Source: Saprospira grandis str. Lewin | GTDB lineage: Bacteria; Bacteroidota; Bacteroidia; Chitinophagales; Saprospiraceae | Length of the DNA: 64,000 nucleotides | Direction: 5' to 3' | NCBI RefSeq assembly: GCF_000250635.1 | Contig: NC_016940.1 | Span: forward strand, 1,352,995 to 1,416,994 | Shown here: one piece after another, positions 1 through 64,000 of the stretch | Layout: the number at the start of each line of letters is the position of its first letter | How positions within the stretch are numbered: the first letter of the stretch is position 1 | Position numbers and translations under genes: made by a program | Notes under the pieces: model-generated | Seen by the model: only the letters and a program-made list of their open reading frames with translations | Told to the model about the DNA's origin: nothing | Database searches by the model: none

Positions 1-625
1 GGCGGGCCGCGGCCAAAAAGGCAACAACTGGTTATCGGAAGCGGGACAGAATATAGCTCTAAGCCTTATTTTACGGCCAAAGTTCCTGCTGGTTAAAGAA
101 CAATTCCTATGGAACATGGCTATTTCCTTGGCCGTGCATGAGGTCCTGACAAATTGCCAGCTTCAACTGCCGCATTATATTAAGTGGCCCAATGATATTT
201 ATGTGGGCAACTTTAAGGTGGGGGGCATCCTCATAGAGAACCAGCTGCGGGGCAGCTACCTCGATTGGTCTGTGGTGGGCATAGGCTTAAATATATTTCA
301 AAAAGATTTCTCTCCTAAATTGCCCAATCCCAGCTCATTAGCCCTACTGACAGAAAAAAAATTGAACATAGATTCAATTCTGTCACAACTATATGCGGCC
401 ATAGAACGTCTATACCTCAAACTGCGGCAAGGCCGCGGCCAAGAACTTTGGTCCTTATATGAAAGCAAACTTTGGCGCTATAAGGAATGGTCCAAATTTA
501 AGTGGCAGGAAAAGGAGCATGAAGGCCGAATTTGGGGCGTAGCCCCCAATGGCCAACTTAAGATTATAGACCGAAAAGGACAGCTGCATTTATTCAACTT
601 TAAGGAAGTTCAATATATACTATAA
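1..625 (+). CDS. birA: Biotin--[acetyl-CoA-carboxylase] ligase BirA, 5'-truncated by window edge
   Basis: Frame 2 is open from position 2 with no upstream stop. The translation contains GRGQ...W and a KWPNDIY...GGILIE ligase core. A listed ORF at 116..625 is the in-window tail. Confidence 0.6.
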   Translation, partial: AGRGQKGNNWLSEAGQNIALSLILRPKFLLVKEQFLWNMAISLAVHEVLTNCQLQLPHYIKWPNDIYVGNFKVGGILIENQLRGSYLDWSVVGIGLNIFQKDFSPKLPNPSSLALLTEKKLNIDSILSQLYAAIERLYLKLRQGRGQELWSLYESKLWRYKEWSKFKWQEKEHEGRIWGVAPNGQLKIIDRKGQLHLFNFKEVQYIL

Positions 626-732
626 TTCCTTTTTTTCGGGCATACTGTTTGATGTTAAGAATTTTACAATACTGACGATGTTGTAAGTTAGAGAATTCAA
701 GGGACGAGCTTGGATTCTCTTTTTTTTTGGTC

Positions 733-1194
733 CTATTGCAATATAGGAGGCTCATCTTTGCCCTCCTCCTTTACTTCCTCTATATCTGAAAAAGGAATAT
801 CTAAGGGTTTATTTTCTTTTTTTGATGGCAACAAGCGGCTGCTGCCAAAATCCCAAAGGGTTTTTAGGTATAAAAAACCTAAAAATGGGCTAAAAGCGGC
901 TAGGCCTAGTAAGCTTCCGCCTATTCCTAACCAAATATTTTTGGCATAGAGGCCTTTGATATAATTATACACTCTAAGCAGTAACTGCCGATTGATCAAT
1001 AAGACCCCAACAGATAAGGCGGCAACAATCCACCAAACAAACTGCTTGAGGAAACCAATCACCACATAAATTAGCACCGAGACAACAATTAGGGCCAATA
1101 ACAATTGTATAAAACGAGCCAAGGGGCTGCTCTTTTCTTTTTCTTCTAAGTTCAACATAGATCCGTATCTTTGGTCTGCTCTAAATATAGACAC
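733..1194 (-). CDS. hypothetical small membrane protein (2-3 predicted TM helices)
   Basis: 153-aa ORF with long hydrophobic stretches (LLLALIVVSVLIYVVIGFL, WWIVAALSVGVLLI). It sits between birA and uvrC. No recognised family. Confidence 0.4.
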   Translation of the reverse strand: MSIFRADQRYGSMLNLEEKEKSSPLARFIQLLLALIVVSVLIYVVIGFLKQFVWWIVAALSVGVLLINRQLLLRVYNYIKGLYAKNIWLGIGGSLLGLAAFSPFLGFLYLKTLWDFGSSRLLPSKKENKPLDIPFSDIEEVKEEGKDEPPILQ

Positions 1195-1237
1195 TTTTTA
1201 AAGGAGCTGCCTTATATTGGCCCCCTTTTTAGCCAGA

Positions 1238-1395
1238 GAAGGCGGCGCAGCCGCCGCAGAGGAGCGCAGCGACTGGCTGAGGGATGGATAGCAGTGGCCG
1301 TTAGGCCAGACCCAGCCGCCAAAGGCGGCGCAGGGCCGAGCGAACAGCGAGCTGCGACATAGCCCGACCCGACCGAAGGGAGGGGCAGCCCCAAA
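1238..1395 (-). repeat. GC-rich interspersed element, subfamily A1 (…CAGCAGTGGCC…GCAGGGCCGAGCGAACAGCGAGCTGCGAC…GGGGCAGCCCCAAAA)
   Basis: Near-identical copies at 19292, 46914, 58355 and 63196. Reverse-complement copies at 8691 and 18422. Ends 38 nt upstream of the uvrC ATG. Confidence 0.85.
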
Positions 1396-1432
1396 ACAAA
1401 ATGCTAAATAAGCCGCTAATTTTTAGTCTATT

Positions 1433-3244
1433 ATGAATAAAGAGGATTATAAAAAGCTTTTGCCCAGTTTGCCTACAGATCCGGGTGTTTACCGATTTAT
1501 TGGGGCCGATGAGGAGATTTTGTACATCGGGAAAGCCAAAAATCTCAAGAAGCGGATTGCCTCCTATTTTACGAGCCGCAAGGATATGCGCCGTAAGACG
1601 AAGCGGATGGTCATGGCTGCAAAAAAGCTGAATTATACGCTGGTAGAGACGGAGCAGGATGCCCTTTTGCTAGAGGCTACGCTGATCAAAAAGCATCAGC
1701 CGCGCTATAATGTGGCCCTAAAACACAGCCGGCCCTACCCTTATATTTGCATCAAAAAAGAGCGTTTTCCGAGGATTATGATTAGCCGAAAAGTGCTGCA
1801 GGATGGCTCTAAATACTATGGTCCTTATGTATCTAAAAAGCGGATGTACACGCTCTTAGAGCTAATTAAAGAATTGTTTCAACTGCGCAGTTGTGCCCTC
1901 AACTTATCGGAGGAAAGCATTGCGGCGGGCAAGCATAAAGTTTGCCTTGAGTACCATATCAAAAACTGCAAAGCGCCCTGTGTGGGTTTTGAATCGGAGG
2001 CCAATTATATGGACAAAATTGAGCAGGTCCAAAATATGCTAAAAGGCCAGTTGGGAGCGGTGCGCAAATACCTCAAATCGGAAATGGGGCGCTATGCCGA
2101 GGAGCTCAATTTTGAGCAGGCGCAGCGGACAAAAGTGCAATTGGCTTTGCTTGAAAACTATCAGGGAAAATCGACGGTGGTCAATGCCAATATCCGTGAT
2201 TTGGATGTCTTTACCCTGGCCCAAGATGAAAAAGGCGAGATGGCTTATATTAACTACCTCAAGGTGGTAGAGGGGGCAATTATCAACACCTTTATGCTGG
2301 AGCTCAAGCAGAATTTAGATACCGAAGCGGAGGATTTGCTGCTTTTTGGGATTCGAGAACTGCGAGAGAAATTCCAAAGTATTGCGCCTGAAATTGTTGT
2401 CCCCTTCGAGATTCAGCTGCCTTGGTCCGAGATCCAACTGACGGTCCCCAAAATTGGCGATAAGAAAAAACTGCTGGAGCTTTCTGAGAAAAATGCCAAG
2501 TATTTCATCCTCCAAAAGCAAAAACAAGCCTTGGCCAAGGCCAACAAAATGGGCAAAGCCGAGCAGCTGTTGGAGATCATGAAAAAAGACCTACAAATTG
2601 ATGATTTGCCCATTCATATTGAGTGTTTTGACAACTCCAATTTGCAGGGGAACCAGCCCGTTTCGGCCATGGTGGTTTTTAAAAATGGGCGACCTGCCAA
2701 AAAAGAATATCGGCATTATCATGTCAAAACGGTAGTGGGTCCAGATGATTTTGCCTCTATGGAAGAGGTCGTTTTTCGCCGATACAAGCGCCTTTTGGAA
2801 GAGAAAAAACCCCTCCCCCAACTAATTGTGATTGATGGAGGCAAGGGACAGCTTTCTGCGGCCGTCAAAAGCCTCAAAGCCCTAGGCATTTTTGAGCGTT
2901 TGGCCATTATTGGCATTGCCAAGCGGCTAGAAGAAATCTTCTTTCCCAATGATCCCGTACCGCTTTTGCTCTCTAAAAAATCGCCCACGCTCAAGGTCAT
3001 TCAGCAAGCCAGAGACGAGGCCCACCGCTTCGCTATTAGCTTCCACAGAGATGTTCGTTCTAAGCAATTTTTGCAAAATGAGCTGCGGCAAATTCCGGGC
3101 GTTGGCGAAAAAACCCAGGAGAAACTGCTCCTGGCCCTTGGCTCTGTCAAAGAGGTCAAGAAGGCCAATTTAAGCCAATTAGAGGCCATTGTTGGAGCAA
3201 ATTTGGCCAAAAAAATCCGTACTTACTTCGATGCCAAAAGCTGA
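1433..3244 (+). CDS. uvrC: excinuclease ABC subunit C (UvrC)
   Basis: N-terminal GIY-YIG motif (GVYRF...ILYIGKAKNLKKRIASYF). 603 aa with a C-terminal HhH region. Confidence 0.9.
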   Translation: MNKEDYKKLLPSLPTDPGVYRFIGADEEILYIGKAKNLKKRIASYFTSRKDMRRKTKRMVMAAKKLNYTLVETEQDALLLEATLIKKHQPRYNVALKHSRPYPYICIKKERFPRIMISRKVLQDGSKYYGPYVSKKRMYTLLELIKELFQLRSCALNLSEESIAAGKHKVCLEYHIKNCKAPCVGFESEANYMDKIEQVQNMLKGQLGAVRKYLKSEMGRYAEELNFEQAQRTKVQLALLENYQGKSTVVNANIRDLDVFTLAQDEKGEMAYINYLKVVEGAIINTFMLELKQNLDTEAEDLLLFGIRELREKFQSIAPEIVVPFEIQLPWSEIQLTVPKIGDKKKLLELSEKNAKYFILQKQKQALAKANKMGKAEQLLEIMKKDLQIDDLPIHIECFDNSNLQGNQPVSAMVVFKNGRPAKKEYRHYHVKTVVGPDDFASMEEVVFRRYKRLLEEKKPLPQLIVIDGGKGQLSAAVKSLKALGIFERLAIIGIAKRLEEIFFPNDPVPLLLSKKSPTLKVIQQARDEAHRFAISFHRDVRSKQFLQNELRQIPGVGEKTQEKLLLALGSVKEVKKANLSQLEAIVGANLAKKIRTYFDAKS

Positions 3245-3723
3245 GTGCTGGCCGTCTGCATCAAAATGCCAAAACTGACAGCTACGTTCAGACAAGAGGT
3301 TTGTCCATGCCCTTGAATATAAATTTTCTGGTCGATCAAGGGCGCAATGTCTTCGGGCAAACCCGTTTTTTCATTGCCTACAATTAGCAAATCTTGGGCT
3401 TCAAACTGGACCTCATGCAGCATTTTGGCGCTAGGATCTACCCAAGTGGCCATTTTTCGGCCTGGATAATTGGCCAGAAAATCGGCTACATCTAAAATGG
3501 GAATCACTTCAATGTGCTCAATAGCGCCAGCTGTCCACACCCTAGCCATTTTCTCCATTTCGGCTCTGGCAAATTTGCTTTTGCCTGGCGGTAGCAACAA
3601 ATCATTTTGGTCGTAGATATAGATTTTCTTCAAGCCATAAAACTCTGCGGTCCGAATCATCGAGGATAAGTTCGGGCGATATTGAGGCGCATGTAATAAG
3701 GCGGCAAGTTGAGGTACTGACAT
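3223..3723 (-). CDS. SpoU/TrmH-family RNA 2'-O-methyltransferase (SPOUT)
   Basis: 166 aa with an LLIVGNEKTGLPEDI motif typical of the SpoU methylase C-terminal knot region. Confidence 0.6.
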   Translation of the reverse strand: MSVPQLAALLHAPQYRPNLSSMIRTAEFYGLKKIYIYDQNDLLLPPGKSKFARAEMEKMARVWTAGAIEHIEVIPILDVADFLANYPGRKMATWVDPSAKMLHEVQFEAQDLLIVGNEKTGLPEDIAPLIDQKIYIQGHGQTSCLNVAVSFGILMQTASTQLLASK

Positions 3724-3736
3724 ATTTATTTTTGTT

Positions 3737-4087
3737 TTTTTGGGGCCTCCCGCCTTTGGCGGGCGCTACGTTTCGGGGCTCGCAGGTCTGCTCGGCCCTG
3801 CGGCCTGACGGCCTTGGTCTGCGGCTAAGCCGCCCCCCTACACATCGCTAGGCCATTTGGCCTGCGGCTAGGGCTACACATCGGTTACTCCCTTTGGTCA
3901 TCGAACTGGCGCCCCTATAGGGGCTGGTTGTTGGGGCTCGCTGTTACTTGCTTCGCTGCGTCGGCTCCCCTTGGTCGGGTCGCTCGGCCCTGCGGCCTGA
4001 CGGCCTTGGTCTGCGGCTAAGCCGCCCCCCTGCACATCGGTTATTCCCTTTGGTCATCGAAGACGGCCTAAAGGCCTTGTTGTGGCC
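3737..4087 (+). repeat. composite GC-rich interspersed element, subfamily A2 (TTTTGGGGCCTCC…CGCTACGTTTCG…CTCGGCCCTGCGGCCTGACGGCCTTGGTCTGCGGCT…CATCGCTAGGCC), with an internal partial duplication
   Basis: A full A2 unit is followed by the GGTTACTCCCTTTGGTCATCGAACTG sub-unit and a second partial A2 unit. Same family as 42783, 50327 and 55598, and as reverse copies at 7279, 26218, 30637, 40456 and 51411. Confidence 0.8.
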
Positions 4088-4147
4088 AAAAAAGAGAGCC
4101 CCCAGCTAGCTGCGCTGGCTGGGGGCTCTTGTGTAATAGAGCAAAGT

Positions 4148-5062
4148 CTAGAGCTTCACTTCCATCAAGTTTTGGAAAGCTTTCTTACGAGCGTCCAAAG
4201 CAGCCTCATCAATTTCTTTGAGGCGGTTAGGACCAAAAGCTTCTACACAGAAAGAAGCCACTACAGAACCGTAGACCAAAGCACGCTTCATGCTCTCCAA
4301 AGAGTGGTCATCTTCTTGGGCCAAATAGCCCATAAAGCCACCCGCAAAGCTATCGCCAGCTCCAGTAGGATCAAATACTTCTTCCAAAGGCAAAGCAGGA
4401 ACAAAGAAAGTAGATTCGCCATGGAACAACAAAGCGCCATGCTCCCCCTTCTTAATCACCAAATATTTGGGGCCCATCTCACGGATTACACGAGCCGCCT
4501 TTACTAGAGAGTACTCCCCAGACAACTGACGAGCTTCCTCATCATTGATAATTAGAATATCTACCTGCTTCAATACCGCCTTGAGCTCCTCCATGGCAAT
4601 ATCCATCCAGAAGTTCATGGTATCCATAGCAACCAATTTAGGGCGCTTTTCTAGTTGCTCCAACACCTGCATTTGAACAGCAGGCGCAAAGTTACCCAAC
4701 AAAAGGTATTCAGGGTTTTTATAGCCTTCGGGCAATTTGGGGCTATAGTTCTCCAATACATTGAGCTCTGTGGCCAAAGTATCCCGAGCATTCATATTCA
4801 TGTGATAGCGACCGGCCCAAAAGAAAGACTTTTCGCCTTCGCGCTTCTCCAATCCATCCAAATTAACGCCTCTGGCTTCCAAAGCAGCCAACTCCTCTGC
4901 AGGAAAATCCTCGCCAATTACAGATAGCAATTGCAAGTCTTTATGAAAATGAGAAGCCGCCCAAGCAATATAAGTACCAGCACCACCAATGATGCGGTCT
5001 GCCTTGCCAAAAGGAGTTTCAATGGTATCAAAGGCAACAGTGCCCAATGTCAATAAGCTCAT
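4148..5062 (-). CDS. PfkB-family carbohydrate kinase (ribokinase-like)
   Basis: DPTGAGDSFAGGF signature near the C-terminus. ATG at 5060-5062 gives MSLLTLGTVAFD. The listed ORF starts at an upstream GTG. Confidence 0.75.
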   Translation of the reverse strand: MSLLTLGTVAFDTIETPFGKADRIIGGAGTYIAWAASHFHKDLQLLSVIGEDFPAEELAALEARGVNLDGLEKREGEKSFFWAGRYHMNMNARDTLATELNVLENYSPKLPEGYKNPEYLLLGNFAPAVQMQVLEQLEKRPKLVAMDTMNFWMDIAMEELKAVLKQVDILIINDEEARQLSGEYSLVKAARVIREMGPKYLVIKKGEHGALLFHGESTFFVPALPLEEVFDPTGAGDSFAGGFMGYLAQEDDHSLESMKRALVYGSVVASFCVEAFGPNRLKEIDEAALDARKKAFQNLMEVKL

Positions 5063-5188
5063 AGTAAAATTGATTTTTTTTCTGGGCACAAAAAAACAGA
5101 AAAAGGCCGAAAAAACGGCAGCCTAGCCCCCTTTTTTTGCCTAGCCCAAAAGAAACTCCATTTTTTTTATGCCTTTTTTTGCAAAAAG

Positions 5189-5220
5189 TTTGGCAAAACC
5201 AAAAAGGGCTCCTATATTTG
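5189..5220 (+). promoter_or_regulatory. putative Bacteroidota sigma-A promoter for the tRNA-Asn pair (TTG … 21 nt … TATATTTG)
   Basis: TAnnTTTG -7 motif at 5213-5220 with TTG at 5189-5191, about 40 nt upstream of the first tRNA. Confidence 0.4.
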
Positions 5221-5260
5221 CATACGCAAAGAGGGAACAGCCCTCTAAAAGCAAACACAC

Positions 5261-5334
5261 GCTTCCATAGCTCAGTTGGTTAGAGCATCTGACTGTTAAT
5301 CAGAGGGTCCCTGGTTCGAGCCCAGGTGGGAGCG
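5261..5334 (+). tRNA. tRNA-Asn (anticodon GTT)
   Basis: Cloverleaf folds by hand. The 7-bp acceptor stem is GCTTCCA/TGGGAGC. D-arm is AGCTCAGTTGGTTAGAGC, anticodon loop is CTGTTAA, T-arm is GGTTCGAGCCC. CCA is not encoded. Confidence 0.85.
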
Positions 5335-5359
5335 CTACTCATACACAACAATATATTTT

Positions 5360-5433
5360 GCTTCCATAGCTCAGTTGGTTAGAGCATCTGACTGTTAATC
5401 AGAGGGTCCCTGGTTCGAGCCCAGGTGGGAGCG
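5360..5433 (+). tRNA. tRNA-Asn (anticodon GTT), second identical tandem copy
   Basis: Identical 74-nt sequence 25 nt downstream of the first copy. Confidence 0.85.
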
Positions 5434-5438
5434 CAAAA

Positions 5439-5470
5439 GCCCGACTTCATTTGAAGTTGGGCTTTTTTTT
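5439..5470 (+). terminator. rho-independent terminator of the tRNA-Asn operon
   Basis: GCCCGACTTC-ATTT-GAAGTTGGGC hairpin (10 bp, one G.U pair) followed by T8. Confidence 0.8.
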
Positions 5471-5507
5471 ATTAGCTTTACATATCAAACACATAAAAAA
5501 ACGAATT

Positions 5508-6266
5508 GTGTACTTTTGTTATGTAGATGAAAGTGGTAATCCTGGTCTTTATCAGGGCCAAAACTCTAAGCACTTCATATTAAGTGGCTTTATTATCCAT
5601 ATAAGTGATTGGCAAAATGGATTAGAGGAAATTAAAGTCCTAAGAAAAAAGGTCAATACTAAATACAATATTAGGTACAGAACTGAAATTCATGCTAGTG
5701 AACTAATTCGTATCTCGAAGCAGAAGGAATATCGAAAAATTCATAAGAGTCAAAGAATTGCTTTGCTCAAAGATATTAGCATAAGTATCCCTCAAATGTT
5801 TCCTAAAGCAAAAGTAATTAACATTAGCCTAGACAAGCTAGCCTTAGGCAACAAGGCTAATTTTCAAGAGGTAGCTTGGAGTCGCCTAATTCAAAGATTT
5901 AATAATTTTTTAGAGCGACAGTCCCCCTCTTCCTACGGTTTAATCATTGCAGATAATACAGACGAAAATACTATTCGATCTCTGCTTAGAAAAATGCGCT
6001 CCTACAACCCTATTCCTAAGGGTGCTGGCCAAACAGGATACTATCAAAAGCCCACTACAAAAATTTTAGAAGATCCTGTCCTTAGAGATTCTAAGCATTC
6101 TTACTTTATTCAAATTGCAGATTGTATTGCTCACCTTCTTTATCGAAAAGAATACCCCAAAGGAAGCCTTCGAAAATGGAATATTCATCGCCTATTTAAT
6201 TATCTGGACCCTATTCTCTTAAAAGCAGCTTCTCGTTCAGATGCAGAAGGAATTGTCCGTAAATAA
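5508..6266 (+). CDS. DUF3800-like protein (N-terminal YVDESG motif), AT-rich gene
   Basis: Probable GTG start at 5508 giving MYFCYVDESGNPG. The listed TTG start at 5451 lies inside the tRNA terminator hairpin. The gene is visibly AT-richer than its neighbours. Confidence 0.5.
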   Translation: MYFCYVDESGNPGLYQGQNSKHFILSGFIIHISDWQNGLEEIKVLRKKVNTKYNIRYRTEIHASELIRISKQKEYRKIHKSQRIALLKDISISIPQMFPKAKVINISLDKLALGNKANFQEVAWSRLIQRFNNFLERQSPSSYGLIIADNTDENTIRSLLRKMRSYNPIPKGAGQTGYYQKPTTKILEDPVLRDSKHSYFIQIADCIAHLLYRKEYPKGSLRKWNIHRLFNYLDPILLKAASRSDAEGIVRK

Positions 6267-6293
6267 AAATGCCCTAGTTTAAACAACTAGGGA
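6264..6293. terminator. possible bidirectional terminator hairpin (CCCTAGTT-TAAAC-AACTAGGG)
   Basis: 8-bp stem right after the 5508..6266 stop. An A-run on the + strand gives a T-run for the minus strand. Confidence 0.4.
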
Positions 6294-6413
6294 CTTTGTC
6301 GTGGCTCGCACTTTCTCAAATGGAGAAGCAAGTCACATTATATTTTATGAGCAGCAACTCAACAGATTAAATATACTCTTTTTATTTCAGCATACATAAA
6401 AATAGATTATTTT

Positions 6414-7262
6414 TTATTCCTGCAAGCGCTTTAAGGCCTTAGGCCGCAAGCGCCACAACTTGGCCCCCGATAAAATTGAGCGCTCTGTGGTTAAATACAG
6501 CTGCGCATCTGGTCCAAAACAAAGGGCCTCTTGCTGCCGCAAAGGCAGGCGTATGCGCTGCTCTAATGGACCAAAACGGCCCCGCTCAAAAGAAAAGCGG
6601 TACAAATGCCGCATACTTAATAAATAAAGACTTTGCTCTCCTTCTCGATAAGCTGCGGCCGTAACCGATTGCCATAAACCACCCTTTTTTAGCTGTATGC
6701 TATCGCAGAGGCGGGCCGCCTGCGGCCCCGCCTCTTTGCCCAAGGCATAGAGATAATGCCAGCCATCATGCGGACGATGGCGGTTTTTGGTCACTATATA
6801 CAAGCTGTCGCCTTGGGCAAAAAGGGCCTCCGCATCAAAGTGGCGCTGCCAAGAGGCGGCGGGAAAAGCAATTTGCTCTGGATAATAAAAGCTAATTTTT
6901 TGAGGCTGAATTTCTTTTTGGTCCAAAGCCGATTTGGGAAAAAAATAGATGCAAAGATCTTGGCGCTGATTTAAATTATTGCCCATATCGGCCAAATAAA
7001 TAAATGCGCTATCAGTAGCAAGCGCCTCCCAATCTACATTAGGCGCTAAAATGTTGATGCTGCGCTGCAAATGCCCTTTTTGGTCCAATTCATAGAGCAA
7101 AGGAGCGTTTCCACCATCATTATGGCTATAAAAACTGCCGCTGCTGTCGATCCAAAGACCAGAACTTTCCGAAATAGGCAGGCGGCCCAAAGAACTCAAA
7201 CGACAAGCCGACAAACTTAGGCAAAGGAGCAAAATGCCAATACAACTTTTCATAGACAGCAA
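6414..7262 (-). CDS. lipoprotein, possibly SdiA-regulated/phytase-like beta-propeller family
   Basis: Signal peptide with an LSAC lipobox if started at Met4 (7253). ESSGL...SHNDGG motif. Family assignment is tentative. Confidence 0.5.
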   Translation of the reverse strand: MLSMKSCIGILLLCLSLSACRLSSLGRLPISESSGLWIDSSGSFYSHNDGGNAPLLYELDQKGHLQRSINILAPNVDWEALATDSAFIYLADMGNNLNQRQDLCIYFFPKSALDQKEIQPQKISFYYPEQIAFPAASWQRHFDAEALFAQGDSLYIVTKNRHRPHDGWHYLYALGKEAGPQAARLCDSIQLKKGGLWQSVTAAAYREGEQSLYLLSMRHLYRFSFERGRFGPLEQRIRLPLRQQEALCFGPDAQLYLTTERSILSGAKLWRLRPKALKRLQE

Positions 7263-7278
7263 TTTTTGCGGTGGACAG

Positions 7279-7413
7279 GCGGCGAAGCCGCCGCAGGCCT
7301 AGCGATGCGGAGGGGTGGCCGAAGGCCAGACCAAGCCGCTCTAAGCGGCGAAGGGCCGAGCAGACCTGCGAGCCCCATAGCGTAGCGCCTGCCGAAGGCA
7401 GGAGGCCCCAAAT
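7279..7413 (-). repeat. GC-rich interspersed element, subfamily A2 (reverse orientation, ends GGAGGCCCCAAA)
   Basis: CCTAGCGATGCGG…GGCCAGACCAAGCCG…GGGCCGAGCAGACCTGCGAGC…CGTAGCGCCTGCC…GGAGGCCCC matches the reverse complement of the 42783 copy. Confidence 0.8.
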
Positions 7414-7450
7414 AAAAAGGCATCTAGCCGAAGCCAAATGCCTTTATCTC

Positions 7451-8593
7451 TTAATCGACAATCATGGTATTTTTATCCAATTCTTGTTGACGAATATTTT
7501 CGGGTAGTTCTAAATACTCGTATTCCTGATTGCGCAATTGCGGACGGAAACCCGCCTCGCGGATGGCGTCTTGAATCCCCTGGGCCGTAAATCGGAAGGC
7601 AGCACCAGCGGCAGAAACCACATTTTCCTCAATCATGATGCTTCCAAAATCGTTGGCGCCAGCATGTAGACAAGCTTGGGCCACCTGTTTCCCTACGGTC
7701 AGCCAAGAGGCCTGAATATTGGTCACATTGGGCAACATAATGCGGCTGAGGGCAATCATACGGATATATTCATCGCCGCTCACATCTCGGCGTTTGATTT
7801 TCAGGCGAGACAAAATCGTGTCTTCATCCATAAACGGCCAGGGAATAAAGGCCAAAAAGCCTTTGGCCTCCTTGGGTTTTTCGTTTTGCACCTCTCTCAA
7901 CCAAACCAAATGCTCCATGCGCTCATAATTGGTCTCGATATGGCCAAACATCATGGTGGCGCTGGTCGTCAGATGCAATTGATGGGCTGCCCGCATCACA
8001 TCTAGCCACTCTTGGCCCCCGCATTTTCCACGAGAAATACGGCGACGCACCCGATCATTGAGAATTTCGGCACCTGCCCCAGGCAAAGAATCTAGGCCCG
8101 CTTCTTTGAGGCGGCTGAGCACCTCTGTATGCGAAAGCTGATCAATTTTGGCGATATGCGCGATTTCGGGCGGGCCCAAAGCATGCAATTTGAGGTTAGG
8201 ATAAAGCGATTTGAGCTCCTTAAACAGATCACAATAGTAATCAATGCCCAAATCGGGATGGTGTCCACCTTGCAAAAGCAACTGCTGGCCGCCATACTCC
8301 ATCAACTCATCAATTTTGCGCTTATAAGTGTCAATAGACGTAATATATGACTCCTCATGGCCAGGGCGGCGGAAGAAATTACAGAACTTACAGTTGGCAA
8401 TACAAACGTTCGTGGTATTCGAGTTCCGGTCGATAATCCAGGTCACCACATCATTAGGGACATGATGCTGCCGCAGGCGGTTACCCACATACATCAACTC
8501 GGCGGTGCTTGCCTCTTCGAGCAAAAAAACACCCTCCTCAATACTGAGCTCTTCTAGTTGCAGGGCTCTATGCAATAAATCGCTTACATTCAT
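7451..8593 (-). CDS. radical SAM enzyme, MqnC/MqnE family (futalosine-pathway menaquinone biosynthesis) or close relative
   Basis: CIANCKFCNF CxxxCxxC cluster motif. About 380 aa from the ATG at 8591-8593 (MNVSDLL). Length and layout fit MqnC/MqnE/CofH-type enzymes. Confidence 0.55.
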   Translation of the reverse strand: MNVSDLLHRALQLEELSIEEGVFLLEEASTAELMYVGNRLRQHHVPNDVVTWIIDRNSNTTNVCIANCKFCNFFRRPGHEESYITSIDTYKRKIDELMEYGGQQLLLQGGHHPDLGIDYYCDLFKELKSLYPNLKLHALGPPEIAHIAKIDQLSHTEVLSRLKEAGLDSLPGAGAEILNDRVRRRISRGKCGGQEWLDVMRAAHQLHLTTSATMMFGHIETNYERMEHLVWLREVQNEKPKEAKGFLAFIPWPFMDEDTILSRLKIKRRDVSGDEYIRMIALSRIMLPNVTNIQASWLTVGKQVAQACLHAGANDFGSIMIEENVVSAAGAAFRFTAQGIQDAIREAGFRPQLRNQEYEYLELPENIRQQELDKNTMIVD

Positions 8594-8690
8594 AGCTTTT
8601 TGTTTCCAGATTCTCTCTTTTAACAGCCCTTTGGGCCTATGGTTGCTGCAAAGATACAACTTTTTTCATCTGTTATTGAAAGTAGGCATA

Positions 8691-8848
8691 TTTTGGGGCT
8701 TCCCCTGCGGCCTTCGGCCTTGGGTCGGGCTCTGTCGCAGCTCGCAGGCTTGCTCGGCCCTGCAGCGCTTCGCGCTTTGGTCTGGCCCTTCGGGCCACTG
8801 CTATCCATCCCTAAGCCAAGTCGCTTCGCTCCTTTCTACTGCTTGGAG
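8691..8848 (+). repeat. GC-rich interspersed element, subfamily A1 (TTTTGGGGCTTCCCC… orientation)
   Basis: Reverse complement of the 1238 type. The CCCCAAAA end faces the start of the radical-SAM gene. Confidence 0.85.
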
Positions 8849-8863
8849 CAGAGGGCTAGGCAC

Positions 8864-8901
8864 AAAAAAATGAGCAGCTACTTTCCCCAAAGTAGCTGCT
8901 C
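8864..8901 (-). terminator. rho-independent terminator for the 1056-aa gene
   Basis: GAGCAGCTACTTT-CCCC-AAAGTAGCTGCTC, a 13-bp stem. The A7 run at 8864-8870 gives a T-run on the minus strand. Confidence 0.75.
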
Positions 8902-9041
8902 TGTAATCCCCATGATTTACCCCAAACTTAATTGAAGTTAGAGCAAGTATTTCCTTTTGCTCTATTGCAAATTTAAGGGAGCAAACAATTAGTTTTCTAG
9001 GCCATTTAGGCAAAACTAAAAATTAGGTATTTCACTTAGAC

Positions 9042-12000
9042 TTAATTTTTCTCCAGTTTTTGGAGATAAGCGACCACCTCCATGGCCATATTGTCTAGTT
9101 CGGGCTGTTGGGCCTCTACGGCATTGCGCTCTTCTAGCCAAGCAAAGTATTTCTCCTCAAAAGCCTTCATCTCGTTAATGTCCAAATAATAGAAGTTGAT
9201 ATTGATATGCGCCGGAGCATTGATGCTAAAGACCGCATGCATAAGATCCTGGAAATCTTCATTTTGGAAACGAGAGGGCCAAGAGGGCAAAATGATACTC
9301 ATATCCAGAGAGTAGAAGTCATGGCGAACGTCTAGATTGGGGCGTTCCTCCAAAAAGAACTGAATATTGCTTTGCAAAGGAATAGCTCCTGATTTAAAGC
9401 TATACACATAGGCCACAATATCATCGATTTGTTCTTCGGCTCCTTCTCGGGTATAAAAGATTTCTGGACAGCGGGCAATCTTACGATCATACTCCTGCAA
9501 CACCACCTGATAGCTTTCGCCATCCTCTAGGGTTTCAATAATGAAGTTGTCCTTTTTGCTGGCCAACAAATCTAGTTGGTTACTGAGGTTGCGTTGCTCT
9601 TCAAAAGCGCCAAACTCATAGCTTTCTAGCAAGGGACGATCTTGGTCATTCACTAGACGGAAAGCGTGGCGGTCTTGGGCCTGCGGACGAAGCAAAATAT
9701 GCTCTACCACATGCATTCCCTCCGTTTGGTGGTTAATGCGGGCAAAAAACTTAATCAGCTTTTCCAACTCTACCTGAGCCGCCAAAATACTGCTATATTC
9801 TCTAATTTTCACGCAGCCCAAATCGGGATTCCCCTTATAGTAAACACTATACATTTCCTCCCCATCGCGCTCTTCCAAAAGGGCCAAATAGTTATAGCTA
9901 AATATACCATTGGCCAAAAGGTCTTGCATGAGCTCGTCCAAATCCTGCCCTCTAAAGATAAACTTAGAGCGGTAGTCTAGGGTTTCTGGCAAACGCTCAG
10001 GAGCGGGACCAGGATCTTCTCCCTTCTCAATTTTCTCCAAACGCTCTAGCTCTACATCTAAATCTATGTAGCCCTCAGGCAACATAGGCGACTCTAGCTG
10101 AATGAGGTCGTGAAAATTATCCACTCCTTCTATATGCGCATCTTCATTAAAGATGCGGACCAAAGATTCATTGCCTCCCTGATTGAGGTTAAGCAACAAA
10201 CAAACCCGACGTTCTAGACCTGCAACCTCCGTTTCTAAAAGCTCCAACATCTTTTTGGTAAACTTGAGGTTGGTTTCTGCTATCGCTTCAGTCAAGGTTT
10301 CAGGCAAATCGAGATCTTTGAGCATTTTTTTCGTCTGCTCCTTGGCCACATCCTCTGGTTTGCGATAGTTAATCGCCATAGAAAAAGCATCTCTCTGATG
10401 CTGACGAAGGCTGTAGTTTTCCCGCAATTGCTTGTACTGCTGGCGAATCAAATCTCTTTCTGCCTCTTCTTTATATTGCTTAATGAGCGGCTCAAATAGC
10501 TCAGCCCATTCTAGCTCTTGCTCATAAATGACATTATAAAGGGCCATGTAGTTGAATCCACGGCTACGGTTTCGACTAATGTCTACATAGTTGCGCAAAA
10601 ACTCCAATTTGGCATTGACTAGCTCATGCTCTGGACTCTTGGCCTCCCCTTCCGACATATCATAGCCCACATACTGGCTTACTTTCAATAAAAAGTCGGT
10701 GGTAAAACGCTCGCCAAAACGAGCCAGCAAATGGTCCAGTAAACGGTTGCGACGCTCCACAAAAGGATCAAATTCCTCTACCGTTTCTTCTAGCTTCTTT
10801 AACCTCGCCTCATTGTCTTTCCCCTTCAAGATGTATTGCATCTCAGGCATGTTCTCTGGCAACTGAGAGAAATAACTGCGGTCCAAATCGCTATCCAATG
10901 AAAAGAATTTCTTCACATTACCCAATTGGGCCAAGTAGTTGGCCATCAGCTGCTCAAAAAAGGATAGATACCCTCTGAGCTGCTTAATCATGCCCAAACG
11001 CTCCCGAGTAGGACGCACACTATTGGGCAAACCAAATGGACTCAAACCATAGGTGGCCGGAAAAGTATTTTGTACCGAGTAGTAACGCTTAATATCATCT
11101 TCCTTCAATACCGAAGGATAATCCTTCTCATTATAGAGCATCTTCATCTGATAGCCCTTCTTGTACCGAGCATAAAGCGAGTACAACAACTGACTGGCCG
11201 TGTTGAGGTCCAAATCATAGTTCAAACTCCCCCGCTGAAAACGAATCGGATAAGCATCGGTTTTCCAACGCGCATCAATAGTGTCCATATCCAAAACAGG
11301 ATAGGTCTTTTCCGCAATCCGAATCACATCTCCCTCTACGGGAAAACCATCTTTTTCTACCCGAAAATAATTGATGCGGCGAACGCCCTCAATATCCGAG
11401 ATGATTTCAATAATCTTAGAAATATAAACCTCCCGCTTCATCGCTCTGAGGTCCTCTTTCTTAATGATGCCATGCACCGGCACTGGCCCATCAAAAATCT
11501 CCTCAATGGCATAGCCCTCTTCCAAAAGTTCATCTATGGTGTGGTACTGAATAGATGGCGTGAGATGCTCCTCCAACTTGAAGAGAATTTCAGCCAATAC
11601 TTCCTCGGCCACCACATCAGAACTAATGTCCAAATCGGTATAAATAATAATCTTATCTACATCCAATACCTCAATGGCCTCCAAATCCTCGCAAAGGTTG
11701 CGATGCGCAGCAAATAAAGCATAGACCTCTCGCTTAATCTCTTGCAAACGCTGCGGCTGACGAGCACTATCACTCACCTGCAACAAAATTCGATACAAGC
11801 CCTTAATGCCTTGCAAATGATCCCGCACAGGCTCCACCCAGGCATTCTTCACCCCATTCACCCGATCAATAATCAAGCGGCGATAATCCTCTATGGTTAC
11901 CGGATTCGTCGGTAAAATCTCCGAAGCATCATAAAAGGTGTTGTTCAAAGCCTGCCGACGGCCCTTCCCTCTAGCATTCAATAAATCCTGAATGCTAAAA

Positions 12001-12212
12001 TCCGTGCGAAAGCCCAAATCGGCCAAAGCATAACAAAGTTGCTCCAAAATCGTCACCCCAGGATCATGGGTGTTGTAATCGGTCCAAACTTTACCCGATA
12101 GTTCTTGCACCATCTGCAAGCCCTCTTCCTTCAAAAAGAAGAAGTCCATACTCTTGTGCGGCGGGGTTTCGCGGAAAATCTGAATTGGTTTCTGCGCCAT
12201 AGGTCTTATCAA
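9042..12212 (-). CDS. large hypothetical cytoplasmic protein (1056 aa, acidic, no signal peptide), family not recognised
   Basis: Long uninterrupted ORF with a conserved-looking N-terminal WTDYNTHDPGVTILEQLCYALADLGFR motif. Followed by a clean terminator. Confidence 0.7.
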   Translation of the reverse strand: MIRPMAQKPIQIFRETPPHKSMDFFFLKEEGLQMVQELSGKVWTDYNTHDPGVTILEQLCYALADLGFRTDFSIQDLLNARGKGRRQALNNTFYDASEILPTNPVTIEDYRRLIIDRVNGVKNAWVEPVRDHLQGIKGLYRILLQVSDSARQPQRLQEIKREVYALFAAHRNLCEDLEAIEVLDVDKIIIYTDLDISSDVVAEEVLAEILFKLEEHLTPSIQYHTIDELLEEGYAIEEIFDGPVPVHGIIKKEDLRAMKREVYISKIIEIISDIEGVRRINYFRVEKDGFPVEGDVIRIAEKTYPVLDMDTIDARWKTDAYPIRFQRGSLNYDLDLNTASQLLYSLYARYKKGYQMKMLYNEKDYPSVLKEDDIKRYYSVQNTFPATYGLSPFGLPNSVRPTRERLGMIKQLRGYLSFFEQLMANYLAQLGNVKKFFSLDSDLDRSYFSQLPENMPEMQYILKGKDNEARLKKLEETVEEFDPFVERRNRLLDHLLARFGERFTTDFLLKVSQYVGYDMSEGEAKSPEHELVNAKLEFLRNYVDISRNRSRGFNYMALYNVIYEQELEWAELFEPLIKQYKEEAERDLIRQQYKQLRENYSLRQHQRDAFSMAINYRKPEDVAKEQTKKMLKDLDLPETLTEAIAETNLKFTKKMLELLETEVAGLERRVCLLLNLNQGGNESLVRIFNEDAHIEGVDNFHDLIQLESPMLPEGYIDLDVELERLEKIEKGEDPGPAPERLPETLDYRSKFIFRGQDLDELMQDLLANGIFSYNYLALLEERDGEEMYSVYYKGNPDLGCVKIREYSSILAAQVELEKLIKFFARINHQTEGMHVVEHILLRPQAQDRHAFRLVNDQDRPLLESYEFGAFEEQRNLSNQLDLLASKKDNFIIETLEDGESYQVVLQEYDRKIARCPEIFYTREGAEEQIDDIVAYVYSFKSGAIPLQSNIQFFLEERPNLDVRHDFYSLDMSIILPSWPSRFQNEDFQDLMHAVFSINAPAHININFYYLDINEMKAFEEKYFAWLEERNAVEAQQPELDNMAMEVVAYLQKLEKN

Positions 12213-12282
12213 TCTAAATAGGGCTCTGCCCTTGGGGTTCTGTTCCGTTCTAAAATATCTTGCGGTAGTGTGTGCTTGTCTC

Positions 12283-12465
12283 CTATTTGTCTAGTTGCTG
12301 CGGGGGGCTCTCTGCATGCATTTGGGCATTGGCCTGCTCATGAATCTTTCCAATCAACTCATATACTTCATTAAATGGCCGCTGGCCCAAGGCCTGCAAA
12401 ATCTTATTGATTTCTTGCATGTCTAGCTGCAATAGCAGGGGTTTCTCTTCTTTTGTCTTGCCCAT
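12283..12465 (-). CDS. small hypothetical protein (60 aa) immediately upstream of the 1056-aa gene
   Basis: ATG at 12463-12465 gives MGKTKEEKPLLLQLDMQEINKILQALGQRPF. The longer listed start would run into a repeat copy. Weak call. Confidence 0.3.
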   Translation of the reverse strand: MGKTKEEKPLLLQLDMQEINKILQALGQRPFNEVYELIGKIHEQANAQMHAESPPQQLDK

Positions 12466-12570
12466 CAGTCTCTTTTTTTGTAAAAGCCTAGCGAATTTAA
12501 GAAAAAAAGCGCTTTGTGCCAATTTATACAAATTTGATTACAGATGTAGGGATTCTTTTCACCTTTTTAT

Positions 12571-12730
12571 TTTTTTGGGGCTGCCCCGCCTTGCAGGCGG
12601 GTCGGGCTGTCTCAGGGCTCGCAGGCCTGCTCGGCCCTTCGCTTTTTTCGCTACGCTCAAAAAGCTCGGTCTGGCCCTGCGGGCCACCCTTGCCCATCCC
12701 TCAGCCATTAAAGGCTGGCTGCGCCAGCCC
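12571..12730 (+). repeat. GC-rich interspersed element, degenerate A1 copy
   Basis: TTTTTTGGGGCTGCCCCGCC…GGGCTCGCAGGCCTGCTCGGCCC…CCATCCCTCAGCC. Confidence 0.75.
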
Positions 12731-12796
12731 CCGCCCAAACAAAAAAAAGCCGCAGTTGAATACTCAACTGCGGCTTTTCGCGCTTATCTACTCCGC

Positions 12797-14164
12797 TTAT
12801 TCTGCATTGTTGATCTCCATGGCCCATTTGTCCCGATCATCAGGAGAAAAGGCCCAAGGCGCTCCATTGTTTTCAATGGTGTTAAACATACCGTTCCACT
12901 CTTCCGGAGAATCAGATTGCTCCAAAATGAGGTTGCGACGCAACTCTACAATAATATCTAAGGGGTTAATCAAAACCGGACAAGCTTCTACACAAGCATT
13001 ACATGAGGTACATGCCCGCAGCTCTTCTGTACTGATGTAGTCAAAAAGAGTTTTGCCATCATCGTAGTTCTCTGCCGTCAATTTAGAGGTTTCCGATTTC
13101 TGCTCCTCATTGATGAACTCGGTCTTGTTGAGGTCCAAATTATGCCCTACCTCATCTGCACGGTCCCGAACATCCATCATGATTTTACGTGGCGATAATT
13201 TCTTGCCCGTCAAGTTCGCCGGACACATAGAGGTGCATCGACCACATTCCGTACAAGTATAGGCACTCATGATCTGCTGACGCTTGAGGTCAAAGACATC
13301 ACTTACGCCAAATTTAGGAATCTCCTCCGATACTGGCGCATCAAAGGCAGCATTGGGGTCCATCATAGAAGCTACTTCTTCTTGTACTTCTTTCATGTTG
13401 GCCATCTCCCCCTTTTTGTTCAATCTGGCCCAAAAGGTATTGGGAAAGGCAAAGATGATGTGCAAATGCTTAGAATAAGGTAGGTAACCCAAAAAGACAA
13501 AGACCATCAAGATGTGGCCCCACCAACCAATGCGCTCCAAAATATGTAGGGTCTCATTGCTTACGCCCTCCCAAAGCGGAGAAATCAAACTACTGATCAA
13601 AAAGCCATATTCGTTGTGATGAATGGCCATATCGGTACTGTTCATCAAAAAGATGCAGAAGACCAAGATAATCTCGGCAAAGAGAATGAGGTTTGCATCC
13701 AATTTTGGCCAACCATTCATCTCCGACTTAACAAAACGAGGCAGCTTGAGCAAGTTACGTCTAGACAAAAAGGCAAAGGTAGCCACCAAAGCCATGACCG
13801 ACAAGACCTCAATGAAGCTCACGAGGAAGGTATAAAAGCCGCGAAGAAAGTCGCTGCCTTCCCACCAAGACCAAAATAAACGGTGCTGCCCCGTCAAGCC
13901 ATCAATGACAATCTCAATGAGCTCGATTTGCGTAACTAAGAAGGCTACATATACACAAAGGTGTAAGAAGGCCGCCAAGGGCCGCTTAAACATTTTTTGC
14001 TGGCCCAAGGCTACCATAATGGTATTGCGCCAACGCTCTGGACTAGGCTTGGCTTCCTCATCTACTTTACCCAGCTGTATGTTGCGAATCACAAAGCTGT
14101 ATTTTTTGTAGGAAAAGGCCGCCGTCCCTAGCAATACTAAGGCAAAAAGGATAGGTCCTATCAT
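12797..14164 (-). CDS. membrane-anchored (Fe-S)-binding protein (two CxxCxxCxxxCP 4Fe-4S motifs after an N-terminal multi-TM region)
   Basis: CTECGRCTSMCP and CTSCNACVEACP motifs. Hydrophobic N-terminal half. Resembles GlpC/HdrD/LutA-type membrane Fe-S subunits, but no CCG domain is seen. Confidence 0.6.
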   Translation of the reverse strand: MIGPILFALVLLGTAAFSYKKYSFVIRNIQLGKVDEEAKPSPERWRNTIMVALGQQKMFKRPLAAFLHLCVYVAFLVTQIELIEIVIDGLTGQHRLFWSWWEGSDFLRGFYTFLVSFIEVLSVMALVATFAFLSRRNLLKLPRFVKSEMNGWPKLDANLILFAEIILVFCIFLMNSTDMAIHHNEYGFLISSLISPLWEGVSNETLHILERIGWWGHILMVFVFLGYLPYSKHLHIIFAFPNTFWARLNKKGEMANMKEVQEEVASMMDPNAAFDAPVSEEIPKFGVSDVFDLKRQQIMSAYTCTECGRCTSMCPANLTGKKLSPRKIMMDVRDRADEVGHNLDLNKTEFINEEQKSETSKLTAENYDDGKTLFDYISTEELRACTSCNACVEACPVLINPLDIIVELRRNLILEQSDSPEEWNGMFNTIENNGAPWAFSPDDRDKWAMEINNAE

Positions 14165-14385
14165 GTTAAACTATTATTTTAATTGATTAATGGTGTCAGT
14201 GATTTATAGACAATAACTAAAGTCAAATCTTGACTCTAGGCAGTCTAGTCCAAAGACAAAATTAAATTTTTTATGCTAATTTTATAATTCCCCTCTCAGA
14301 ACTTTCTTCCGATTTGCTTATTTCTCCCCTGCCATTTGGGCCCAAAGCGCCCTTTCTCCCCCCCTTTTGGCCCAGCAGTATTGGC

Positions 14386-14517
14386 CCAGCGCTGCGAAGG
14401 GGTGGCCGCAAGGCCAGACCCAGGCGCTGAAAGCGCCGCAGGGCCGAGCAGACCTGCGAGCCCCGAAGCATAGCGGCGGCCGACCTAGGCGAAGCCTAGC
14501 CGGCCGCGGGCCCCAAA
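14386..14517 (-). repeat. GC-rich interspersed element, A2-like
   Basis: GGCCAGACCCAGGCG…GCAGGGCCGAGCAGACCTGCGAGCCCC…GGGCCCCAAAA. Ends 12 nt before the S8 peptidase ATG. Confidence 0.8.
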
Positions 14518-14528
14518 ATCATCTAATT

Positions 14529-16715
14529 ATGAAAGCGATTTATTTCCTTATTTTTCTGCTGCCTAGCGGCCTCTACGCTCAAAATACGAAGCTGAATATC
14601 GACCTTTTTCGCCTTTGGCAAGAGGGCGGAACGCAAAGCGTGGAGCTGATCGTTCAGGGCGAACCGCAAGCAATAAAAAAACTGGCCCAACAAACCGATA
14701 GCCAGTATAAATATGGCCTAAATGATTTGGCCGCCCTCTCTATTCCCTTGCAAAAGCTGCCCATTTGGTGGGAACATCCCGCTATTCAGGGCCTGCAAGC
14801 CCAGCGCCTTAGCCCCCAATATTTTTTTGAACAAGATAGCCTGATGCTGGCCAATAATAACGCCCGAGCCGCTCATGAAGGCTGGGGTTTGCCCCAATCT
14901 TTTGAGGGCGAAGGCGTGCTTGTCGGCATTATTGATGACGGCTACGAATGGCAACATCCCGATTTCTGGCAGCCCAATGATAGCAGTAGCCGATTTCTCA
15001 GCATCTGGGACCAAGACTATTTTTCGCCCAACTTTTTTATGGGCCAATATGGCTATGGCAGCTATTGGAATAAAGCCCAAATTGATTCGGGCCTGATCGC
15101 TCAGCCCCCAGGCGAACATGGCTCGCATGTGCTCGGTACCGCCGCCGGAAATGGTCTGGCCGCCCAAAAATATAAGGGCATTGCCCCCAAAGCCGAGCTG
15201 TTGGCCGTGGCCCTGAGCGAAGATGGACAGTTTTTGCCCCGCTTTGTGGATGCCGTCCACCATATTTTTCAAGAAGCTAAGCGATTGGGAAAAGCCTGCG
15301 CCATTAACTCTAGTGTAGGAGCCTATTATGGCTCGCATGATGGCCAAGACTTGTATACCGCTATGATTGAAGCGATGCTAGAGGAGGAAAACGGCCGAGC
15401 ATTGATTCAAGCAGGCGGCAATGCGCGGCAGGCAAAAATGCACTGGCAAAAGGCCCAAGCAGATAGCGGCTGTCTGGCCTTTTTGCCCCTCAATGGCCAA
15501 CTATTTCGCAGCTCGGCCTTTATTGATACAAGTGACTGGGCCCAATTGCATTGGCAATTTGAGCTCAAGGGGAGTCAGGGACAAACATTGGTCCTTAGTC
15601 GCCCATTTTCGCCTGCCGACCTGCCGCCGCATAGCCCCCTGCCCGCCCAAAGAATAGATACTATATATATAGGTTCACAAGGGCCCCTGATTTTAGTACA
15701 ATATTTAGCCGAATGGCAGGGCTGCCTAGAGTGGTCCTTTCAGCTACAGGGAAACAATTTGCAAAATCAACAGCTTTTTTTGCATTGGAGCGGAGCAGGC
15801 AAGGTAGATATTTGGAGCCATGAGCGCAATATGGGCCTTTCTGATATTGTTCTGCAGGCCAATGTCCCTCATTATATTGCGCCCGACAACCAACAAACCC
15901 TAGCCGCTTATTGGACCTGCTCGCCCAAGGTCATCACGGTGGCGGCCTACCAAAACCGAAACCAACTGCATAATTATGCTGGCGATACGGTGTCTTTGGC
16001 CTATGCGGGCTTTCCGATCTTTGGCATTGCCGATTTTTCTAGCCTCGGCCCTAGTCGAACCGGTCTGCAAAAGCCCGATTTAACAGCCCCTGGGGGGCAG
16101 GTCCTTTCGGCAGGCAGCCTGGCCGCCCTGCAAAACGCCAGAGCCAACAACTCCCCTTATTTGGACCAAGGCGGCTGGCATGTTTCGGCCAAAGGGACCT
16201 CTATGGCGGCGCCTATGGTTACGGGGGCCGCGGCCCTCTATTTTCAATGCCAACCCCAGGCCAATTGGGCCGAGCTCAAGGCCGCCCTGCTACAATCGGC
16301 CCGCAAAGATGCTTGGGTATATAGCGCTGGCGCTCCGCCCAATATAGACTGGGGAGCGGGCAAACTAGATGTGCAGGCGCTTTTGCAAAACTGCCTAAAG
16401 CCCGGCTGTCTAGACAGCAACGCCCTCAACTTTATGCCCAACGCTTGGGTAGAAGATGGCTCTTGCTACTACCCGAGTTCCACAGATTACTTGGGCGAGC
16501 AAGGGCCAAAGCTCTGGCCCAATCCCTTTAATGGCCAACTGCAAATAGAATTGCCCCAGGCGGGCCAGCTTTGCTTTTATAATGTGTTGGGCCAAGAAGT
16601 GGCTCGCTATATTTTGCCTGCTGGCCCAAAAACAATTCCTACCGAAGATTGGCCCAAGGGCAGTTACTTCTGGAAATGGGAAAATGGACAGAGCGGAAAG
16701 CTCATTAAGCAATAA
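14529..16715 (+). CDS. subtilisin-like S8 serine peptidase with T9SS C-terminal sorting domain
   Basis: Signal peptide MKAIYFLIFLLPSGLYAQ. Catalytic D (GIIDDG), H (GEHGSHV) and S (GTSMAAPMVTGAAAL) motifs. C-terminal LWPNPFNGQLQIELP…YNVLGQEV domain. Confidence 0.85.
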   Translation: MKAIYFLIFLLPSGLYAQNTKLNIDLFRLWQEGGTQSVELIVQGEPQAIKKLAQQTDSQYKYGLNDLAALSIPLQKLPIWWEHPAIQGLQAQRLSPQYFFEQDSLMLANNNARAAHEGWGLPQSFEGEGVLVGIIDDGYEWQHPDFWQPNDSSSRFLSIWDQDYFSPNFFMGQYGYGSYWNKAQIDSGLIAQPPGEHGSHVLGTAAGNGLAAQKYKGIAPKAELLAVALSEDGQFLPRFVDAVHHIFQEAKRLGKACAINSSVGAYYGSHDGQDLYTAMIEAMLEEENGRALIQAGGNARQAKMHWQKAQADSGCLAFLPLNGQLFRSSAFIDTSDWAQLHWQFELKGSQGQTLVLSRPFSPADLPPHSPLPAQRIDTIYIGSQGPLILVQYLAEWQGCLEWSFQLQGNNLQNQQLFLHWSGAGKVDIWSHERNMGLSDIVLQANVPHYIAPDNQQTLAAYWTCSPKVITVAAYQNRNQLHNYAGDTVSLAYAGFPIFGIADFSSLGPSRTGLQKPDLTAPGGQVLSAGSLAALQNARANNSPYLDQGGWHVSAKGTSMAAPMVTGAAALYFQCQPQANWAELKAALLQSARKDAWVYSAGAPPNIDWGAGKLDVQALLQNCLKPGCLDSNALNFMPNAWVEDGSCYYPSSTDYLGEQGPKLWPNPFNGQLQIELPQAGQLCFYNVLGQEVARYILPAGPKTIPTEDWPKGSYFWKWENGQSGKLIKQ

Positions 16716-16725
16716 ACAACCCTCA

Positions 16726-16760
16726 AAAAGGGGCAGAACTTAGGTTTTGCCCCTTTTTTT
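16726..16760 (+). terminator. rho-independent terminator of the S8 peptidase gene
   Basis: AAAGGGGCA…TGCCCCTTT hairpin followed by T7. Confidence 0.7.
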
Positions 16761-16882
16761 AGGCCCTAAAATCAATAAACCCCTAAATTTCGCCGCTAAG
16801 CGAGCCTAGCTAATCTCTAGTAGGGTCAGTCCAGAAAAAAAAGACAGGACCTTAGTGATACGCCCAGAGGAGTTTGTAAACT

Positions 16883-17169
16883 GCAAATTAGCTCTGGGCA
16901 TCGTTCAGAGCTGTTTTGCAAATGCAAATTAGCTCCGGGCATCGTTCAGAGGCGTTTTGCAAATGCAAATTAGCTCCGGGCATCGTTCAGAGCTGTTTTG
17001 CAAATGCAAATTAGCTCCGGGCATCGTTCAGAGCTGTTTTGCAAATGCAAATTAGCTCTGGGCATCGTTCAGAGGCGTTTTGCAAATGCAAATTAGCTCT
17101 GGGCATCGTTCAGAGGCGTTTTGCAAATGCAAATTAGCTCCGGGCATCGTTCAGAGCTGTTTTGCAAAT
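16883..17169. repeat. tandem array, 41-bp unit x7 (GCAAATTAGCTCyGGGCATCGTTCAGAGsyGTTTTGCAAAT)
   Basis: Seven head-to-tail units with only two variable positions. The unit contains the TTTGCAAA palindrome and a GCAAAT direct dyad. Related 26-27 nt sequences flank it at 16866 and 17196. Confidence 0.9.
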
Positions 17170-17243
17170 GAAAATAAAGGCTAGCGCCAAGCCAGAGGCA
17201 TTTGTAAACTGCAGATAGGTCCCAAACTCTTGTTTAGGGGCAT

Positions 17244-17279
17244 AAAAAAGGCCGCAGTTCCTTTTTAGGAACTGCGGCC
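17244..17279 (-). terminator. rho-independent terminator of the racemase-like gene
   Basis: GGCCGCAGTTCC-TTTTTA-GGAACTGCGGCC, a 12-bp stem. A6 upstream on the + strand gives T6 on the minus strand. Confidence 0.75.
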
Positions 17280-17298
17280 AAGGCATTGGCCCAAGGAT

Positions 17299-18375
17299 TT
17301 AGGCGGGAGCCAAGCGTTTTTCAATATATTTAGAATTCATGATGCGGAGGATCGCCATATAATCGAGTTTAAACTCGATCAGGTCGCCAACGCCCAGTCC
17401 ATCCTCATTAGTTCCTAGGTCGATAACCACCATATCGGAGGAGGCACCCAGCATTTTCTGTTTGGGGTCGGCCAATTGCAGATGGGCTTCATCTACATCT
17501 AGCAGGCCGAGGTCGATAATGGCGCGGACCGCCGTTTTTTGTCGAAGTTCATCTTTAAAAGTCACGGCTTCGCCCTTAAGATTAAGGCCCATATTGCCAT
17601 CGGGCACCAGTGGTTTTTCGTTCAGCTCGATGATTTGAGCATAAAGCTTAAAGACATCTTGGTGCATCCGTTCGTAGGTCCGATTATTATAGACATCGGT
17701 CCCTAAATAAAGGGTCTCTCCTACTCTAAAGTGATTGATTCCCGCAGGCAATAGGTTCTGAAAAATGAGGGGGATCGTCACAGAGGAGCCCCCAGACACC
17801 AGCGGAATTTCTCGGTTAAATTTGGCCTCTACCAGTTGTTCATAGAGGCAAAGTTGGATCAATTTATCTTGGCTGGGCAAAACGCCATACATACAAGTCA
17901 GGTTAGTTCCGATGCCCACCACTTGAATATTGGGCAATTTGAAGACCTGCTCATAAAAGTCCATAAATTCCTCTCGCATTACGCCTTCTCGCAGCTCGCC
18001 CATTTCGATCATAATGATCACTTTATGCAATTTATTTTGGCGGGCGGCCTCTTCGGAGAGCAGGCGGATGCTTTCGATCTCCGTATTAAAGGAGATATCG
18101 GCATATTGGACAATTTCGGGAATAATTTCTTGGGGGGGCGGCTTAATATAGATCGTCTCCACCTCTTCCGAGATAGATTTGATCATTTTGAGGTTACTCA
18201 GGCGGGAGTCGCAAAGTTGTTTGGCGCCTAATTTAATGAGTTCCTCTAGATAGAGGCGGTGGCCACAAAGCATTTTGGAGACCACGGCCCATTGGATATT
18301 TTTTTCTTGAAAAAGCTCGTCTAAGCGTTGGTAATTTTCGGCTAGTTTTTGACTATCTAAGGTGATAAATGCCAT
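17299..18375 (-). CDS. alanine-racemase-fold PLP enzyme (YhfX / amino-acid racemase-like)
   Basis: 358 aa. An N-terminal TIM-barrel-like region with a conserved K (VVSKMLCGH). Tentative family call. Confidence 0.45.
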   Translation of the reverse strand: MAFITLDSQKLAENYQRLDELFQEKNIQWAVVSKMLCGHRLYLEELIKLGAKQLCDSRLSNLKMIKSISEEVETIYIKPPPQEIIPEIVQYADISFNTEIESIRLLSEEAARQNKLHKVIIMIEMGELREGVMREEFMDFYEQVFKLPNIQVVGIGTNLTCMYGVLPSQDKLIQLCLYEQLVEAKFNREIPLVSGGSSVTIPLIFQNLLPAGINHFRVGETLYLGTDVYNNRTYERMHQDVFKLYAQIIELNEKPLVPDGNMGLNLKGEAVTFKDELRQKTAVRAIIDLGLLDVDEAHLQLADPKQKMLGASSDMVVIDLGTNEDGLGVGDLIEFKLDYMAILRIMNSKYIEKRLAPA

Positions 18376-18421
18376 TACAAATGGTTTACTGAAAAAATAG
18401 GTATGTATTTATCTAGGAGGG

Positions 18422-18585
18422 TTTTGGGGCTGCCCCTGCGGCCTTCGGCCTTGGGTCGGGCTGTGTCGCAGCTCGCAGGTCTGCTCGGCCCTGCGGCGGC
18501 TTTGCCGCCTGGGTCTGGCCTGCGGCCACTGCTATCCATCCCTCAGCCGCGTCGCTACGCTCCTTTGCGGCCCTTCGGGCCTGTA
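18422..18585 (+). repeat. GC-rich interspersed element, subfamily A1 (full-length reference copy)
   Basis: TTTTGGGGCTGCCCCTGCGGCCTTCGGCC…GCTCGCAGGTCTGCTCGGCCCTGCGGCGGCTTTGCCGCC…GGCCTGCGGCCACTGCTATCCATCCCTCAGCC…. It contains three GGCC-TTCG-GGCC-type mini-hairpins. Confidence 0.85.
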
Positions 18586-18599
18586 GGAGGCAGAGGGGT

Positions 18600-19043
18600 T
18601 TATTTTTTCAGTCGCATTTCGAGATAAGGATTAGTAAATCCTAATTTTTCATAAAGATGCTTAGCGGGATTATCTTTTTCTACATGCAGGGCGATATCTC
18701 CGGGGGTTTGCTCAATTGCTGCCTGCATTAGTTGTTTTCCTAGGCCTTTTCCTCTAAATTGCGCATCTACGGCAATATAGACCAGGATATTTTCGGGGAT
18801 ATAGCCGGTCATGCCTGTGCGGTTCAGCACAGTAGCGCCGGCCAATTGCCCTTGATGATAGATGCTAAAAATCTGGCCTCCAGCGGCTTGTTTTGTCTGG
18901 CCCAGGGAGTAGTCCATAGCGGCAAGAATTTGCTCTTTGGGGTCTCCGTATTGTTCTAGATGTTTAAATAAAAAGTTGGCTATTTCTTCTTTCTCCGTTT
19001 CAGTTGGCTGATTGTCAGGAGAGTAAGATTTGATCGTTGCCAT
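18600..19043 (-). CDS. GNAT-family N-acetyltransferase
   Basis: 147 aa with a QxxGxG/A-like region (RGKGLGKQLMQAAIE). Confidence 0.7.
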   Translation of the reverse strand: MATIKSYSPDNQPTETEKEEIANFLFKHLEQYGDPKEQILAAMDYSLGQTKQAAGGQIFSIYHQGQLAGATVLNRTGMTGYIPENILVYIAVDAQFRGKGLGKQLMQAAIEQTPGDIALHVEKDNPAKHLYEKLGFTNPYLEMRLKK

Positions 19044-19291
19044 TTTAAAAATAGGTATTTTAAGATTAGAAAATTTAAAAAGAACAACCCTTTAAGTTAT
19101 ACTTTGTTTTGTACAAAGGTAGGCTTTTCTGTCTGCAAAGCCAGTGAGCTAAAATACAGGAGCAGAAAAACAGTTGTCTTGAGGGGAGTTAAACTAAATT
19201 ATTATTCAAGAAATAACTAATTGTCAAACAGACTGTTAAGTAAAGATGAAAAAGCTTAAAATATAATTTGGGTTAAATTTTCTTAAGTTTT

Positions 19292-19456
19292 GCAGGGCCG
19301 AAGGCCCGCAAAGGAGCGTAGCGACGCGGCTGAGGGATGGACAGCAGTGGCCGAAGGCCAGACCCAGGCAGCTTTGCTGCCGCAGGGCCGAGCGAACAGC
19401 GAGCTGCGACACAGCCCGACCCAAGGCCGCAGGCCGCAGGGGCAGCCCCAACAAAA
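19292..19456 (-). repeat. GC-rich interspersed element, subfamily A1
   Basis: …GGATGGACAGCAGTGGCCGAAGGCCAGACCC…GCAGGGCCGAGCGAACAGCGAGCTGCGACACAGCCCGACCC…GGGGCAGCCCCAA. Ends 10 nt before the Smr-protein ATG. Confidence 0.85.
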
Positions 19457-19465
19457 AATAAAAAG

Positions 19466-20563
19466 ATGAAAGCAGGAGAAATTATACGATTTATCTATTC
19501 GGGTCAGCGGGCCGAGATTTTGGAAGATTATTTAGATGGCAGCTACCGGGTGTGGTTGTTGGAGGAAGATGAGGAGAGCATTGCCTTTGGGGATGATGTG
19601 GTGCCGGAGGCCCATTATACGGGTCCGCAGATTTCTGATATTCAGCGGGAGTTTGGCAAAAAGAAGCCGAAAAAAGCGCCTAAGGGCTTATCTACGGAAG
19701 AATTATTTTATACCAAGGAAGAGATAGAGGCTCGGAAAGCGGGTCGGCCATTGCCGAAAAAAGAGGCTCCTATTCCGGTTTATCAGGCCCCCAAGATTGA
19801 GGGCAAGGAAGCAGAAAACAAAGGCATTTACCTTGCGTTTTATCCTTATGCGCAGGGGCAATACAGCATCTATTTGGTCAATGATACGCCCTATGGATTT
19901 AACTTTGAGTTTGAGTTGCGGATTTTGCAGGAGCGGGCGCAGGAGCTCAAGCAGCATATTGGGCCACATGATTACTTTCCCATTGCGGAATTTGCGCATG
20001 CCAACTTAAATGATTCGCCTCAGCTTATTTTGCGTTTGCCTATTTTTGAGTTGGAGCACAGCTTTAAGCTCAAGTACAAGAAGTGGATCAAATTGCAGCA
20101 GGCCATTCCCCTATTGGGTTTGGAGCTAGAGGGTTATCCTTGCTTTAATTTGGCGGAGTTGGAGGCGCGCAAGGCGCAGCCCAAAACCAACTTAAAAAAG
20201 TACACCTTGGCGCAGCGCAAAAAGCAGATGCACAAGGAAATTCATCGCAGATATTACAACAAGCAAGATGCGCAGCGACTGGCGCATTTTGACTCTCGTT
20301 TAGATTTGCACATTGAGCTCATTTTTCCGGAAGACTACAAAGACCTACAGCCCTTTGAGTGTTTAGAATTTCAGATAGAGGCCTTAGAAGACTACCTCAA
20401 TCAGGCCTTAGAGATTGGCTTTTCGGGGCAGTTAGAGATCATACATGGCGTGGGCAAAGGTCGTTTGATGAAAGAAACGCATCGGCGTTTGGACCTTTTG
20501 AAGCGCAAAAAGATGATTCGGGGCTATCAGTGCGAGGGGGGCAACACCTTTGTAAAATTCTAG
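19466..20563 (+). CDS. Smr-domain protein (DUF2027-like N-terminal region plus C-terminal Smr nuclease domain)
   Basis: C-terminal LEIIHGVGKGRLMKE…L motif of Smr/MutS2 C-terminal domains. Start moved to the ATG at 19466 outside the repeat. Confidence 0.6.
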   Translation: MKAGEIIRFIYSGQRAEILEDYLDGSYRVWLLEEDEESIAFGDDVVPEAHYTGPQISDIQREFGKKKPKKAPKGLSTEELFYTKEEIEARKAGRPLPKKEAPIPVYQAPKIEGKEAENKGIYLAFYPYAQGQYSIYLVNDTPYGFNFEFELRILQERAQELKQHIGPHDYFPIAEFAHANLNDSPQLILRLPIFELEHSFKLKYKKWIKLQQAIPLLGLELEGYPCFNLAELEARKAQPKTNLKKYTLAQRKKQMHKEIHRRYYNKQDAQRLAHFDSRLDLHIELIFPEDYKDLQPFECLEFQIEALEDYLNQALEIGFSGQLEIIHGVGKGRLMKETHRRLDLLKRKKMIRGYQCEGGNTFVKF

Positions 20564-20598
20564 GCAATTTAGAATCAGGAAATTGGAGCAGAAAAGTT

Positions 20599-20628
20599 TT
20601 TGATATTAGAAAAATAAGCTTAAGTTTG
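20599..20628 (+). promoter_or_regulatory. putative promoter of the rpmI-rplT operon (TTTG … TAAGTTTG)
   Basis: TAnnTTTG motif at 20621-20628, about 40 nt upstream of the rpmI ATG. Confidence 0.35.
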
Positions 20629-20668
20629 CAGTCGATTTTCAAAAATCTGTTTAAAAAAACGTATTACC

Positions 20669-20863
20669 ATGCCTAAAGTAAAAACGCATTCAGGTGCTAA
20701 AAAACGCTTTTCGGTGACGGGTAGCGGCAAGATCAAACGTCGTCGTAGTGGAAAGAGCCACATTTTGACAAAAATGTCAAAGAAGCGTAAGCTTCGTCTA
20801 CGTCACGCAGGTCTTTGTGCTCCTGGCGATGCCAAGCGCGTGAAGAAGATGCTTAACATCTAG
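20669..20863 (+). CDS. rpmI: 50S ribosomal protein L35
   Basis: 64 aa starting [14 protein letters not shown]. Confidence 0.9.
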
Positions 20864-20972
20864 TATTAGCATCTCGAAACAATTAAGAGGCGCCTTAGTG
20901 GACAAGTTGTGGGTCCCTTCTCACCTGCACCCCAGGCCCTTATTTTATCTATCTATTTTAAACTATTAAGCT

Positions 20973-21320
20973 ATGCCACGTTCGGTAAATTCTGTAGCTT
21001 CAAGAAGAAGAAAGAAGAAAATTTTGAAGCAGGCCCGCGGTTACTTTGGAGCGAGATCTAAAGTGTATACCGTTGCCAAAAATGCGGTAGAGAAAGGTAT
21101 GCAGTATGCATACATCGGCCGTAAATTGAAAAAGCGCAGCTATCGTGCTCTTTGGATCCAGCGTATCAACGCTGCTGTTCGCCAAGAGGGCCTCAGCTAC
21201 TCTCGCTTTATGCACCTTTTGTCTCAGAGCGGTATCGAGCTCAACCGTAAAGTGTTGGCCGATCTAGCGATGAACGAGCCTGCTGCTTTCAAAGCTATCG
21301 TGAATGCGGTAAAGAAATAG
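20973..21320 (+). CDS. rplT: 50S ribosomal protein L20
   Basis: 115 aa starting [26 protein letters not shown]. Confidence 0.9.
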
Positions 21321-21360
21321 GCAATATTTCTTTGAGATGAATACCTTGAGTATTCTGCAG

Positions 21361-21399
21361 AAAAAAAGACCTCTACGCTTGGCGTAGAGGTCTTTTTTT
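21361..21399 (+). terminator. rho-independent terminator of the rpmI-rplT operon
   Basis: GACCTCTACGC-TTGG-GCGTAGAGGTC, an 11-bp perfect stem, followed by T7. Confidence 0.85.
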
Positions 21400-21450
21400 G
21401 TTGGTTTGTTCAGGATATTGTATATCTAAATAAGTTTAGGGAAGTAGAAT

Positions 21451-21627
21451 TTAGCCAATAGTCGCCTAGGGACAAGCCCCTAGGCTAATAAATGGAGTCA
21501 GCCCTAAAGGGCCTCAAGGTAAGATACTTTTTGACTTACTTGTTCTTGCGAAGAAAACAGCGTCCCTAAAGGCCCTCGCAGAGGGCTGTCTACAAAAGCT
21601 AGCCTAGGGGCTTGTCCCTAGGCAGCT
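21451..21627. mobile_element. MITE-like element, family B, with ~30-bp terminal inverted repeats (GCCAATAGTCGCCTAGGGACAAGCCCCTAGGCTA)
   Basis: The left end at 21451 and the reverse complement of the right end at 21597-21627 share CCTAGGGACAAGCCCCTAGGCTA. A matching solo end is at 30107. No ORF. Confidence 0.65.
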
Positions 21628-21654
21628 ACAACTTTTAAACAGGTCTTTTTTTGT

Positions 21655-22587
21655 TTAGCTCAGCACCATATCCTCATAGCGGATAAACTGCTCAAAGCCT
21701 TTTTTGGCAAAATAGGCTTTGGTTTCGGCCTCGCTGCGTTGGCTACTGACGAGGACGAAATCGCCGCCCCAGGCGCCTAGGGGTTTCACGGTTCCCCAGA
21801 AATCCTCAAAGAACTGAGCTTTGGGTCCTTCTTGGCCCAAGATGGCTTGCAAAAGGGCCTGATGTTCTTCGAGCAACTCCTCAAAATCTTCCAAATCCTT
21901 ACAGTATTGGGCCAGATTATGCGTAATCTGGCTAATTCTGGGAATGGGTGCTTCTCTTTCCTCTGCGGGTTTCACTTTATAGTGGACCAAAGCTTCGCGG
22001 CTGCTCTGCTTCTTATTGAGGTGCACAAAATAAAGCTGATCTTTAAACTTCGGGGCAAAGGGGGCGGGATAAGCCTGTGGTTGCCCATTAAACAAACGGT
22101 AAAGAATGGGTCCCTGGGCCTTGGCTGCGGCCAAATCATAGCCTGAGCCGCCAAAGCTTTCGGCCAGAAGTTGGTGGGCATCTACCTGCGCCCAATCGGC
22201 TAATAGACTGATTAAGGTAGAAGAAGAACCTAGGCCCCAATCTCTAGGAAACTCTAGTTTTGTGGTTACTTCTAGTCCTTGGCCATCCGCTAAAAAGTTC
22301 GGATTATGTTCTTGAGCAATTTGGAGCAAGATGAGTAGGCGCTCGGCCTCCTCGGCCTCGCCTTCAAACTTAATCAGTTCCAAATCGGGCAGGCTGACCC
22401 AAATCTCTAGCCAGCAATCGCCATTTTCTTCTAGGCTGCGCCAATGCAATTGGCCGGCCTTTTCGCCTTTTTCAACCTGCATACTTTGGCCCTTTTTGGT
22501 GGGCAATGCCAGAGCGGTAGCGCCCTCGGTCACAAAATACTCGGCCGTAAGCAAGAGCTTGCCTTTGGCATGTTGTGAAAAAATCAT
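21655..22587 (-). CDS. GHMP-kinase family protein
   Basis: GLGSSSTLISLLADWA ATP-binding motif. 310 aa. Confidence 0.6.
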   Translation of the reverse strand: MIFSQHAKGKLLLTAEYFVTEGATALALPTKKGQSMQVEKGEKAGQLHWRSLEENGDCWLEIWVSLPDLELIKFEGEAEEAERLLILLQIAQEHNPNFLADGQGLEVTTKLEFPRDWGLGSSSTLISLLADWAQVDAHQLLAESFGGSGYDLAAAKAQGPILYRLFNGQPQAYPAPFAPKFKDQLYFVHLNKKQSSREALVHYKVKPAEEREAPIPRISQITHNLAQYCKDLEDFEELLEEHQALLQAILGQEGPKAQFFEDFWGTVKPLGAWGGDFVLVSSQRSEAETKAYFAKKGFEQFIRYEDMVLS

Positions 22588-22609
22588 AGAGTTTAATTTA
22601 TTTAGTGTA

Positions 22610-23419
22610 CTATTTTCCTTCCTTCAATTCGGCCTTGCTATAATAGCTTTGGCCTCTACTATAATACTGCTCTTCCCAAGAGCGGATAGAATGCGGGAAT
22701 TTGGTTTCAAACTGAATTTTCAGGCTGCCTTTTCCCTGCGCATAAGTCAGCTGATAGTTGGCCAACTCTCCTTCTTCGCTGAGGCTTGCCTCTGCCGTTT
22801 TAGGGACCAAAAGACTGTGATACAATTGCGACAACAAACTAGAAGGCAAAAACTCAAAGCGGCCCAAAGGCAGCTTTTCTGGAGAAATGCGAATGAGCGC
22901 AAACAACTCATCTTGCAAAAGCACTTTAGGGAGGTCTCGCTGCTGATCGCCCTCCTTACTAGCATAAGAAAACTGCTGCTGCCGATAATTATAGGCCCTG
23001 AGGTTAATCTGATCAAAACGATGTCCCTCCCAGTTTTGTAAGCTATTGCTCACTTTATAACAAAAAGGCTCCGCCACCAAATCAATAGGGCGAAAAACCG
23101 ACTGCATCAACCGGTACTCCCCCTCCTTAAAACTCCGCAATTGATTGAGCTCCAAAACGGGCATAGCGCCCTCATCCTCGGCCTGCACTTCATGTTGTTT
23201 GGAGCGAGAAAAATACGCCGCCTTGAAAATAAGATGGGCTTGACCCTCATATTTTTGCCCATCTAACTCCTGGACCAAATCATAATGATTGACCTCCCGT
23301 TTGCCTGTTAACCAATAAGCCTTAAATTCTTTAGACGGCTGCCAATTAGGCCCAGCCAAAGAGGAAAAGCCCAAACAACTGGATAATAAGAAAACGGCTA
23401 AAACGGAAAACTGTCTCAT
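22610..23419 (-). CDS. hypothetical secreted protein
   Basis: N-terminal signal peptide (MRQFSVLAVFLLSSCLGFSSLA). Confidence 0.5.
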   Translation of the reverse strand: MRQFSVLAVFLLSSCLGFSSLAGPNWQPSKEFKAYWLTGKREVNHYDLVQELDGQKYEGQAHLIFKAAYFSRSKQHEVQAEDEGAMPVLELNQLRSFKEGEYRLMQSVFRPIDLVAEPFCYKVSNSLQNWEGHRFDQINLRAYNYRQQQFSYASKEGDQQRDLPKVLLQDELFALIRISPEKLPLGRFEFLPSSLLSQLYHSLLVPKTAEASLSEEGELANYQLTYAQGKGSLKIQFETKFPHSIRSWEEQYYSRGQSYYSKAELKEGK

Positions 23420-23537
23420 ATTTTGTGCTTGAAAAAGGATGAGCGAGCAAAAAAAGCAGAATATCTCTTATCTTCCCTTTAGTATGAAGTAGATTAGGAT
23501 GTTAAGACTCTCTAAATATAGCAAAAAATCAAAACTT

Positions 23538-24068
23538 ATGGCGAATTTCTCTTGGCTTCTTCTCTTGGGCTTTCTGACTTTTTCTCTATCCTATGCCAGT
23601 GCTCAAGAACTCATTAGCGACCCGGTCAGCTATGATGTTTTAGTTTTTGAACATTTCGAAAAAGGCAAAACTTACTTTATCCGAAAAGGCGGACGCATTA
23701 AGTACCGCCTCTACAACAGCCCCAAAACGACCTATAAGGGAGAGCTCCAAAAGGTCAATCGAGAAAGCATGATTGTAGATGGCCGAGAAATTCCCCTTAA
23801 AGACTGTAGCCTCATTGCGGGCCGAGTACGCAGCCCCAAAGAGTTTCAAGGCGCTATTCTCCTGGGCATGGGCGCTGGGGTCATCCCCCTATCGGCTGCC
23901 CTTTTGGGCGTCAACAGCATTGCTGGCCCTATTGTTATTGTCGGGGGCGTAGTGGTACTTACGGTAGGAATCATCCGATCTATGTCGGCCCGAAAGTTTA
24001 AAATGACTAAGGGCTGGGCTGCCTATGGCGGGCAACTACAATTTGACAGAAGTTATCAAAAACAATAA
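23538..24068 (+). CDS. hypothetical protein with signal peptide and C-terminal TM helices
   Basis: MANFSWLLLLGFLTFSLSYASAQ signal peptide. Hydrophobic block GAGVIPLSAALLGV…GPIVIVGGVVVLTVGII. Confidence 0.5.
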   Translation: MANFSWLLLLGFLTFSLSYASAQELISDPVSYDVLVFEHFEKGKTYFIRKGGRIKYRLYNSPKTTYKGELQKVNRESMIVDGREIPLKDCSLIAGRVRSPKEFQGAILLGMGAGVIPLSAALLGVNSIAGPIVIVGGVVVLTVGIIRSMSARKFKMTKGWAAYGGQLQFDRSYQKQ

Positions 24069-24069
24069 A

Positions 24070-24885
24070 ATGCTAAAATCCTGGACCTATAAAGAGCAAG
24101 GCCTCGATGCCAAAGTAGAACTCTTTCACGATCATGTTCTCTGGACCAAAACGACCGAACAACTTTATTTTTCACTGGAAGAGGCCCTTTGTCGCCCAGT
24201 TCCCATTGGGCCAAACTGGATTGATGCCGAGCTGATCGACTACCTGCAGTTGCTGCTAGACGAAGTAGAACTATCCGAGGCGGGCCAACTTATTTTTGCC
24301 TTCTACAAGGGCTTGCAAAGCCATAAACTAGTAGAACAAAGCTTCTTTTGGCCAAAACTGGAGGAAAAACAACTGCAGGCCCATTTTTCGGCCCAAGGAC
24401 TACAGCTCCTAGAAGAAAGCCCCTACCAAATTCTGCCCCTGCAAGCACAAAGACTTTGGCATTTTTATCTGCAAGGAAGCAATATCCCCGGCCTGCCCTT
24501 TAAGGAAAGAAGACTTTGGAGCGACCAAATTAAACAGCAGCTCCGCTGGCCCCAACTCGCCCCTCCTTTTGCCTTGCTCGACTATAGCCGCCTGCCCCAA
24601 AAACGCTATGAGGCCCAAGACGAAAATAATGAGCTGCATTTCCTTTGGCTAGAAGAGGATTTTGCCCGAATTGGACAGGGCCGAGGCAGCCAAAGCCGTA
24701 GCGAAAAACGAAGCTACGAACAGTTGCTCCGAGAAGGCGAAAAAGGCCTGCCCAACTGCCTAGCGGCCTATTGGCCCATGCTCTACAAACTCCTCCAAAG
24801 GATGTATATTCGAGGCCAAATGCCCCAGCATCAGGACAAACCCAGCTATGAAGGGCCCGCCCCCGGACAAGCCCCTCCTGCCTAG
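24070..24885 (+). CDS. hypothetical protein
   Basis: 272-aa ORF overlapping the previous stop by 1 nt (ATG at 24070). Confidence 0.45.
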   Translation: MLKSWTYKEQGLDAKVELFHDHVLWTKTTEQLYFSLEEALCRPVPIGPNWIDAELIDYLQLLLDEVELSEAGQLIFAFYKGLQSHKLVEQSFFWPKLEEKQLQAHFSAQGLQLLEESPYQILPLQAQRLWHFYLQGSNIPGLPFKERRLWSDQIKQQLRWPQLAPPFALLDYSRLPQKRYEAQDENNELHFLWLEEDFARIGQGRGSQSRSEKRSYEQLLREGEKGLPNCLAAYWPMLYKLLQRMYIRGQMPQHQDKPSYEGPAPGQAPPA

Positions 24886-24905
24886 TTATTGATCTTCTCT
24901 ATTTC

Positions 24906-25066
24906 TTTTTTTTGGGGCTGCCCCTTCGCTTCGCTGCGGGTCGGGCCATTGCGCAGCTCGCAGGTATGCTCGGCCCTGCACAGGCTGCGCCTGTTTGGTC
25001 TGCCGCCTGCGGCGGCCCTGCTACAGCCCCTCAGCCGATAGGCTGGGGCTTCGCCCCAGCCCCATA
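24906..25066 (+). repeat. GC-rich interspersed element, A1-like with divergent 3' half
   Basis: TTTTTTGGGGCTGCCCCTTCGC…CAGCTCGCAGGTATGCTCGGCCCTGC…CCCCTCAGCC. Confidence 0.75.
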
Positions 25067-25149
25067 AGGTATATGGCTGCGCCATATATTTAGTAAAAAA
25101 TAATTTGGCCCAGCCCAAAATAAGCCCCCAATCAAATTTATTTGCCAAC

Positions 25150-26217
25150 ATGAAATGGTTCCAACGTATCCGAAAAGCCTTTGAGGCCCTTCTAGAAGAA
25201 GATATCGAAAACGATTATGTAGATGATGGCCGCCCTTTCCGAATCTTGAGCCAAGAACGCTCCTTTTTACCCAATTCGGCCAAAGGAGACTTTAGACTCT
25301 ACCGCCTCCACCAAAGCTTTTGCGCCTGCTGGTACGAACTACTGGTCGTCCGCTCCGATGATGGCAACCTCCGTTATGAATTGCCCGGCTGGGGCCGTGC
25401 CGTAGCCATTAGCCCCGATAAAAGCAAGCTCTTAGCCGCCCGAAATAAACAGCTGGCCATATTTAATGCCGCTACCGGCCAAATGATTGGCCAAGAAAAA
25501 ACCCTAGATGCCTTTATCGATTTCCTGCTCTGGCTGCCCAATGAACAAATTGCCGCCACCGATGGAGAAAAAATCTATCTGCTCGACCAAGAGCTAGAAC
25601 TTAAAGCCATTATTCATGACCCCATAGATAAAGGAGGATTTATTGCGGGGATGCAGCTGGGCCAACATCCCCATGAAGTCATTATCCTTGATTTTAATCA
25701 TCAACAACTGAGAAAAATAGACCTGCGATCGGGGGCCATACTCAAAGAATCAACGGCCCAATATGCCGAACAACTGTTTCGACAAGATGACCGCCTCTGG
25801 ACCGCCGTAGTCAATGGGACCCAACTCCAAGAAATTCGCTTTTATAGCCTAGAAAAATTAGAAGAAAAATATGCCCTGCCCTTTAGAGGCAAAAAGGGCA
25901 TCCGCTTCGCCAACCAGCCCCCTTCCGATATTAGTTATCATCATTGGACCTCTTTGCCAGTTCTTTCTCCAGAAGAACAATTCCTGCTGGTGAATGATAA
26001 TGCCGGCCTGCTCTGGCTGCTCGATGCCCATACCGGAGACCACCGCCGGACCTTCTCGCCAAAATTGTTGCCCTATGTCTATGCCTGCCTCTGGCTCAAT
26101 GAAGAAGAATTTGTGGTCCTTTTAGAAGATGGATTTGTGGCCAAGATGAATATCCGATCTAAATCCCTTATGTTTAAACAACAAGATTTTGACCCTCAGC
26201 AAAATCGCTTCTTTTAG
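25150..26217 (+). CDS. hypothetical protein (possible beta-propeller-like)
   Basis: 356-aa ORF from the ATG at 25150. No recognised motifs. Confidence 0.5.
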   Translation: MKWFQRIRKAFEALLEEDIENDYVDDGRPFRILSQERSFLPNSAKGDFRLYRLHQSFCACWYELLVVRSDDGNLRYELPGWGRAVAISPDKSKLLAARNKQLAIFNAATGQMIGQEKTLDAFIDFLLWLPNEQIAATDGEKIYLLDQELELKAIIHDPIDKGGFIAGMQLGQHPHEVIILDFNHQQLRKIDLRSGAILKESTAQYAEQLFRQDDRLWTAVVNGTQLQEIRFYSLEKLEEKYALPFRGKKGIRFANQPPSDISYHHWTSLPVLSPEEQFLLVNDNAGLLWLLDAHTGDHRRTFSPKLLPYVYACLWLNEEEFVVLLEDGFVAKMNIRSKSLMFKQQDFDPQQNRFF

Positions 26218-26354
26218 AGGCGCGAAGCGCCTGGCCTAGCGATGTGCAGCAGTGCGGCGAAGCCGCAGACCAAGGCCGTCAGGCCGCAGGGCCGAGCGAA
26301 CAGCGAGCTGCGAAACGTAGCGCAGCAAGGCGAAGCCGCAGCTGAGGCCCCAAA
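26218..26354 (-). repeat. GC-rich interspersed element, subfamily A2
   Basis: GGCCTAGCGATGTGCAGCAGTGCGGCGAAGCCGCAGACCAAGGCCGTCAGGCCGCAGGGCCGAGCGAACAGCGAGCTGCGAAACGTAGCG…GAGGCCCCAAAA. Ends 40 nt before the helicase ATG. Confidence 0.85.
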
Positions 26355-26394
26355 ACAGACAGACAAAAAAACCTAACCCAACAATTATATTTTT

Positions 26395-29300
26395 ATGCAA
26401 AAAAAAGCAACAGAAGCGCAGTTCTTCTTTTCTCAACTGCTCAAGCTACAGCAAGTAGACCAACCTTTGGGGGCCAAATATCAGGCATTAGATGCCCTTT
26501 TGGTCCAGCTATTTTTACAATTGACCGAAAAAGAGCGCCTACATTTTAGTGATCGCTCGGCACGGATTGCCTTTTTGTCTCATAAAGAAGACCTCAGTCG
26601 CTCGGTTCAATGGCGGATCTACCAAATTATCAAGCGGGCCAAATGGATTCGCAGAAAAGAGCTGGAGCCTACGGCTGGCCAATACGCCTCGGCCCTAAAA
26701 ACCGTGGCCTTTGCCATTGCGGCCCTTTGTCATGTTCCTTTGCCCGAAGAATTGCGGGCCTATTTGCCCAGCGATGAGGAAGAAGAGCAGGAAGACCGCA
26801 ACCCCTTCCCTATTAAAGAAGGCATTATTGAGGAGCTCAAAGTGGTGGTTTTGCAAATTGATGCCGAGCAAGAGCTCATCATCTGCCAACCTTATGGAGA
26901 GGGCTATACCGACCAGCTCAGGCTGCGTTATAATGTGCCCGAAATCAATGCGCAGTTTAACTCGACCATTGAGCTGATGCAAGATCATTTTCCCGCTGGG
27001 GCCATTTTGCAATTGCTGCAGGTCTTGGTAGAAGAATCGGGAATTTTGCTGCCCAAACGCATCATCTTAGAGCCCGACTACTTGGTCGATGTGACCAGCA
27101 TTGCCGAATGTTTTCAGCCACAGGGCGCTTCGCCCTACCTCTTTTTGCTCAAAAAGTTTTCGGCCTATGAAAATAGCCTGCCGCTGATGCTGGGAAATAT
27201 TGCCAACCGCTTTTTGGACCTCTTGAGCAAGAACCCCAAGCTGAGCTTTCAGGAAGAATTCAAGAAGCTCTTTAGCCTCAATCCCTTGGGCTTTGCCGAC
27301 TTTAAGGATACCGATATTCGCAAGACCTATCATGAGGCCAAAAACCACTTTATCAACCTGCAGCATATTATCCTCAATGAGTTTCCCAAGCAGGGCATCG
27401 AGCGAGAGCGCATTTTGTTAGAGCCCTCTTTTTACTCTGCCCTTTATGGGATTCAGGGACGTTTGGACCTCTGGCAGCCGCCAGTAGAAGGCGATGATAA
27501 GGCCTTGATTGTGGAATTGAAGAGTGGCAAAACCTTTATGCCCAATAAGTATAACCTCAATCATAATCACTATGTACAGACCTTGCTCTATGGCTTGCTG
27601 ACCAAATCGGTTTATCCTAGCTATAAGAGTTTGGCCCATATTCTTTACTCCAAATTGCAAGAAAAACCGCTGCGTCTAGCCCCTAGCACGCAGTTTAAGG
27701 AGGATGAAGCCTTGGCCCTTCGCAACCAGATGGTGATGATCGAGCGGCAGCTGGCCCAATTGGACCAAAAATCACTGGAAGAATATGGCCTTTTGCATCA
27801 GTTAGGGCCTGCAATTATGCCCAAAGCTAGCGGCTATACCGCCAGAGGATTGGAAGAATTTGAGGCCTGCTTTTCTAAGCTAAGCGAGCTAGAACGCCGC
27901 TACTTTATTGCCTTTTGTAGCTTTATTGCCAAAGAACAAATTTTGGCCAAAACGGGGGTAGAAGGAAATGAACGCGCCAATGGACAAGCAGGGCTCTGGC
28001 TTAGCGAAAGAGCCGATAAAGACGAACATTTTGAGCTTTTGGCGGGGCTAGAACTACTAGAAAACAATAGCGAACAGGATCCCCCTATTCTCCGCTTTAA
28101 GCGAACGGAAAATACCAACCCCTTGGCCAATTTCAGACAGGGCGATATTGCTATTTTGTATCCCGAAATGGGCCAGGATGACAATGTCTTGAAGCATCAG
28201 ATTTTTAAGGGCTCTATTTCTCAAATCAATGCCGAAGAGCTTTGCTTCAAGCTTTACTCTCCCCAATGTAGCGGCAGCGTTTTTGAGGCGGCCAAAAGCT
28301 GGAGCTTAGAACACGATATGCTCGATAAGGGCTTTACGGTCCAATATCAATCGCTCTTCAAATTCATGAATTTCCATCCGGCCAAGCGACAGCTTTTATT
28401 GGGCCAAAGGGCCCCGCAAAAAAGCAGCGCTCCCCAAAATCGGAGCTTTATGCAGCCCTATTTGGGCGAAGACCAAAAGAGGATCCTCAACAAGGCCTTG
28501 GATGCCCAAGACTACTTTTTGTTGGTGGGCCCTCCGGGCACGGGCAAAACCAAGTTTATGCTGGCCCAAATGGTCGAATATCTCCACCGAAATAGCCAAG
28601 AAAACATCTTGCTTTTGGCCTATACCAACCGAGCTGTAGATGAAATTTGCGAAGCCATTGAGGAAGTGGGTATCCATGATTATCTGCGCATGGGCAGCCG
28701 CTATTCTTGCGATCCTCGCTTTGAACATCGGATGTTTTCGGTGCAAACAGAAGCCCTAGCTAGCCGCAAAGATCTGCGAGCGACCATCGACAAGCATCGA
28801 GTGTTTGTCTCTACGGTTTCTAGCATGCTCAACCGCCCACTTTTGCTCAAGCTCAAGCAATTTAATACTGTCATTATTGATGAGGCTTCACAGATTTTGG
28901 AGCCCATGTTGCTCGGTTTGCTTCCGCATTTTCAGCGCTTTGTGCTTATTGGCGACCATAAGCAGTTGCCGGCGGTAGTTTTGCAAGACAAAGAGCAGTC
29001 GGCGGTTAAAGATGAGTTGCTCCAAAGTATTGGCTTGCGCAATCGCCGCAACTCCCTCTTTGAGCGCTTGTTTGAGCAGGCCCAAAAAGAAGGCTGGACC
29101 CATTGCTACGATCAATTGCAGCATCAGGGGCGGATGCATGCCGAAATAGCCCGCTTTCCCAGCCAATTTTTCTATGATAATAAGTTGTTGGAACTGCCAG
29201 AAGACAATCCTATTGGCGACTGGCAGCAGCAGCCCCTGCCCTTCCGTCCGATGCCCCAGGCCTCTGCTTTGGAGCAGCTTTTGGCCCAGCATCGTCTGCT

Positions 29301-29778
29301 CTTTATTCCCAGTCAATCGGATTATCAGGGCAACAGCAAAACCAATGAAGAGGAAGCCATTCGGGTGGGCGAGCTGGTCCATGCTTTTCGGAACTTATAC
29401 GAGCAGCAGGGTGGCGGTTTTGCGCCAGAGGACCTTGGCATCATCACGCCTTTTCGGGCGCAGATTGCCCAGATTCGCCATGTTTTGGCCCAATATAATA
29501 TGGGTTATGAGCAGTGCAGCATTGATACGGTGGAGCGTTATCAGGGGGGCGCGCGCAAAATCATTCTCTTGTCTTTGGCCATCAATATGAGTCATCAATT
29601 GCCGGCCATTGTCTCTCTTTCCGATGATGAGCAGGTAGACCGCAAGCTCAATGTGGCCCTTACTCGGGCTCGGCAGCAGCTGGTGGTTTTGGGCAATCCC
29701 AAGCTACTGGCCAATGATCCTCGTTATGCGGCCCTAATGGCCTGGATTAAGGAGCGGGGCGGCTACTTTACCCCTTAG
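26395..29778 (+). CDS. Dna2/Bad-like nuclease-helicase: N-terminal RecB/Cas4-like PD-(D/E)xK nuclease plus C-terminal Upf1-like SF1B helicase
   Basis: Nuclease motifs D…ELK…QTLLY (RLDLWQ…LIVELKSGK…YVQTLLYGLL). Helicase motifs LLVGPPGTGKTK (Walker A), IIDEASQ (motif II), LIGDHKQLPAVV, ITPFRAQ, VERYQGG and NVALTRAR. Confidence 0.8.
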   Translation: MQKKATEAQFFFSQLLKLQQVDQPLGAKYQALDALLVQLFLQLTEKERLHFSDRSARIAFLSHKEDLSRSVQWRIYQIIKRAKWIRRKELEPTAGQYASALKTVAFAIAALCHVPLPEELRAYLPSDEEEEQEDRNPFPIKEGIIEELKVVVLQIDAEQELIICQPYGEGYTDQLRLRYNVPEINAQFNSTIELMQDHFPAGAILQLLQVLVEESGILLPKRIILEPDYLVDVTSIAECFQPQGASPYLFLLKKFSAYENSLPLMLGNIANRFLDLLSKNPKLSFQEEFKKLFSLNPLGFADFKDTDIRKTYHEAKNHFINLQHIILNEFPKQGIERERILLEPSFYSALYGIQGRLDLWQPPVEGDDKALIVELKSGKTFMPNKYNLNHNHYVQTLLYGLLTKSVYPSYKSLAHILYSKLQEKPLRLAPSTQFKEDEALALRNQMVMIERQLAQLDQKSLEEYGLLHQLGPAIMPKASGYTARGLEEFEACFSKLSELERRYFIAFCSFIAKEQILAKTGVEGNERANGQAGLWLSERADKDEHFELLAGLELLENNSEQDPPILRFKRTENTNPLANFRQGDIAILYPEMGQDDNVLKHQIFKGSISQINAEELCFKLYSPQCSGSVFEAAKSWSLEHDMLDKGFTVQYQSLFKFMNFHPAKRQLLLGQRAPQKSSAPQNRSFMQPYLGEDQKRILNKALDAQDYFLLVGPPGTGKTKFMLAQMVEYLHRNSQENILLLAYTNRAVDEICEAIEEVGIHDYLRMGSRYSCDPRFEHRMFSVQTEALASRKDLRATIDKHRVFVSTVSSMLNRPLLLKLKQFNTVIIDEASQILEPMLLGLLPHFQRFVLIGDHKQLPAVVLQDKEQSAVKDELLQSIGLRNRRNSLFERLFEQAQKEGWTHCYDQLQHQGRMHAEIARFPSQFFYDNKLLELPEDNPIGDWQQQPLPFRPMPQASALEQLLAQHRLLFIPSQSDYQGNSKTNEEEAIRVGELVHAFRNLYEQQGGGFAPEDLGIITPFRAQIAQIRHVLAQYNMGYEQCSIDTVERYQGGARKIILLSLAINMSHQLPAIVSLSDDEQVDRKLNVALTRARQQLVVLGNPKLLANDPRYAALMAWIKERGGYFTP

Positions 29779-29833
29779 TTTTCTCCTTTCTGATCTTAAT
29801 TTATCCCGCTAGTCATCATGACTAGGGGGATAT

Positions 29834-29987
29834 TTTTTTGGGGCCTGCCGCCTTTGGCGGCCGGGCCCTTGCAGGGCTCGCAGGTCTGCTCGGCCCTGCG
29901 TCGCCTTCGGCTCCTTGGTCTGGCCTGCGGCCACCCTTTCAGGCCCCTAGGCCGTTTGGCCTTCGGCCATGGGGCGGCGAAGCCGCC
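29834..29987 (+). repeat. GC-rich interspersed element, hybrid subtype (TTTTGGGGCCTGCCGCC… with an A1-like GGTCTGGCCTGCGGCCACC 3' part)
   Basis: Shares its architecture with the copy at 62963. Confidence 0.8.
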
Positions 29988-30106
29988 TGTTTAAATAGTC
30001 TCATGGGCTGTTTAGAGCCATGGGCTGAAGCCCTTGTTTGCTGAGGGGGCGGGACTGCTCAGGATTTTGTGTATCCGAATAAAATTTGGGCTTTTAGCTT
30101 GTTAGG

Positions 30107-30183
30107 ATTTGGCCAATAGTCGCCTAGGGACAAGCCCCTAGGCTAGCTTTTTCAGACAGCCCTCTAAAGAGGGCCTTTGGATG
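30107..30183. mobile_element. solo terminal fragment of family B MITE-like element
   Basis: GCCAATAGTCGCCTAGGGACAAGCCCCTAGGCTAGCTTTTTCAGACAGCCCTCT…GAGGGCC matches the right arm of 21451..21627. Confidence 0.6.
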
Positions 30184-30252
30184 AGATTCAGCTCTGCTAT
30201 AACGACTGGTCAAGGACCTGTATATCAACCTTTGGGGCTAAGCAGTTTACTT

Positions 30253-30563
30253 CCAGACCGAACTAGTTCACCGCCAGACCGAACTAGTTTACCTCCAGAC
30301 CGAACTAGTTCACTTCCAGACCGAACTAGTTCACCGCCAGACCGAACTAGTTTACCTCCAGACCGAACTAGTTCACTTCCAGACCGAACTAGTTCACTTC
30401 CAGACCGAACTAGTTCACCGCCAGACCGAACTAGTTCACCGCCAGACCGAACTAGTTTACCTCCAGACCGAACTAGTTTACCTCCAGACCGAACTAGTTT
30501 ACTTCCAGACCTAACTAGTTCACTTCCAGACATAACTAGTTCACTTCCAGACATAACTTTTGC
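30253..30563. repeat. tandem array, 21-bp unit x~15 (CCAGACCGAACTAGTTCACyk), each unit carrying the 10-bp perfect palindrome GAACTAGTTC
   Basis: Three unit variants differ only in the last 5 nt. The last 3 units degenerate (CTAACTAG, ATAACTAG). The array is open in several frames, giving a spurious PDRTSS-repeat ORF. Confidence 0.9.
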
Positions 30564-30636
30564 CTTTTTTCATTTTGTTGCGTTTTTTTTAGTTTTTAAC
30601 AAATCTCTAACAATTCAGTATAAAAAAAGGGGGATG

Positions 30637-30756
30637 AGCGGCCTAGCGATGCGGAAGGGGGCGGCGAAGCCGCAGACCAAGGCCGTCAGGCCGCAGGGCC
30701 GAGCAGCCTTGCGAGCCCTGCAGCGTAGCGCCTGCCGCAGGCAGGAGGCCCCAAAA
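30637..30756 (-). repeat. GC-rich interspersed element, subfamily A2
   Basis: GGCCTAGCGATGCGGAAGGGGGCGGCGAAGCCGCAGACCAAGGCCGTCAGGCCGCAGGGCCGAGCAGCCTTGCGAGCCC…GGAGGCCCCAAAA. Confidence 0.85.
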
Positions 30757-30813
30757 CAAAAAAGGCCAGCCCCAGAGGAGCTGACCTTCGTCAGTAATTA
30801 GTTAGCTAAGTCA

Positions 30814-33800
30814 TTAAGGCTTAACGACTTCAAAGTTCAGTTGGCTTTGCACGGCCTCGATATGAACATTAAGATAATAAGTACCTGCGGGTAGGTTTTG
30901 GATAGCATCTAGGGTAATGAGGTCGCCGGGGCGGACCGTTTGGCTGCTGCTAAAGACTTGGCGGCCGAGTACATCTAGGAGTTTGAAATTCACTTGGCTC
31001 GTTGTTTTGAGCTGGCTAAAGCGGATATTTACAAAATCGCTAGCGGGGTTCGGGAAGACCGTCACATCTAGTTCTGAGCTATTATTGACGGCACGGACCT
31101 CAGCGTACTCAAAGTCTCCGTTAAAGTCGACTTGTCGCAGGCGGTAGTAAGTTGTATTCTCGTAGCTATTATAGTCGGTATAGCTATAGTAGTTGGCGGT
31201 TGAGCTATTGCCTTGACCTTGGACAAAATCGATTTGGCTAAAGTCGGTTTCATAGTCAAACATGCGTTCTACCTCAAAGCCGCGGTTATCTCTTTCTGTT
31301 TCGCTGGCCCAAGAGAGGAGCACTTCAGAAGAAGACTGGCGTTCGGCATCGAAGAAGAGCCATTCGATGGGGAAATCGACATAAGTATTGGCATCGCGCC
31401 AGTCATTATCGTCGAGTCCGTCATTGTTGGGAGTTGGAGCGGTAGTACCGAGGGCGCTACCATTCACATTATCGTCAAAAATATCGGCGAGACCATCATT
31501 ATCGGCATCGATCCAGAAAGGAGAGTTAGGATCGAGGAAAGGAGGTGTTTGGTTATTGGTATAGCCATCTCCGTTGAGGTTATCTAGCCAATCGGGTAGG
31601 CCATCGCCATCGCTATCGGTATTGGGATAGTGAGCGGGGTTACCGCCGTTGGCGACATAGGCTGTGGCCATTTGGATAATTTCGTCGGCGGCATTGCCAT
31701 CGCCAGCGGTGGCGGTACCGAAGCCATTATCAAAGCCTTCGGCCCAGTCGAAGCCGCTATCATTATCAGAGTCGAGATCTAGATAATCTGCGGGAGCGGT
31801 GCCATCATTATTATCCTCATTGGGCGTAGCGCCGATATTTGCGCCTGCTGCTTGGTTGGCAGCATCTAGGCCTTCGTAGATATCGAGTACACCGTTTCCA
31901 TTAGCATCGGCGCCAGAAGGCGTCATGCCGAAGGTGGGGCAAGTTGAGCAAACGGCTTCTAGATAATCTGGGATACCGTCATTATCGGCATCGATATCAT
32001 AGAGGTCGGCAATACCGTCGCCATCTGTATCTAGGAGGTTAATGGTTCCATTTTGGAGGTCAGACCAGCCGTCGTTATTAGCGTCGGTAATGGGACCATC
32101 TTCAATTTGGCCATCGAGGGTACCGTTGGCGGGAGAATCGGTATTAGCGGCTCCGGTTACTGCTCCTGCTGCGGCTTCTACTACATCGGTAACTCCATCA
32201 TTATCGCTATCGAGATCGAGGAAGTTAGGTGTAGCGTCGGCATCTGCATTAGCATTTGGATAGCTATCTGGAGTGCCATCATTGTTATTGTCGGCGCCAG
32301 TCAAAATGAGTACGGCAGCGCTATTATCGGCAGTACCATCATTATTGGGGTCACCGTCTACGGCATCGGCAAAGCCATCGCCATCGGCATCAGTAAAGAC
32401 ATCTACTTGGCCGTCTCCATCGGCATCCGTTCCATAGGCTTCTAGAATATCTTGGACTCCATCGTTATCGCTATCGAGGTCATAGATATTAAGAATACCG
32501 TCGGCATCGAAATCGCCATTGGGGTAGCTATCGGGTTCGCCATCATTATTATTATCGGCTCCAGTAAGGATAAGGACTTGGGCGCTATTCTCGGCGGTAC
32601 CGTCGTTTCCGACATCGCCATCGAGGACATCATGCAGGCCGTCATTATCGGTATCGACAAAGTCGTCGGCAAAACCGTCTCCGTTGGTATCGGTTCCGCC
32701 AGCTTCTACCACATCTGCGATACCGTCATTATCGCTATCGAGATCATAGATATTAAGGACTCCATCGCTATCTGCGTCTCCGTTAGGGTAATTATCGGGG
32801 GCACCGTCATTATTGACATCATTGCCTGTAAGGATAAGAGCTTGAGCGCTGTTTTCTGCGGTGCCATCGTTTCCGACATCTCCATCGATAACATCATGCA
32901 AACCGTCGTTATCGGTATCGACAAAGTTATCGGCTAGGCCATCGCCATCGGCATCTGTTCCGCCGGCTTCTACTAGATCGGGTATACCGTCATTATCGCT
33001 ATCAAGATCGAGGTTATTCGGAATACCGTCACCATCGACATCATTGTTAAGATAACTATCGGCTAGGCCATCATTGTTATTATCGGCACCAGTAAGTTGG
33101 AGTGCATTAGCGGTATTTTCGGCGGTGCCATCGTTTCCGACATCGCCATCTACGGCATCATGAATACCATCGCCATCGGCATCGACAAAGTTATCGATTC
33201 TGCCATCGCCATCGGCATCAGTTCCGCCGGCTTCTACGGCGTCTGGAATACCGTCATTATCGCTATCGAGGTCAAATTGGTTAGGAATGCCATCGCCATC
33301 ATTATCGGCGAGGAATTCATTGCTACCGTCGGCATCGCGGTCGAGCAATACAGAAGTAGAATTAGCGGCAAGGCAGCTAGGTTGGGGGCCACAGGGGCTA
33401 GTGCCTTCTGGGCCATCGGTATCATCATTATCTACTGCATCGGGAAGGCCATCGCCATCCGAGTCCGTTAAATCATCGAGAATACCGTCTCCATTGGTAT
33501 CTACGCCACCAACTTCAACTAGGTCAGGAATACCGTCATTATCGTTATCCAGATCTAGGTGATTGGGTACGCCATCGCCGTCGAGGTCGAGGTTAGAGCA
33601 AGTCCCGTTAGCGTTGAGTCCGCCACAAGTGGGGAAATCAACATCGGCATAATTGGGTGTGCCATCGCCATCTAGGTCGCCATCGGGATCGGGGAGGCCA
33701 TTGGCACAGCTCCAGCCGTTCACGCCATCGAAGAAGGCGGCGCAATAATCGGGATCGGCATAATCGGGAGTACCGTCGCCATCATGGTCACCATTATAGG

Positions 33801-36800
33801 CTTCCACTGCATCGGGGATACCGTCATTATCTTGGTCGAGATCAGCTTTAGGATCTCTCCAATCGAGTTCGGCATTACCGGCATCTGCATCGGGATGGCT
33901 ATTGGGAGTAAGTCCTGTATTTGTAGCATCTGTGCTGCTGGTATTATTATCAAAACCATCAAGGAGGCCATCGCCATCGGCATCAACAGCCCCTCCGACA
34001 CCTGTATTAGCATTGGGGCTATCGCTAGCATCTACAAGGCCATCGCCATTTGTATCATGTCCTTCGATAAGGTCGCCTTCACCGTCATTATCGGTATCGA
34101 GGTCGAGATAATCGGGATTATCGGTAGCATCTGTATTTACGGGAGTAAGGCCAGAATTATCGCCACCGAAGAGGCCATCATTATTATCGTAAGCATCATC
34201 GATACCGTCGCCATCGGCATCGCTACCTGTGGGAGCGATATAGCTGCCTGTAGCTTGGGCTTCTGTATTATCTACGATACCATCATTATCGGCGTCAATA
34301 TCGAGGAAATTGGGATTATTATCGCCATCCTGATTAGCTGTAGTATAGCTATCGGGATAGCCATCATTATTGCCATCGGTAGTTGTAATGGGCGTAGTTC
34401 CAGCATTAGCGGCATCGCTAGTATTTGACCAACCGTTGCCATCGGCATCATTAGTAGTGGCATCATCCATTTGGCCATCGGCATTAGCGTCAGAGGCGGC
34501 TAGGCCAGCTTCAACGATATCGAGGATACCGTCATTATCGCTATCGAGGTCATAGAGGTTGAGTACGCCGTCGCCATCGAAGTCGCCTTCATTGTAGTTA
34601 TCTGGGCGGCCATCGCTTCCAGCATCGGGACCGGTAGCAATCAATGGGTTAGTGCCTGCGTCGCCAGCTACGCTATCATTATTGGCATCTGAGTCATATT
34701 GGTTAGAGAAACCGTCATTATCAGTATCTGTAAAGTTATCTACTTGGCCGTTGCCATCTACATCAGCTCCTCCAGCCTCTACTAAATCAGGAATACCATC
34801 ATTATCTGAGTCTAGATCATAAGCGTTGAGGTAATTATCGCCATCGGCATCGGCTGTAGGATAACTATCGGGATGGCCATCATTATTGCCATCGGGGCCA
34901 GTAACTACCAGGGCGCCGGCTGTATTTTCGGCGGTACCATCGTTTCCGACATCGCCATCTACAGCATCATAAAAGCCATCATTGTCCGTATCGCTAAAGC
35001 CATCAATAACGCCATCGCCGTCGGCATCTACGCCACCAGCTTCTACCACATCAGGGATACCATCATTATCGGCATCTAGGTCTAGATGATTGAGCAGGCC
35101 ATCACCATCGGCGTCGGCATTGGGGTAGCTATCGGGAGCGCCATCATTATCATTATCGGCTCCAGTAAGGACAAGGGCATTATTAAAGTTATCGGCAATA
35201 CCGTCATTATCGGGATCTCCATCAATAGGATCATGGAAACCATCGCCATCGGCATCGGCAAAAGCATCGACTTGGCCATCGCCATCGGTGTCTGTTCCGC
35301 CAGCTTCTACCAAATCGGGAATACCATCATTATCGGCATCTAGGTCATAAACATCTAGGATACCGTCGCCATCAAAGTCTCCTTGAGGAAAATCATCGGG
35401 TTGGCCGTCGTTATTGCCATCGGCACCTGTAGGTTGAAGGGCTTGAGCTAGGTTTTCTGCGGTGCCATCATTACCTACATCACCATCAACAACATCATTG
35501 AATCCGTCTCGGTCTGTATCTACATAATTGTCCGAAATACCATCGCCATCAGTATCTGTTCCCCCTGCTTCGACAACATCGGGAATACCATCATTATCAG
35601 CATCTAAATCCAAATAATTAGGAACACCATCATTGTCGGTATCTAGGTTGGCGATAGGAGTGCCAGCAGGCAGGCCTAAAGTATACTCCAAAGACACAGA
35701 TTGTACACAAGAAGAAATTGTATTTCCTCCACAAGTTGTATTTACGTTATTATTTGCATCCAAAGTCAACTGAATAGTCCCATCATCATTCCAACTATTC
35801 CATAAAGCAACTGGAATAGTAAATGCAAAATTCATATACGGGGTTACACAGTCAGCATAAGCAGGATTATCAGAATTAGAGCGATCTATAGTTAGTAATA
35901 CATTGCCCAATTCATCTAGAAGTGAAATCTCTTCTCCTGCGTTACCATAGTCTCCAGCCAAGGAAAATCGCCAAACAGCATTCGTAGTAATATCAACGGT
36001 TGATACAGTAAAATTCATTACATGATTAGGACCATTTCCCCCCAAACATTCATCAGGAGAAGTCGCAACCTCATTGGTAACAAGTAAATCATCATAAGCA
36101 TCCGCCAGACCATCGGCATCAGCATCTACAAAAGTATCTACTCGGCCATCGCCATCAGTGTCTACTCCTCCAGCTTCCACTATGTCAGGAATACCATCAC
36201 CATCGGCATCAAGATCATAGGCATTGATAATACCATCGCCATCAGCATCATAAAAATCGCTAACGCCATCAAAATCGGCATCTACAAAGTTTACATCATC
36301 GGGGTCGAGATAGTTGGGGATACCATCACCATCAGTATCATCTTCAGGATCTAAACCATTATGTTCTAAAAGGTCTGGAATACCATCATTATCATCATCA
36401 GTATCTACAGCATCGGCGATACCATCACCATCAGCATCACAATCAGGTGTACTTCTAGTAAAGGGAGCAGATGAAACATCGTAAGACCAGAACCAAGTAA
36501 CAATAGTTCGGGCATTACCATAGTCATCGCAAAGGTCTGCAGGAGTTGCTGAGCCAGCTCCTGCTGTAGGGGCAGGAGAGGCAAAGGTAGCTGCTCCATC
36601 CCAAGCATGTGTTGGGCCTAAGAAGCCCTCCAACATATTTGTTGAAGCCACACCAGTGGCTGTACTGTTGTGATTACCTACATCAGAACAGTCTCCGATA
36701 GGGTTTAAGTTAGTATCATCCCAATAAAGTTTTCTATTTCCTAAAGCTGGAAAAAAAGCATTTACAGAAAATCCACTAGAGTTTAGCTCGGCATCATGCA

Positions 36801-37974
36801 TAGGAATAGCTGTTCGCCCTCGAAAAAGAGTAGCCGTAATTTCAAAGCTAGTGGCTCCAGAAACAGGGTTTCCTTGGCCATCTAGACCATCCCAGTTTAG
36901 TACGTGATTACCTGCGGCTAAATCATAAGCCTCAAGAACTCTATCTGCCGTTCCTGACTGATAGCCTGCAACACCATTTAAATCTAAAAGAAGTGCCGCA
37001 TCTCCTGGATCAGGTAAAAACAAAGGGATATAGTATGCACCTGGACAACCATATACATTGGCTGGAATAGCTGGGGCAGCTGAAGGAGGTACTACACGAA
37101 AAATGCTTGTATCAGGCACTGCCAAAAAAACCTCATAGCCATCAGCAAATGCAGGGGAGTTTTGTCCCGAATAAACTGAAGCCCGATCATTGACAAAATC
37201 TCCATTATCAACAACTCCATACTTGTTCATCGCCAATACATATCCCAAAGGGCGAAAGCCAGTTTGAAAATTCATCCGAACAACAGAGCTATCTGAAGTA
37301 TACGCATAATAATCTCCTTCAAAAGAAAAGTTAATAGAAGGCGTAAAGTCTGGACTTGCAGGGTCATATGTAATAAATGACCAGCGCTGACAGTGTAAAC
37401 GTCCCTCTAAGAAAGTATTGGTCCCATTCTCTGCTACTGTAATATCAAAGTAGGGAAAAAAGATTTCGCCGTTGGCAGAGGCATCTGCTGTAGCTCCACC
37501 ATCTGTACTTTGAAATAGCTCAATACGATAATCCCCGTTTTGAGTGGGGGTAAATGTAAGCGGAGTATAGCCAGCAGGATTTGTTCCTCCAATATTTGGC
37601 CCTGCTACTGCTTCATTATAGGTATTGATGAAGCCAGCTCCTGCTGTTTGTAATAAAAAGGCTGGAACGACTACAGTACCTAAGGGGTCGATAACTCGAA
37701 TATAGACATTATTAGGTCTGCTCACTGCAGGAAGCCGCTCGTACATATTAAAGCCCAAATAAATTGTCTCCGTACTAAAGTCAGAAATAGAGACCTTTAA
37801 GCCATTGTTTACCCCAGAGTTGAGGTAAGAGCCATTTCCCAAGGACTGCCGAATCCAGAGGGCCGTTCCATTGGTACTGTTAGGCATTACCTGGGCTGTC
37901 CCTTCTGCTCTTAACTGGGCAGAAAAGAACAAAAGCAATGCACTTAAAATTAAGTGATAGTAAATTCTTTTCAT
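30814..37974 (-). CDS. giant (2386 aa) secreted protein with dozens of thrombospondin type-3 (calcium-binding DxDxDGxxDxxD) repeats and a T9SS C-terminal sorting domain
   Basis: Signal peptide [24 protein letters not shown] ~100-aa module ([25 protein letters not shown]…[12 protein letters not shown]…[10 protein letters not shown]) is repeated more than 10 times. C-terminal [14 protein letters not shown]…LDVLGRQV is CTD-like. Confidence 0.85.
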
Positions 37975-38490
37975 ATTGGTGGTTTTGGTTTAGTAATCGA
38001 CTAGGCAATACAAATATGATACGATTAGGGCGATTTTGTGACATAATCAAAATCTAAAAAACTCATTCATTATCAATACCCTAAATTTCACTGATCAACA
38101 TATATAACATAAAATCATGAGAACAAATAATTTAAGCTGTAAAATGTGACTGAGTTTTTTATCTCTGCAGAGATCCTCTCCTTTCCAATGCGTCACTTTT
38201 TTCAAATTTTATTTTCATATATTTTTTTACCTAAATTATAATAAATATCATATTTTATCAAAACAATTTAATAAAGTCCAAAAACAAGGCTTTTCAGCTT
38301 ATACAGTCCTTTCTCCAAACTGTACAAATACTGGACAGGCCCCTCTTTTATAGTCTTCTCTGCCATTACGACTATTTTGTACCTACGGACTTCTAAGCAG
38401 AAATAAAAATCTGATAATCAGCAAAAACAAGGGGTTGGCCCGCATTATAATGCGGGCCAACCCCTAAATACGAGCTGCCTATTTTAGATC

Positions 38491-40431
38491 CTAGCGATTG
38501 AGGATGATGATCTCTACCTTCCGCTTTTGATGCTTGGCCATATTACTTTCTATTACGCCTCGGCCATCGGTTGTAATTTGGGCGCTTGTGATGCCCAGCT
38601 CCTTCATAAACTTAGTGACATAACCCGCCCGTTTCTGCGAAAGGGATAGATTGAACTCCTTATCCCCCACATCATCGGCAAAGCCTGTTACCTGAATTTT
38701 TAGACTTTCTGGATCTTCAAATTGCTCTAGTAGTTTTTGTATTTGCTCTTTTTGCAACTCACTCAAATCATATTTTCCGGTCTCAAAGTAGACCGATAAG
38801 TTTTTGCGCAAACGAGGCTTGGGCGGCTCGGCCATTACGGGCTCTTCTTCAGGGATTTTTCCGTTGGGGCTGAGCTGTACATCTATTCGCTTGATGGCCT
38901 CCCCTGCCGCTCGCTCAAAGTAGTCGGCCCCAATAAAGTTATCATAGCCCTCTTTAGAAATAATATAGGAGTAAGAAGCTCCACTAGGCAAACAAAGGAA
39001 AAATCGGCCCGCCTTATCCGTTTCAAAGATGCCAATGTTTTCGCCTTCATTTCTCAGGCGAACTCTAGCCCCGGCCAAAGGTTCGGCTGTGGCCTCATCA
39101 TAGAGGTAGCCATCCAAAAATACATGCTCTACGGCAGGAGCCATAGCAGCGGGAATATGACAGCTATAAAGGTCCAAGCCCCCTTTTCCTTCTGGTCGGT
39201 CAGAAGAAAAGTAGGCATACTCGCCATCAGGAGAGACCACAATGCCCGCTTCGCGGAAAGGAGAGTTGACGCCCTCTCCCATATTTACTGGTCTAGACCA
39301 TTCACCATTTTCTAATAATAAGGTCCGAAAAGCATCGGCTTCGCCCAATCCCGGATGTCCATCAGACACAAAGTAGAGGGTTTGACCATCTGGCGCAATA
39401 AAAGGCGCTTCTTCATCTCCTTCTGTGTTGATTTTTGGTCCCAAGTTCTCAGGCACTCCCCAACGCCCATCGGCCATTAGCTCCGAAACCCAGATATCGC
39501 TGCCGCCAAAGCCCCCCTCTCGAGTAGAGACAAAGTACATTTTATAGCCATCGCAACTAATAGAGGGCTGAGAGTCCCAGGCTTCGCTATTTAGGCCTAT
39601 TGCTGGCCCCACGCTATCTACTATTTCATTTTCGCTATCATATTCGGCCACATAAATATCGCAGCCGCCCTGCACATTTTCCCAGGCACAGGCGGCAAAG
39701 AAAATCCGTCGACCACAAACTGTAAACTTGGCCATGCCTTCATTATAAGGTGTATTGATGGCTGGTCCAATAGATTTTGGCGATTTCCATTCGCCCTTCT
39801 CGTTTTTGCGCAGCATCAAAATATCTTCATCTCCCGAGCGGTTGGAGGTATAGAGGAGCATATCGCCATTGGCCCGCAAGGTGGGCAAAAACTCATCAAA
39901 TTTGGAGTTGGCCATGCCGGGCAAAAGCTCGGCCTTGCCCGTAGAGCCGGTATATTCCATTTCTATAGCATATTCGCAGCTCTTAATGTTTCGGTCCAAA
40001 TACGCATCATAGTTGCGGGCCGCCCCCTCTTCTTTGATGCTATAGTTTTTGGGGTCTGCATATTTGTAGAGCTCAAAGTACTCTAAGGCTTTAATATAAT
40101 TATAGGCCTTCATCTGTAGTTCGGCGGCCTCAAAATAGGCAGATCTAGACAAAAGCGGATTTTGCTTAAAGAGCTGCTCATAAGCCATTCTTGCCGTTTC
40201 ATAATCGCCTGTTTCTTTGGCCACCACCCCCAACAAGCGCTGAGCCGCAGCAAAGTTGGGCTTTTGCTTAATGGCTTGCTTTAGACTAGCTGCAGCCGCC
40301 TCATATTTGGCATTATTAAAATAGTATTCGGCATCTTCCATATGTTCTTTGGCCGATTTGCTCAGGGGCTGGGCCCTAAGACTGAGGCTACAGAAGAGCA
40401 GTAAAAAAAGGAGGTGTATAGCTTTCATCAT
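38491..40431 (-). CDS. porE: PorE-like T9SS-associated protein (TPR, TolB-like beta-propeller, carboxypeptidase-regulatory-like domain, OmpA C-terminal peptidoglycan-binding domain)
   Basis: Four-domain order read from the sequence. N-terminal TPR helices, PD40-like repeats (YFSSDRPEG, YFVSDGHPG), a VRLRNEGENIGIFETDKAGRF CRD-like segment, and a C-terminal FNLSLSQKRAGYVTKFM…TTDGRG OmpA_C domain. Matches the architecture described for P. gingivalis PorE. Confidence 0.55.
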   Translation of the reverse strand: MMKAIHLLFLLLFCSLSLRAQPLSKSAKEHMEDAEYYFNNAKYEAAAASLKQAIKQKPNFAAAQRLLGVVAKETGDYETARMAYEQLFKQNPLLSRSAYFEAAELQMKAYNYIKALEYFELYKYADPKNYSIKEEGAARNYDAYLDRNIKSCEYAIEMEYTGSTGKAELLPGMANSKFDEFLPTLRANGDMLLYTSNRSGDEDILMLRKNEKGEWKSPKSIGPAINTPYNEGMAKFTVCGRRIFFAACAWENVQGGCDIYVAEYDSENEIVDSVGPAIGLNSEAWDSQPSISCDGYKMYFVSTREGGFGGSDIWVSELMADGRWGVPENLGPKINTEGDEEAPFIAPDGQTLYFVSDGHPGLGEADAFRTLLLENGEWSRPVNMGEGVNSPFREAGIVVSPDGEYAYFSSDRPEGKGGLDLYSCHIPAAMAPAVEHVFLDGYLYDEATAEPLAGARVRLRNEGENIGIFETDKAGRFFLCLPSGASYSYIISKEGYDNFIGADYFERAAGEAIKRIDVQLSPNGKIPEEEPVMAEPPKPRLRKNLSVYFETGKYDLSELQKEQIQKLLEQFEDPESLKIQVTGFADDVGDKEFNLSLSQKRAGYVTKFMKELGITSAQITTDGRGVIESNMAKHQKRKVEIIILNR

Positions 40432-40455
40432 GATTATTGTTTGCCTTAGTTTGTT

Positions 40456-41010
40456 TGGCGGTCTGGGCGGGCCGAAGGCCCGCCGGCCTAGCGATGTGCA
40501 GCAGTGCGGCGCAGCCGCAGACCCAGGCCGTCAGGCCGCAGGGCCGAGCAGACCTGCGAGCTGCGGAACGTAGCGCCGACGAGCGAAGGGAGGCGGAGGC
40601 CCCAAAACAGCAGCGAGCTGCGACAACCAGCCTCGAAGAGGCGCCAGTTCGACGACCAAAGGGAGTAAACGTAGCGCCGACGACCGAAGGGAGGCGGAGG
40701 CCCCAAAATAGCAGCGAGCTGCGACAACCAGCCTCGAAGAGGCGCCAGTTCGACGACCAAAGGGAGTAAACGTAGCGCCGACGAGCGAAGCGAGGCGGAG
40801 GCCCCAAAATAGCAGCGAGCTGCGACAACCAGCCTCGAAGAGGCGCCAGTTCGACGACCAAAGGGAGTAAACGTAGCGCCGACGAGCGAAGCGAGGCGGA
40901 GGCCCCAAAATAGCAGCGAGCTGCGACAACCAGCCTCGAAGAGGCGCCAGTTCGACGACCAAAGGGAGTAAACGTAGCGCCGACGAGCGAAGGGAGGCGG
41001 AGGCCCCAAA
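40456..41010 (-). repeat. GC-rich interspersed element (A2) expanded by four tandem copies of an internal ~101-bp sub-unit
   Basis: The A2 head (GGCCTAGCGATGTGCAGCAGTGCGGCGCAGCCGCAGACCCAGGCCGTCAGGCCGCAGGGCCGAGCAGACCTGCGAGCTGCGGAACGTAGCGCCG) is followed by four copies of GAGGCGGAGGCCCCAAAAyAGCAGCGAGCTGCGACAACCAGCCTCGAAGAGGCGCCAGTTCGACGACCAAAGGGAGTAAACGTAGCGCCGACGAsCGAAG. The period of 101 bp was counted at 40591, 40692 and 40793. Confidence 0.85.
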
Positions 41011-41084
41011 TCTCCTACAGCATTTTATAATAAACGCTTCTGCCATAAAAAAAAGGGCCAAAAGGCCCTAAAGTTCTCTTAAAA

Positions 41085-41642
41085 TCAGCCTCTTGGCTTC
41101 CAAAGTACTTCTTCTGCCTGATGGCAATGGGCGGCAAAGCGGCCAAAAATAAAGAGGTAATCGGATAGGCGATTGAGGTATTGCAAGACCACCGCAGGCA
41201 GGGCCTGTTCTTCATTTAGGGCCACGGCTAGGCGCTCGGCACGGCGGCAAACGGTACGGGCAATATTGGCCCGAGACACCTGTGGGTGCCCACCTGGCAA
41301 AACAAAATTTTTGAGGGGCGCCAAATGTTCATCCATGGCATCCATCCAGTTTTCGAGCTGCAAAACATCCTCGGGCAAAACATCGGGCTGCTTGACCTTA
41401 TCGGCCTTTTCGGGGGCGGTGGCCATGATGGTCCCTAGACTAAACAAACGTTCCTGAATCTGCAAAAGCTGCTGCCGCTGTTCTTCCTGCTCGCAAAAAT
41501 CTCTTAACAATCCTAAGTTCGCATTCAGCTCGTCTAGGCTGCCATAGGCCTCAATTCTCAAATGGTATTTGGGTAGGCGCCCCCCGCCCCAAAGTGCGGT
41601 AGTCCCCTTATCTCCAGTTTTGGTATAAATCTTAAACGACAT
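41085..41642 (-). CDS. ATP:cob(I)alamin adenosyltransferase, PduO-type (MMAB family)
   Basis: N-terminal IYTKTGDKGTTAL motif. 185 aa. Confidence 0.8.
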   Translation of the reverse strand: MSFKIYTKTGDKGTTALWGGGRLPKYHLRIEAYGSLDELNANLGLLRDFCEQEEQRQQLLQIQERLFSLGTIMATAPEKADKVKQPDVLPEDVLQLENWMDAMDEHLAPLKNFVLPGGHPQVSRANIARTVCRRAERLAVALNEEQALPAVVLQYLNRLSDYLFIFGRFAAHCHQAEEVLWKPRG

Positions 41643-41648
41643 AATTTA

Positions 41649-42215
41649 CTATACTTCTCCCTTTTGCTCCCGATAGCGCTTATAGGCCTTAATGCCTATC
41701 ATCAGGCTTATTCCAAAGGCAATCAAACTCAAAAAGGCAATCAAAAAATCAGTTCTACTTTTATAAACGGCCAAAAGCACAATGGCCAAGAGCAAGAGGG
41801 TGGCAATCTCATTGTACATCCTAAATTTGGCCGAACTCATCACAAATTCATTGCGGGCCAAACGCTGCATAATGCCCTTGCTGTAATAATGATACCAGAC
41901 CAAAAGCACAATAAATCCCAGCTTCCAGTGCATCCAGATATTGGCCACAAACCAATCCCAACCATAATAAATGAGCATCATGCTCCCCCCAAAAAAGGTA
42001 ATAAACATGGCCGGCGTCATAATAATATGATACAATCGGCGCTGCATAATGGCGTATTGCTCCGTCAAAACTCCCCGCTCTGCCTCGGGCCGCTCCAAAG
42101 CCTCGGTATGATAAATAAATAGACGAGGCAGGTAAAATAGGGCCGCAAACCAGCTAATGAGCCCAATAAAGTGAATAACTTTACCCAAGTTATAGAGCCA
42201 TGGCGTATCAAACAT
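41649..42215 (-). CDS. hemJ: protoporphyrinogen IX oxidase HemJ (CopD-like membrane protein)
   Basis: N-terminal KVIHFIGLISWFAALFYLPRLFIYH, which is the hallmark HemJ motif. 188 aa with 4-5 TM helices. Confidence 0.75.
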   Translation of the reverse strand: MFDTPWLYNLGKVIHFIGLISWFAALFYLPRLFIYHTEALERPEAERGVLTEQYAIMQRRLYHIIMTPAMFITFFGGSMMLIYYGWDWFVANIWMHWKLGFIVLLVWYHYYSKGIMQRLARNEFVMSSAKFRMYNEIATLLLLAIVLLAVYKSRTDFLIAFLSLIAFGISLMIGIKAYKRYREQKGEV

Positions 42216-42280
42216 ATTGCTTAGTTATTTTTTTCAAGGGCGAAGATAAGGATTATTAACGCTCAAAATTGTGATTTTCT

Positions 42281-42694
42281 ATGTCTATTCAACATCATTC
42301 TATTGCTCTTCGGGCCAAAAGCCGAGGCTTCCACCTCATTACCGCAGAGGTTTTGCAACAATTGCCGGCCCTACCTCAAAACGGACTGCTACAGCTTTTT
42401 ATCCAACATACTTCGGCCGGCCTGACCATTAACGAGAATGCCGATCCCGATGTCCGTATGGATTTTGAAACGATTTTTAATCGCCTGGTCCCCGAAAACC
42501 AAAAGGGCCTTTTGCATACCCTAGAAGGCCCCGACGATATGCCCGCCCACATTAAAACCGCTTTTACAGGCACAAGTTTAAGTATTCCCATTATTCAAGG
42601 CCAACTCGCCCTAGGTACTTGGCAGGGCCTCTATCTTTGCGAGTTCAGAAACCAAGGCGGCCGCCGAAAACTGATCGCTACGATTATGGATTAG
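42281..42694 (+). CDS. YjbQ/UPF0047-family protein (secondary thiamine-phosphate synthase-like)
   Basis: HTSAGLTINENADPDV … PAHIKTAFTGTSLSIPI … LGTWQGLYLCEF motifs. Confidence 0.8.
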   Translation: MSIQHHSIALRAKSRGFHLITAEVLQQLPALPQNGLLQLFIQHTSAGLTINENADPDVRMDFETIFNRLVPENQKGLLHTLEGPDDMPAHIKTAFTGTSLSIPIIQGQLALGTWQGLYLCEFRNQGGRRKLIATIMD

Positions 42695-42782
42695 GATTTG
42701 GGAAGTCTGTTTATTATCTCTGTAGGTTAAAACCTCATAAAGCTAATCCTTTGAATATACAGGATAGTGAATAGTTGGGGAT

Positions 42783-42917
42783 TTTGGGGCCTCCTGCCTG
42801 CGGCAGGCGCTACGTTTCGCAGCTCGCTATTCGCTCGGCCCTGCGGCCTGACGGCCTTGGTCTGCGGCTGTGCCGCACTGCTGCACATCGCTAGGCCAGG
42901 CTGGCCGAAGGCCAGCC
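42783..42917 (+). repeat. GC-rich interspersed element, subfamily A2 (compact reference copy)
   Basis: TTTTGGGGCCTCCTGCCTGCGGCAGGCGCTACGTTTCGCAGCTCGCTATTCGCTCGGCCCTGCGGCCTGACGGCCTTGGTCTGCGGCTGTGCCGCACTGCTGCACATCGCTAGGCCAGGCTGGCCGAAGGCCAGCC. Confidence 0.85.
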
Positions 42918-43047
42918 TTCTAGATCCAAACAGATTTGGCCCTTTCTACAGACTTTTGTAATTTTTTAGGCCCTTAGGGCTAACCATCAGCCCCTTTGGG
43001 GTATTACTCATTGAGCCCACAAGCTTACCCCCAGAAACCTCTTTTTT

Positions 43048-43620
43048 ATGGATATTTCAATTGCGGCCCTTCGGGCTGGAGACCAAAGGGCCTACAAAGC
43101 CCTCTATGAACAGGCCTATTGGTATTGTGCTAGTTATTTGCTCCAACAGGGCGCCCAAGAAACCGATGCCAAAGCCACTTTTAATCGTGCCCTAGAGATT
43201 TTTTGGACCAAAATGCAAACGCCCGATTTCGAGCTCAGTTGCCAACCCAAAACCTATCTCTATGCCGTTTGCCGAAACCTCTGGCTCAAACAGCTCCGCA
43301 AACAAAAGAAAAACCCCATCCTCCAAGATGAGGAACGCCTGCTGCAAGAGCCCCTCCCCCATTTGGTCCAAGAAGAGGTCTACTTTTTAGAAGAAGAAGA
43401 GGCCGACCCCCTACTCATGACCGCCATGAAAGCCCTAAGCAGCATGAAGAATACCGATTGCCAAAAAGTGCTGGAGCTCTACTATTTTGAGAAGAAGTCG
43501 CATCGAGAAATTGAGCAAATTATGGGCTTTGCCGATAATTACTCTAAGGTGAAGAAAAATAGCTGTATCAAACAGCTCAAAAAACAATTGCTGCGCCTGC
43601 TGGGCCAGCCCAAAGCCTAA
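43048..43620 (+). CDS. ECF-type RNA polymerase sigma-70 family factor
   Basis: 190 aa. Region-2-like segment (YLYAVCRNLWLKQLRK) and a C-terminal region-4 HTH (SHREIEQIMGFADNYSKVKK). Confidence 0.65.
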   Translation: MDISIAALRAGDQRAYKALYEQAYWYCASYLLQQGAQETDAKATFNRALEIFWTKMQTPDFELSCQPKTYLYAVCRNLWLKQLRKQKKNPILQDEERLLQEPLPHLVQEEVYFLEEEEADPLLMTAMKALSSMKNTDCQKVLELYYFEKKSHREIEQIMGFADNYSKVKKNSCIKQLKKQLLRLLGQPKA

Positions 43621-43624
43621 ATTT

Positions 43625-44515
43625 ATGGATTTTCATAGCCCCGAATGGCTGGATGCTTTCCAGCAAAACCAACTCTCTGCCGAAGAGCGAGCCGCTACCC
43701 TTGCCTTGGCCCAAAAAGATGCCGCCTATGCCGCCCAGCTGCAGGCCCATGGCATCGCTATCCAAGCTATTCAGGCTTTTGGCCGCCAAACTGCCGTAGA
43801 AAAAATGGCCCAAGAACTTGAGGAGGAAGGCCTTTTTGAACGCCCCATAGAACAAGCCCTACAGACCCAAGCCGCACAAAACCAAATTGGCCAAATTGCC
43901 CAAGAGTTAGAAGCAGAAGGCTTTTTTGCCCAAAAAGAAGAAAAGGAAGAGGAGATTAAGGTGCGCCCCCTCCCCCGCTGGCGCCCAATTATGGGTATTG
44001 CCGCTAGCCTAATTTTATTGGTGAGTCTAGGCTATTGGTGGCAGAAGTCGCAAAGCCTGCCCAGCTGGTCTCAAGAATATGCTATCGCTAGCGCAGAGTC
44101 TACCCAAAAAGAATTACAACTGCTTTTAGGCGCCCAAGGCTTTGGCCAAAATGAAGAAGCCCTCAGACAGTTGCAGCTTGGCCTCGATGCCTATGAGAAA
44201 AAGGATTGGACCAAAGCCAAAACAGAGTTGCTGGCCTACCAAAAGGCCAATTCTATCTTTGCCCAAGAAGAAACCCAGTTTTATCTGGGCCATATCGCTT
44301 TTGAGCAAGGAGAACTAGGCAGCGCAAAGTCCTACTGGCAAGAGCTGGCCCAATTGCCTAGCCTGCCCCCCCATATTTCCGAAAAACTCAGTTGGTATCA
44401 GGCGCTCTTGGCCCTACGCGAAAACCAAAAAGAACTGGCCAAAAGCTACCTGAAAAAGGTCCCTCAAGGCCCCTATCAAGAAAAAGCCAAAGAGCTCTTG
44501 CAAACGCTAGAGTAA
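43625..44515 (+). CDS. putative anti-sigma factor (single TM helix, C-terminal TPR-like region)
   Basis: Starts 4 nt after the sigma gene. TM segment IMGIAASLILLVSLGYWW. C-terminal helical repeats. Confidence 0.5.
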   Translation: MDFHSPEWLDAFQQNQLSAEERAATLALAQKDAAYAAQLQAHGIAIQAIQAFGRQTAVEKMAQELEEEGLFERPIEQALQTQAAQNQIGQIAQELEAEGFFAQKEEKEEEIKVRPLPRWRPIMGIAASLILLVSLGYWWQKSQSLPSWSQEYAIASAESTQKELQLLLGAQGFGQNEEALRQLQLGLDAYEKKDWTKAKTELLAYQKANSIFAQEETQFYLGHIAFEQGELGSAKSYWQELAQLPSLPPHISEKLSWYQALLALRENQKELAKSYLKKVPQGPYQEKAKELLQTLE

Positions 44516-44550
44516 TACAAGGCCTTGCTCCTTAGTAGAATATTAGATGA

Positions 44551-44576
44551 TCCCCTCCTCGGAGGGGATTTTTTTT
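44551..44576 (+). terminator. rho-independent terminator of the sigma/anti-sigma operon
   Basis: TCCCCTCC-TC-GGAGGGGA followed by T8. Confidence 0.8.
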
Positions 44577-44579
44577 GTC

Positions 44580-45127
44580 CCCTATTCGATAGAGATCAAA
44601 TACCCCATCAAGGGCTTGATGCCCTATTCGACAGAGATCAAATACCCCATCAAAGGCTTGATGCCCTATTCGACAGAGATCAAATACCCCATCAAAGGCT
44701 TGATGCCCTATTCGACAGAGATCAAATACCCCATCAAAGGCTTGATGCCCTAGTTGACAGAGATCAAATACCCCATCAAAGGCTTGATGCCCTATTCGAT
44801 AGAGATCAAACACCCCATAAAAGGCTTGATGCCCTATTCGATAGAGATCAAATACCTCATAAAAGGCTTGATGCCCTATTCGACAGAGATCAAATACCCC
44901 ATCAAAGGCTTGATGCCCTATTCGACAGAGATCAAATACCCCATCAAAGGCTTGATGCCCTAGTTGACAGAGATCAAACACCCCATCAAAGGCTTGATGC
45001 CCTATTCGACAGAGATCAAATACCCCATCAAAGGCTTGATGCCCTAGTTGACAGAGATCAAACACCCCATCAAAGGCTTGATGCCCTATTCGACAGAGAT
45101 CAAATACCCCATCAAAGGCTTGATGCC
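44580..45127. repeat. tandem array, 42-bp unit x13 (CCCTATTCGACAGAGATCAAATACCCCATCAAAGGCTTGATG)
   Basis: 13 head-to-tail units with sparse variants (ATACC/ACACC, TTCGAC/GTTGAC, CATCAA/CATAAA). The unit contains the CATCAA-AGGC-TTGATG inverted repeat and a GATC site. It is open in several frames, giving a spurious DALFDRDQIPHQRL-repeat ORF. Confidence 0.9.
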
Positions 45128-45138
45128 CTAATTGGTCC

Positions 45139-45178
45139 AAAAACAAAAGGGGCTGCTCGATATCGAGCAGCCCCTTTG
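45139..45178 (-). terminator. rho-independent terminator of the OMP gene (perfect 15-bp palindrome AAAGGGGCTGCTCGA|TATCGAGCAGCCCCTTT)
   Basis: Hairpin immediately downstream of the stop at 45198. An A-rich run on the + strand gives a T-run on the minus strand. Confidence 0.75.
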
Positions 45179-45197
45179 CAGCAGGTCCTAAGCGATC

Positions 45198-46880
45198 TTA
45201 GAACTTAGCAATGACACCAATTTTTCCATTGATGCCCAATTGCTGATAGAGGTACCAGCGTTGGTATTTGTTATTGAGCAAATTGTTGCCTTCTACAAAG
45301 AAAGCAAAGCGTTGTTGCTCTCCTTTTCCTAGCCAATAAGTAGCATTGAGGTTAAGGTCAAACAAACCGCCAAGGGTTTCGCTTTCAGTGCCTAAGGCAG
45401 GAAGATAAGGCACGCCAGCATTGACAAAGAGGTCGGCCCCAACTTCTAGATTACCTTTTTTATATTTTAGGCCAAAGCTAGACTCCAAAACAGGCAGATG
45501 ATAAGCCACTTCAGCCGTTCCGCCGCTATAATTATTGAAAGCTAGCGCCCCCTTAAAGTAGAGTTCCTCCATAATTTGGAGCTCCACATCTGCGGCCACA
45601 GTCAAGCGGCTGAGTGTATCATAGGCCAGACCAAATTTCAGATAATTGCTTTCTACGGTATTATAGAAAAGGGGTTGTTGGCTCAAATTGGCATAAGAGA
45701 CATTAAAGTCGTAGCCTAGGCGCTTAATCTTCCCTTTGAGTCCCCCATAAAAGCGGCTTTCTTGGGTATGTTCCCAATGCAGGCGCTCTGTATCCAAGAA
45801 AGGATTATAAGTAGAGAGCTGCATGAGGGTATTTTCACGGATACTGCCCGACCAACCTGCATAGGGAATAAATTGGCCCCCTAAAACGGCATAGCTAAGC
45901 TCGATATCGGGCAAAACGAAGAACTGTCCGGCATTGCTTCCTAAGCGGGCGCCCAAACGGCTCTTAAAGTTGCCAAAATTGAGGTCGGCTCCAGCATGCA
46001 ATTGGGCCAGGCTGCGGCTTTGGCTGCTATCGGTGGTGGTATAGCGGCTATACAGCAGCTCGGCATTGGCAAAGAGGCGATGTTGGGGGCTGCGGCTATT
46101 GCCCAACCATTTTTCAAAAACAAGGCGGGGGCGGATATTGAGTTCGCCAACGCCATGATAAGAACTGGTATTATAGAGGTCCAAATCGGCTCTATAGTTC
46201 ATCTCTTGTTTATTGCTTTTGGCATTAAAGAGATGAATATTGGCCCCTACCGTAAGGTAGCGCTGTTTGAGGCTATCTTCGGCTAGGCCAGAGCTATCTT
46301 GAGCGAAGGGATAAAGGCTATCGCCTAGATTTTCGAGCAGTTGGTGGTAGCCATAATAGCGATAATTATTGAGGTCCATATTTAGGGCACCGCCAACAGC
46401 AAGGCCATTAGACAGAAAATAATCGCCCTGTAGATTTAGCGAAGTTTCGCCAAAAACTTGGTCCTCTAAGTTACCTTGGCTGCTATGGTGTTTGGCTGTT
46501 GCCCCAAAGCGAAATTTATCGCTATTGCTATTGTGGTAAGAGAGTTCTAGCAAGGGGGAAAGCGGGTAACCAATGCCAGCCTTTGTATAAAAGTTGAGAC
46601 TTTTGGGCGGCTTAGGCACGGGCATAGCCAGCGGGCGGATATTGGGTTCTGGATAATTAACCGAGACGATCCGTTCGGGGACCAAATAAGTTATTTTTTG
46701 GCCAGCGCTGGTATCCAAATCGGGTAAAAGAGGCTGAGCCTCCTGCTTTTTACTTTCGGCCAATTGGGCCTTAAAGGGTTTGACTAGCTCGGTCCCTACA
46801 TCATTGATTTGGGCCTTTAGGCTGGGGGCAAACAGCCCAACAGCCAAAGCTAAACAAAGAGATTTACTATATTTTATCAT
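45198..46880 (-). CDS. outer-membrane beta-barrel protein (signal peptide, C-terminal Phe)
   Basis: Start moved to the ATG at 46878-46880 (MIKYSKSLCLALAVGLFAPSLKAQ). Alternating amphipathic beta-strand pattern. Ends …GVIAKF. Confidence 0.65.
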   Translation of the reverse strand: MIKYSKSLCLALAVGLFAPSLKAQINDVGTELVKPFKAQLAESKKQEAQPLLPDLDTSAGQKITYLVPERIVSVNYPEPNIRPLAMPVPKPPKSLNFYTKAGIGYPLSPLLELSYHNSNSDKFRFGATAKHHSSQGNLEDQVFGETSLNLQGDYFLSNGLAVGGALNMDLNNYRYYGYHQLLENLGDSLYPFAQDSSGLAEDSLKQRYLTVGANIHLFNAKSNKQEMNYRADLDLYNTSSYHGVGELNIRPRLVFEKWLGNSRSPQHRLFANAELLYSRYTTTDSSQSRSLAQLHAGADLNFGNFKSRLGARLGSNAGQFFVLPDIELSYAVLGGQFIPYAGWSGSIRENTLMQLSTYNPFLDTERLHWEHTQESRFYGGLKGKIKRLGYDFNVSYANLSQQPLFYNTVESNYLKFGLAYDTLSRLTVAADVELQIMEELYFKGALAFNNYSGGTAEVAYHLPVLESSFGLKYKKGNLEVGADLFVNAGVPYLPALGTESETLGGLFDLNLNATYWLGKGEQQRFAFFVEGNNLLNNKYQRWYLYQQLGINGKIGVIAKF

Positions 46881-46913
46881 TTGATTTTTCTTTAGACGAT
46901 CTATTTTGGAGAG

Positions 46914-47077
46914 GACAGGTGGCGAAGCCGCCGCAAAGGAGCGCAGCGACGCGGCTGAGGGATGGGCAGCAGTGGCCCGCGGGGCCAGACCCAGCCGCCA
47001 AAGGCGGCGCAGGGCCGAGCGAATAGCGAGCTGCGATACAGCCCGACCCGCCCGCAGGGCGGGGCAGCCCCAAAAAA
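46914..47077 (-). repeat. GC-rich interspersed element, subfamily A1
   Basis: …GGGATGGGCAGCAGTGGCCCGCGGGGCCAGACCCAGCCGCC…GCAGGGCCGAGCGAATAGCGAGCTGCGATACAGCCCGACCCG…GGGGCAGCCCCAAAAAAA. Lies between the TPR gene stop and the OMP gene start. Confidence 0.85.
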
Positions 47078-47085
47078 AGAAAGAT

Positions 47086-50000
47086 TTAATCAATCATTTC
47101 TAGTTCGCCATTGCCATCATTTCGGCGCAGGCGGCTATTAGAAGAAATAGCTTGCTTGACTTGGGCCAGTTTATCTTGGGCCTCCTTCACAATTTCGGCT
47201 TCTCCGTCGAAGTTGCCCAAAAGGCTTTCTAGAGTACCTTTGGCCGCATCTAGTTTGCCTTGTTCGGCATAGATATCGGCGATGAGGATAAAGTTGCGCG
47301 CCAACCAATTGAGGTGTTGGCCCAGCAGCTTATTGTTTTGGAAGGCCAGCTCTAGAGCGCCATCCAAATCGCGTTGGATATAAGTAATTTTGGCGATTTG
47401 GTAATGGGCTTCAGAGGCGTTGATATCGTCATCGACCAGCTTGAGGCTCTCCTTATAAGACTGCATCGCCTTGGCATTATCGCCAGCGGCTTGTTGGGCC
47501 TTAGCGAGATAAAAATGGGCCTCGGCCTTGTTGGCAGCGCTAGCATTGGGTTCTTTGAGGAAGTTGGTGGCCAGTCCCTTTAGCGACTGATAATTTTGGC
47601 CATAATAGGCAGAGCGCATACCGAATAGGCGAGCTTCCGATCGGTTTTCGGGGCTAGAAGCAAACTGTTCTAGGCCTTGAAAATAAGTGAGGGCCTTGGC
47701 ATAATCCTCCGTAATATGGTAACAAATTCGGCCTGCCAAGAGGTTGGCTTCCTCCGCCATAGCGGGGGGCGCTTTGGGGTCCTTGGCCTCTGCCACATAG
47801 GCAAAATCGCCTAGTGCTTTGGGGTATTCCTTGAGATTATAGTAGGCAATCCCTCGGTTGAGGTGGGCCGACATACTATTGAGGCCCTTTGGAAAGCGAT
47901 CGAGATATTTGCTGTAATTATCCGCAGCGGCTGGCCAGTTTTCCTGATCGAAAGAAGAGGCGGCCGACTCATAAAGGAGCGAATCTGCGGCCATATCGGA
48001 GAAATTATAGCCCTGCAAAGTAGAGGCATAAGCCATAAAGCCGTCGGGATCGCCTTGATCGATATAGATTTTTCGGATAAAATTGAGGGCCGCTTTGGCT
48101 TCCTCTGTTTGGACATTATTGCTCACCACCGTCTTAAAATAATCGAGGGCTTCGCGGTTCATATCGCGGCTATAAGAGAGCACGCCCAATTTGTAGAGGG
48201 CTTTGGCGGTATACTCGCTATCGGGATATTTCACGATCAATTGGTCAAAACTTCCTTTAGCCTGATCGAATTCATTTTGGTTAATCTGCGTGCTCCCCAT
48301 GGCATAAAGCGCATCATCGGCATAGATTGAACTGGGGTGTTGGCCCACCAAATCGGCTAGGGTGCGCAGTTGCTTTTGGGCTTGATTGGTCAAGCTATAA
48401 ATCAGGCTCAGCTGATACATGGCATAATCCTCATTGGGGAAATTATTGGCCACAATCCGCTCATAATAGCCAGCGGCGGCCGTATAATTATTCGTTCCGC
48501 CCAAATAAAGGTAGCAATCGCCAGCCCGGCCGAGGGCATCGGGATAGACAAAATTAGAGACATGTCGATCATTGATTTTGCTCAGGCGGGGCTCAATATA
48601 TTTAACCGCCTTCACGAACTCGCCCACGGCATTATCGTAGCTATTTTTGCGAAGATAATTGTAGCCTAGGCCATAATGGGCCGTTCCTTTAGAGGAATTG
48701 GCGGGTAATTGGGGGGCCGCAGCCGCTACCGTCGTAAAGCGGTTATACTCATCAATACTTTTATCAAATTGGTCCAATTGGAAAAGCGCCTCGGCTTTCC
48801 AGAAATGGGCCAGGGCCGTGGTTTCGGTATGCACGGCAGAGCCCAGAGACTCATTAAAGCGCTCTACGGCCTTGGTAAAATTACTGGCCTTATAATGCTG
48901 CACGCCACGGAAATAGGCCACTTTTTGGAAAGCCTCTTTGAGAGAGGGCTCGCTGCGGTCGATTGTTCTTAGGATGCTCAGGGCTTTTTCATAATCGCGA
49001 GTATTGAGGAAGAGCTGGCTCATCAAATTTTGCGACTCGTTGCTGTATTTTGTATTGAGTAGCTCCATAAAAGCCGAAATAGCGTCATTGTCTAGGCCCA
49101 ATTCATAAGACAATTTGGCATAATTCATTTTAGCGTCAATCTGCAGCTCTTTGTCCTGCTTCATTTCTGCGGCCTGCTTAAAGGAAAGGCGGGCCTCCTC
49201 TTTTCGGCCTAATTTGAGTTGGCAATCGGCCAGATTGTAGCGGGCATTTTGGCCCAACTTATTATCTAATCGAGCAATTTGCTCAAAGTTACCAGCGGCA
49301 TCCTCATATTTTCCAGCTCGATATTGGGTATAAGCCAATTGATAGAAGATATCTTCTGTCATTTTTGGCGTCTTGCTGGCGTATTCTTCCATAAAAGGAA
49401 GCGCTTTTTGGTAATTCTTCTTTTCGTAATAGGCTTGGCCCACCGCCTGTACAATTGTCATACGTTCCCGCACCGTATTGCTTTTGGTGTAGGGTTCTCC
49501 GTAGGCAATTGTTTTATCATAATCCTTTTTCATGAAATGGATCTGCGTGATATAGGTAGGGACCACCTTTTCGTAGCGGCTCGACTTATTGGCAATTTCA
49601 AAGCTAGCCAGGGCGGCATCAAAGTCTTTGAGGAAGAAAGAGCAGAGGCCATAATAGTAATTGGCGGGAAAAGTATACTCGCTTTTGGTCCCTTTGATTT
49701 GGGCAAAAACGGGTTGGGCTTTTCTAAAGTCCTTAGAGACAAAATAGCAATAGGCCAGTTGGAACTTGGCCTCGATCAGCTCCTCATTGCTCAGGTCATT
49801 GAGGTCCTTAAAATTGATGCTACTGAGGTATTTAATAGCCTTTTTATAATCTCTTTGGGCATAATAATAACGGCCCACCTCCAATTTGGCCTGAGCGGCC
49901 ACCGACATAGGCTCATATTTCTTAATCAGGACCAAAAGTTTGTTTTCGGCATCGGGCCGTTCCAAGCGCAGGGCGGCCAGAGCGGCATAAAGTTCTGCTT

Positions 50001-50235
50001 TGGGGCGGTAGGATTCGGGCAAATCCCAATCATCATAAAGGGCTTGATCGGGGGCGAGCAATTGGCCCAATTCATCTTCGGCCTTGCCATAAAGGGCTTG
50101 TTCATAAAATTCGATGGCGGCATGATATGCGGCCTGGGGGTCTTTATAGACGGCTGTTTGCTGCGCTTGTATGCCCTGCAAACTTGCAAGACTCAGCAGT
50201 CCGCCATAGACCAGTTTTTTCAGCTTTGGTTGCAT
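47086..50235 (-). CDS. large TPR-repeat protein with signal peptide (1049 aa)
   Basis: MQPKLKKLVYGGLLSLASLQGIQAQQ signal peptide. TPR-like helical repeats run through the whole protein (AxxYYxxxxYxxA patterns). A PorW/SprE-like role is possible but unproven. Confidence 0.75.
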   Translation of the reverse strand: MQPKLKKLVYGGLLSLASLQGIQAQQTAVYKDPQAAYHAAIEFYEQALYGKAEDELGQLLAPDQALYDDWDLPESYRPKAELYAALAALRLERPDAENKLLVLIKKYEPMSVAAQAKLEVGRYYYAQRDYKKAIKYLSSINFKDLNDLSNEELIEAKFQLAYCYFVSKDFRKAQPVFAQIKGTKSEYTFPANYYYGLCSFFLKDFDAALASFEIANKSSRYEKVVPTYITQIHFMKKDYDKTIAYGEPYTKSNTVRERMTIVQAVGQAYYEKKNYQKALPFMEEYASKTPKMTEDIFYQLAYTQYRAGKYEDAAGNFEQIARLDNKLGQNARYNLADCQLKLGRKEEARLSFKQAAEMKQDKELQIDAKMNYAKLSYELGLDNDAISAFMELLNTKYSNESQNLMSQLFLNTRDYEKALSILRTIDRSEPSLKEAFQKVAYFRGVQHYKASNFTKAVERFNESLGSAVHTETTALAHFWKAEALFQLDQFDKSIDEYNRFTTVAAAAPQLPANSSKGTAHYGLGYNYLRKNSYDNAVGEFVKAVKYIEPRLSKINDRHVSNFVYPDALGRAGDCYLYLGGTNNYTAAAGYYERIVANNFPNEDYAMYQLSLIYSLTNQAQKQLRTLADLVGQHPSSIYADDALYAMGSTQINQNEFDQAKGSFDQLIVKYPDSEYTAKALYKLGVLSYSRDMNREALDYFKTVVSNNVQTEEAKAALNFIRKIYIDQGDPDGFMAYASTLQGYNFSDMAADSLLYESAASSFDQENWPAAADNYSKYLDRFPKGLNSMSAHLNRGIAYYNLKEYPKALGDFAYVAEAKDPKAPPAMAEEANLLAGRICYHITEDYAKALTYFQGLEQFASSPENRSEARLFGMRSAYYGQNYQSLKGLATNFLKEPNASAANKAEAHFYLAKAQQAAGDNAKAMQSYKESLKLVDDDINASEAHYQIAKITYIQRDLDGALELAFQNNKLLGQHLNWLARNFILIADIYAEQGKLDAAKGTLESLLGNFDGEAEIVKEAQDKLAQVKQAISSNSRLRRNDGNGELEMID

Positions 50236-50326
50236 GAAGTTCTATTTAATTTTAAAGGAGTCTTTCCTAGAGAATCATTCTAATAAGTTCTTAGCTCAAG
50301 ATACAGTTTTTTAACTGTTTTATGAT

Positions 50327-50482
50327 TTTGGGGCCTCCGCTGCGGCTTCGCCTTGCGGCGCTACGTTTCGCAGCTCGCTGATCGCTCGGCCCTGCGCCAG
50401 CAAGCTGGCTAGGTCTGGCCTACGGCCACTGCTGCACATCGCTAGGCCAGATGGCCTACGGCCAAGGCGGCTTTGCCGCCTT
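50327..50482 (+). repeat. GC-rich interspersed element, A2/hybrid
   Basis: TTTTGGGGCCTCCGCTGCGGC…CGCTACGTTTCGCAGCTCGCTGATCGCTCGGCCCTGCG…GGTCTGGCCTACGGCCACTGCTGCACATCGCTAGGCC…. Confidence 0.8.
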
Positions 50483-50537
50483 CTGCTCCAAGAAATCAGT
50501 TTAGTTATTTAGGCCCAAAAATAATGCCTTGAGGGCA

Positions 50538-50576
50538 TAAAAAAAGCGGCCCGGCGAATAATCGTCGGCCCGCTTT
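50538..50576 (-). terminator. probable terminator of tsaB
   Basis: Imperfect GC-rich hairpin (GCGGCCCGGCG…CGTCGGCCCGC) with A8 upstream on the + strand, giving T8 on the minus strand. Confidence 0.55.
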
Positions 50577-50652
50577 GATGAATCTTTTTCATTAGCCCTA
50601 GCGATTAAAAGTTTTCTATGGCAGAGCTTTTGGCAGTTCAGAGAAAGTCAGG

Positions 50653-51363
50653 CTATTTTTTGCTAAAAAACTTATTCTTTTTTGGCTTAGTCAGATGTGG
50701 GGCCCTTAAATAGAAGGGTTCGGAGTAGGCGAGCTCGGCAAATTCTTGTTTTTCGTAGGCATTTTGGGCCAATTGTTCAAAAAAGCGGGCAGATGCGGTT
50801 TTTAGGGGCAACAATTCTAAATTACATTCTGGCATCAGTTCTTGGTAACTCCTAGCAGCAGAGCCTAGTACATACAGACTATGCTCTTGTTGATAAATAC
50901 TCAGGTCTAATTCTTTTAGTGACACAAAAAAGGGGGATTTGATAATTTCTAGTTGGCTATTATAGATAGCGGCATAGGCATTTCCACGGCGGGCATCTTC
51001 TAGGCAGATCAGCAAGCTATTTTTGGGCAGGCTTTGGTTCCATTTTGCGCCATAGGCCAGGGCGGCTAGGGTATCGAGGGCCAAGAGGGGGAGTTGCCAG
51101 GCAAAGGCCAGGCCTTTGGCGGTAGAATAGGCAATGCGCAGGCCGGTATAAGAGCCGGGGCCTTTGCTCAGGGCAATAGCGGCCAGATCTGTTCCTTTGC
51201 ATTTGGCTCGCTGCAGTATTTTTTGGACAAAGAGCGTAAGTTCTGCGGCGGGGTCGCCAGCATCAAGAGAACTTTCTTCTACTAGCCAGCAGTGGCCATT
51301 TTTAATCAGTGCCACCGAAGTTTTTCGGCTGCTGCTTTCTAAAACGAGTATCAATTGGTCCAT
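50653..51363 (-). CDS. tsaB: tRNA threonylcarbamoyladenosine biosynthesis protein TsaB (YeaZ)
   Basis: Start moved to the ATG at 51361-51363 (MDQLILVLESSSRKTSVALI). The longer listed ORF runs into a repeat copy. 237 aa. Confidence 0.75.
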   Translation of the reverse strand: MDQLILVLESSSRKTSVALIKNGHCWLVEESSLDAGDPAAELTLFVQKILQRAKCKGTDLAAIALSKGPGSYTGLRIAYSTAKGLAFAWQLPLLALDTLAALAYGAKWNQSLPKNSLLICLEDARRGNAYAAIYNSQLEIIKSPFFVSLKELDLSIYQQEHSLYVLGSAARSYQELMPECNLELLPLKTASARFFEQLAQNAYEKQEFAELAYSEPFYLRAPHLTKPKKNKFFSKK

Positions 51364-51410
51364 AACAAATATAGATTCTAGCGTGGTGGGCAAAATAAGG
51401 GCTGGGCTGG

Positions 51411-51536
51411 GGCGCCAATGGCCTAGCGATGCGAAAGGGTGGCCGTCAGGCCAGACCGAGGCGCTTTGCGCCGAAGGGCCGAGCAGAGCTGCGAGCCCTG
51501 TAGCGTAGCGCCTGCCGCAGGCAGGAGGCCCCAAAA
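51411..51536 (-). repeat. GC-rich interspersed element, subfamily A2
   Basis: GGCCTAGCGATGCGAAAGGGTGGCCGTCAGGCCAGACCGAGGCG…GGGCCGAGCAGAGCTGCGAGCCC…CGTAGCGCCTGCCGCAGGCAGGAGGCCCCAAAA. Confidence 0.85.
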
Positions 51537-51550
51537 ATAACAGCAGTAAG

Positions 51551-51597
51551 TTAAAAAACAAAATAGCCCCTCAATTTGCATTGAGAGGCTAGGGGCT
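51551..51597 (-). terminator. probable terminator of rpsA
   Basis: Nested hairpin AGCCCCTCAAT-TTGC-ATTGAGAGGCTAGGGGCT with an A-rich tract on the + strand. Confidence 0.5.
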
Positions 51598-51627
51598 TTA
51601 TTATGAATCGGAATGAGGAGTTAGATC

Positions 51628-53475
51628 TTACTCTTCGTCCTGATTATCTTTCTCTTGATTTTCGATTTGCTCACGCAATTGGGCAAAAACGTTGAGGTCA
51701 CCCATAGTGCTACGCTCTACTTTATCTTGCTGTTTGCGGAGTTCATCTTGTGCTTCGCGGTTTTGGCGACGTTTGTCATCGCGTTCTTGGCGGTCAGCAT
51801 CTTTCTTGCTATCGTTGTAGTAGCGAGAGTGAGACACGAGGATACGCTTATCATCGCGGTTAAACTCGATTACTTTGAATAGCAAAGTTTCCTCTACTTC
51901 TGCGAGGCTACCATCTTCTTTCTTCACATGGCGGAGGGGAGCGAAAGCCTCTAGGCCGTAAGGAAGTTGAACGATAGCACCACGGTCGTCACGGCGGAGG
52001 ACAGTGGCTTCATGCACAGAGCCTACAGGGAAAACATTCTCGAAAGTATCCCAAGGGTTTTCTTCGAGTTGTTTGTGGCCCAAAGAAAGTTTGCGATTCT
52101 CTACATCGATGTCAAGGATCATGATATCTAGAGTCTCCCCTACTTTGGTAAACTCGGCAGGGTGGCCATAGCGCTTCGTCCAAGAAAGGTCAGAGATATG
52201 GATCATACCGCCGATACCTTCTTCGAGCTCCAAGAATACGCCATAAGGAGTAAGGTTTTTGACCTCGCCCTTGTGCGTGCTATTTTTGGGATAGCGCTCT
52301 TCGATAGTTGCCCAAGGATCATCGCTAAGCTGCTTAAGGCTTAGAGACATCTTGCGCTCTTCGCGGTCGATAGTTACCACTTTAGCTTCGTGGATAGTTC
52401 CTTCTTTGAAGTAATCGCGAGAGTTGATAGGCTGGCTGCTCCAAGATACCTCAGAAACGTGGATAAGCCCTTCAACACCGGGAGTGATTTCTAGGAAAGC
52501 ACCATAATCCTCGATGTTTACGATACGGCCTTTAACGGTAGAACCGGGCTGCACGTCTTCAGGCAATACGTCCCATGGATGGGGCTGTAGTTGCTTGAGG
52601 CCCAAAGAGATACGTTTTTTGTCATCATTGAAGTCAAGAACAACAACGTTGAGCTTCTGGCCATTCTCTAGTACATCGCTGGGGTGCTTGATACGGCCCC
52701 AAGAGATGTCCGTGATATAAAGAAGACCATCTACACCACCCAAATCGAGGAAGGCACCAAAGTCGGTAAGGTTCTTTACAGTACCTTCTAGGACCTGACC
52801 GCGCTCCAATTTAGAGATGATTTCTTGACGTTGAGCTTCCAAGTCGCTTTCGATAAGCGCTTTGTGAGAAACAACAGCGTTTTTGATCGCTTCGTTGATT
52901 TTCACTACCTTGAACTCCATAGTTTTACCTACGTATGCATCATAATCAACGATAGGCTTGATGTCGATTTGAGAACCGGGCAAGAAAGTTTCTAGACCCT
53001 GAACGTCTACGATCATACCACCTTTCGTCTTGCTGATGATATGTCCTTTAACGACAGTACCTTCGTTGTAAGCGTTAACGATGCTTTCCCAAGCGCGAAG
53101 CAATTTCGCTTTGCGGCGAGACAAAACAAGCTGTCCACGCTTATCCTCTTGAGTTTCTACGTATACCTCAACAACATCGCCTACGGCGAGGTCGGGCATA
53201 TCGCGGAATTCTGAAGTAGGCACCAATCCGTCAGACTTGTAGTTCAAGTCGATAACTACATCGCCATCTTGGATAGCTACTACACGACCACCAACGATTT
53301 CGTACTCTTTTACAGAGCTCAAAGTTTCGTCGTACTCGGCAGTTAGTTTGGCCATTTCTTCAGCAGAGTAAGCTGATTCACCAGACTTGCTAGAGTTCCA
53401 ATCAAAATCGTCGTGAGCAACTACTACTTGCTCTTGCTGGTTCTCCAGCTCCTGATTATTAGTTTCGTTTTCCAT
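51628..53475 (-). CDS. rpsA: 30S ribosomal protein S1
   Basis: 615 aa with six consecutive S1 domains (repeating GxVxGxVxxIxxxGxFVxL patterns). Confidence 0.9.
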   Translation of the reverse strand: MENETNNQELENQQEQVVVAHDDFDWNSSKSGESAYSAEEMAKLTAEYDETLSSVKEYEIVGGRVVAIQDGDVVIDLNYKSDGLVPTSEFRDMPDLAVGDVVEVYVETQEDKRGQLVLSRRKAKLLRAWESIVNAYNEGTVVKGHIISKTKGGMIVDVQGLETFLPGSQIDIKPIVDYDAYVGKTMEFKVVKINEAIKNAVVSHKALIESDLEAQRQEIISKLERGQVLEGTVKNLTDFGAFLDLGGVDGLLYITDISWGRIKHPSDVLENGQKLNVVVLDFNDDKKRISLGLKQLQPHPWDVLPEDVQPGSTVKGRIVNIEDYGAFLEITPGVEGLIHVSEVSWSSQPINSRDYFKEGTIHEAKVVTIDREERKMSLSLKQLSDDPWATIEERYPKNSTHKGEVKNLTPYGVFLELEEGIGGMIHISDLSWTKRYGHPAEFTKVGETLDIMILDIDVENRKLSLGHKQLEENPWDTFENVFPVGSVHEATVLRRDDRGAIVQLPYGLEAFAPLRHVKKEDGSLAEVEETLLFKVIEFNRDDKRILVSHSRYYNDSKKDADRQERDDKRRQNREAQDELRKQQDKVERSTMGDLNVFAQLREQIENQEKDNQDEE

Positions 53476-53604
53476 AATTATGGAAGTTTCCCTTCCGGGA
53501 CGGTTTAAAAATGTGAATAAATTAATTTACAATTCCTCTAAAAGGAAAATGCCTGCAAAAATAAGCTTTTCAAGCTTCTTTTACAAGCTATTATAGGTTT
53601 ATTT

Positions 53605-55545
53605 TTAGTCCTCTTCCCAAAAGGCTTCTAGGGCCAATTCGGCGGCTTCCCATTTTTCCATGGCCTCTTCTGTAGCCGCTTCATTTTCTTGATGTTTGGC
53701 TAGGGCCTTTTCATAATCGGGGGTTCCAAATTTGCTGCTATCGCCCAATATTTTTTCCAGCTTATTTTTCTCTTCTTCTAGGCGCTGAAGTTGCCGCTCT
53801 GCATTCTGGATATTTCTTTTGAGTTGTTTGAGGGCCTGTTTGACGGCAGGATCGTTTTCGTCTTTTTTGGGCTTGGCTTTTTTGCTGCTGCCACTGCTGT
53901 TGGCCGTTTTGCCCAAAGAAACATCTCGAAGGCTGCCGTATTGGCGTTTTTCTAGGAAGTATTCAGAGTCGCCCAAATAGGTTTTGAGCTTCTTTTGGTC
54001 AAATTCAATGACTTTATCGGTCAAGCCATCCAAAAAGTCTCTATCGTGAGAAACCACCACCAAGGTCCCATCATAATGCAAAAGGGCCTCTTTCAAAATG
54101 GCTTTAGAAAGCATATCGAGGTGGTTGGTGGGTTCATCCAGTACCAATAAGTTGATCGGGTGCAAAAGCAAGCAGGCCATGGCTAGACGCGCCCGTTCTC
54201 CTCCCGATAAAACCGATACTTTTTTGTCTACATCCTCCCCCTTAAAGAGAAAGGAGCCCAAAATAGCCCGTAAGCGGGGACGCAGCTCAAAGGGGGCATC
54301 TTGTTCTATGGTTTCTAAAACGGTCTTTTTGGGGTCTAGGGCTTCGGCCTGGTTCTGTGCATAATAGCCCAAATGGACATTATGGCCCAATTCGCTTGTT
54401 CCGCCTGTGGGCAGTTGCTGGCCCACCATTATTTTTACCAAGGTCGATTTTCCCTCTCCGTTTTTGCCCATAAAGGCCAGGCGTTCGCCTCGGATGATGG
54501 TCAAATCTACCTCATTCAAGATCAAATTATCGCCATAGCTTTTGCTTAGGCCCTTTACAATGGCCACTCTTTCTCCAGAGCGAGGTGCTGGCGGAAACTG
54601 CAAACGCATCCGACTGCTATCGCCATCTTCTAGCTCGATCCGCTGCATGCGGTCCAATTCCTTGATGAGCGATTGGGCCATTTTAGCCTTATTGGCCTTG
54701 GCTCTAAATTTATCGACTAGGGCTTCTTTGCGGGCAATTTCTTTTTGCTGCTGCTGAAAAGCCGACTGCATTTGGGCTTGTCGCTCTTCTCGCAATTCTA
54801 AATATCGAGAGTAGTTGGCTTTATAATCATGCACTTTGCCCAACTCAATCTCAATGGTGCGCTGCGTCACCTTATCCAAAAAGGCTTTATCGTGAGAAAT
54901 CACAATCACAGCCCCTTCATAAGGCTGCAAAAACTGCTCGAGCCAAATGATAGATTCAATATCCAAGTGGTTGGTCGGCTCATCCAAAAGCAGGAGCTGT
55001 GGCCGCTGCAAGAGGATTTTGGCCAGTTCGATCCGCATTTGCCAGCCCCCACTAAAGGTGGTAGTTTGTCGATCAAAATCAGTAACTGAAAAGCCCAAGC
55101 CCATCAAAATTTTCTCGGCTTCGGCTTGCAAACTTTGGCCACCAATCAAGGCCAGACGGTCGTTTAATTCCGATAATTCATGAATCAGCTCCATATAGCC
55201 ATCGCTGCTATAATCGGTCCGCTCCTCCATTTCTTGCTGAATCTCTTCTAGGCGTTTTTCCATGGCCTGCGCCTTGGCAAAGGCCGTCATGGCCTCTTCC
55301 AAAACCGTTTTGCCCTTGGGCAAGAGCATATCTTGATGCAAAAACCCGATGCTTAGGTCTTTAGGGGCGGCAATATTGCCTTGCATGGGCGCAATTTGCC
55401 CCGCAATAATCTTAAGCATAGTCGATTTGCCCGCTCCATTTCGGCCCGTCAGACCAATGCGGTCTTTTTCTCGCACCGTAAAGGAAACCTGGTCCAACAA
55501 TCGGCGATCGCCATATTGTACATATATATTCTGAAGGTTCAGCAT
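53605..55545 (-). CDS. ABC-F family ATPase (two tandem ABC ATPase domains, no TMD)
   Basis: Two Walker A motifs (GRNGAGKST, GKNGEGKST) and two LSGG signatures. The inter-domain linker and C-terminal coiled-coil arm are typical of ABC-F translation factors. Confidence 0.85.
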   Translation of the reverse strand: MLNLQNIYVQYGDRRLLDQVSFTVREKDRIGLTGRNGAGKSTMLKIIAGQIAPMQGNIAAPKDLSIGFLHQDMLLPKGKTVLEEAMTAFAKAQAMEKRLEEIQQEMEERTDYSSDGYMELIHELSELNDRLALIGGQSLQAEAEKILMGLGFSVTDFDRQTTTFSGGWQMRIELAKILLQRPQLLLLDEPTNHLDIESIIWLEQFLQPYEGAVIVISHDKAFLDKVTQRTIEIELGKVHDYKANYSRYLELREERQAQMQSAFQQQQKEIARKEALVDKFRAKANKAKMAQSLIKELDRMQRIELEDGDSSRMRLQFPPAPRSGERVAIVKGLSKSYGDNLILNEVDLTIIRGERLAFMGKNGEGKSTLVKIMVGQQLPTGGTSELGHNVHLGYYAQNQAEALDPKKTVLETIEQDAPFELRPRLRAILGSFLFKGEDVDKKVSVLSGGERARLAMACLLLHPINLLVLDEPTNHLDMLSKAILKEALLHYDGTLVVVSHDRDFLDGLTDKVIEFDQKKLKTYLGDSEYFLEKRQYGSLRDVSLGKTANSSGSSKKAKPKKDENDPAVKQALKQLKRNIQNAERQLQRLEEEKNKLEKILGDSSKFGTPDYEKALAKHQENEAATEEAMEKWEAAELALEAFWEED

Positions 55546-55597
55546 GATTATTTTCTTTTAGTCGCCGCAAAAATAGCCTTTTTCTTTGGAATAATAA

Positions 55598-55840
55598 TTT
55601 TTTGGGGCCTCCGCTGCGGCCTGCGGCCTTGCGGCGGTTACTCCCTTTGGTCGTCGAACTGCGCCCTAAAGGGCTTGTTGTCGTTGCGCAGCTCGCTGCT
55701 ATTTTGGGGCCTCCGCCTCCCTTCGGTCGTCGGCGCTACGTTGCGCAGCTCGCTGTTCGCTCGGCCCTGCGGCCTGACGGCCTAGGTCTGCGGCTGCGCC
55801 GCACTGCTGCACATCGCTAGGCCGAATGGCCTTCGGCCAT
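55598..55840 (+). repeat. GC-rich interspersed element (A2) containing ~1.5 copies of the 101-bp internal sub-unit
   Basis: TTTTTTGGGGCCTCCGCTGCGGCC…GGTTACTCCCTTTGGTCGTCGAACTGCGCC…GCTGCTATTTTGGGGCCTCCGCCTCCCTTCGGTCGTCGGCGCTACGTTGCGCAGCTCGCTG…CATCGCTAGGCCGAATGGCCTTCGGCC. Confidence 0.85.
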
Positions 55841-55918
55841 TTTTGGATAAAAATTTCAAACTTATTTTGCGTTTATAAATTAAAGTTATTACCTTTATGT
55901 AAACACAAAAACAAAGCA

Positions 55919-58171
55919 ATGAAAGCATTAGCCATTTTTCTCTTATCCAGTTTATTTTTTGGCCACCTAAATCTATTACAGATGAACCAGCGAGAACTTT
56001 TTTTGGCAAAACAGCAGCAGTATCAAGAAGATACAGCCCTTTATGAAGAAACCTTGGCCCAATATCAAGAACTCTATTCACTTTATCAGGAACTTCCGGC
56101 AGAGGACCCTGATCGCCCGAGCCTAAAGGCGGCTTTGCTCAAGACCAAAGAGGGTCTAAAGGCCTTTAAGCCACAGCTCAAAATGGATAAGGCCAATTTG
56201 GAGCAACTATTTTTGGCCCTTAAGGAAGAAGAAATTCCCAAAACTGATTTTTTATTAGAGTTTGCTCAGAATGCTCTAGACCTAGCAGATAAAGCAAGAA
56301 ATCTGAAGGGTAATATAAAAAATGACCAGTGGGCAAAAACTAGTACTTTAAATCATTTATACATTAAATTCAAGGAAGGTAAAAAGCTCAAAGTTTGCCG
56401 TCTGATTGCGGCAGATATTAAGGCTTTAGTAGAGCAGGCAGACAACAAGCCACCTAGTATATTCTTAGAAGAGTTGGCCCAAATTTTTGAGCGTTATGAT
56501 GCAGTAGAAAAGATTAAGAAGTATAGAGCTAAATCCCGCTTTATTGAGTCCACCATTGCGCCTTATGTCCTTTCCCCTAACCAACTAGAAAGCATTTTGG
56601 ACCAAGCCCTGGCCAAGGATGACTTTTTGACGGAAGAGGAGTTGGAGGAGAAGGAAAAAGAATTGGAGGAGACGAGAAAGGAGAAAGAAAAAGAGAAAGA
56701 AATGGCTATAGAGAAATGGACTGCAAAAGTTGAAAACTGGAAAACCCAAAGCATAAAAACTATTTATGAGCTGATGGTCTTAGATACGCTAGAAAAATAC
56801 CGCGATCTAAAAATTAACGCTATCTATGTATTAGAAGAAATAAAAGAATGGGATAAAGTTGATGACCCCAAAGTCGTTCAGCTAATTTTTGATTACAGCC
56901 GTAAACTCCTTCCGAAAGGACAACTAAGCAATGAAGATGTATCCAGTAATATGATTAAGGTCATCGATAAAACAGCTACCTTTTTAATTGCGCATCCTGA
57001 AGCATGGTATGAAAATCACAATAAAGTAGTGCTACCCAACCTTCACAAAATTCTAGCTCTTCTTGCAAGAATAGATGGTGCAAGAGCAAAATTTAACTGC
57101 TATGATATTTACTTAGATTGGGTAAGGCAGTCTAATGTTTTTGCAACTGACAATAGCGTCTATAAGCTAGATTGTTTAACTGAAAAATTAACCGCCTATT
57201 TCAAAAAAGAAGCCGCAATGGCTGCTTTTGCTCCAGCCTTGGAGGCAGAGCTTAAACAACTCAAAGCAAGCCTTAAGGGCAGAAATATAATTTTAGCCCG
57301 TCATCTTATACAGCCTTATAAAAAAGCTATAGGCAATACTTTTTTCCATAAAGAAAAAAATGGGCTAATCAGCTATATAAAAGCAAATAGGGCTAATGCA
57401 ACATTGGCTGAAGACTTAGCACTAATTCTCGCTCATAATTTTCAGGAGGAAAACATAAAAGAGGCCATAAAAAGCTGTCAACAAGCAGTAGTGCAATGGG
57501 TCCCTAGCCATACCGAAGATAGCTTAACTCAAAATATTCTACTCTCTAATGATAGTACCCTCTCGCTTACTATCAAATTTCAGTTGAATAAAAACAACGG
57601 GCAGTATGCGGCAAAAGCCACAGCTCTAAGCATGAATGTTAGTCAAAAGAAGGGGCCTGACTATGAAATCAAAGCCAGTTTTAATGCTCCGCTAATTGTG
57701 GAAGCTGATGGTACTGCTTATCATGAATTTTCTGCAGAGATTAGCTACAAAATAGCTGCGGATCAAAGAACTGTAAATATAGGTGCAGAGGCTGGAGGGG
57801 AATTCGGGAATAGTAAAACAGAAACTGATAGTTGGAACTATAGTCGAACAGGTGGTTTAAGTGAAATTTTAGAATATACGCACACTAGAGAAGATGGTGG
57901 AGAAACTGCCGACGAAACCTTTAGTTCAGGAAATGTTAGTATAAATGCCTCTGTAGCTAATACAAAGACAGATGGAATGCAAGAAGGTTTTTTCAAACTT
58001 GTTAAGGGGAGCTTACAAACGGTAAAGAAAGGAAATAGCGTAGAAGTACAATGGCTACTGCTTGATCCTATTGATAACTTTGTGTATCCAAATGGAGGAA
58101 TATCGGTTAAACAGGTCTTATCCAATAATGCTGATCAATTGATTAAAGAAATTCCACTCCATAAAAAATAA
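55919..58171 (+). CDS. hypothetical secreted protein (750 aa), AT-rich gene with coiled-coil EKEKE region and a Ser/Thr/Gly-rich C-terminal half
   Basis: Start at the ATG at 55919 (MKALAIFLLSSLFFGHLNLLQ signal peptide). The gene is markedly more A/T-rich than its neighbours. Confidence 0.6.
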   Translation: MKALAIFLLSSLFFGHLNLLQMNQRELFLAKQQQYQEDTALYEETLAQYQELYSLYQELPAEDPDRPSLKAALLKTKEGLKAFKPQLKMDKANLEQLFLALKEEEIPKTDFLLEFAQNALDLADKARNLKGNIKNDQWAKTSTLNHLYIKFKEGKKLKVCRLIAADIKALVEQADNKPPSIFLEELAQIFERYDAVEKIKKYRAKSRFIESTIAPYVLSPNQLESILDQALAKDDFLTEEELEEKEKELEETRKEKEKEKEMAIEKWTAKVENWKTQSIKTIYELMVLDTLEKYRDLKINAIYVLEEIKEWDKVDDPKVVQLIFDYSRKLLPKGQLSNEDVSSNMIKVIDKTATFLIAHPEAWYENHNKVVLPNLHKILALLARIDGARAKFNCYDIYLDWVRQSNVFATDNSVYKLDCLTEKLTAYFKKEAAMAAFAPALEAELKQLKASLKGRNIILARHLIQPYKKAIGNTFFHKEKNGLISYIKANRANATLAEDLALILAHNFQEENIKEAIKSCQQAVVQWVPSHTEDSLTQNILLSNDSTLSLTIKFQLNKNNGQYAAKATALSMNVSQKKGPDYEIKASFNAPLIVEADGTAYHEFSAEISYKIAADQRTVNIGAEAGGEFGNSKTETDSWNYSRTGGLSEILEYTHTREDGGETADETFSSGNVSINASVANTKTDGMQEGFFKLVKGSLQTVKKGNSVEVQWLLLDPIDNFVYPNGGISVKQVLSNNADQLIKEIPLHKK

Positions 58172-58184
58172 AAAACAGCTACTC

Positions 58185-58220
58185 AAAGCCCCAAACTTCC
58201 GTTTGGGGCTTTGTTCTTTC
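58185..58220 (+). terminator. rho-independent terminator of the 55919..58171 gene
   Basis: AAAGCCCCAAAC-TTCC-GTTTGGGGCTTT, a 12-bp stem, followed by a T-rich tail. Confidence 0.6.
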
Positions 58221-58227
58221 AATAAAA

Positions 58228-58343
58228 GATTGCGAAGCAATACCATCTGGCTGTAGGTTTCAACCTAAGTTCAATTCATGAGGGTTTTAACCCTCATTCA
58301 TAGTTCATTGCGAAGCAATACCATCTGGCTGTAGGTTTCAACC
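58228..58343. other. hairpin cluster: 39-nt direct repeat (ATTGCGAAGCAATACCATCTGGCTGTAGGTTTCAACCTA) x2 flanking an ATGAGGGTT-TT-AACCCTCAT hairpin
   Basis: Each repeat holds the ATTGC-GAA-GCAAT and CTGTAGGTT-TC-AACCTACAG stem-loops. Five hairpins lie within 116 nt. Confidence 0.6.
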
Positions 58344-58354
58344 TACAGTTAAAA

Positions 58355-58496
58355 GGGCCGAAGGCCCGAAGACTGAGGGGCTGTAGCAGGGCCGCCGCAG
58401 GCGGCAGACCGAGGCGCTTTGCGCCGAAGGGCCGAGCAGACCTGCGAGCTGCGAAATGGCCCGACCCAGCCAAAGGCTGGGGCAGCCCCAAAAAAA
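58355..58496 (-). repeat. GC-rich interspersed element, subfamily A1
   Basis: GGCCGAAGGCCC…CAGGGCCGCCGCAGGCGGCAGACCGAGGCG…GGGCCGAGCAGACCTGCGAGCTGCGAAATGGCCCGACCC…GGGGCAGCCCCAAAAAAA. Confidence 0.85.
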
Positions 58497-58527
58497 GAAA
58501 AGGTCCAGCACCGAAGCACTGGACCTT
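58491..58527 (-). terminator. rho-independent terminator of the MAM-domain T9SS cargo gene
   Basis: AGGTCCAG…CTGGACCT hairpin. The + strand A-run/AAGAAAA gives a T-rich tail on the minus strand. Confidence 0.6.
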
Positions 58528-58553
58528 TAAAGGCTTAGCAAAAGCTAATTAAA

Positions 58554-61500
58554 CTATTTGGCCAAAACGAAAGGCAATTGTAGGCGGCCATCCTTACCTT
58601 CTAGTTGAAGGATATATTGGCCAGCGGGCAAATTGCTAAGGTTAAAGTCATATTGTTGTTGGATGCTTGCGGTTTGCGTCCAAACTACTTGGCCCAAAGT
58701 ATTGAAGATGCGGATTTGTTGTGCACCCTCTAGGGCTTGTTCCAGTTGGAGTTGGAACTGACCGTTGTTGGGGTTGGGGAAGAGCTTGATATTTTGCTCA
58801 TTCCAAGCGGTGATGCTCGTGCTACAGTCAATGAAAGCAATGTTAATGCTAGCGCTGTTGCTACAAGCACCAGCTGTAGTATAAGTAACACTGTGGTTAG
58901 CATTGATTGGGCTATTATCAAAGTCAATTGTTCCAGTATTAGGATCAAGAACTAGGCCTGTACTACTACTGAAGGTTCCGCCTGAAACCATTGTAGTTGG
59001 CAAAGTGATAGCTTGAGTTCCTAGGCAGAAAGTTGTGGTATCATAGACAAAGCTAGCGTCATCACGAGCATTAAGTACGAGCATAACGGTATCTACATCG
59101 GGGCAATTCCCTTGTGTAGTATAAGAAATCACATAAGCACCCGCTTGGCTATTGGCGAGGTCAATAGTACCACCAAAGCTCTCGATAGCGATACCAGCTG
59201 TAGAGCTAAACAAACCGTTATTGCTGCCATTGATTTGCGCAATGGGGTTGGTTCCATCTAGGCAATAGCTGCTCATGGCATAGCTAATATCTGCGGTATC
59301 GGCTACATCGATATTGATAACAAAAGTATCGAGATCGGCACAAGCGTTGGGCGTAGTATAGACGATAGCGTGAAGACCAGCACTAGAGTTATCTACATTG
59401 ACAGCACCAGTAGTAGGATCGAGATCAACTACATTAGAGAGGCTGCTAAAGCTCCCCCCTTGAGTAGCTGCAATAGTAGGCGTAACAGTACCCGCACCAA
59501 AGCAATAATTAGCCATAGGATAGCTAATATCTGCGGTGTCGGCATCTGCGATAGCTACAGCAACAGTGTCATAATCCATACAGCTCATGTTTGGACCAAC
59601 AGCATAAATAACGTTGTAGGCTCCAATTGCAGAAGAACCAGCAGAAATCTCACCCGTTAGGCTATCAATGCTGAGTCCTGTAGTGCTCATGTAAGTACCG
59701 CCAAAACTACCGTTGTTAGTCACAGCAACTTGTCCAGAGTTTTGGCAAAAAGATGCAAAAGGATAGCTAATATCAGCAGAGGGACTCTCTGCATTTTGCG
59801 TGATGTTTAGGACATAAGCTCCCGTATTTGTACCTAGTCCTTCTACCATTACATAGAAAGTGTCTTGGTAGGTAACAGGCGTGCCCAAAATTTCTGAGCG
59901 CGTGCCACAGTTATCATCATTGTCAGCAAGCTGGTTGATTCCAGCATCATAGATACGGAGATAAGTATCAAAGCTAGAGCCACAAAGTGAGGCATCAATA
60001 GTGGTCACACAAGGATCAGTGATAATCAGTTGATACCATACATCAGCTGATGAATACCCCATAAAGTCCGTATAGCAACTAGCGGTACTGCTTGTATCAT
60101 TAAAAGTAGCCGTAGATACCATAATAGGATCTGTGGGCGTATCTCCGTTAACAGCACAAAGTGTAGTGAAACGAGTCATCGTCCAAGCAGAGGTATCGCC
60201 AGGAGTACAAACTGCACGAACATAAACATCATAGGTTGTATTATCCATCAGGCCTGTTTGGCTGCTACTATTTGTATTGATTACTGCAGTAGTTCCTGTG
60301 GGAGTATTTCCTGCCATCACTACTTCTACTTGGAAGTTAGTTGCAGCAGCTGTCCAGTTCAAATCAGCAGAAGTAGCTGTAATATTACTTGCTGTTAGGC
60401 CAGAAACAGGCACACAAGTAGGCAAGTCATCAAATGCAACATCATCAATTAGGATGTCATTTTCAAAAGGACTGCTAGGAGCATCTTCTACTACGGTAAA
60501 ACGGGCTTGTACAGGGCCCGTAATTGTAAATAGGCTCAAATCGACCATCACCTCATGCCAGTTGAGAAAGTCTTGGCGGATAGTATCTACAGTGGTCCAG
60601 TTGGCCCCATCATAGATATCAATAATCAAGGTATTATTTACCCCTGGATCATCTGTATTATTAGAGTATACCCAGAAAATAAGGCCTGGGCGAGTCAAGG
60701 CCGTAACATCTACTAGAGGAGTTTCTAGTGTAGAAATCTGAGTAGGGCCATTAGGCGTAGAACCATCAATCCAAGCATAATTTCCACCATTCCCCGTATG
60801 GTCGCCAGCATTTGCAGCGGCATAATCGGCAGCAGTGCTATACTTCCAAGCCTCAGAACCACTCTCGGTCCAACAGTTAGGCGTAGCAGAACCATCAAAG
60901 GTTTCTAGATAAGGTGCAGAGAATACACTACAAGCTGTTGTGAAGCTTCCTGCAATAAAACTATAACTAGAAGTATCTCCCACAGCACAAATTGCACGAA
61001 CATAAAACTCATAGTCAGTACTTGCAGCAAGGCCAGTAAGAGTAAAAGGTAGCGTGTTAGCCAATACTGAAGTTCCAGTTCCTTGAGCAAATCCCAATGG
61101 TCCATACTCAACTACATAAGAACCCGCAGCAATAGCATTATTATCTGTCCAACTTAAATCCACTGTAGTTGCACTAATATTTGAAGCAGTCAACACCGAT
61201 GGAGTAATACAAGAAGGTGCCTCCCCTACAACTACATCATCAATAGCCATATCACCAGTATAGCTAATTCCATGTATTCCTGTAAAGCGAAATTGTACAG
61301 AATCTAAACCCGCATAAGCAGCTAAACTAACGGTTTGTACCTGCCAAACATCATTATCATCTGTAAAAGGGCCAAAAACAGAGGTCCAAGCCCCCATGCT
61401 TCCAACATGTGCTTCAACAGTTAGGTCGCCCATCGTGGCCCCATACATATGCAAGGCAAAACTAAGTTGAGGAGCTGTTAAAGCTGTAAAATCAAAATAA

Positions 61501-61826
61501 GGGCTGCTCAGTATTGCACTACCACCTATTGTTCCCCCTGTAGTTTCTATGTAAAGGTACTGCCCAGTAGAATTACCTGGATTAAAATCAACAGAAGGAC
61601 CTGTTGACGAAGAGGTTGTCCCCCCAGCATCAGGCAACCAGTCTTGGTTGTCTGTTGTTTCATTTGTCCATCCTGCAGCAGCCATCGTATGAGCTGTAGT
61701 GGAGCTAGTACCGCTAGGCGTTTCTCCCTCAAAATCCTGCGTATAGGGAAAAGTATTTACAACCTGCGCCCTCAAGCCGGCAATGCTCAAAAAGAGACAG
61801 GCCGCAATTAGCGTATAAATTCTCAT
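58554..61826 (-). CDS. secreted multidomain protein (MAM domains, fibronectin-III-like domains) with T9SS C-terminal sorting domain
   Basis: Signal peptide MRIYTLIAACLFLSIAGLRAQ. MAM-like segment (NQDW…YLYIETTGG…). FN3-like LTASNISATTVDLSWT. C-terminal KLFPNPNNGQFQLQLE…IRIFNTLGQVV. Confidence 0.8.
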   Translation of the reverse strand: MRIYTLIAACLFLSIAGLRAQVVNTFPYTQDFEGETPSGTSSTTAHTMAAAGWTNETTDNQDWLPDAGGTTSSSTGPSVDFNPGNSTGQYLYIETTGGTIGGSAILSSPYFDFTALTAPQLSFALHMYGATMGDLTVEAHVGSMGAWTSVFGPFTDDNDVWQVQTVSLAAYAGLDSVQFRFTGIHGISYTGDMAIDDVVVGEAPSCITPSVLTASNISATTVDLSWTDNNAIAAGSYVVEYGPLGFAQGTGTSVLANTLPFTLTGLAASTDYEFYVRAICAVGDTSSYSFIAGSFTTACSVFSAPYLETFDGSATPNCWTESGSEAWKYSTAADYAAANAGDHTGNGGNYAWIDGSTPNGPTQISTLETPLVDVTALTRPGLIFWVYSNNTDDPGVNNTLIIDIYDGANWTTVDTIRQDFLNWHEVMVDLSLFTITGPVQARFTVVEDAPSSPFENDILIDDVAFDDLPTCVPVSGLTASNITATSADLNWTAAATNFQVEVVMAGNTPTGTTAVINTNSSSQTGLMDNTTYDVYVRAVCTPGDTSAWTMTRFTTLCAVNGDTPTDPIMVSTATFNDTSSTASCYTDFMGYSSADVWYQLIITDPCVTTIDASLCGSSFDTYLRIYDAGINQLADNDDNCGTRSEILGTPVTYQDTFYVMVEGLGTNTGAYVLNITQNAESPSADISYPFASFCQNSGQVAVTNNGSFGGTYMSTTGLSIDSLTGEISAGSSAIGAYNVIYAVGPNMSCMDYDTVAVAIADADTADISYPMANYCFGAGTVTPTIAATQGGSFSSLSNVVDLDPTTGAVNVDNSSAGLHAIVYTTPNACADLDTFVINIDVADTADISYAMSSYCLDGTNPIAQINGSNNGLFSSTAGIAIESFGGTIDLANSQAGAYVISYTTQGNCPDVDTVMLVLNARDDASFVYDTTTFCLGTQAITLPTTMVSGGTFSSSTGLVLDPNTGTIDFDNSPINANHSVTYTTAGACSNSASINIAFIDCSTSITAWNEQNIKLFPNPNNGQFQLQLEQALEGAQQIRIFNTLGQVVWTQTASIQQQYDFNLSNLPAGQYILQLEGKDGRLQLPFVLAK

Positions 61827-62064
61827 AAAGTATATGATTTAATATGAATGAAAAAGGCTTATCCAAACAAATGCTCAAAGCCTGCTATCGCTTTGAGCTC
61901 CTTACAAATTTAATCTTTTTTAGACAAAAAATTAAGCTTCTGCTCATTTAGCCCAAAACCAAAGCTTTAGCAAAAGCTTAAGTCTTTTTTGGTCAAGTTA
62001 TTGCAACATTGTTGCATTTATATTTATCTTTGCCCTTATTAACACTTGTTGAAATCCATTTATC

Positions 62065-62472
62065 ATGAACAAAACTTTATCCCTCTTGCTTTTGCTGGGC
62101 CTGTTTTTTTCTTTTTCGGCCTGTAGCAAGGAAGAGGAGGACATCCAAATCACAGAGTTTCAGGTCAGTTTTATTAGCCCCTCGGCCAATGAAACCCTAG
62201 CCGATCCCGCCAACGCCAATTTCCAACTAGAGGTCTCCACTCCAGAAAATATCCATGGGGTACAGGTTTTTCTCTACCTAGACGGAGACAGCAGCTATAT
62301 CGCCCCTTTTTCTCCTTCTAGAACGCCCCGAGATGGCGATCTCTTAGAGATTAACGAGCAAATTGACCTTTCGGCCTTTCCCGCCGGTAGCCAATTTCGC
62401 CTAGAGGTAAAGGGCTGCCTAGAACATGGCTGCCCCCAACCCATTATCCAAAGTATTCCTTTTAATATCTAA
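62065..62472 (+). CDS. small lipoprotein (135 aa), paralog 1 of a tandem pair
   Basis: MNKTLSLLLLLGLFFSFSAC lipobox followed by an acidic KEEEED linker. Shares the FLYLDGDSSYIAPF / LEVKGC motifs with the next gene. Confidence 0.65.
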   Translation: MNKTLSLLLLLGLFFSFSACSKEEEDIQITEFQVSFISPSANETLADPANANFQLEVSTPENIHGVQVFLYLDGDSSYIAPFSPSRTPRDGDLLEINEQIDLSAFPAGSQFRLEVKGCLEHGCPQPIIQSIPFNI

Positions 62473-62485
62473 AATAGCATCAATC

Positions 62486-62905
62486 ATGAAACTTTCTTAT
62501 TCTTGGCCCCTACTGCTTTTTGTCCTTCTTTTTGGCTTTTCTTCTTGCGAAAAGGAAGAAGAGGATGAGGACGATCACGACCATGCAGAAGTAAGCATCA
62601 ATTTCCTTTCTCCTGCCAATGAGGGGACCGTGGCCGACCCCAGCCAAACGCATATCCATGTTCAAGTTACCTCTGATGAGGACCTACACGATATTTATGT
62701 CTATCTCCAAGTGGAGGGCGACAGCAGTTATATCGCTCCTTTTGGCCCCATGACGGTGCATGAGCATGCCACTACCGTAGACATCGAAGAGGATATCGAC
62801 CTCTCTAGCTATCCCGCCGGTACCGAGTTTCACCTAGAGGTTGAAGCTTGTGAGGGCCATGATTGCGACGAAAAAGAAACCCAACATATTCACTTTTCTA
62901 TCTAG
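62486..62905 (+). CDS. small His/Asp/Glu-rich lipoprotein (139 aa), paralog 2
   Basis: MKLSYSWPLLLFVLLFGFSSC lipobox. EEEDEDDHDHAE, HIHVQV, HEHATT and CEGHDCDE…HIHF motifs. Paralogous to 62065..62472. Confidence 0.65.
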   Translation: MKLSYSWPLLLFVLLFGFSSCEKEEEDEDDHDHAEVSINFLSPANEGTVADPSQTHIHVQVTSDEDLHDIYVYLQVEGDSSYIAPFGPMTVHEHATTVDIEEDIDLSSYPAGTEFHLEVEACEGHDCDEKETQHIHFSI

Positions 62906-62934
62906 GTTTTAGTCTAGCCTACTTTCTACTAGGA

Positions 62935-62969
62935 CAGCAGCTACTGATGCAGTAGTTGCTGTTTTTTTT
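62935..62969 (+). terminator. rho-independent terminator of the lipoprotein pair
   Basis: CAGCAGCTACTG-ATG-CAGTAGTTGCTG, a 12-bp stem, followed by T8. Confidence 0.8.
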
Positions 62970-63116
62970 GGGGCCTGCCGCCTGCGGCGGCCGGGCCCTT
63001 GCAGGGCTCGCAGCTCTGCTCGGCCCTTCAGCCCTTCGGGCTTCGGTCTGGCCTGCGGCCACCCTTTCAGGCCCCTAGGCCAGTCGCTGCGCTCCTTTGC
63101 GGCGGCTCCGCCGCCT
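62963..63116 (+). repeat. GC-rich interspersed element, hybrid subtype
   Basis: TTTTTTTTGGGGCCTGCCGCCTGCGGCGGCCGGGCCCTTGCAGGGCTCGCAGCTCTGCTCGGCCC…GGTCTGGCCTGCGGCCACCCTTTCAGGCCCCTAGGCC…. Same architecture as 29834. Confidence 0.8.
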
Positions 63117-63136
63117 GTCTGACGCAATTGGACCAA

Positions 63137-63173
63137 TAAAAAAAGCGCTGCTAAACGAAGTTTAGTCAGCGCT
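63137..63173 (-). terminator. probable terminator of the OmpA-family gene, separated from its stop by a repeat copy
   Basis: GCGCTGCTAAAC-GAAG-TTTAGTCAGCGC hairpin with A8 on the + strand, giving T8 on the minus strand. Confidence 0.5.
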
Positions 63174-63195
63174 TGGGCGCTGGCTGGCCAGCGCT

Positions 63196-63339
63196 AGGGC
63201 CGCAAGGCCCTCATCGGCTTAGGGATGGATAGCAGTGGCCCGAAGGGCCAGACCTAGCGGGCGCAGCCCGCGCAGGGCCGAGCAGACCTGCGAGCTGCGA
63301 CACAGCCCGACCCGACCAAAGGGAGGGGAAGCCCCAAAA
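63196..63339 (-). repeat. GC-rich interspersed element, subfamily A1
   Basis: …AGGGATGGATAGCAGTGGCCCGAAGGGCCAGACC…GCAGGGCCGAGCAGACCTGCGAGCTGCGACACAGCCCGACCCGACC…GGGGAAGCCCCAAAA. Confidence 0.85.
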
Positions 63340-63343
63340 CCCC

Positions 63344-64000
63344 TTAATCCAACTCCAATACCTTCAATTCAATTCTTCGATTAAAGGCACGGCCTTCTTC
63401 TGTTTCATTGCTGGCCGCAGGATCATTTTCCCCATAGCCTTTGGCCTTCATGCGCTTAGCCGAAATTCCATGCTCTTTGAGGTAATCCACTACGGCCTTT
63501 GCCCGATTATTCGAAAGCGTTTGGTTGGCGGCCAAGCTTCCTCGGCTGTCGGTATGTCCCCCAATTTCAATCTTCATTTCTGGATATTGGGCCATTAGGG
63601 CCAAGAGGCGGTCCAGTTCTTTTTGGCCCTCTTCCTTGAGGTTATACTTATTGGTATCAAAGAAAATGTTGTTGAGGCGAATCTTGGCCCCCTTCTGAAT
63701 GGGGTGCAAATAAAGGTCTACCACCACTTCTTTATATTCTCCGCCCTTGGGCAAATCAATTGATTTACTTTCCGAAAGGAATTTCTCCTTTTGGGCCAAA
63801 AATCCGTAGTTAGTCCCTGAAGGCAAAACCAAGCTATAGGCCCCCGTTTGAGGGTTGGAGCGGGCAATGCCAGAAGGCCCCTCTTTGCCCAAGCTTTCGT
63901 ACTGCACCGAGGCCGCCAAAGGCGTGCTGTCTAGGGCATTAAATACTCGGCCACGGACCAATAATACGGCCTCTGGACGAGCCGACTCGGGCAATTGTAC
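63344..64000 (-). CDS. OmpA-family protein (C-terminal OmpA peptidoglycan-binding domain), N-terminus beyond window
   Basis: NIFFDTNKYNL…GHTDSRGS…NQTLSNNRAKAVVDYL…NRRIELKVL is a classic OmpA_C domain. The ORF stays open to the window edge. Confidence 0.8.
   Translation of the reverse strand, partial: VQLPESARPEAVLLVRGRVFNALDSTPLAASVQYESLGKEGPSGIARSNPQTGAYSLVLPSGTNYGFLAQKEKFLSESKSIDLPKGGEYKEVVVDLYLHPIQKGAKIRLNNIFFDTNKYNLKEEGQKELDRLLALMAQYPEMKIEIGGHTDSRGSLAANQTLSNNRAKAVVDYLKEHGISAKRMKAKGYGENDPAASNETEEGRAFNRRIELKVLELD

Follow-up and report, generated by a model that had tools for sequence, protein, structure and literature searches.

A candidate REP/BIME-like family of structured intergenic repeats with alternating orientation in Saprospira grandis

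A dense repeat family between housekeeping genes

The marine bacterium Saprospira grandis is the source of the 64,000-nt stretch of DNA analyzed here (the window), throughout which GC-rich non-coding repeats of ~150 bases each are interspersed with housekeeping genes, uvrC, a tsaB-like gene and a radical-SAM gene among them. A first-pass annotation had listed 21 copies, and all of these positions yielded a full-length copy (21/21, E 1e-24 to 1e-35; Table 1) when an nhmmer profile made from the oriented window copies was run on the window. The profile also picks up a partial copy at 3978-4039 and, in a 101-bp tandem array at 40567-41010, 4-5 truncated units. A 27-mer core matches the window 12 times at ≤3 mismatches against 0 expected, and TTTTGGGGCY matches 24 times against 1.2 expected. 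The copies have a GC content of 66.2% versus 45.8% for the remaining window, in line with the 65-70% and 45-50% proposed earlier. Together with partial and tandem derivatives they account for 6.1% of the window (3877 nt); the annotation had estimated roughly 5%.

Table 1. Full copies, partial copies and tandem derivatives of the repeat in the window.
Feature	Positions	Strand	Evidence and remarks
Copy 1	1248..1399	-	nhmmer E 7e-32; head (T-run + GGGGC) at 1399; P1 type TG/CA
Copy 2	3735..3886	+	nhmmer E 1e-33
Extra modules on copy 2 tail (B-type modules and partial copy 3978-4039)	3887..4083	+	partial nhmmer match E 6e-10
Copy 3	7260..7416	-	nhmmer E 1e-30
Copy 4	8689..8848	+	nhmmer E 1e-32; P1 type TT/AA
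Copy 5	12570..12715	+	nhmmer E 2e-28; long A/T-armed V2 hairpin
Copy 6	14362..14521	-	nhmmer E 8e-30; P1 type CC/GG
Copy 7	18421..18574	+	nhmmer E 9e-33
Copy 8	19300..19456	-	nhmmer E 2e-30; head TTGTTGGGGC
Copy 9	24907..25073	+	nhmmer E 2e-28
Copy 10	26210..26357	-	nhmmer E 2e-30
Copy 11	29832..29993	+	nhmmer E 3e-29
Copy 12	30602..30759	-	nhmmer E 6e-29
Copy 13	40451..40609	-	nhmmer E 7e-33
Tandem array, ~4.4 truncated 101-bp units	40567..41014	-	TRF period 101, 98% matches; partial nhmmer matches, model positions 3-45
Copy 14	42781..42936	+	nhmmer E 5e-31
Copy 15	46917..47078	-	nhmmer E 1e-30
Copy 16	50323..50467	+	nhmmer E 2e-32
Copy 17	51394..51539	-	nhmmer E 6e-31
Single truncated B-type unit, immediately 5' of copy 18	55597..55699	+	sequence; weak nhmmer match, model positions 2-40
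Copy 18	55700..55860	+	nhmmer E 4e-35
Copy 19	58342..58496	-	nhmmer E 2e-29; one G.T pair in P1
Copy 20, left partner of tail-to-tail doublet	62963..63112	+	nhmmer E 5e-24
Copy 21, right partner of doublet	63207..63340	-	nhmmer E 2e-32; subtype differs from copy 20

The family extends well beyond the window, as a check proposed with the annotation confirmed: at least 270 further copies lie within 0.96 Mb sampled from strain DSM 2844, and relatives of the repeat are present in Saprospiraceae metagenome-assembled genomes (MAGs) and in metagenomes. The density is ~1 copy per 3 kb, and the genome total is estimated at ~1,400 copies. Because many metagenome contigs end within copies, the repeat evidently breaks assemblies; copies also give rise to spurious ORFs. 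No decayed relics were found in the window, where all invariant blocks are exact in 21/21 copies. A second check concerned known RNAs and insertion sequence (IS) ends. Rfam covariance models, judged by their gathering scores, matched only two tRNA-Asn genes, and a search in E-value mode gave nothing above noise over the copies, which sets aside a known Rfam RNA family; the single multicopy IS found has ends (GAGCTTGTTTAAA) unrelated to the repeat.

The description of the copies as strictly intergenic is supported by DSM 2844, for which genes have been called and in which 7/7 orthologous copies lie between genes. Across 261 copies, the flanking genes are arranged as (+,+) in 72 cases, (-,-) in 78, convergent in 59 and divergent in 52. 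Copy orientation is random relative to these genes, and the 20% of copies between divergent genes are as many as chance predicts. According to the annotation, about half of the copies precede a start codon and turn their CCCCAAAA end toward the gene. This count is true (130/261), but since copies are unbiased relative to gene direction it equals the chance expectation, and the orientation data lend no support to the suggested association with start codons, 5' leaders or promoters. Heads lie a median of 24-30 nt past stop codons. Copy 9 occupies the whole gap between two co-directional genes, the ORFs on either side being 23 and 30 nt away, and copy 15, 8 nt from its neighbouring ORF, likewise fills a co-directional gap; because several copies do so, they must be transcribed. 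Genes bracketed by copy pairs are ordinary and mutually unrelated, and in one case (L161) a toxin-antitoxin cassette is flanked by two direct copies.

A multi-branch fold with covarying helices

Each copy has 3-9 consecutive T ahead of a core of ~121 nt (median; range 107-148), and every head reads T(3-9)GGGGC. As a single strand, the core folds back on itself: a 5-bp helix, P1, closes it by pairing GGCxy with y'x'GCC; next come V1, a hairpin of variable sequence, and the short helix P1b; and a 4-bp inner helix, P2, encloses two more hairpins that vary, V3 and V2, the latter stacked on GGCCC/GGGTC. The unpaired junction blocks GCTCGC, GCTCGGCCCT, GGTCTG and CxCT are invariant. Three modules are optional: an insert of 44 nt within block B1; V4, which is 17 nt long; and V5, a hairpin framed by TGCGG..CTGTAGGACC. 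Together with the 101-bp tandem derivatives they make this a mosaic family. In the array adjoining copy 13, for example, each unit joins head, V1 and B1 to the 44-nt B module. The A1, A2 and hybrid types recognized at first pass are therefore real and represent free reassortment of modules. The annotation's statement that terminal inverted repeats are absent holds for long ones, but the ends carry the covarying 5-bp complementarity of P1; the 3' strand of P1 is internal, not terminal, in copies carrying tail modules. Hairpin loops are mostly of 3 nt (TTC, TGC, TTT) and not the UUCG tetraloops that had been proposed.

The pairing is maintained despite extensive sequence change. Among 220 copies, the P1 combinations are CT/AG in 104, TG/CA in 74, CC/GG in 27 and TT/AA in 8, with 7 exceptions, while P2 occurs in at least nine Watson-Crick variants and is fully paired in 84% of copies versus 22% when shuffled. 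With 150 distinct copies, 96.8% of P1 and P2 cells are paired versus 79.2% in shuffles, double-change cells number 267 versus 91, and the covariation score of 0.498 (0.18 in shuffles) was reached by 0/500 shuffles. Relatives from MAGs and metagenomes add further compensatory P1 and P2 variants. V2, with 146 distinct sequences among the 220 copies, contains 1120 Watson-Crick pairs, 0 G.U and 3 A.C, and all 786 pairs of V3 are Watson-Crick. Pairing that is almost purely Watson-Crick speaks against a single RNA strand as the target of selection. The rare mismatches agree on no strand: those of P2 are mostly A.C on the forward strand, hence G.U on the reverse (17 vs 1), whereas the bias is opposite in P1 (G.T 4 vs 0) and V1 (16 vs 1). 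On the other hand, a purely double-strand constraint fails to account for the strand asymmetry of the loops, which read TTC, TGC and TTT on one of the strands. The conserved multi-branch fold with its invariant junctions suggests a specific, putative reader protein.

Alternating orientation of neighbouring copies

Neighbouring copies have opposite orientation in 160 of 183 pairs, and the alternation is replicated in an independent metagenome population (98/113 neighbour pairs). Same-orientation neighbours are depleted, and the depletion weakens with distance. Tail-to-tail neighbours have a median spacing of 1.2 kb and head-to-head neighbours one of 3.3 kb, a pattern present in three data sets. 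This asymmetry is strong, and selection against direct repeats does not explain it. There are 27 tail-to-tail doublets with a gap of <300 nt, among them copies 20 and 21, whose 95-nt gap contains a terminator-like hairpin. Partners in pairs and doublets are 68-70% identical, equal to random copies.

Stable sites and rapid turnover of helices

All twelve sites compared between the window and DSM 2844 are occupied in both strains, and neither an empty site nor a recent insertion came to light among them. Nevertheless, the elements are only 75-92% identical versus 88-99% for their flanks, an excess of divergence that comes from the replacement of whole helices. While copy 11 is almost identical to its ortholog and copy 4 is 92% identical (flanks 96-98%), copy 1 differs in V1, the V2 loop, V3 and block B2, copy 5 in the order of the V2 arms, and copy 9 by a replaced V2. 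Copy 8 has P2 as GCAG/CTGC in the window and AGGG/CCCT in the ortholog, V1 and V2 changing along with it, and in copy 10 the entire P2a-to-P2b block is replaced. Modules also come and go. The ortholog of copy 2 is a minimal element that stops exactly at the 3' strand of P1 (..CTAGGCC|AAAAAAG), with different V2 and V3 and without the tail modules (BLAST gap at window positions 3855-4084 against L050); the ortholog of copy 6 carries a 44-nt B-module insertion; and copy 7 has a V4 module that both DSM 2844 and metagenome contig L123 lack, the central block being replaced as well in L123. Synteny with DSM 2844 breaks at copy 18, L083 aligning only to window positions 55600-57982, reversed. The comparison thus shows stable sites whose copies rapidly take on sequence from other copies in blocks of whole helices, a process that keeps every copy intact and paired.

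Relationship to known repeats

The annotation had compared the family to REP/BIME, ERIC and Correia elements, a kinship supported by its great abundance, non-coding and strictly intergenic nature, richness in hairpins and mosaic subtypes. REP/BIME repeats of Enterobacteria and Pseudomonas are likewise high-copy, GC-rich, strictly extragenic hairpin repeats in module mosaics, probably co-transcribed passively. REPs alternate in orientation within BIMEs (PMC2817692), and tail-to-tail REP dimers are common (PMC3733652). The Saprospira family too has alternating mosaic units with different tail-to-tail and head-to-head spacings, but here the spacing is of kilobases, with genes between the units. 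BIMEs are also bound by IHF, DNA gyrase or Pol I. In addition, a REP is a single imperfect palindrome of 20-40 nt with a GTAG/CGTC tag at the hairpin foot, whereas the Saprospira unit, at ~121 nt, joins five helices in one junction, has invariant unpaired blocks and carries neither tag at its head. Its chance-level frequency between divergent genes and its density of ~6% of DNA are also unlike REP/BIME. With the REPIN-RAYT system it shares non-autonomous structured repeats, the lack of long inverted ends and of target duplication, and vertical descent; however, REPIN arms are near-identical, whereas Saprospira doublet partners are of unrelated subtypes. REPIN-RAYT systems also include a cognate single-copy RAYT gene (a Y1 HUH transposase) with the repeats at its sides.

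BOX elements of Streptococcus pneumoniae (boxA-boxB(n)-boxC) are similarly modular, with an internal module absent or tandemly repeated, intergenic and predicted to fold stably, but they number ~100-130 copies and have no known sequence relationship to this family. To our knowledge, hypervariable stems that stay perfectly paired have not been reported for BOX. ERIC/IRU and Correia (NEMIS) elements are also intergenic, ~100-160 bp long, join transcripts and form long stems; unlike the multi-branch Saprospira repeat, in which only 5 bases pair between the ends, each of them is a long, simple and imperfect palindrome that has terminal inverted repeats, with a TA duplication as well in the case of Correia.

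Several mobile-element classes were rejected. A MITE moved by a DDE transposase, which has terminal inverted repeats of ~10 bp or more and a target-site duplication, does not fit 5 complementary end bases and flanks without duplication; an IS200/IS605 derivative, inserting into the lagging-strand template, is expected in one dominant orientation per replichore, whereas the window has 10 + and 11 - copies in alternation; and an integron attC array, with sites in one orientation that separate promoterless cassettes next to intI, does not fit alternating copies scattered among housekeeping genes.

Origin and possible roles

Our best reading is that the family is an undescribed, unusually elaborate relative of the REP/BIME/BOX class, belonging to Saprospira and the Saprospiraceae. 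That it is a REP/BIME-like, lineage-specific, non-coding and non-autonomous repeat, structured at the level of DNA and kept uniform by gene conversion, we hold with about as much confidence as doubt. The pairing constraint would act on DNA, as folded single strands or on both strands equally, and not on one RNA. A trans-acting HUH/Y1 (RAYT-like) enzyme may originally have spread the copies in the form of folded single-stranded DNA, while the present cohesion of the family would come mainly from gene conversion. A Bacteroidetes RAYT group (TnpA-Y1 subclass 2.6) is flanked by atypical secondary structures with copies elsewhere in the genome (PMC6006769). The Saprospira sequence sampled, ~1.7 Mb or about a quarter to a third of a genome, contained no RAYT/Y1 gene by tblastn with IS200 TnpA and E. 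coli RAYT queries or by HUH..Y motif scans. The split of 10 + to 11 - copies in the window also counts against this reading, since a single dominant orientation is expected when insertion is strand-directed, as in the IS200/IS605 type. Selection against nearby, deletion-prone direct repeats may contribute to the alternation, and the co-transcribed hairpins are probably REP-like passive barriers or stabilisers in mRNA. Single-sequence folding, which barely beats shuffled sequence (z -0.2 to -2.9), counts against this reading, as do the lack of a GTAG or CGTC tag, of empty sites and of recent insertions, the strand-asymmetric loops and the unequal tail-to-tail and head-to-head spacing.

One may argue instead that the repeat is a cis-acting RNA structure, a co-transcribed mRNA 3'-end stabiliser, processing site or decoupling element like REP in E. 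coli operons. The filling of co-directional gaps by copies such as 9 and 15, the position of heads shortly after stop codons, and the intactness and conserved structure of all copies are consistent with it, and a need to function in either orientation would leave only Watson-Crick pairs tolerated. We nevertheless consider it unlikely, as neither strand is preferred relative to genes, divergent genes flank a fifth of the copies, G.U pairs are near-absent though common in RNA families, no Rfam family matches, and a simple exonuclease barrier needs no invariant unpaired blocks.

Alternatively, the copies may be architectural or recombination sites of the host, their invariant blocks bound by a putative protein and opposite pairs serving looping, local inversion, gene conversion or docking for DNA integration. 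The alternation with its unequal spacings in three data sets, the retention of the invariant single-stranded blocks in distant relatives, the conservation of sites between strains, the synteny break at copy 18 and the L161 cassette all point in this direction. However, no candidate protein was identified, pair partners resemble each other no more than random copies do, the genes inside pairs are ordinary, and ~1,400 sites would be unusually many for such a system, which make it improbable in our view. Scarcely credible is a SINE-like retroelement, in which the ...GCCCC-A(n) strand would be a structured RNA reverse-transcribed into T-rich sites with the A-run as its tail: the head T-run does vary in length, the P2 mismatches do read as G.U on the reverse strand and the structure is conserved, but slippage varies homopolymer length anyway, the wobble bias is reversed in P1 and V1, and no reverse transcriptase near copies, target-site duplications or recent insertions were seen.

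Implications

At ~6% of the window's DNA, this is among the densest bacterial repeat families, and it has a rare combination of a multi-branch fold with invariant junctions, stems that are nearly unique to each copy yet perfectly paired, and alternation across genes. It lends itself to the study of concerted evolution, of ectopic gene conversion and of how recombination hazards shape repeat layout in a compact genome. It is a doubtful proposition that the copies are not tolerated selfish DNA but oriented, structure-specific sites, read in opposite pairs by a putative dedicated protein. We know of no bacterial precedent for a paired-site system at such density. If true, ~700 tail-to-tail pairs would be spaced along the Saprospira chromosome, for example as anchors of loops or domains, or as substrates for directed copy-to-copy conversion or recombination.

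Distribution and anatomy of the repeat

All 21 positions at which the first-pass annotation had placed a GC-rich intergenic element give a full-length match (E 1e-24 to 1e-35) to a profile built from all copies, each oriented with TTTTGGGGC at its 5′ end (the head; the opposite end is the tail). Within the window, a 27-base core is matched 12 times at three or fewer mismatches, with none expected, and TTTTGGGGCY is matched 24 times against 1.2 expected. Together, copies and derivatives occupy 3877 nt, or 6.1% of the window, and the copies have a GC content of 66% as compared with 46% in the remaining window. The invariant blocks are exact in all 21 copies, and a search of the window at the most permissive setting brought up no decayed relics.

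The family is not confined to this stretch. A conserved-block pattern searched against the genome collection identified, among the matches listed, at least 120 eight-kb stretches, nearly all from Saprospira grandis DSM 2844 (~94% identical to the window, which thus belongs to another strain) and a few from metagenome-assembled genomes (MAGs) of uncultured Saprospiraceae, and these contain at least ~280 further full copies. The metagenome matches listed belong mostly to one Saprospira-like population, with a few more distant contigs. Extrapolated from the window density of 21 copies per 64 kb, a genome of 4.3-4.4 Mb would carry ~1,400 copies.

Each element consists of a T-run of 3-9 nt and a core, from GGGGC to a terminal GCC, of 107-148 nt (median 121 nt). 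In order, the core comprises the 5′ strand of helix P1 (GGCxy), hairpin V1, block B1, the 4-nt 5′ strand of helix P2, an invariant CTCGC-(5-6 nt)-GCTCGGCCCT, hairpin V2, an invariant GGTCTG, hairpin V3, the P2 3′ strand, 7 nt, C(C/G)CT and the P1 3′ strand (y′x′GCC). Run on a plain alignment, RNAalifold gave an independent prediction of P2, of a short helix (P1b) and of GGCC/GGTC around V2. Since the ortholog of copy 2 in DSM 2844 stops exactly at the P1 3′ strand, the closed P1 unit is the minimal element. Optional parts are a V4 module of 17 nt, a hairpin V5 in the frame TGCGG..CTGTAGGACC, a "B" module of 44 nt that sits inside B1, and 101-bp tandem derivatives.

Covariation and the folding molecule

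Selection acts on the structure of the element, and the case for this rests on covariation rather than on thermodynamic stability, which is weak as proof of a fold: folding energies of single sequences barely beat those of shuffled ones (z -0.2 to -2.9). Among 220 anchor-parsed copies, the variable P1 pairs are CT/AG (104), TG/CA (74), CC/GG (27) and TT/AA (8), with 7 exceptions. P2 occurs as GCAG/CTGC, GGGG/CCCC, AGGG/CCCT, GTGG/CCAC, GCCG/CGGC, GCGG/CCGC and others, and at a fixed offset it is fully paired in 84% of copies versus 22% with shuffled partners. A count over 150 distinct copies found pairing in 96.8% of cells (79.2% in shuffles) and changes on both sides in 267 cells (91 in shuffles), while the covariation score of 0.498, against 0.18 when shuffled, was reached by none of 500 shuffles and drops far when partners are slid. 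Moreover, distant relatives carry new compensated variants of both P1 (GCGCC/GGCGC, GCGCT/AGCGC, GCGTG/CACGC, CTGTG/CACAG) and P2 (ACGG/CCGT, ATGG/CCAT, GGAG/CTCC, ATAG/CTAT, GTAG/CTAC). The hairpins are hypervariable yet essentially perfect: V2 takes 146 different sequences among the 220 copies, with 1120 Watson-Crick, 0 G.U and 3 A.C pairs, and the 786 pairs counted in V3 are all Watson-Crick.

Hardly any G.U pairs occur, the two strands fold about equally well, and an attempt to assign the folding strand from G.U versus A.C counts gave contradictory answers, the few wobble-type exceptions being opposed between helices. Such pairing is consistent with a constraint on DNA complementarity, or on transcripts of both strands, and inconsistent with an RNA transcribed from one strand only. 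The loops are strand-asymmetric: the head strand carries TTC, TGC and TTT, and the opposite strand GAA, GCA and AAA. In DNA, C-GNA-G loops give mini-hairpins of very high stability, and the putative GNA-type loops would fit folding as single-stranded DNA. No Rfam family matches the copies at gathering or permissive E-value thresholds, and a known RNA family was rejected on that ground.

Probable exchange between copies

In ~35 kb of DNA orthologous between the window and DSM 2844, the copies compared all keep their place and orientation, and no recent insertion was seen. Identity between the strains is 75-92% in elements versus 88-99% in their flanks, and whole parts have been replaced where the strains differ: for example, V2 and V3 change together, or the entire block from the 5′ to the 3′ strand of P2 is replaced with both strands switching at once. 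The 44-nt and 17-nt modules are also gained or lost. P1 and P2 types reassort freely. On the simplest account, copies frequently undergo gene conversion by one another, the breakpoints lie in the conserved blocks, and this process repairs and reshuffles the copies while some selection holds the helices complementary.

Comparison of joined flanks with paralogous DNA revealed no clean empty sites, only collapsed derivatives with the head almost directly on the tail, and the two in the Table may be internal deletions or footprints. A break in synteny with DSM 2844 at one copy suggests rearrangement at the elements. No Y1 transposase was found in 1.7 Mb using two approximate query sequences and HUH/Y motif scans, the best weak match being a dihydrofolate reductase. 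A lead from the literature is RAYT subclass 2.6 of Bacteroidetes, whose flanking atypical structures recur at other places in the genome (PMC6006769). The elements were also considered as IS ends and rejected, as the sole multicopy IS in the sample has unrelated inverted ends.

Alternating orientation of neighbouring copies

A new observation is that neighbouring copies alternate in orientation. Their strand order along the window is -+-++-+-+-+--+-+-+-+-, and in the listed DSM 2844 and MAG stretches 142 neighbour pairs have opposite orientation and 21 share one; all combined, 160 of 183 are opposite, as are 98 of 113 in the independent metagenome population. Tail-to-tail pairs (101) have a median gap of 1.2 kb, with 27 gaps below 300 nt, whereas head-to-head pairs (59) have a median gap of 3.3 kb and only 2 gaps below 1 kb. 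Same-orientation neighbours make up ~2%, 7%, 15% and 32% at distances of <1, 1-2, 2-4 and 4-8 kb, respectively, a trend that would be expected from selection against close, deletion-prone direct repeats. Such selection would explain the alternation only in part and does not account for the short-range excess of tail-to-tail over head-to-head pairs.

A reading of the doublets as local inverted duplications or REPIN-like units was rejected: partners in opposite pairs (identity 0.705 and 0.722) resemble each other no more than random copies do (0.709), and pairs are therefore neither duplicated nor moved as units. Identity is higher (0.766) between the few neighbours in direct orientation. A composite transposon, with a transposase gene enclosed by a tail-to-tail pair, was rejected, the bracketed genes being ordinary (a LutB-like Fe-S protein, GNAT, TsaB-like and similar).

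Position relative to genes

The copies are intergenic, and their orientation relative to genes is close to random, with flanking-gene arrangements, read relative to the element, of (+,+) in 72, (-,-) in 78, convergent in 59 and divergent in 52. The earlier count of about half the copies facing a start codon holds (head toward a start in 130 of 261), but it equals chance and indicates no special link. Heads are close to genes, with median distances of 24-30 nt to a stop codon and ~85 nt to a start codon. Tails are farther from genes, and it is at the tails that terminator-like hairpins and further repeat modules gather. A Bacteroidetes -7 promoter (TAnnTTTG) supplied by the T-run was rejected on inspection, most T-runs being of the wrong length. 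An intrinsic terminator was likewise rejected: on one strand the T-run precedes the stems, and on the other an A-run follows them.

Table. Partial copies, derivatives and other features in the window and in related sequences (L121 and L161, viral and metagenome contigs; other L numbers, 8-kb DSM 2844 or MAG stretches)
Sequence	Position	Feature	Remarks
Window	3978-4039	Partial copy	Profile match
Window	40567-41010	Truncated units in 101-bp tandem array	Profile matches
Window	58228-58349	Second repeat family, GATTGCGAAGCAATACCATCTGGCTGTAGGTTTCAACCTACAG, x2	Joined to tail of copy 19; also behind many element tails in DSM 2844
Window	55598-55860	Copy at DSM 2844 synteny break	L083 matches only window 55600-57982, reversed; rest of L083 unrelated
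Window	5261-5434	Tandem pair of tRNA-Asn(GTT) genes	The only Rfam matches in the window
Window	21409-21651	~243 nt; looks like a different, genuinely MITE-like insertion	Missing from DSM 2844; flanked by 14-nt direct repeat, GGTCTTTTTTTGTT; inverted arms CCTAGGGACAAGCCCCTAGG / CCTAGGGGCTTGTCCCTAGG
Window	16873-17175	Tandem array, 41 bp x 7.4	Within ~500-nt block 16739-17235, wholly missing from DSM 2844
Window	30244-30552	Tandem array, 21 bp x 14.7	
Window	44580-45130	Tandem array, 42 bp x 13	
Window	32465-33274	Tandem array, 264 bp x 3	Inside 2386-aa ORF 30814-37974
L005	~7833	Collapsed derivative	TTTTTTGGGGCC|TGTAGGATGG
L033	~7966	Collapsed derivative	TTTTTGGGGCCTGCGGTGGCCC
L007	3625-4554	IS5-like, 930 bp, inverted ends GAGCTTGTTTAAA	Adjoins element; also in L060, L062, L092; copies 100% identical
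L121 (IMG/VR UViG_3300017971_000039, viral)	4646-4697	Core-like GCTCGC..GCTCGGCCCT..GGTCTG only	Within other GC-rich hairpins; not a full element
L161 (Ga0209187_1001702)	1456-4755	Two same-orientation copies flanking AbiEi/AbiEii toxin-antitoxin cassette	Copies identical over 3′ two-thirds, as if cassette integrated at, or duplicated, element

Relationship to known repeats

In summary, the family is a new, elaborate bacterial repeat of the REP/BIME/BOX kind. The Saprospira elements lack defining features of REP/REPIN sequences, MITEs, IS200/IS605 ends and attC sites, and match no Rfam family. They share with BIMEs a mosaic build and alternating orientation. Full-text searches, whose scope did not include the genome papers of strains Lewin and Sa g1, returned no published description. 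What makes the family worth attention is its conserved junction with invariant bases, its hypervariable yet perfect stems, its alternation on the kilobase scale and its density.

Follow-up and report, generated by a model that had tools for sequence, protein, structure and literature searches.

A Cis12/Afp12-family baseplate wedge subunit encoded apart from the CIS cluster of Saprospira grandis

We asked which protein is encoded by a very long reverse-strand open reading frame (ORF) of Saprospira grandis str. Lewin, and to which machine it belongs. The ORF lies in a stretch of 64,000 nucleotides, hereafter the window. The initial annotation had described its product as an unannotatable acidic cytoplasmic protein in which no motif could be assigned, and had proposed a baseplate or contractile-injection component as one hypothesis.

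Identity and domain layout of the large protein

The longest ORF spans 9042..12212 (-) and encodes 1056 aa from a TTG at 12212. The true start is likely the ATG at 12200, which gives a coding sequence of 1052 aa at 9042..12200 (-), as judged from the RefSeq length of the S. grandis orthologues and from homologue alignments that begin at residues 1-3. As first described, the product is acidic (pI 4.86; 186 D+E versus 127 K+R) and has no TM-like segment over its 1052 residues, with a top Kyte-Doolittle 19-residue window of 0.99. Its cluster contains the members SapgrDRAFT_0933, SGRA_1346 and PPO43_04855 (locus tags), and the protein was found in all four Saprospira genomes of that cluster, sharing 97% identity with the orthologue of S. 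grandis DSM 2844. An ORF at 11070-11717 (+) was rejected as a gene, being a shadow of the large one.

A plain phmmer search of the large protein against PDB sequences returned Algo12 (7AEB_A, E 1.8e-86), Alg12 (9WSZ_A, E 8.3e-86), tCIS Cis12 of Anabaena (7B5H_AD, E 2.3e-74), SalCis12 (9RCE_B, E 8.5e-41), Pvc12 (6J0N_P, E 2.3e-20), 9QGL_a (E 1.1e-19) and Afp12 (6RAO_J, E 1.3e-16). The family profile matched tCIS Cis12 at E 6e-167. The label "unannotatable" was therefore wrong, because this simple search names the protein as Cis12-type. The statement that no motif could be assigned was correct for Pfam, NCBIfam, PHROGs and PADLOC, in which scans of both the large ORF and the small ORF upstream of it gave sub-threshold matches only, and failed for the PDB sequence search. 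No match to a housekeeping family was found.

The AlphaFold2 (AF2) model of the large protein (pLDDT 85.3, pTM 0.76) led to the same family. The five best Foldseek matches of the full-length model were the Cis12-type chains 7B5H_AD, 7AEB_A, 9QGL_a, 6J0N_P and 6RAO_J; 7B5H_AD was aligned over the full length at E 3e-44, and 7AEB_A gave a target-normalised TM of 0.78. In the model and the Foldseek alignments, a gp6-like wedge part is followed by a gp7-like peripheral part. That is, the large protein is a Cis12/Afp12-family baseplate wedge subunit by sequence, predicted fold and homologue gene neighbourhood, as the initial baseplate hypothesis had anticipated, and we refer to its gene as cis12.

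We also considered whether the gene derives from a prophage or a phage remnant and encodes its baseplate protein. Two sub-threshold matches point that way, TIGR02243 (baseplate J/gp47; E 0.0097, 14.5 bits against a curated cutoff of 155.8) and phrog_6 "baseplate wedge subunit" (E 0.025), as does a distant structural likeness to phage gp6-like proteins. However, every strong match was to Cis12 and outdid any phage protein by 10 to 40 orders of magnitude in E-value, and an IMG/VR scan with the large protein returned no relatives. The unit is flanked by a radical-SAM MqnC-like gene, an Fe-S oxidoreductase gene, tRNAs and uvrC, with no phage genes in the neighbourhood, and homologues lie in CIS operons marked by CIS_tube, CIS_TMP, DUF5908 and Pvc16_N. 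A phage origin is thus extremely improbable.

The conserved N-terminal core comprises residues 1-552 (10545..12200 (-)), i.e., the gp6-like wedge part and the first part of the gp7-like part, and covers the same region as residues 3-551 in the Alg12 structure, the modelled ones (domain description in PMC8894135). By tblastn, residues 4-553 are 58-60% identical to Aureispira-type proteins and 47-50% identical to in-operon homologues. The conserved N-terminal signature reported from the sequence was confirmed, as no other stretch is as well conserved across the family as the WTDYNTHDPGVTILEQLCYAL segment. The family signature WTDYNTHDPGVTILE occupies residues 39-53 of the 1052-aa form (12042..12086 (-)); W39, D41, N43, H45, D46, P47, G48, T50 and E53 do not vary across 63 sequences, and the locus finder chose D[YF]NxHDPG[VI] as the most conserved peptide. 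In the AF2 model, the signature forms a loop and a helix start between helices 20-35 and 47-65, which, from the description in PMC8894135, would join Cis11 in forming the core bundle.

The core is followed by a helical insertion of ~115 aa (residues 553-669; 10194..10544 (-)), delimited by tblastn alignments and by the AF2 helices 553-669. It occurs only in Saprospira-type proteins and is missing from the Aureispira-type; in tblastn, residues 554-658 were skipped in L001 and L005-L007 and aligned through in L087. The C-terminal peripheral part (residues 670-1052; 9045..10193 (-)) consists of alpha/beta domains, as seen from invariant motifs, the model and Foldseek, and is the counterpart of the gp7-like periphery, a region left unmodelled in Alg12. 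Its family-wide invariant motifs are EG.H.VEHILLRP, LP.WP.RFQN, NAPAH and FE..Y..WL, with invariant columns at E827-P839, P972-F978, P996 and F1014-W1021, and the A1 profile matches the C-terminus of All3315. Local Foldseek matches included YegP-like ones.

Separation of cis12 from the CIS cluster

About 70 of the 80 homologues from other species lie in full CIS operons, where Cis11 and a Cis13-like gene immediately precede them, in the order sheath-tube-VgrG-PAAR-gp25-Cis11-(Cis13-like)-Cis12-TMP-AAA. The window cis12 does not lie beside cis11 in a CIS operon, which is a feature of its context and not a property of the protein, and the 64-kb window holds no other CIS genes. The cluster of S. 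grandis DSM 2844 (L093) contains a Pvc16_N cap, sheath, three gp19 tubes, DUF5908, VgrG, PAAR, gp25, Cis11 and a Cis13-like gene, and ends with Cis11, an IS element and the Cis13-like gene. No cis12 was present within 10 kb of this cluster, and no CIS_tube/Cis7, tape measure or AAA gene was seen within 10 kb of S. grandis cis11. By locus tags, cis11 and cis12 are 31 genes apart in DSM 2844, 38 in Lewin and 30 in CCB-QB6. Since cis12 is missing from the main cluster, the window gene would supply Cis12 in trans.

Related Saprospiraceae cover every intermediate from attached to detached cis12. In a close relative (L090), cis12 is contiguous with the cluster; in L092, a 2-kb insertion separates the two; in L089, cis12 lies 8 kb off on the opposite strand; and in L091/L006, cis12 and the cluster occupy different contigs of one MAG. 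Aureispira cis12 is unlinked, with no CIS genes found within 10 kb of it in the complete genome of A. anguillae. We identified S. grandis Cis11 by a search with P0129 and by cluster-member look-ups; the Cis11 proteins of S. grandis (P0126 cluster) and of Aureispira MAGs (P0235 and P0247 clusters) appear to fall in one clade by sequence identity, at 57-67% to P0129. Cis11 of L085, the nearest in-operon relative, retrieved no protein labelled as Saprospira or Aureispira. Comparison of the L089 genome with S. grandis gives 67% identity for Cis11 and 64% for Cis12, and such parallel divergence is expected for co-evolving partners.

The position of the window gene, apart from all CIS genes, raises the question of whether it is a spare or decaying paralogue left from a lost second CIS cluster, with the working system using another gene. 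There is a precedent for two systems in one organism, as a single MAG carries two full CIS operons (L085 and L086), each with its own cis12. However, the window ORF is full-length and keeps every family-invariant residue, and its near-identity between S. grandis strains and presence throughout the Saprospira cluster are not those of a decaying gene. The main cluster is without cis12, yet Cis12 is present in every solved CIS baseplate (PMC8894135, PMC8894136). The parallel divergence of Cis11 and Cis12 and the intermediate arrangements also tie the window gene to the cluster. From the 64-kb window and the cluster regions covered here, we therefore regard a paralogue as unlikely.

A detached Cis12 might also have been co-opted outside the wedge, as a cytoplasmic scaffold or a membrane or trans-envelope anchor in non-stoichiometric amounts. 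The independent transcription unit, the Saprospira-specific insertion and the divergent C-terminal half could be read in this way, and anchoring densities that are unexplained, together with a novel trans-envelope complex, have been described for the T6SS-iv of Aureispira (bioRxiv 10.1101/2024.01.29.577165). The wedge-forming N-terminal core is nevertheless the best conserved part of the protein, with its signature invariant; no solved CIS has a Cis12-less wedge (PMC8894135, PMC8894136), and the cluster offers no alternative cis12. Such co-option is very unlikely.

We conclude that the window gene is very probably the cognate cis12 of the T6SS-iv-like CIS of S. grandis (the "rhapidosome" machine), with its place in the particle assigned by homology. 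By homology with AlgoCIS, tCIS, PVC and AFP, the VgrG/PAAR spike would be encircled by six Cis11-Cis12 heterodimers arranged as an iris-like ring of wedges. The wedge and the core bundle with Cis11 would come from the conserved N-terminal ~550 residues, to which the HDPG signature helices belong, and the divergent C-terminal half would form the baseplate periphery. The initial expectation that an uncharacterised system hides behind this large orphan did not hold; the gene would belong to the known T6SS-iv-type CIS of Saprospiraceae, simply encoded apart.

The two-gene unit and its small upstream ORF

A small conserved ORF of 60 aa (MGKTKEEK...) lies upstream of cis12 at 12283..12465 (-). It ends 70 nt before the TTG of cis12, as initially reported, and 82 nt before the ATG. 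The clean 13-bp-stem terminator described at the outset was likewise recovered: an intrinsic-terminator-like hairpin with a 4-nt GGGG loop and a T-run at 8872..8901 (-) lies 140 nt past the cis12 stop codon and ends the unit of the small ORF and cis12. The 5' boundary is set by a terminator-like hairpin with a 16-bp stem and a T-run at 12744..12779 (-), which belongs to the upstream Fe-S oxidoreductase gene. As this gene ends in its own strong terminator, the small ORF and cis12 form a separate transcription unit. A weak sigma-70-like promoter match, TTGGCA-17-TAAATT, lies 29 nt ahead of the small ORF at 12494..12522 (-); it is a match to the consensus only, from which Bacteroidota promoters differ, and the number of sigma-70-like sites in the region is not above shuffle expectation.

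Alike GC-rich sequences occur on both sides of the two-gene unit, at 8690-8830 and 12565-12705. We rejected them as marks of a mobile cassette because the element recurs 14 times across the window, in most intergenic regions. GC-rich ORFs at 12407-13040 (+) were also rejected as genes, being shadows of cis12 or of the repeat element.

Among 90 Cis12 loci, 24 carry the small ORF. In 23 of these 24, it lies directly upstream of cis12 on the same strand, so that small-ORF homologues do stand beside homologues of the large gene, and the tblastn and HMM census found none elsewhere in the 90 loci. The family comprises 353 cluster representatives, and two top matches of the small-protein search, P0317 and P0341, were discarded as low-complexity repeats. 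Its motif is L.L[ST][LV].E.N.I..ALG..PF.EVYELIGK[IL]N.QAN.QL, followed by an acidic/polar tail. At the level of sequence, the small ORF is a real gene family. The 60-aa protein and the A2 alignment/profile had no Pfam, NCBIfam, PHROG, PADLOC or PDB sequence match. AF2 predicted a helical hairpin (pLDDT 85.7), for which Foldseek found no match in the PDB.

In the window, L087 and L040, the small ORF is displaced along with cis12. The ancestral operon probably ended in a [small ORF]-cis12 module, which in the Saprospira/Aureispira lineage has moved away from the main cluster and is now a two-gene transcription unit with its own terminator. About 74% of the Cis12 loci, the Aureispira orphans among them, lack the small ORF, and no homologue was found in the cyanobacterial loci examined; the small ORF is therefore not an obligatory partner. 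We tentatively suggest, at somewhat less than even odds, that the ~60-aa product is an unrecognised accessory dedicated to Cis12, acting as an assembly chaperone, an adaptor or a small baseplate subunit unresolved so far, and that it forms a two-gene module with cis12. Saprospiraceae and some Cytophagaceae have this module uncoupled from the main cluster, and the specificity-determining baseplate periphery might in this way be regulated separately or exchanged. The split locus and the uncharacterised small partner are the new parts of this analysis and are modestly novel; this conserved partner gives an inexpensive, testable lead to a new assembly factor.

Comparison with known systems

The window gene and more than 2,000 relatives carry the label "hypothetical protein", and neither Pfam nor NCBIfam has a model for them; among the papers searched, none mentions Saprospira together with Afp12. 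Naming these relatives as Cis12 provides the missing annotation of a core subunit of the baseplate in a widespread machine. Saprospira and Aureispira are model organisms for ixotrophic predation, and a T6SS-iv rebuilt from "the cluster" alone would miss an essential wedge subunit. Elsewhere, the peripheral part of Cis12 serves tail-fibre binding, lateral arrays or membrane contact (PMC8894135, PMC8894136), and this half has been described as an evolutionary hotspot on which fibre binding, array formation or membrane contact depends. That makes it a candidate source of the unexplained anchoring densities at the T6SS-iv baseplate.

The T6SS-iv of Aureispira sp. CCB-QB1, from a sister genus in the same family Saprospiraceae, kills prey during ixotrophy; S. 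grandis was named as a carrier of a related CIS cluster, its "rhapidosomes" were read as T6SS-iv, and its Cis2 clusters with Aureispira Cis2 (bioRxiv 10.1101/2024.01.29.577165). In Aureispira, cryo-ET revealed a baseplate anchored to the inner membrane and contact-dependent firing; the Aureispira cluster was described as "cis1-cis16" in a text silent on the location of cis12 (bioRxiv 10.1101/2024.01.29.577165). The orthologue in Aureispira CCB-QB1, WP_052596752.1, belongs to a 90% cluster that is 58% identical to the window protein over the N-terminal half. Unlike the window locus, the Aureispira orphans have neither the small ORF nor the helical insertion. T6SS subtype iv also occurs in Ca. 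Amoebophilus asiaticus.

Phage T4 gp6/gp7 share a distant fold likeness with the wedge part (5IV5_A, E 0.016; 3H2T, gp6) and conceptually the same architecture of core bundle and trifurcation, with no detectable sequence similarity. Afp12 of Serratia AFP and Pvc12 of Photorhabdus PVC (6RAO, 6J0N and 9QGL) belong to the same family and have the same wedge role with Afp11/Pvc11. They are much more distant from the window protein (Foldseek 5e-15 to 7e-24; 14-18% identity in structural alignments) and differ in coming from insecticidal eCIS of Gammaproteobacteria with tail fibres folded back on the sheath.

Cis12 of Anabaena PCC 7120 (All3315, 7B5H) aligns with the window protein including the conserved C-terminal domain, and in related operons a Cis13-like gene precedes cis12, as all3316 precedes all3315. 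All3315 differs in being encoded in the operon and in its greater length (1335 aa); its extension builds the "wide connector" that reaches the thylakoid membrane (PMC8894136). The best sequence match is Alg12 of the Algoriphagus machipongonensis eCIS (7AEB/7AEF, 9WSZ), with ~30% identity in the structural alignment. The two proteins share the two-part layout of a gp6-like wedge and a gp7-like periphery, and the Cis11 partner has a long extension in that system too (1256 aa). However, Alg12 is encoded in its operon and belongs to a released extracellular CIS (PMC8894135), whereas the gene of the window protein lies ~30 genes from cis11, and the protein itself carries the extra ~115-aa insertion and comes from a lineage classed as having cell-anchored T6SS-iv.

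Assignment of the large ORF to the Cis12 family

The large ORF occupies 9042..12212 of the minus strand; counted from TTG, it encodes 1056 aa, as had been described. RefSeq orthologues are 1052 aa long and alignments with distant homologues begin at residues 1–3 of this form; therefore, the ATG at 12200 is the likely start. With a pI of 4.86 the protein is acidic, and it contains no hydrophobic stretch of transmembrane-helix length over its whole sequence, in agreement with the initial annotation. Its closest match was SapgrDRAFT_0933 of S. grandis DSM 2844 (97% identity).

Curated HMM libraries (Pfam, NCBIfam, PHROGs and PADLOC) gave no above-threshold match, and the only sub-threshold hints were TIGR02243 (putative baseplate assembly protein) and phrog_6 (baseplate wedge subunit). 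The protein had been regarded as free of any assignable motif; however, a plain phmmer search against PDB sequences was unambiguous. It matched Algo12 (7AEB; E 1.8e-86), Alg12 (9WSZ; E 8e-86), All3315, the Cis12 of Anabaena (7B5H; E 2.3e-74), SalCis12 (9RCE; E 8.5e-41), Pvc12 (6J0N; E 2.3e-20) and Afp12 (6RAO; E 1.3e-16). With a family profile instead of the single sequence, PDB matches rose to 6e-167 and 9e-157. We then compared an AlphaFold2 model (63 homologues; mean pLDDT 85.3) with the PDB using Foldseek. The top five matches were the same Cis12-type chains; the model aligned full-length to 7B5H_AD (E 3e-44), the target-normalised TM against the modelled part of Algo12 was 0.78, and phage gp6-like wedge proteins ranked far below.

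Residues 1–552 form the conserved core and equal the modelled residues 3–551 of Alg12 (PMC8894135). The patterned N-terminal segment, WTDYNTHDPG..., had been suspected to be a conserved signature and is indeed the motif that varies least across the family: nine of its positions are invariant in 63 sequences. Beyond the core come a helical insertion specific to Saprospira (residues 553–669) and then a more variable alpha/beta part (residues 670–1052), in which family-wide invariant motifs are still present. The large protein is thus a member of the known, structurally characterised Cis12 family of contractile injection systems (CIS). The tentative proposal of a baseplate or CIS component was right, whereas the expectation of an uncharacterised system was not. 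The family has more than 2,200 matches, every one labelled "hypothetical" and without Pfam domains; that the whole family is without a curated model is a mildly new point.

A small ORF preceding cis12

The 60-aa ORF noticed upstream was found at 12283-12465 on the minus strand, ending 70–82 nt before the large gene. A terminator with a 16-bp stem (12744-12779, minus strand) closes the preceding Fe-S oxidoreductase gene; therefore, the small and large ORFs constitute a transcription unit of their own. At its other end, 140 nt past the stop codon of the large ORF, we located the expected T-tailed hairpin with a 13-bp stem (8872-8901, minus strand).

The flanking genes are ordinary chromosomal ones, namely uvrC, a PfkB kinase gene, two tRNA-Asn genes and a gene for an MqnC-like radical-SAM enzyme; a further neighbour encodes an S8 peptidase carrying a T9SS sorting domain. 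The tRNA-Asn(GTT) genes are in tandem (5261-5335 and 5360-5434, 25 nt between) and are followed by a DUF3800 gene (5451-6266). A 2386-aa ORF at 30814-37974 (minus strand) has a C-terminal T9SS sorting domain as its only Pfam match; by its sequence, the product would be a giant secreted or surface protein without an assigned function. The grappling hooks of Aureispira are giant T9SS substrates, and this ORF could merit attention for that reason.

We also observed a GC-rich intergenic repeat of approximately 110–130 nt with the core GGCCGAGCAGACCTGCGAGC, which occurs in 14 copies on both strands of the 64 kb (0.01 expected). The 20-nt core lies at 3778, 7354, 8740, 12617, 14442, 18471, 24956, 29876, 30697, 40542, 51477, 58430, 63006 and 63276; full copies occupy, for example, 8690-8830 and 12565-12705. 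The repeat looks like a REP/MITE-like element, yields spurious GC-rich ORFs and, according to blastn, is also present in the CIS locus of S. grandis DSM 2844.

Co-occurrence of the small ORF with cis12 was confirmed. In 23 loci, a homologue with 35–60% identity precedes cis12 on the same strand at a distance of 6–300 nt, and these homologues share the motif L.L[ST][LV].E.N.I..ALG..PF.EVYELIGK[IL]N.QAN.QL. One additional homologue lies beside gp25 within a CIS operon, and no match was found elsewhere in the approximately 1.9 Mb of DNA searched. The small ORF also travels with cis12 when the latter is detached, as in the window, in L087 (a different housekeeping context) and in L040 (Cytophagaceae; adjoining an RND efflux operon). 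Exhaustive phmmer with the 60-aa sequence returned 353 cluster representatives, mostly of 50–70 aa, including many tandem two-copy proteins. Such duplication within single proteins of 90–170 aa was seen in two loci (L083, 9374-9985; L039, 9543-9824) and in the proteins P0316, P0320 and P0325, the last of which has an apparent N-terminal signal or TM-like segment ahead of its two copies. The family had no match in Pfam, NCBIfam, PHROG, PADLOC or the PDB, by sequence or fold. In the model (pLDDT 85.7), the N-terminal segment is extended and leads into a helical hairpin (16–27, 31–50), after which comes a disordered acidic tail. We conclude that the small ORF is a real gene. Its product is accessory because the gene is absent from approximately three quarters of Cis12 loci, including those of cyanobacteria and the Aureispira orphans; we infer that it is either an assembly factor specific to Cis12 or a small component of the baseplate. 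A conserved small partner gene accompanying cis12 is also mildly new.

Detached cis12 in Saprospira and Aureispira

Gene context was surveyed at 80 loci from species-representative genomes of Bacteroidota, cyanobacteria, Nitrospirota, Myxococcota and Proteobacteria using tblastn with reference CIS proteins. The cis12 homologue almost always came after genes for the sheath, gp19 tubes, DUF5908, CIS_tube, VgrG, PAAR, gp25, Cis11 and a protein of approximately 250 aa, and was followed by CIS_TMP and an AAA ATPase. The ~250-aa protein matched the N-terminus of All3316 (Cis13) weakly (E 0.009) and takes the place of Cis13 in the Anabaena gene order.

Several gp19-type tube proteins were far longer than usual (309–859 aa) and carried extra domains (SprB-like, Big_7; L085 1-1654, L088 4167-5360, L089 4637-6058), and L088 has a T9SS-sorted protein among its tube genes. 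These features may bear on the unusual stability that has been reported for the inner tube of Aureispira. In addition, genes for an nSTAND1 NTPase-WD40 protein of ~1100 aa and for an OMP beta-barrel protein (OMP_b-brl_2) recur as a pair beside CIS genes, both in S. grandis (L093 17665-22571) and on a contig from Cytophagaceae (L045 1164-5548). Further CIS operons are flanked by nSTAND1 proteins (also L002 12717-14750 and L003 20197-21951). Such proteins could serve these systems as accessories, either in regulation or by spanning the envelope.

Orphan cis12 genes occur mainly in the clade of Saprospira and Aureispira (the window, L001, L005-L007 and L087). We paired cis11 and cis12 in each genome by using Cis11 from a related cluster (P0129) as the query and inspecting the cluster members. 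The two genes are separated by 31 genes in S. grandis DSM 2844 (SapgrDRAFT_0902, SapgrDRAFT_0933), 38 in S. grandis str. Lewin (SGRA_1308, SGRA_1346) and 30 in Saprospira sp. CCB-QB6 (PPO43_04705, PPO43_04855); they lie on separate contigs in the Aureispira sp. MAGs ACRBFS (ACRBFS_10385, ACRBFS_15300) and AB8E82 (AB8E82_15285, AB8E82_07755). The DSM 2844 cluster (L093) reads Pvc16_N cap, 375-aa protein, sheath, three gp19 tubes, DUF5908, VgrG, PAAR, gp25, Cis11, IS transposase and Cis13-like protein, followed by unrelated genes, and tblastn detected nothing in it resembling Cis12 or the small ORF. The IS transposase (DDE_Tnp_1/DDE_Tnp_4) between cis11 and the Cis13-like gene lies at 14163-14978 of L093; in Aureispira, IS insertions in cis11 and cis14 reversibly switch the T6SS off (bioRxiv 10.1101/2024.01.29.577165).

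Loci of related Saprospiraceae form a graded series. In L090, Cis11, the Cis13-like protein, a 57-aa ORF and Cis12 are contiguous, with cis12 last; in L092, an insertion of approximately 2 kb, made up of small ORFs, precedes a 53-aa ORF and Cis12; in L089, a Cis12 sharing 64% identity with the window protein is encoded 8 kb beyond the end of the cluster, on the other strand; and in L091/L006, which belong to one MAG, the cluster and cis12 occupy separate contigs. These gene orders are most simply read as displacement of the terminal module, made up of the small ORF and cis12, from the operon, in which case the window gene would be the cognate cis12 of the S. grandis system. Moreover, no CIS_tube (PF19266), CIS_TMP or AAA (Cis15) gene was found within 10 kb of cis11 in L093, L088, L089, L090 or L092. 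In most other CIS operons these genes lie close by; L091 does carry CIS_tube and was not counted here. Genes of the Saprospira/Aureispira-type system appear to be distributed among several loci.

One cluster of Cis12 proteins includes WP_052596752.1 of Aureispira sp. CCB-QB1, which shows that the strain used for experiments on T6SS-iv also possesses this orphan orthologue. The ixotrophy preprint describes the cluster and baseplate, and cis12 is absent from its text (bioRxiv 10.1101/2024.01.29.577165). The encoding of Cis12 apart from the main cluster in ixotrophic Saprospiraceae is likewise mildly new.

Proposed role in the baseplate wedge

In the AlgoCIS and tCIS baseplates, six Cis11–Cis12 heterodimers form an iris-like wedge ring around the spike, and Cis9 (gp25) connects this ring to the sheath (PMC8894135, PMC8894136); domains I–III of Alg12, the gp6-like part, make up the wedge (PMC8894135). 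By homology, residues 1–552 of the window protein would play this role together with SGRA_1308 (Cis11), and the C-terminal half would be placed at the baseplate periphery. An additional domain of Cis12 serves as the wide connector to the thylakoid membrane in Anabaena (PMC8894136), and in Aureispira six inner-membrane anchoring densities are present at the baseplate (bioRxiv 10.1101/2024.01.29.577165). The C-terminal half of the S. grandis protein may contribute to such anchoring densities.

What the first reader, a model, noticed from the sequence alone, without database searches (positions are those of the whole stretch)
23538..29778. Dna2/Bad-like nuclease-helicase preceded by three unknown genes: housekeeping repair enzyme or Nhi-like defence module?
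The 1127-aa protein combines a RecB/Cas4-type PD-(D/E)xK nuclease (D…ELK…QxxxY) with a complete Upf1-like SF1B helicase core. This is the architecture of eukaryotic Dna2 and of its bacterial homologue Bad. It is also the architecture of the single-protein anti-phage system Nhi.

It is preceded on the same strand by three uncharacterised ORFs. These are a signal-peptide/TM protein, a 272-aa protein and a 356-aa protein. The ORFs are separated by repeat-element insertions, so operon structure cannot be read off directly.

Whether this is a core genome gene or an accessory defence locus is unresolved from the sequence.
Basis: partly seen in the sequence, partly recalled or inferred. Interest (0 to 1): 0.5.

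Follow-up and report, generated by a model that had tools for sequence, protein, structure and literature searches.

The report
Core Bacteroidota Dna2-like nuclease-helicase gene
The 1127-aa gene is a vertically inherited, iron-sulfur-free bacterial counterpart of the eukaryotic DNA-repair enzyme Dna2, found throughout the phylum Bacteroidota; it looks like a genome-maintenance gene rather than an anti-phage system, and the three genes in front of it are lineage-specific neighbours, not partners.

Summary
Window 26395-29778 (+), from Saprospira grandis, encodes a 1127-aa protein with a RecB-type PD-(D/E)xK nuclease (E343, D358, E374-x-K376, Q395xxxY399) in front of a complete Upf1-like SF1B helicase.

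Sequence and predicted fold match mouse Dna2 from end to end, but the family has no Fe-S cysteine set.

It is not Nhi: the PADLOC Nhi model gives 20 bits on the P-loop only, and there is no DUF2075 domain. It is not Bad-like in layout or distribution.

Evidence for a core genome-maintenance gene:
- Full-length orthologues occur one per genome in the 80 best species hits (at least 594 relatives found), and also in Cytophagales, Myroides and Bacteroides.
- Their tree follows taxonomy.
- dN/dS between strains is 0.04.
- Neighbours are ordinary genes (rplT, tatC), and the N-terminal half finds nothing in phage records.
- No neighbour family is shared by more than 11 of 80 loci.

The three upstream ORFs are real genes but are not a conserved module:
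- U1 has no family match and was found beside the helicase only in Saprospira; U2 has only two clusters in the database.
- U3 is a WD40-like propeller that abuts the helicase only in Saprospira and one sister clade.

Verdict: a housekeeping Dna2-type enzyme and an Fe-S-free variant of a known kind. Interest is moderate.

The parts
26395..29778 (+). Dna2-family nuclease-helicase gene (1127 aa), the actual feature
   Evidence: ORF. Best PDB hit is mouse DNA2. Full-length fold match to 5EAN. At least 594 relatives in species genomes. dN/dS 0.042 against S. grandis DSM 2844.
26395..26793 (+). N-terminal helical domain, aa 1-133 (no Pfam match)
   Evidence: AF2 model helices H2-133. Conserved across the family (A1). 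No Pfam hit even at E<=10.
26812..27072 (+). OB-like beta-barrel, aa 140-226
   Evidence: AF2 secondary structure E140-156, E161-166, E175-178, H186-198, E204-213, E218-226. The region lies within the full-length Foldseek alignment to Dna2. Calling it an OB fold is an inference from the strand/helix order.
27073..27759 (+). RecB-type PD-(D/E)xK nuclease domain, aa 227-455. Motifs: EPDYLVDVTSIAEC(239)F; E343; GRLD358 (27466-27468); E374-L-K376 (27514-27522); Q395xxxY399 (27577-27591). No Fe-S cysteine triad.
   Evidence: Aligned to the Dna2 nuclease. Catalytic residues are 100% conserved in 234 members. No column has >=15% Cys between aa 400 and 605, and C239 is only 80% conserved. Pfam Dna2 PF08696 is sub-threshold: 12 bits against a cutoff of 22.4.
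27832..28398 (+). Helical stalk and beta-barrel (1B-like) linker, aa 480-668, including the invariant NFRxGD motif
   Evidence: AF2 model. Aligned to the corresponding Dna2 segment. N579, F580, R581, G583 and D584 are invariant.
28462..29754 (+). SF1B (Upf1-like) helicase core, aa 690-1120. Walker A GPPGTGKT at 28528-28551; Walker B DE at 28879-28884.
   Evidence: Pfam AAA_11/AAA_12. K718, T719, D829 and E830 are invariant in 234 members. PDB hits to Upf1, IGHMBP2 and Sen1.
25147..26217 (+). U3: 356-aa protein with an N-terminal helix and a 7-blade WD40-like beta-propeller. It is a neighbour and a possible clade-specific co-transcribed gene, not a conserved partner.
   Evidence: AF2 pLDDT 86.5. 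Foldseek hits to G-beta/WD40. Only 12 homologue clusters. It abuts the helicase in L084 and L088, lies elsewhere in L085-L087 and is absent upstream in Aureispira. dN/dS 0.11.
24070..24885 (+). U2: 271-aa orphan with only two homologue clusters in the database; context only
   Evidence: Two homologue clusters among 5.8 billion sequences. No family hits. dN/dS 0.22. Also present in Saprospira sp. CCB-QB6.
23538..24068 (+). U1: 176-aa predicted secreted or membrane protein; context only
   Evidence: Sequence. No family hit above threshold. dN/dS 0.09. Found near the helicase only in Saprospira.
24915..25065 (-). Copy of the dispersed GC-rich intergenic repeat between U2 and U3
26228..26345 (+). 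Copy of the dispersed GC-rich intergenic repeat between U3 and the helicase gene

Best explanation
The gene encodes a chromosomal, vertically inherited Dna2-family enzyme of the phylum Bacteroidota.

Inferred mechanism, by homology with Dna2 and Bad:
- A free 5' single-stranded DNA end threads through the PD-(D/E)xK nuclease domain into the SF1B motor.
- The motor translocates 5'->3' on ATP hydrolysis.
- The nuclease cuts the threaded strand endonucleolytically.
- The enzyme therefore trims 5' flaps or resects 5' strands during replication, repair or recombination.

Unlike Dna2, AddB, Cas4 and Bad, it works without the four-cysteine 'iron-staple' Fe-S cluster.

It is a stand-alone gene. U1-U3 are lineage-specific neighbours. 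U3 may be co-transcribed with it in Saprospira and one sister clade.

Shown here: homology, domain architecture, conservation of catalytic residues, absence of the cysteine set, phyletic pattern and gene context.

Inferred only: substrate, polarity and cellular pathway.
For: - Dna2 homology. PDB sequence hit to mouse DNA2 is E 6e-37 and profile E 1.6e-57, from nuclease motif I to the C-terminus. The AF2 model has pLDDT 85.6 and pTM 0.80. Foldseek puts Dna2 5EAN first, at E 1e-44 and TM 0.61/0.64 over 1121 columns; Upf1 and IGHMBP2 match the helicase half only.
- Catalytic competence. E343, D358, E374, K376, Q395, Y399, K718, T719, D829 and E830 are invariant in 234 full-length members at 35-92% identity.
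- Breadth and fixed architecture. At least 594 relatives were found in species-representative genomes. The best 80 come from 80 different assemblies and are full length. The N-terminal 560 aa alone finds 1088 representatives at the 50%-identity clustering level, 430 of them at E<=1e-30. Among the 150 best hits listed, most are about 1100 aa long and match the query collinearly.
- Phylum-wide range. The Bacteroides finegoldii orthologue is 35% identical end to end. Named members include Myroides and Sediminitomix.
- Vertical descent. An NJ tree recovers Saprospira, its sister clade, Aureispira, Haliscomenobacter, Phaeodactylibacter, Cytophagales and Bacteroides in taxonomic order.
- Constraint and stable locus. 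dN/dS is 0.042 against S. grandis DSM 2844, like neighbouring housekeeping genes. Gene order is identical in three Saprospira genomes, next to rpmI-rplT.
- Ordinary neighbours. These are rplT, radical SAM, glycosyltransferase, lipase and OmpA genes, and dxs-murF/alr-tatA-tatC in Bacteroides.
- No mobile-element or defence signal. There is no phage hit, and the only three 'plasmid' records are non-mobilizable and either very large or carry core genes around the match. PADLOC hits cover the helicase core only, and the Nhi model gives 20 bits.
Against: - No biochemical or genetic data exist for any member of the family. None was found in the literature: 'Dna2-like' plus 'Bacteroidetes' returned 0 papers.
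- Synteny around the gene is not conserved. At most 11 of 80 loci share a neighbour family. That is also what a mobile defence gene would show.
- Presence in all Bacteroidota genomes was not counted.
- Bad, the one characterised bacterial Dna2-like enzyme, is suspected to be part of a restriction system (PMC7430649). The fold therefore does not exclude defence.
- The helicase core is as close to RNA helicases (Upf1, Sen1, IGHMBP2) as to Dna2, so the DNA substrate is inferred from the whole-protein match only.
Confidence: 0.75

Rival explanations
1. It is a stand-alone anti-phage or anti-plasmid nuclease-helicase that works like Nhi, Hna or a Bad-type restriction enzyme. It would recognise foreign replication intermediates and degrade them.
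For: - Nuclease plus SF1 helicase fusions are recurrent single-gene defence systems (PMC11232893).
- Bad neighbours a Type III-like methyltransferase.
- The PADLOC models MkoA (208 bits), MkoC and PDC-S37/S53/S68 hit the helicase core. NCBIfam PLuB_AAA scores 246 bits.
- The gene neighbourhood is variable.
- A SLFN_AlbA_2 gene lies two genes upstream in Aureispira.
Against: - All defence-model hits cover only the generic helicase core and fall far below family cutoffs: PLuB 246 against 999, ProA 29 against 1500, Nhi 20 bits.
- The family is phylum-wide, is one per genome in the 80 best loci, and has a tree congruent with taxonomy.
- dN/dS is 0.04 and the locus is the same in three Saprospira genomes.
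- Neighbours are housekeeping genes, with no methyltransferase or known defence gene beside it.
- It is absent from 50,697 phage records and from mobilizable plasmids.
Confidence: 0.08
2. The four co-oriented genes U1-U2-U3-helicase form one functional module, in which a membrane sensor, an unknown protein and a propeller regulate the nuclease-helicase. A weaker form is that U3 is a dedicated partner of the helicase.
For: - All four genes are on the same strand in three Saprospira genomes.
- The U1 stop and the U2 start are 1 nt apart.
- A U3 homologue abuts the helicase gene, with a 0-7 bp gap, in two sister-lineage contigs. The 178-bp gap in Saprospira is mostly a later repeat insertion.
- All three ORFs are under purifying selection.
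Against: - U1, U2 and U3 are absent from the flanks of the helicase gene in the 79 other species loci.
- No neighbour family is shared by more than 11 of 80 loci.
- U2 has only 2 clusters in 5.8 billion proteins.
- U3 has 12 clusters. In L085-L087 it sits next to the same epimerase gene but with no helicase within 10 kb.
- Aureispira, the next clade out, has other genes upstream.
- Adjacency is therefore explained by local descent, not by a conserved functional link.
Confidence: 0.07
3. It is an RNA-directed or R-loop-directed Upf1/Sen1-like helicase with an attached nuclease, acting in RNA surveillance or transcription-replication conflict resolution rather than as a DNA flap or end-processing enzyme.
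For: - The helicase core scores strongly against Upf1, Sen1/SETX and IGHMBP2.
- NCBIfam 'IGHMBP2 family helicase' scores 186 bits.
- MkoA, the Mokosh RNA-helicase-like protein, is the top PADLOC hit.
Against: - Only Dna2 matches over the whole length, including the nuclease, the stalk/beta-barrel and the N-terminal part.
- The IGHMBP2 score is below its cutoff of 349.
- RecB-family nucleases with the QxxxY motif are DNA nucleases in every characterised relative: Dna2, AddB, Cas4 and Bad (established knowledge; PMC7430649).
Confidence: 0.1

Closest known systems
Eukaryotic Dna2 (mouse Dna2, PDB 5EAN/5EAW/5EAX)
   Same: - Same order of parts: N-terminal region with an OB-like barrel, RecB-type nuclease, helical stalk and beta-barrel, then the SF1B helicase 1A/2A domains.
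- Similar spacing from the nuclease Asp to the Walker A Lys. It is 360 aa here; it looks similar in the HMMER alignments to Dna2, where the nuclease motif and the Walker A align without a large insertion.
- Best sequence and best fold match over the full length.
- All nuclease and ATPase motifs are present.
   Different: - No Fe-S cluster ligands. Dna2's CxxCxxxxxC aligns to non-cysteine residues, and no Cys-rich column exists in 234 members.
- The N-terminal helical domain is longer (aa 1-133).
- About 20% identity.
- Pfam Dna2 PF08696 scores only 12 bits, below its cutoff.
- It is bacterial and restricted, as far as seen, to Bacteroidota.
Bad, the bacterial DNA2-like helicase-nuclease of Geobacillus stearothermophilus (PMC7430649)
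   Same: [quoted passage not shown] Bad provides the biochemical precedent: ssDNA endonuclease activity, 5'->3' translocase and helicase activity, and a preference for 5' tails.
   Different: - Bad has an Fe-S cluster with four Cys.
- Bad's nuclease sits near the N-terminus (D150), and about 665 aa separate it from Walker A K815, because of a central domain of unknown fold. Here the spacing is 360 aa and the linker aligns to Dna2.
- Bad is 'rare and sporadically distributed' and lies next to a Type III-like methyltransferase. This family is phylum-wide, follows taxonomy and has no methyltransferase neighbour.
Nhi (nuclease-helicase immunity, Staphylococcus)
   Same: A single polypeptide with an N-terminal nuclease and a C-terminal SF1 helicase.
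   Different: - Nhi is about 610 aa, with an HsdR-like nuclease and a DUF2075/Viral_helicase1-type helicase (PMC11232893).
- This protein is 1127 aa with an AAA_11/AAA_12 Upf1-like core.
- The PADLOC Nhi model scores 20 bits on the P-loop only.
- There is no DUF2075 hit, and Viral_helicase1 scores 16.7 bits against a cutoff of 21.
AddB / Cas4 'iron-staple' RecB-family nucleases
   Same: Same nuclease motif set (D, ExK, QxxxY) and a conserved N-terminal helix motif with a Cys (AEC239F).
   Different: They carry one upstream Cys and three downstream Cys that bind a 4Fe-4S cluster. Here only the upstream Cys remains, in 80% of members, and the downstream triad is absent.

Membership tests
Dna2 family (eukaryotic-type nuclease-helicase) | RecB-type PD-(D/E)xK nuclease N-terminal to an SF1B (Upf1-like) helicase in one chain | tested here: met
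   Motifs E343, D358, ExK374-376 and QxxxY395-399, plus AAA_11/AAA_12.
Dna2 family (eukaryotic-type nuclease-helicase) | Whole-chain architecture: N-terminal/OB region, nuclease, stalk and beta-barrel, helicase 1A/2A | tested here: met
   Foldseek puts 5EAN first, with TM 0.61/0.64 over 1121 aligned columns. The model has pLDDT 85.6.
Dna2 family (eukaryotic-type nuclease-helicase) | Four-cysteine 4Fe-4S 'iron-staple' in the nuclease domain | tested here: not met
   Dna2's CxxCxxxxxC aligns to non-Cys residues. Among 234 members no column has >=15% Cys between aa 400 and 605, and C239 is only 80% conserved.
Dna2 family (eukaryotic-type nuclease-helicase) | Match to Pfam Dna2 (PF08696) above the gathering score | tested here: not met
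   12.1 bits against a cutoff of 22.4. A few homologues (P0020, P0025) carry a precomputed PF08696 hit.
Dna2 family (eukaryotic-type nuclease-helicase) | ssDNA endonuclease with 5' end threading and 5'->3' translocation | not testable with these tools
   Needs biochemistry.
Bad (bacterial DNA2-like, Geobacillus) | Fe-S cluster co-ordinated by four Cys | tested here: not met
   Bad features taken from PMC7430649.
Bad (bacterial DNA2-like, Geobacillus) | Bad-specific central conserved domain between nuclease and helicase | tested here: not met
   The nuclease Asp to Walker A Lys distance is 360 aa here, against 665 aa in Bad (D150, K815). The linker here aligns to the Dna2 stalk/barrel. No direct alignment to Bad was possible.
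Bad (bacterial DNA2-like, Geobacillus) | Rare, sporadic distribution with an adjacent Type III-like methyltransferase | tested here: not met
   The family is phylum-wide and its tree follows taxonomy. No methyltransferase was seen among the neighbours.
Nhi anti-phage system | Match to the Nhi profile (PADLOC PDLC02372) | tested here: not met
   E 4e-5, 20.4 bits, aa 689-745 only, which is the P-loop.
Nhi anti-phage system | DUF2075/Viral_helicase1-type SF1 helicase and an HsdR-like nuclease, about 610 aa | tested here: not met
   No DUF2075 hit. Viral_helicase1 scores 16.7 bits, below its cutoff of 21. The protein is 1127 aa. Nhi features taken from PMC11232893.
Nhi anti-phage system | Protects against phage | not testable with these tools
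   Needs a phage challenge.
Mokosh MkoA / other PADLOC helicase-containing systems | Full-length match to the system's protein model and presence of its partner or effector domain | tested here: not met
   MkoA scores 208 bits, but only aa 798-1107 match profile positions 767-1081 of 1112. The neighbours give no PADLOC hits.
NCBIfam PLuB system helicase-like protein / IGHMBP2 family | Score above the curated cutoff | tested here: not met
   PLuB_AAA scores 246 against 999. TIGR00376 scores 186 against 349.

The most novel reading that the evidence does not exclude
Bacteroidota as a whole carry a vertically inherited orthologue of eukaryotic Dna2 that keeps the complete Dna2 domain architecture but dispenses with the Fe-S cluster. 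Bacteroides is already known to have a Pif1 helicase (PMC4605326, listed). Together these would mean a Dna2/Pif1-type 5'-flap or end-resection pathway operates in a major bacterial phylum. This contradicts the view that bacterial Dna2-like enzymes are rare and sporadic. It would also give a natural test of what the 'iron staple' is for, and a candidate bacterial relative for the origin of eukaryotic Dna2.
Probability: 0.3. Interest if true: 0.65.

Novelty: new variant of a known kind. Interest (0 to 1): 0.38.

Why it matters
For the question asked, the result is deflationary. This is not a defence locus and the four genes are not a module, so it should not be pursued as a new immune system.

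What remains interesting is the enzyme family itself:
- It is a large, architecture-uniform, phylum-wide bacterial Dna2 clade. It has at least 594 species hits and 1088 clusters at the 50%-identity level, and includes gut Bacteroides.
- Automatic pipelines label it only 'AAA domain-containing protein' or 'Dna2'.
- No paper found here describes it.
- It lacks the Fe-S cluster that is considered essential for Dna2, AddB and Bad.

The family therefore offers a tractable bacterial model for Dna2 mechanism without the cluster. It also raises the question of which replication or repair step in Bacteroidota needs a Dna2-type enzyme.

Tried and rejected
- PADLOC, NCBIfam, Pfam and PHROGs scans of U1, U2, U3 and the two divergent neighbours gave no family above threshold. 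The exception was the GYDIA GHMP kinase at 21655-22587.
- The sigma-70 promoter and intrinsic-terminator scan of 23300-30900 found no more sites than shuffles do. The Bacteroidota-type promoter pattern TTTG-N17-21-TAnnTTTG has no match in the locus. Operon structure therefore cannot be read from the sequence.
- Literature searches for a described Bacteroidota Dna2-like enzyme found nothing relevant. One apparent hit, PMC12914056, was a false text match.
- I looked for a conserved partner gene by clustering all flanking ORFs of the 80 loci. None was found.
- I considered that the three 'plasmid' hits might indicate mobility. I rejected this. The records are non-mobilizable, and the B. finegoldii record carries dxs, murF/alr and tatAC around the gene. 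The third is a 1.77-Mb Prevotella replicon whose gene content could not be checked, because no features are annotated there.
- My first dN/dS run for the DUF2027/Smr gene mis-extended the subject sequence and is disregarded.
- A direct comparison with Bad was not possible, because no sequence was available.

Full report
**Observation**

The window is from Saprospira grandis. The locus is 94% identical in DNA to S. grandis DSM 2844, and the protein is 98.5% identical.

Four co-oriented ORFs lie on the + strand:
- U1, 23538-24068, 176 aa from the second ATG. It has a signal-like N-terminus and hydrophobic C-terminal stretches.
- U2, 24070-24885, 271 aa.
- U3, 25147-26217, 356 aa.
- The 1127-aa ORF at 26395-29778.

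The U1 stop (24066-24068) and the U2 ATG (24070) are 1 nt apart.

The U2|U3 and U3|helicase gaps each hold a copy of a GC-rich dispersed repeat, in opposite orientations. Its 12-nt core occurs 23 times in the 64-kb window against 0.5 expected, and a 44-nt core occurs 7 times against 0. These are ordinary genome-wide intergenic elements, not something specific to this locus.

**What the large protein is**

- Pfam recognises only the helicase half: AAA_11 at 3e-29 and AAA_12 at 8e-33, over aa 690-1102.
- Against PDB sequences the best hit is mouse DNA2, at E 6e-37. The alignment starts at nuclease motif I (LEPSFYS ~ IEESIWS), runs through GRLD358, ELK374-376 and QxxxY395-399, and continues to the end of the helicase. 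With a 22-sequence family profile the E-value is 1.6e-57.
- An AlphaFold model built on that alignment has pLDDT 85.6 and pTM 0.80. It shows these parts:
  - a helical domain (aa 1-133);
  - an OB-like barrel (aa 140-226);
  - the nuclease (aa 227-455);
  - a helical stalk and beta-barrel (aa 480-668);
  - the two RecA-like helicase domains.
- Foldseek against the PDB puts Dna2 5EAN first, at E 1e-44 and TM 0.61/0.64 over 1121 columns. Upf1, IGHMBP2, Sen1 and others match only the helicase half.
- In 234 full-length family members (35-92% identity), all nuclease catalytic residues and the Walker A/B residues are invariant. Both activities are therefore maintained by selection.

**What differs from Dna2, Bad, AddB and Cas4**

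The 'iron-staple' 4Fe-4S ligands are missing.
- Dna2's CxxCxxxxxC aligns to non-cysteine residues.
- Across the 234 members no alignment column between aa 400 and 605 reaches 15% Cys.
- The only conserved Cys in the nuclease region, C239 in EPDYLVDVTSIAECF, is replaced by Ser, Ala or Thr in about 20% of members.
- I infer, without a direct structural check, that C239 is the relic of the first cluster ligand.

Pfam's Dna2 model scores only 12 bits, against a cutoff of 22.4.

**Defence or housekeeping?**

No known defence model recognises the protein.
- PADLOC hits (MkoA 208 bits, MkoC, PDC-S37/S53/S68, GajB and others) cover only the generic helicase core.
- The Nhi model gives 20 bits on the P-loop.
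- NCBIfam PLuB_AAA (246 against 999), ProA and Hhe are far below their cutoffs.
- According to PMC11232893, Nhi is about 610 aa with an HsdR-like nuclease and a DUF2075/Viral_helicase1 helicase.

The distribution looks like that of a core gene.
The best 80 come from 80 different assemblies, nearly all full length at 37-98% identity. They cover Saprospira, Aureispira, Haliscomenobacter, Lewinella, Phaeodactylibacter and the Cytophagales Xanthovirga and Flammeovirga.
- No second copy of at least 37% identity turned up in S. grandis DSM 2844.
- The N-terminal 560 aa alone, which excludes the helicase, finds 1088 representatives at the 50%-identity clustering level, 430 of them at E<=1e-30. Among the 150 best hits listed, most are about 1100 aa long and match the query collinearly.
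- Named members include Myroides phaeus and Sediminitomix flava.
- A Bacteroides finegoldii orthologue is 35% identical from aa 25 to aa 1115.
- An NJ tree of 23 orthologues reproduces the taxonomy.
- dN/dS against DSM 2844 is 0.042. For comparison, the GHMP kinase gives 0.055 and the alanine-racemase-domain gene gives 0.027.
- Gene order rpmI-rplT-GHMP kinase-o269-U1-U2-U3-helicase-T9SS giant protein is the same in a third Saprospira genome.

The gene context is ordinary.
- Neighbours elsewhere are rplT, radical SAM, glycosyltransferase, lipase, OmpA and FMN reductase genes.
- In Bacteroides the context is trkAH-dxs-murF/alr-tatA-tatC.
- The N-terminal half has no match in 50,697 phage records.
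- It matches only three non-mobilizable 'plasmid' records: the B. finegoldii record carries core genes around the match, and one is a 1.77-Mb Prevotella replicon.

All of this points to a vertically inherited genome-maintenance gene.

**The three upstream genes**

All three are real genes, with dN/dS of 0.09, 0.22 and 0.11. None matches Pfam, NCBIfam, PADLOC or PHROGs.

None is found beside the helicase in the 79 other species loci.

U2 has only two clusters in 5.8 billion proteins.

U3 is different.
- It is an N-terminal helix plus a seven-blade WD40-like propeller. The AF2 model has pLDDT 86.5, and Foldseek hits G-beta and other WD40 proteins.
- It has 12 homologue clusters.
- In two sister-lineage contigs its homologue ends 0-7 bp before the helicase gene. 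This suggests a clade-specific operon that the repeat insertion has since loosened in Saprospira.
- In three other contigs the U3 homologue keeps its epimerase neighbour but has no helicase within 10 kb.
- Aureispira has unrelated genes upstream.

The adjacency is best explained by local descent. A U3-helicase functional link limited to one small clade cannot be excluded.

**Mechanism (inferred)**

The inference rests on Dna2 and on Bad (PMC7430649), which has ssDNA endonuclease activity, 5'->3' translocase and helicase activity, a preference for 5' tails, and probable threading.
- The enzyme should load on a free 5' ssDNA end.
- It should thread that end through the nuclease into the SF1B motor.
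- It should translocate 5'->3' and cut the strand, which would serve 5'-flap removal or 5'-strand resection.

The pathway is unknown. Bacteroides also has a Pif1 helicase (title and abstract of PMC4605326, listed), so a Dna2/Pif1-like pairing is a reasonable hypothesis to test.

**Comparison and novelty**

The protein works like Dna2 and shares its whole architecture. It fails one defining feature of the Dna2, Bad, AddB and Cas4 nuclease class, the Fe-S staple.

It also fails three features of Bad: the cluster, the central domain and the sporadic, methyltransferase-linked distribution.

I therefore file it as an Fe-S-free variant of the Dna2 kind, not as Bad and not as Nhi.

I found no paper describing this clade. 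JGI already auto-annotates members as 'DNA replication ATP-dependent helicase Dna2', so the homology as such is not new.

As a candidate defence system the finding is negative. As an enzyme family it is moderately interesting.

**Limits**

- No whole-genome census of presence or absence was made.
- There was no direct alignment with Bad.
- Promoter and terminator scans were uninformative.
- No experimental data exist for any member.

Noticed in passing
window, e.g. 3790-3833, 3982-4025, 24915-25065, 26228-26345, 29833-29935, 30640-30760, 40506-40549, 42833-42876, 55759-55802: A dispersed GC-rich intergenic repeat of about 100-150 nt occurs in both orientations. Its 12-nt core GCAGGGCCGAGC occurs 23 times in 64 kb against 0.5 expected. 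Its nature (REP-like or MITE-like) was not determined.
   Followed up: partly
window 30244-30552 (flanks 29833-29900 and 30692-30759): A 21-bp tandem array of 14.7 copies at 92% match lies between two inverted copies of the dispersed repeat. It creates a probably spurious 206-aa ORF (30181-30801) made of PDRTSS-type repeats. Most of 29978-30635 has no counterpart in S. grandis DSM 2844, so the spacer downstream of the helicase gene varies between strains.
   Followed up: partly
window 25147-26217; L084:4187-5206; L088:6903-8000: U3 is a G-beta-like protein (N-terminal helix plus a seven-blade WD40 propeller) from a small family of 12 clusters. It abuts the Dna2-like gene, at a 0-7 bp gap, only in Saprospira's sister lineages. 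Elsewhere it stays next to an epimerase/DUF1731 gene.
   Followed up: yes
window 24070-24885: U2 is an orphan with only two homologue clusters in the 5.8-billion-protein collection. It is under purifying selection (dN/dS 0.22).
   Followed up: partly
P0250 (Sediminitomix flava, 1425 aa), P0262/P0284 (Myroides phaeus, 1470 aa): Some family members are about 300-350 aa longer than the usual 1100 aa or so. Their N-terminal 560 aa are collinear with the query, so the extra segment lies downstream. It was not examined.
   Followed up: no
L090:8848-12255 (Bacteroides finegoldii 'plasmid 23', NZ_OY725925.1): The Bacteroides orthologue overlaps the end of tatC by 26 bp and sits among dxs, murF/alr and tatA. 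The record is labelled a plasmid, but its gene content looks chromosomal.
   Followed up: partly
L081:7364-8287; L089:227-1150: In Aureispira a SLFN_AlbA_2-domain gene lies two genes upstream of the Dna2-like gene, separated from it by a lipase gene on the opposite strand. It has no evident link to the helicase.
   Followed up: no
window 30814-37974 (-): This is a 2386-aa protein rich in Asp/Gly calcium-binding-type repeats. Its Saprospira sp. CCB-QB6 counterpart carries a Por_Secre_tail domain, which marks it as T9SS cargo. About 3-4 kb of its interior aligns poorly between S. grandis strains.
   Followed up: no
window 19337-20563 (+), 20973-21320 (+), 21655-22587 (-): Upstream context: a DUF2027/Smr-domain protein, ribosomal protein L20 (rplT) and a GYDIA-family GHMP kinase (NCBIfam 377 bits). 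rplT lies within a few kb of the Dna2-like gene in 7 other species loci.
   Followed up: partly
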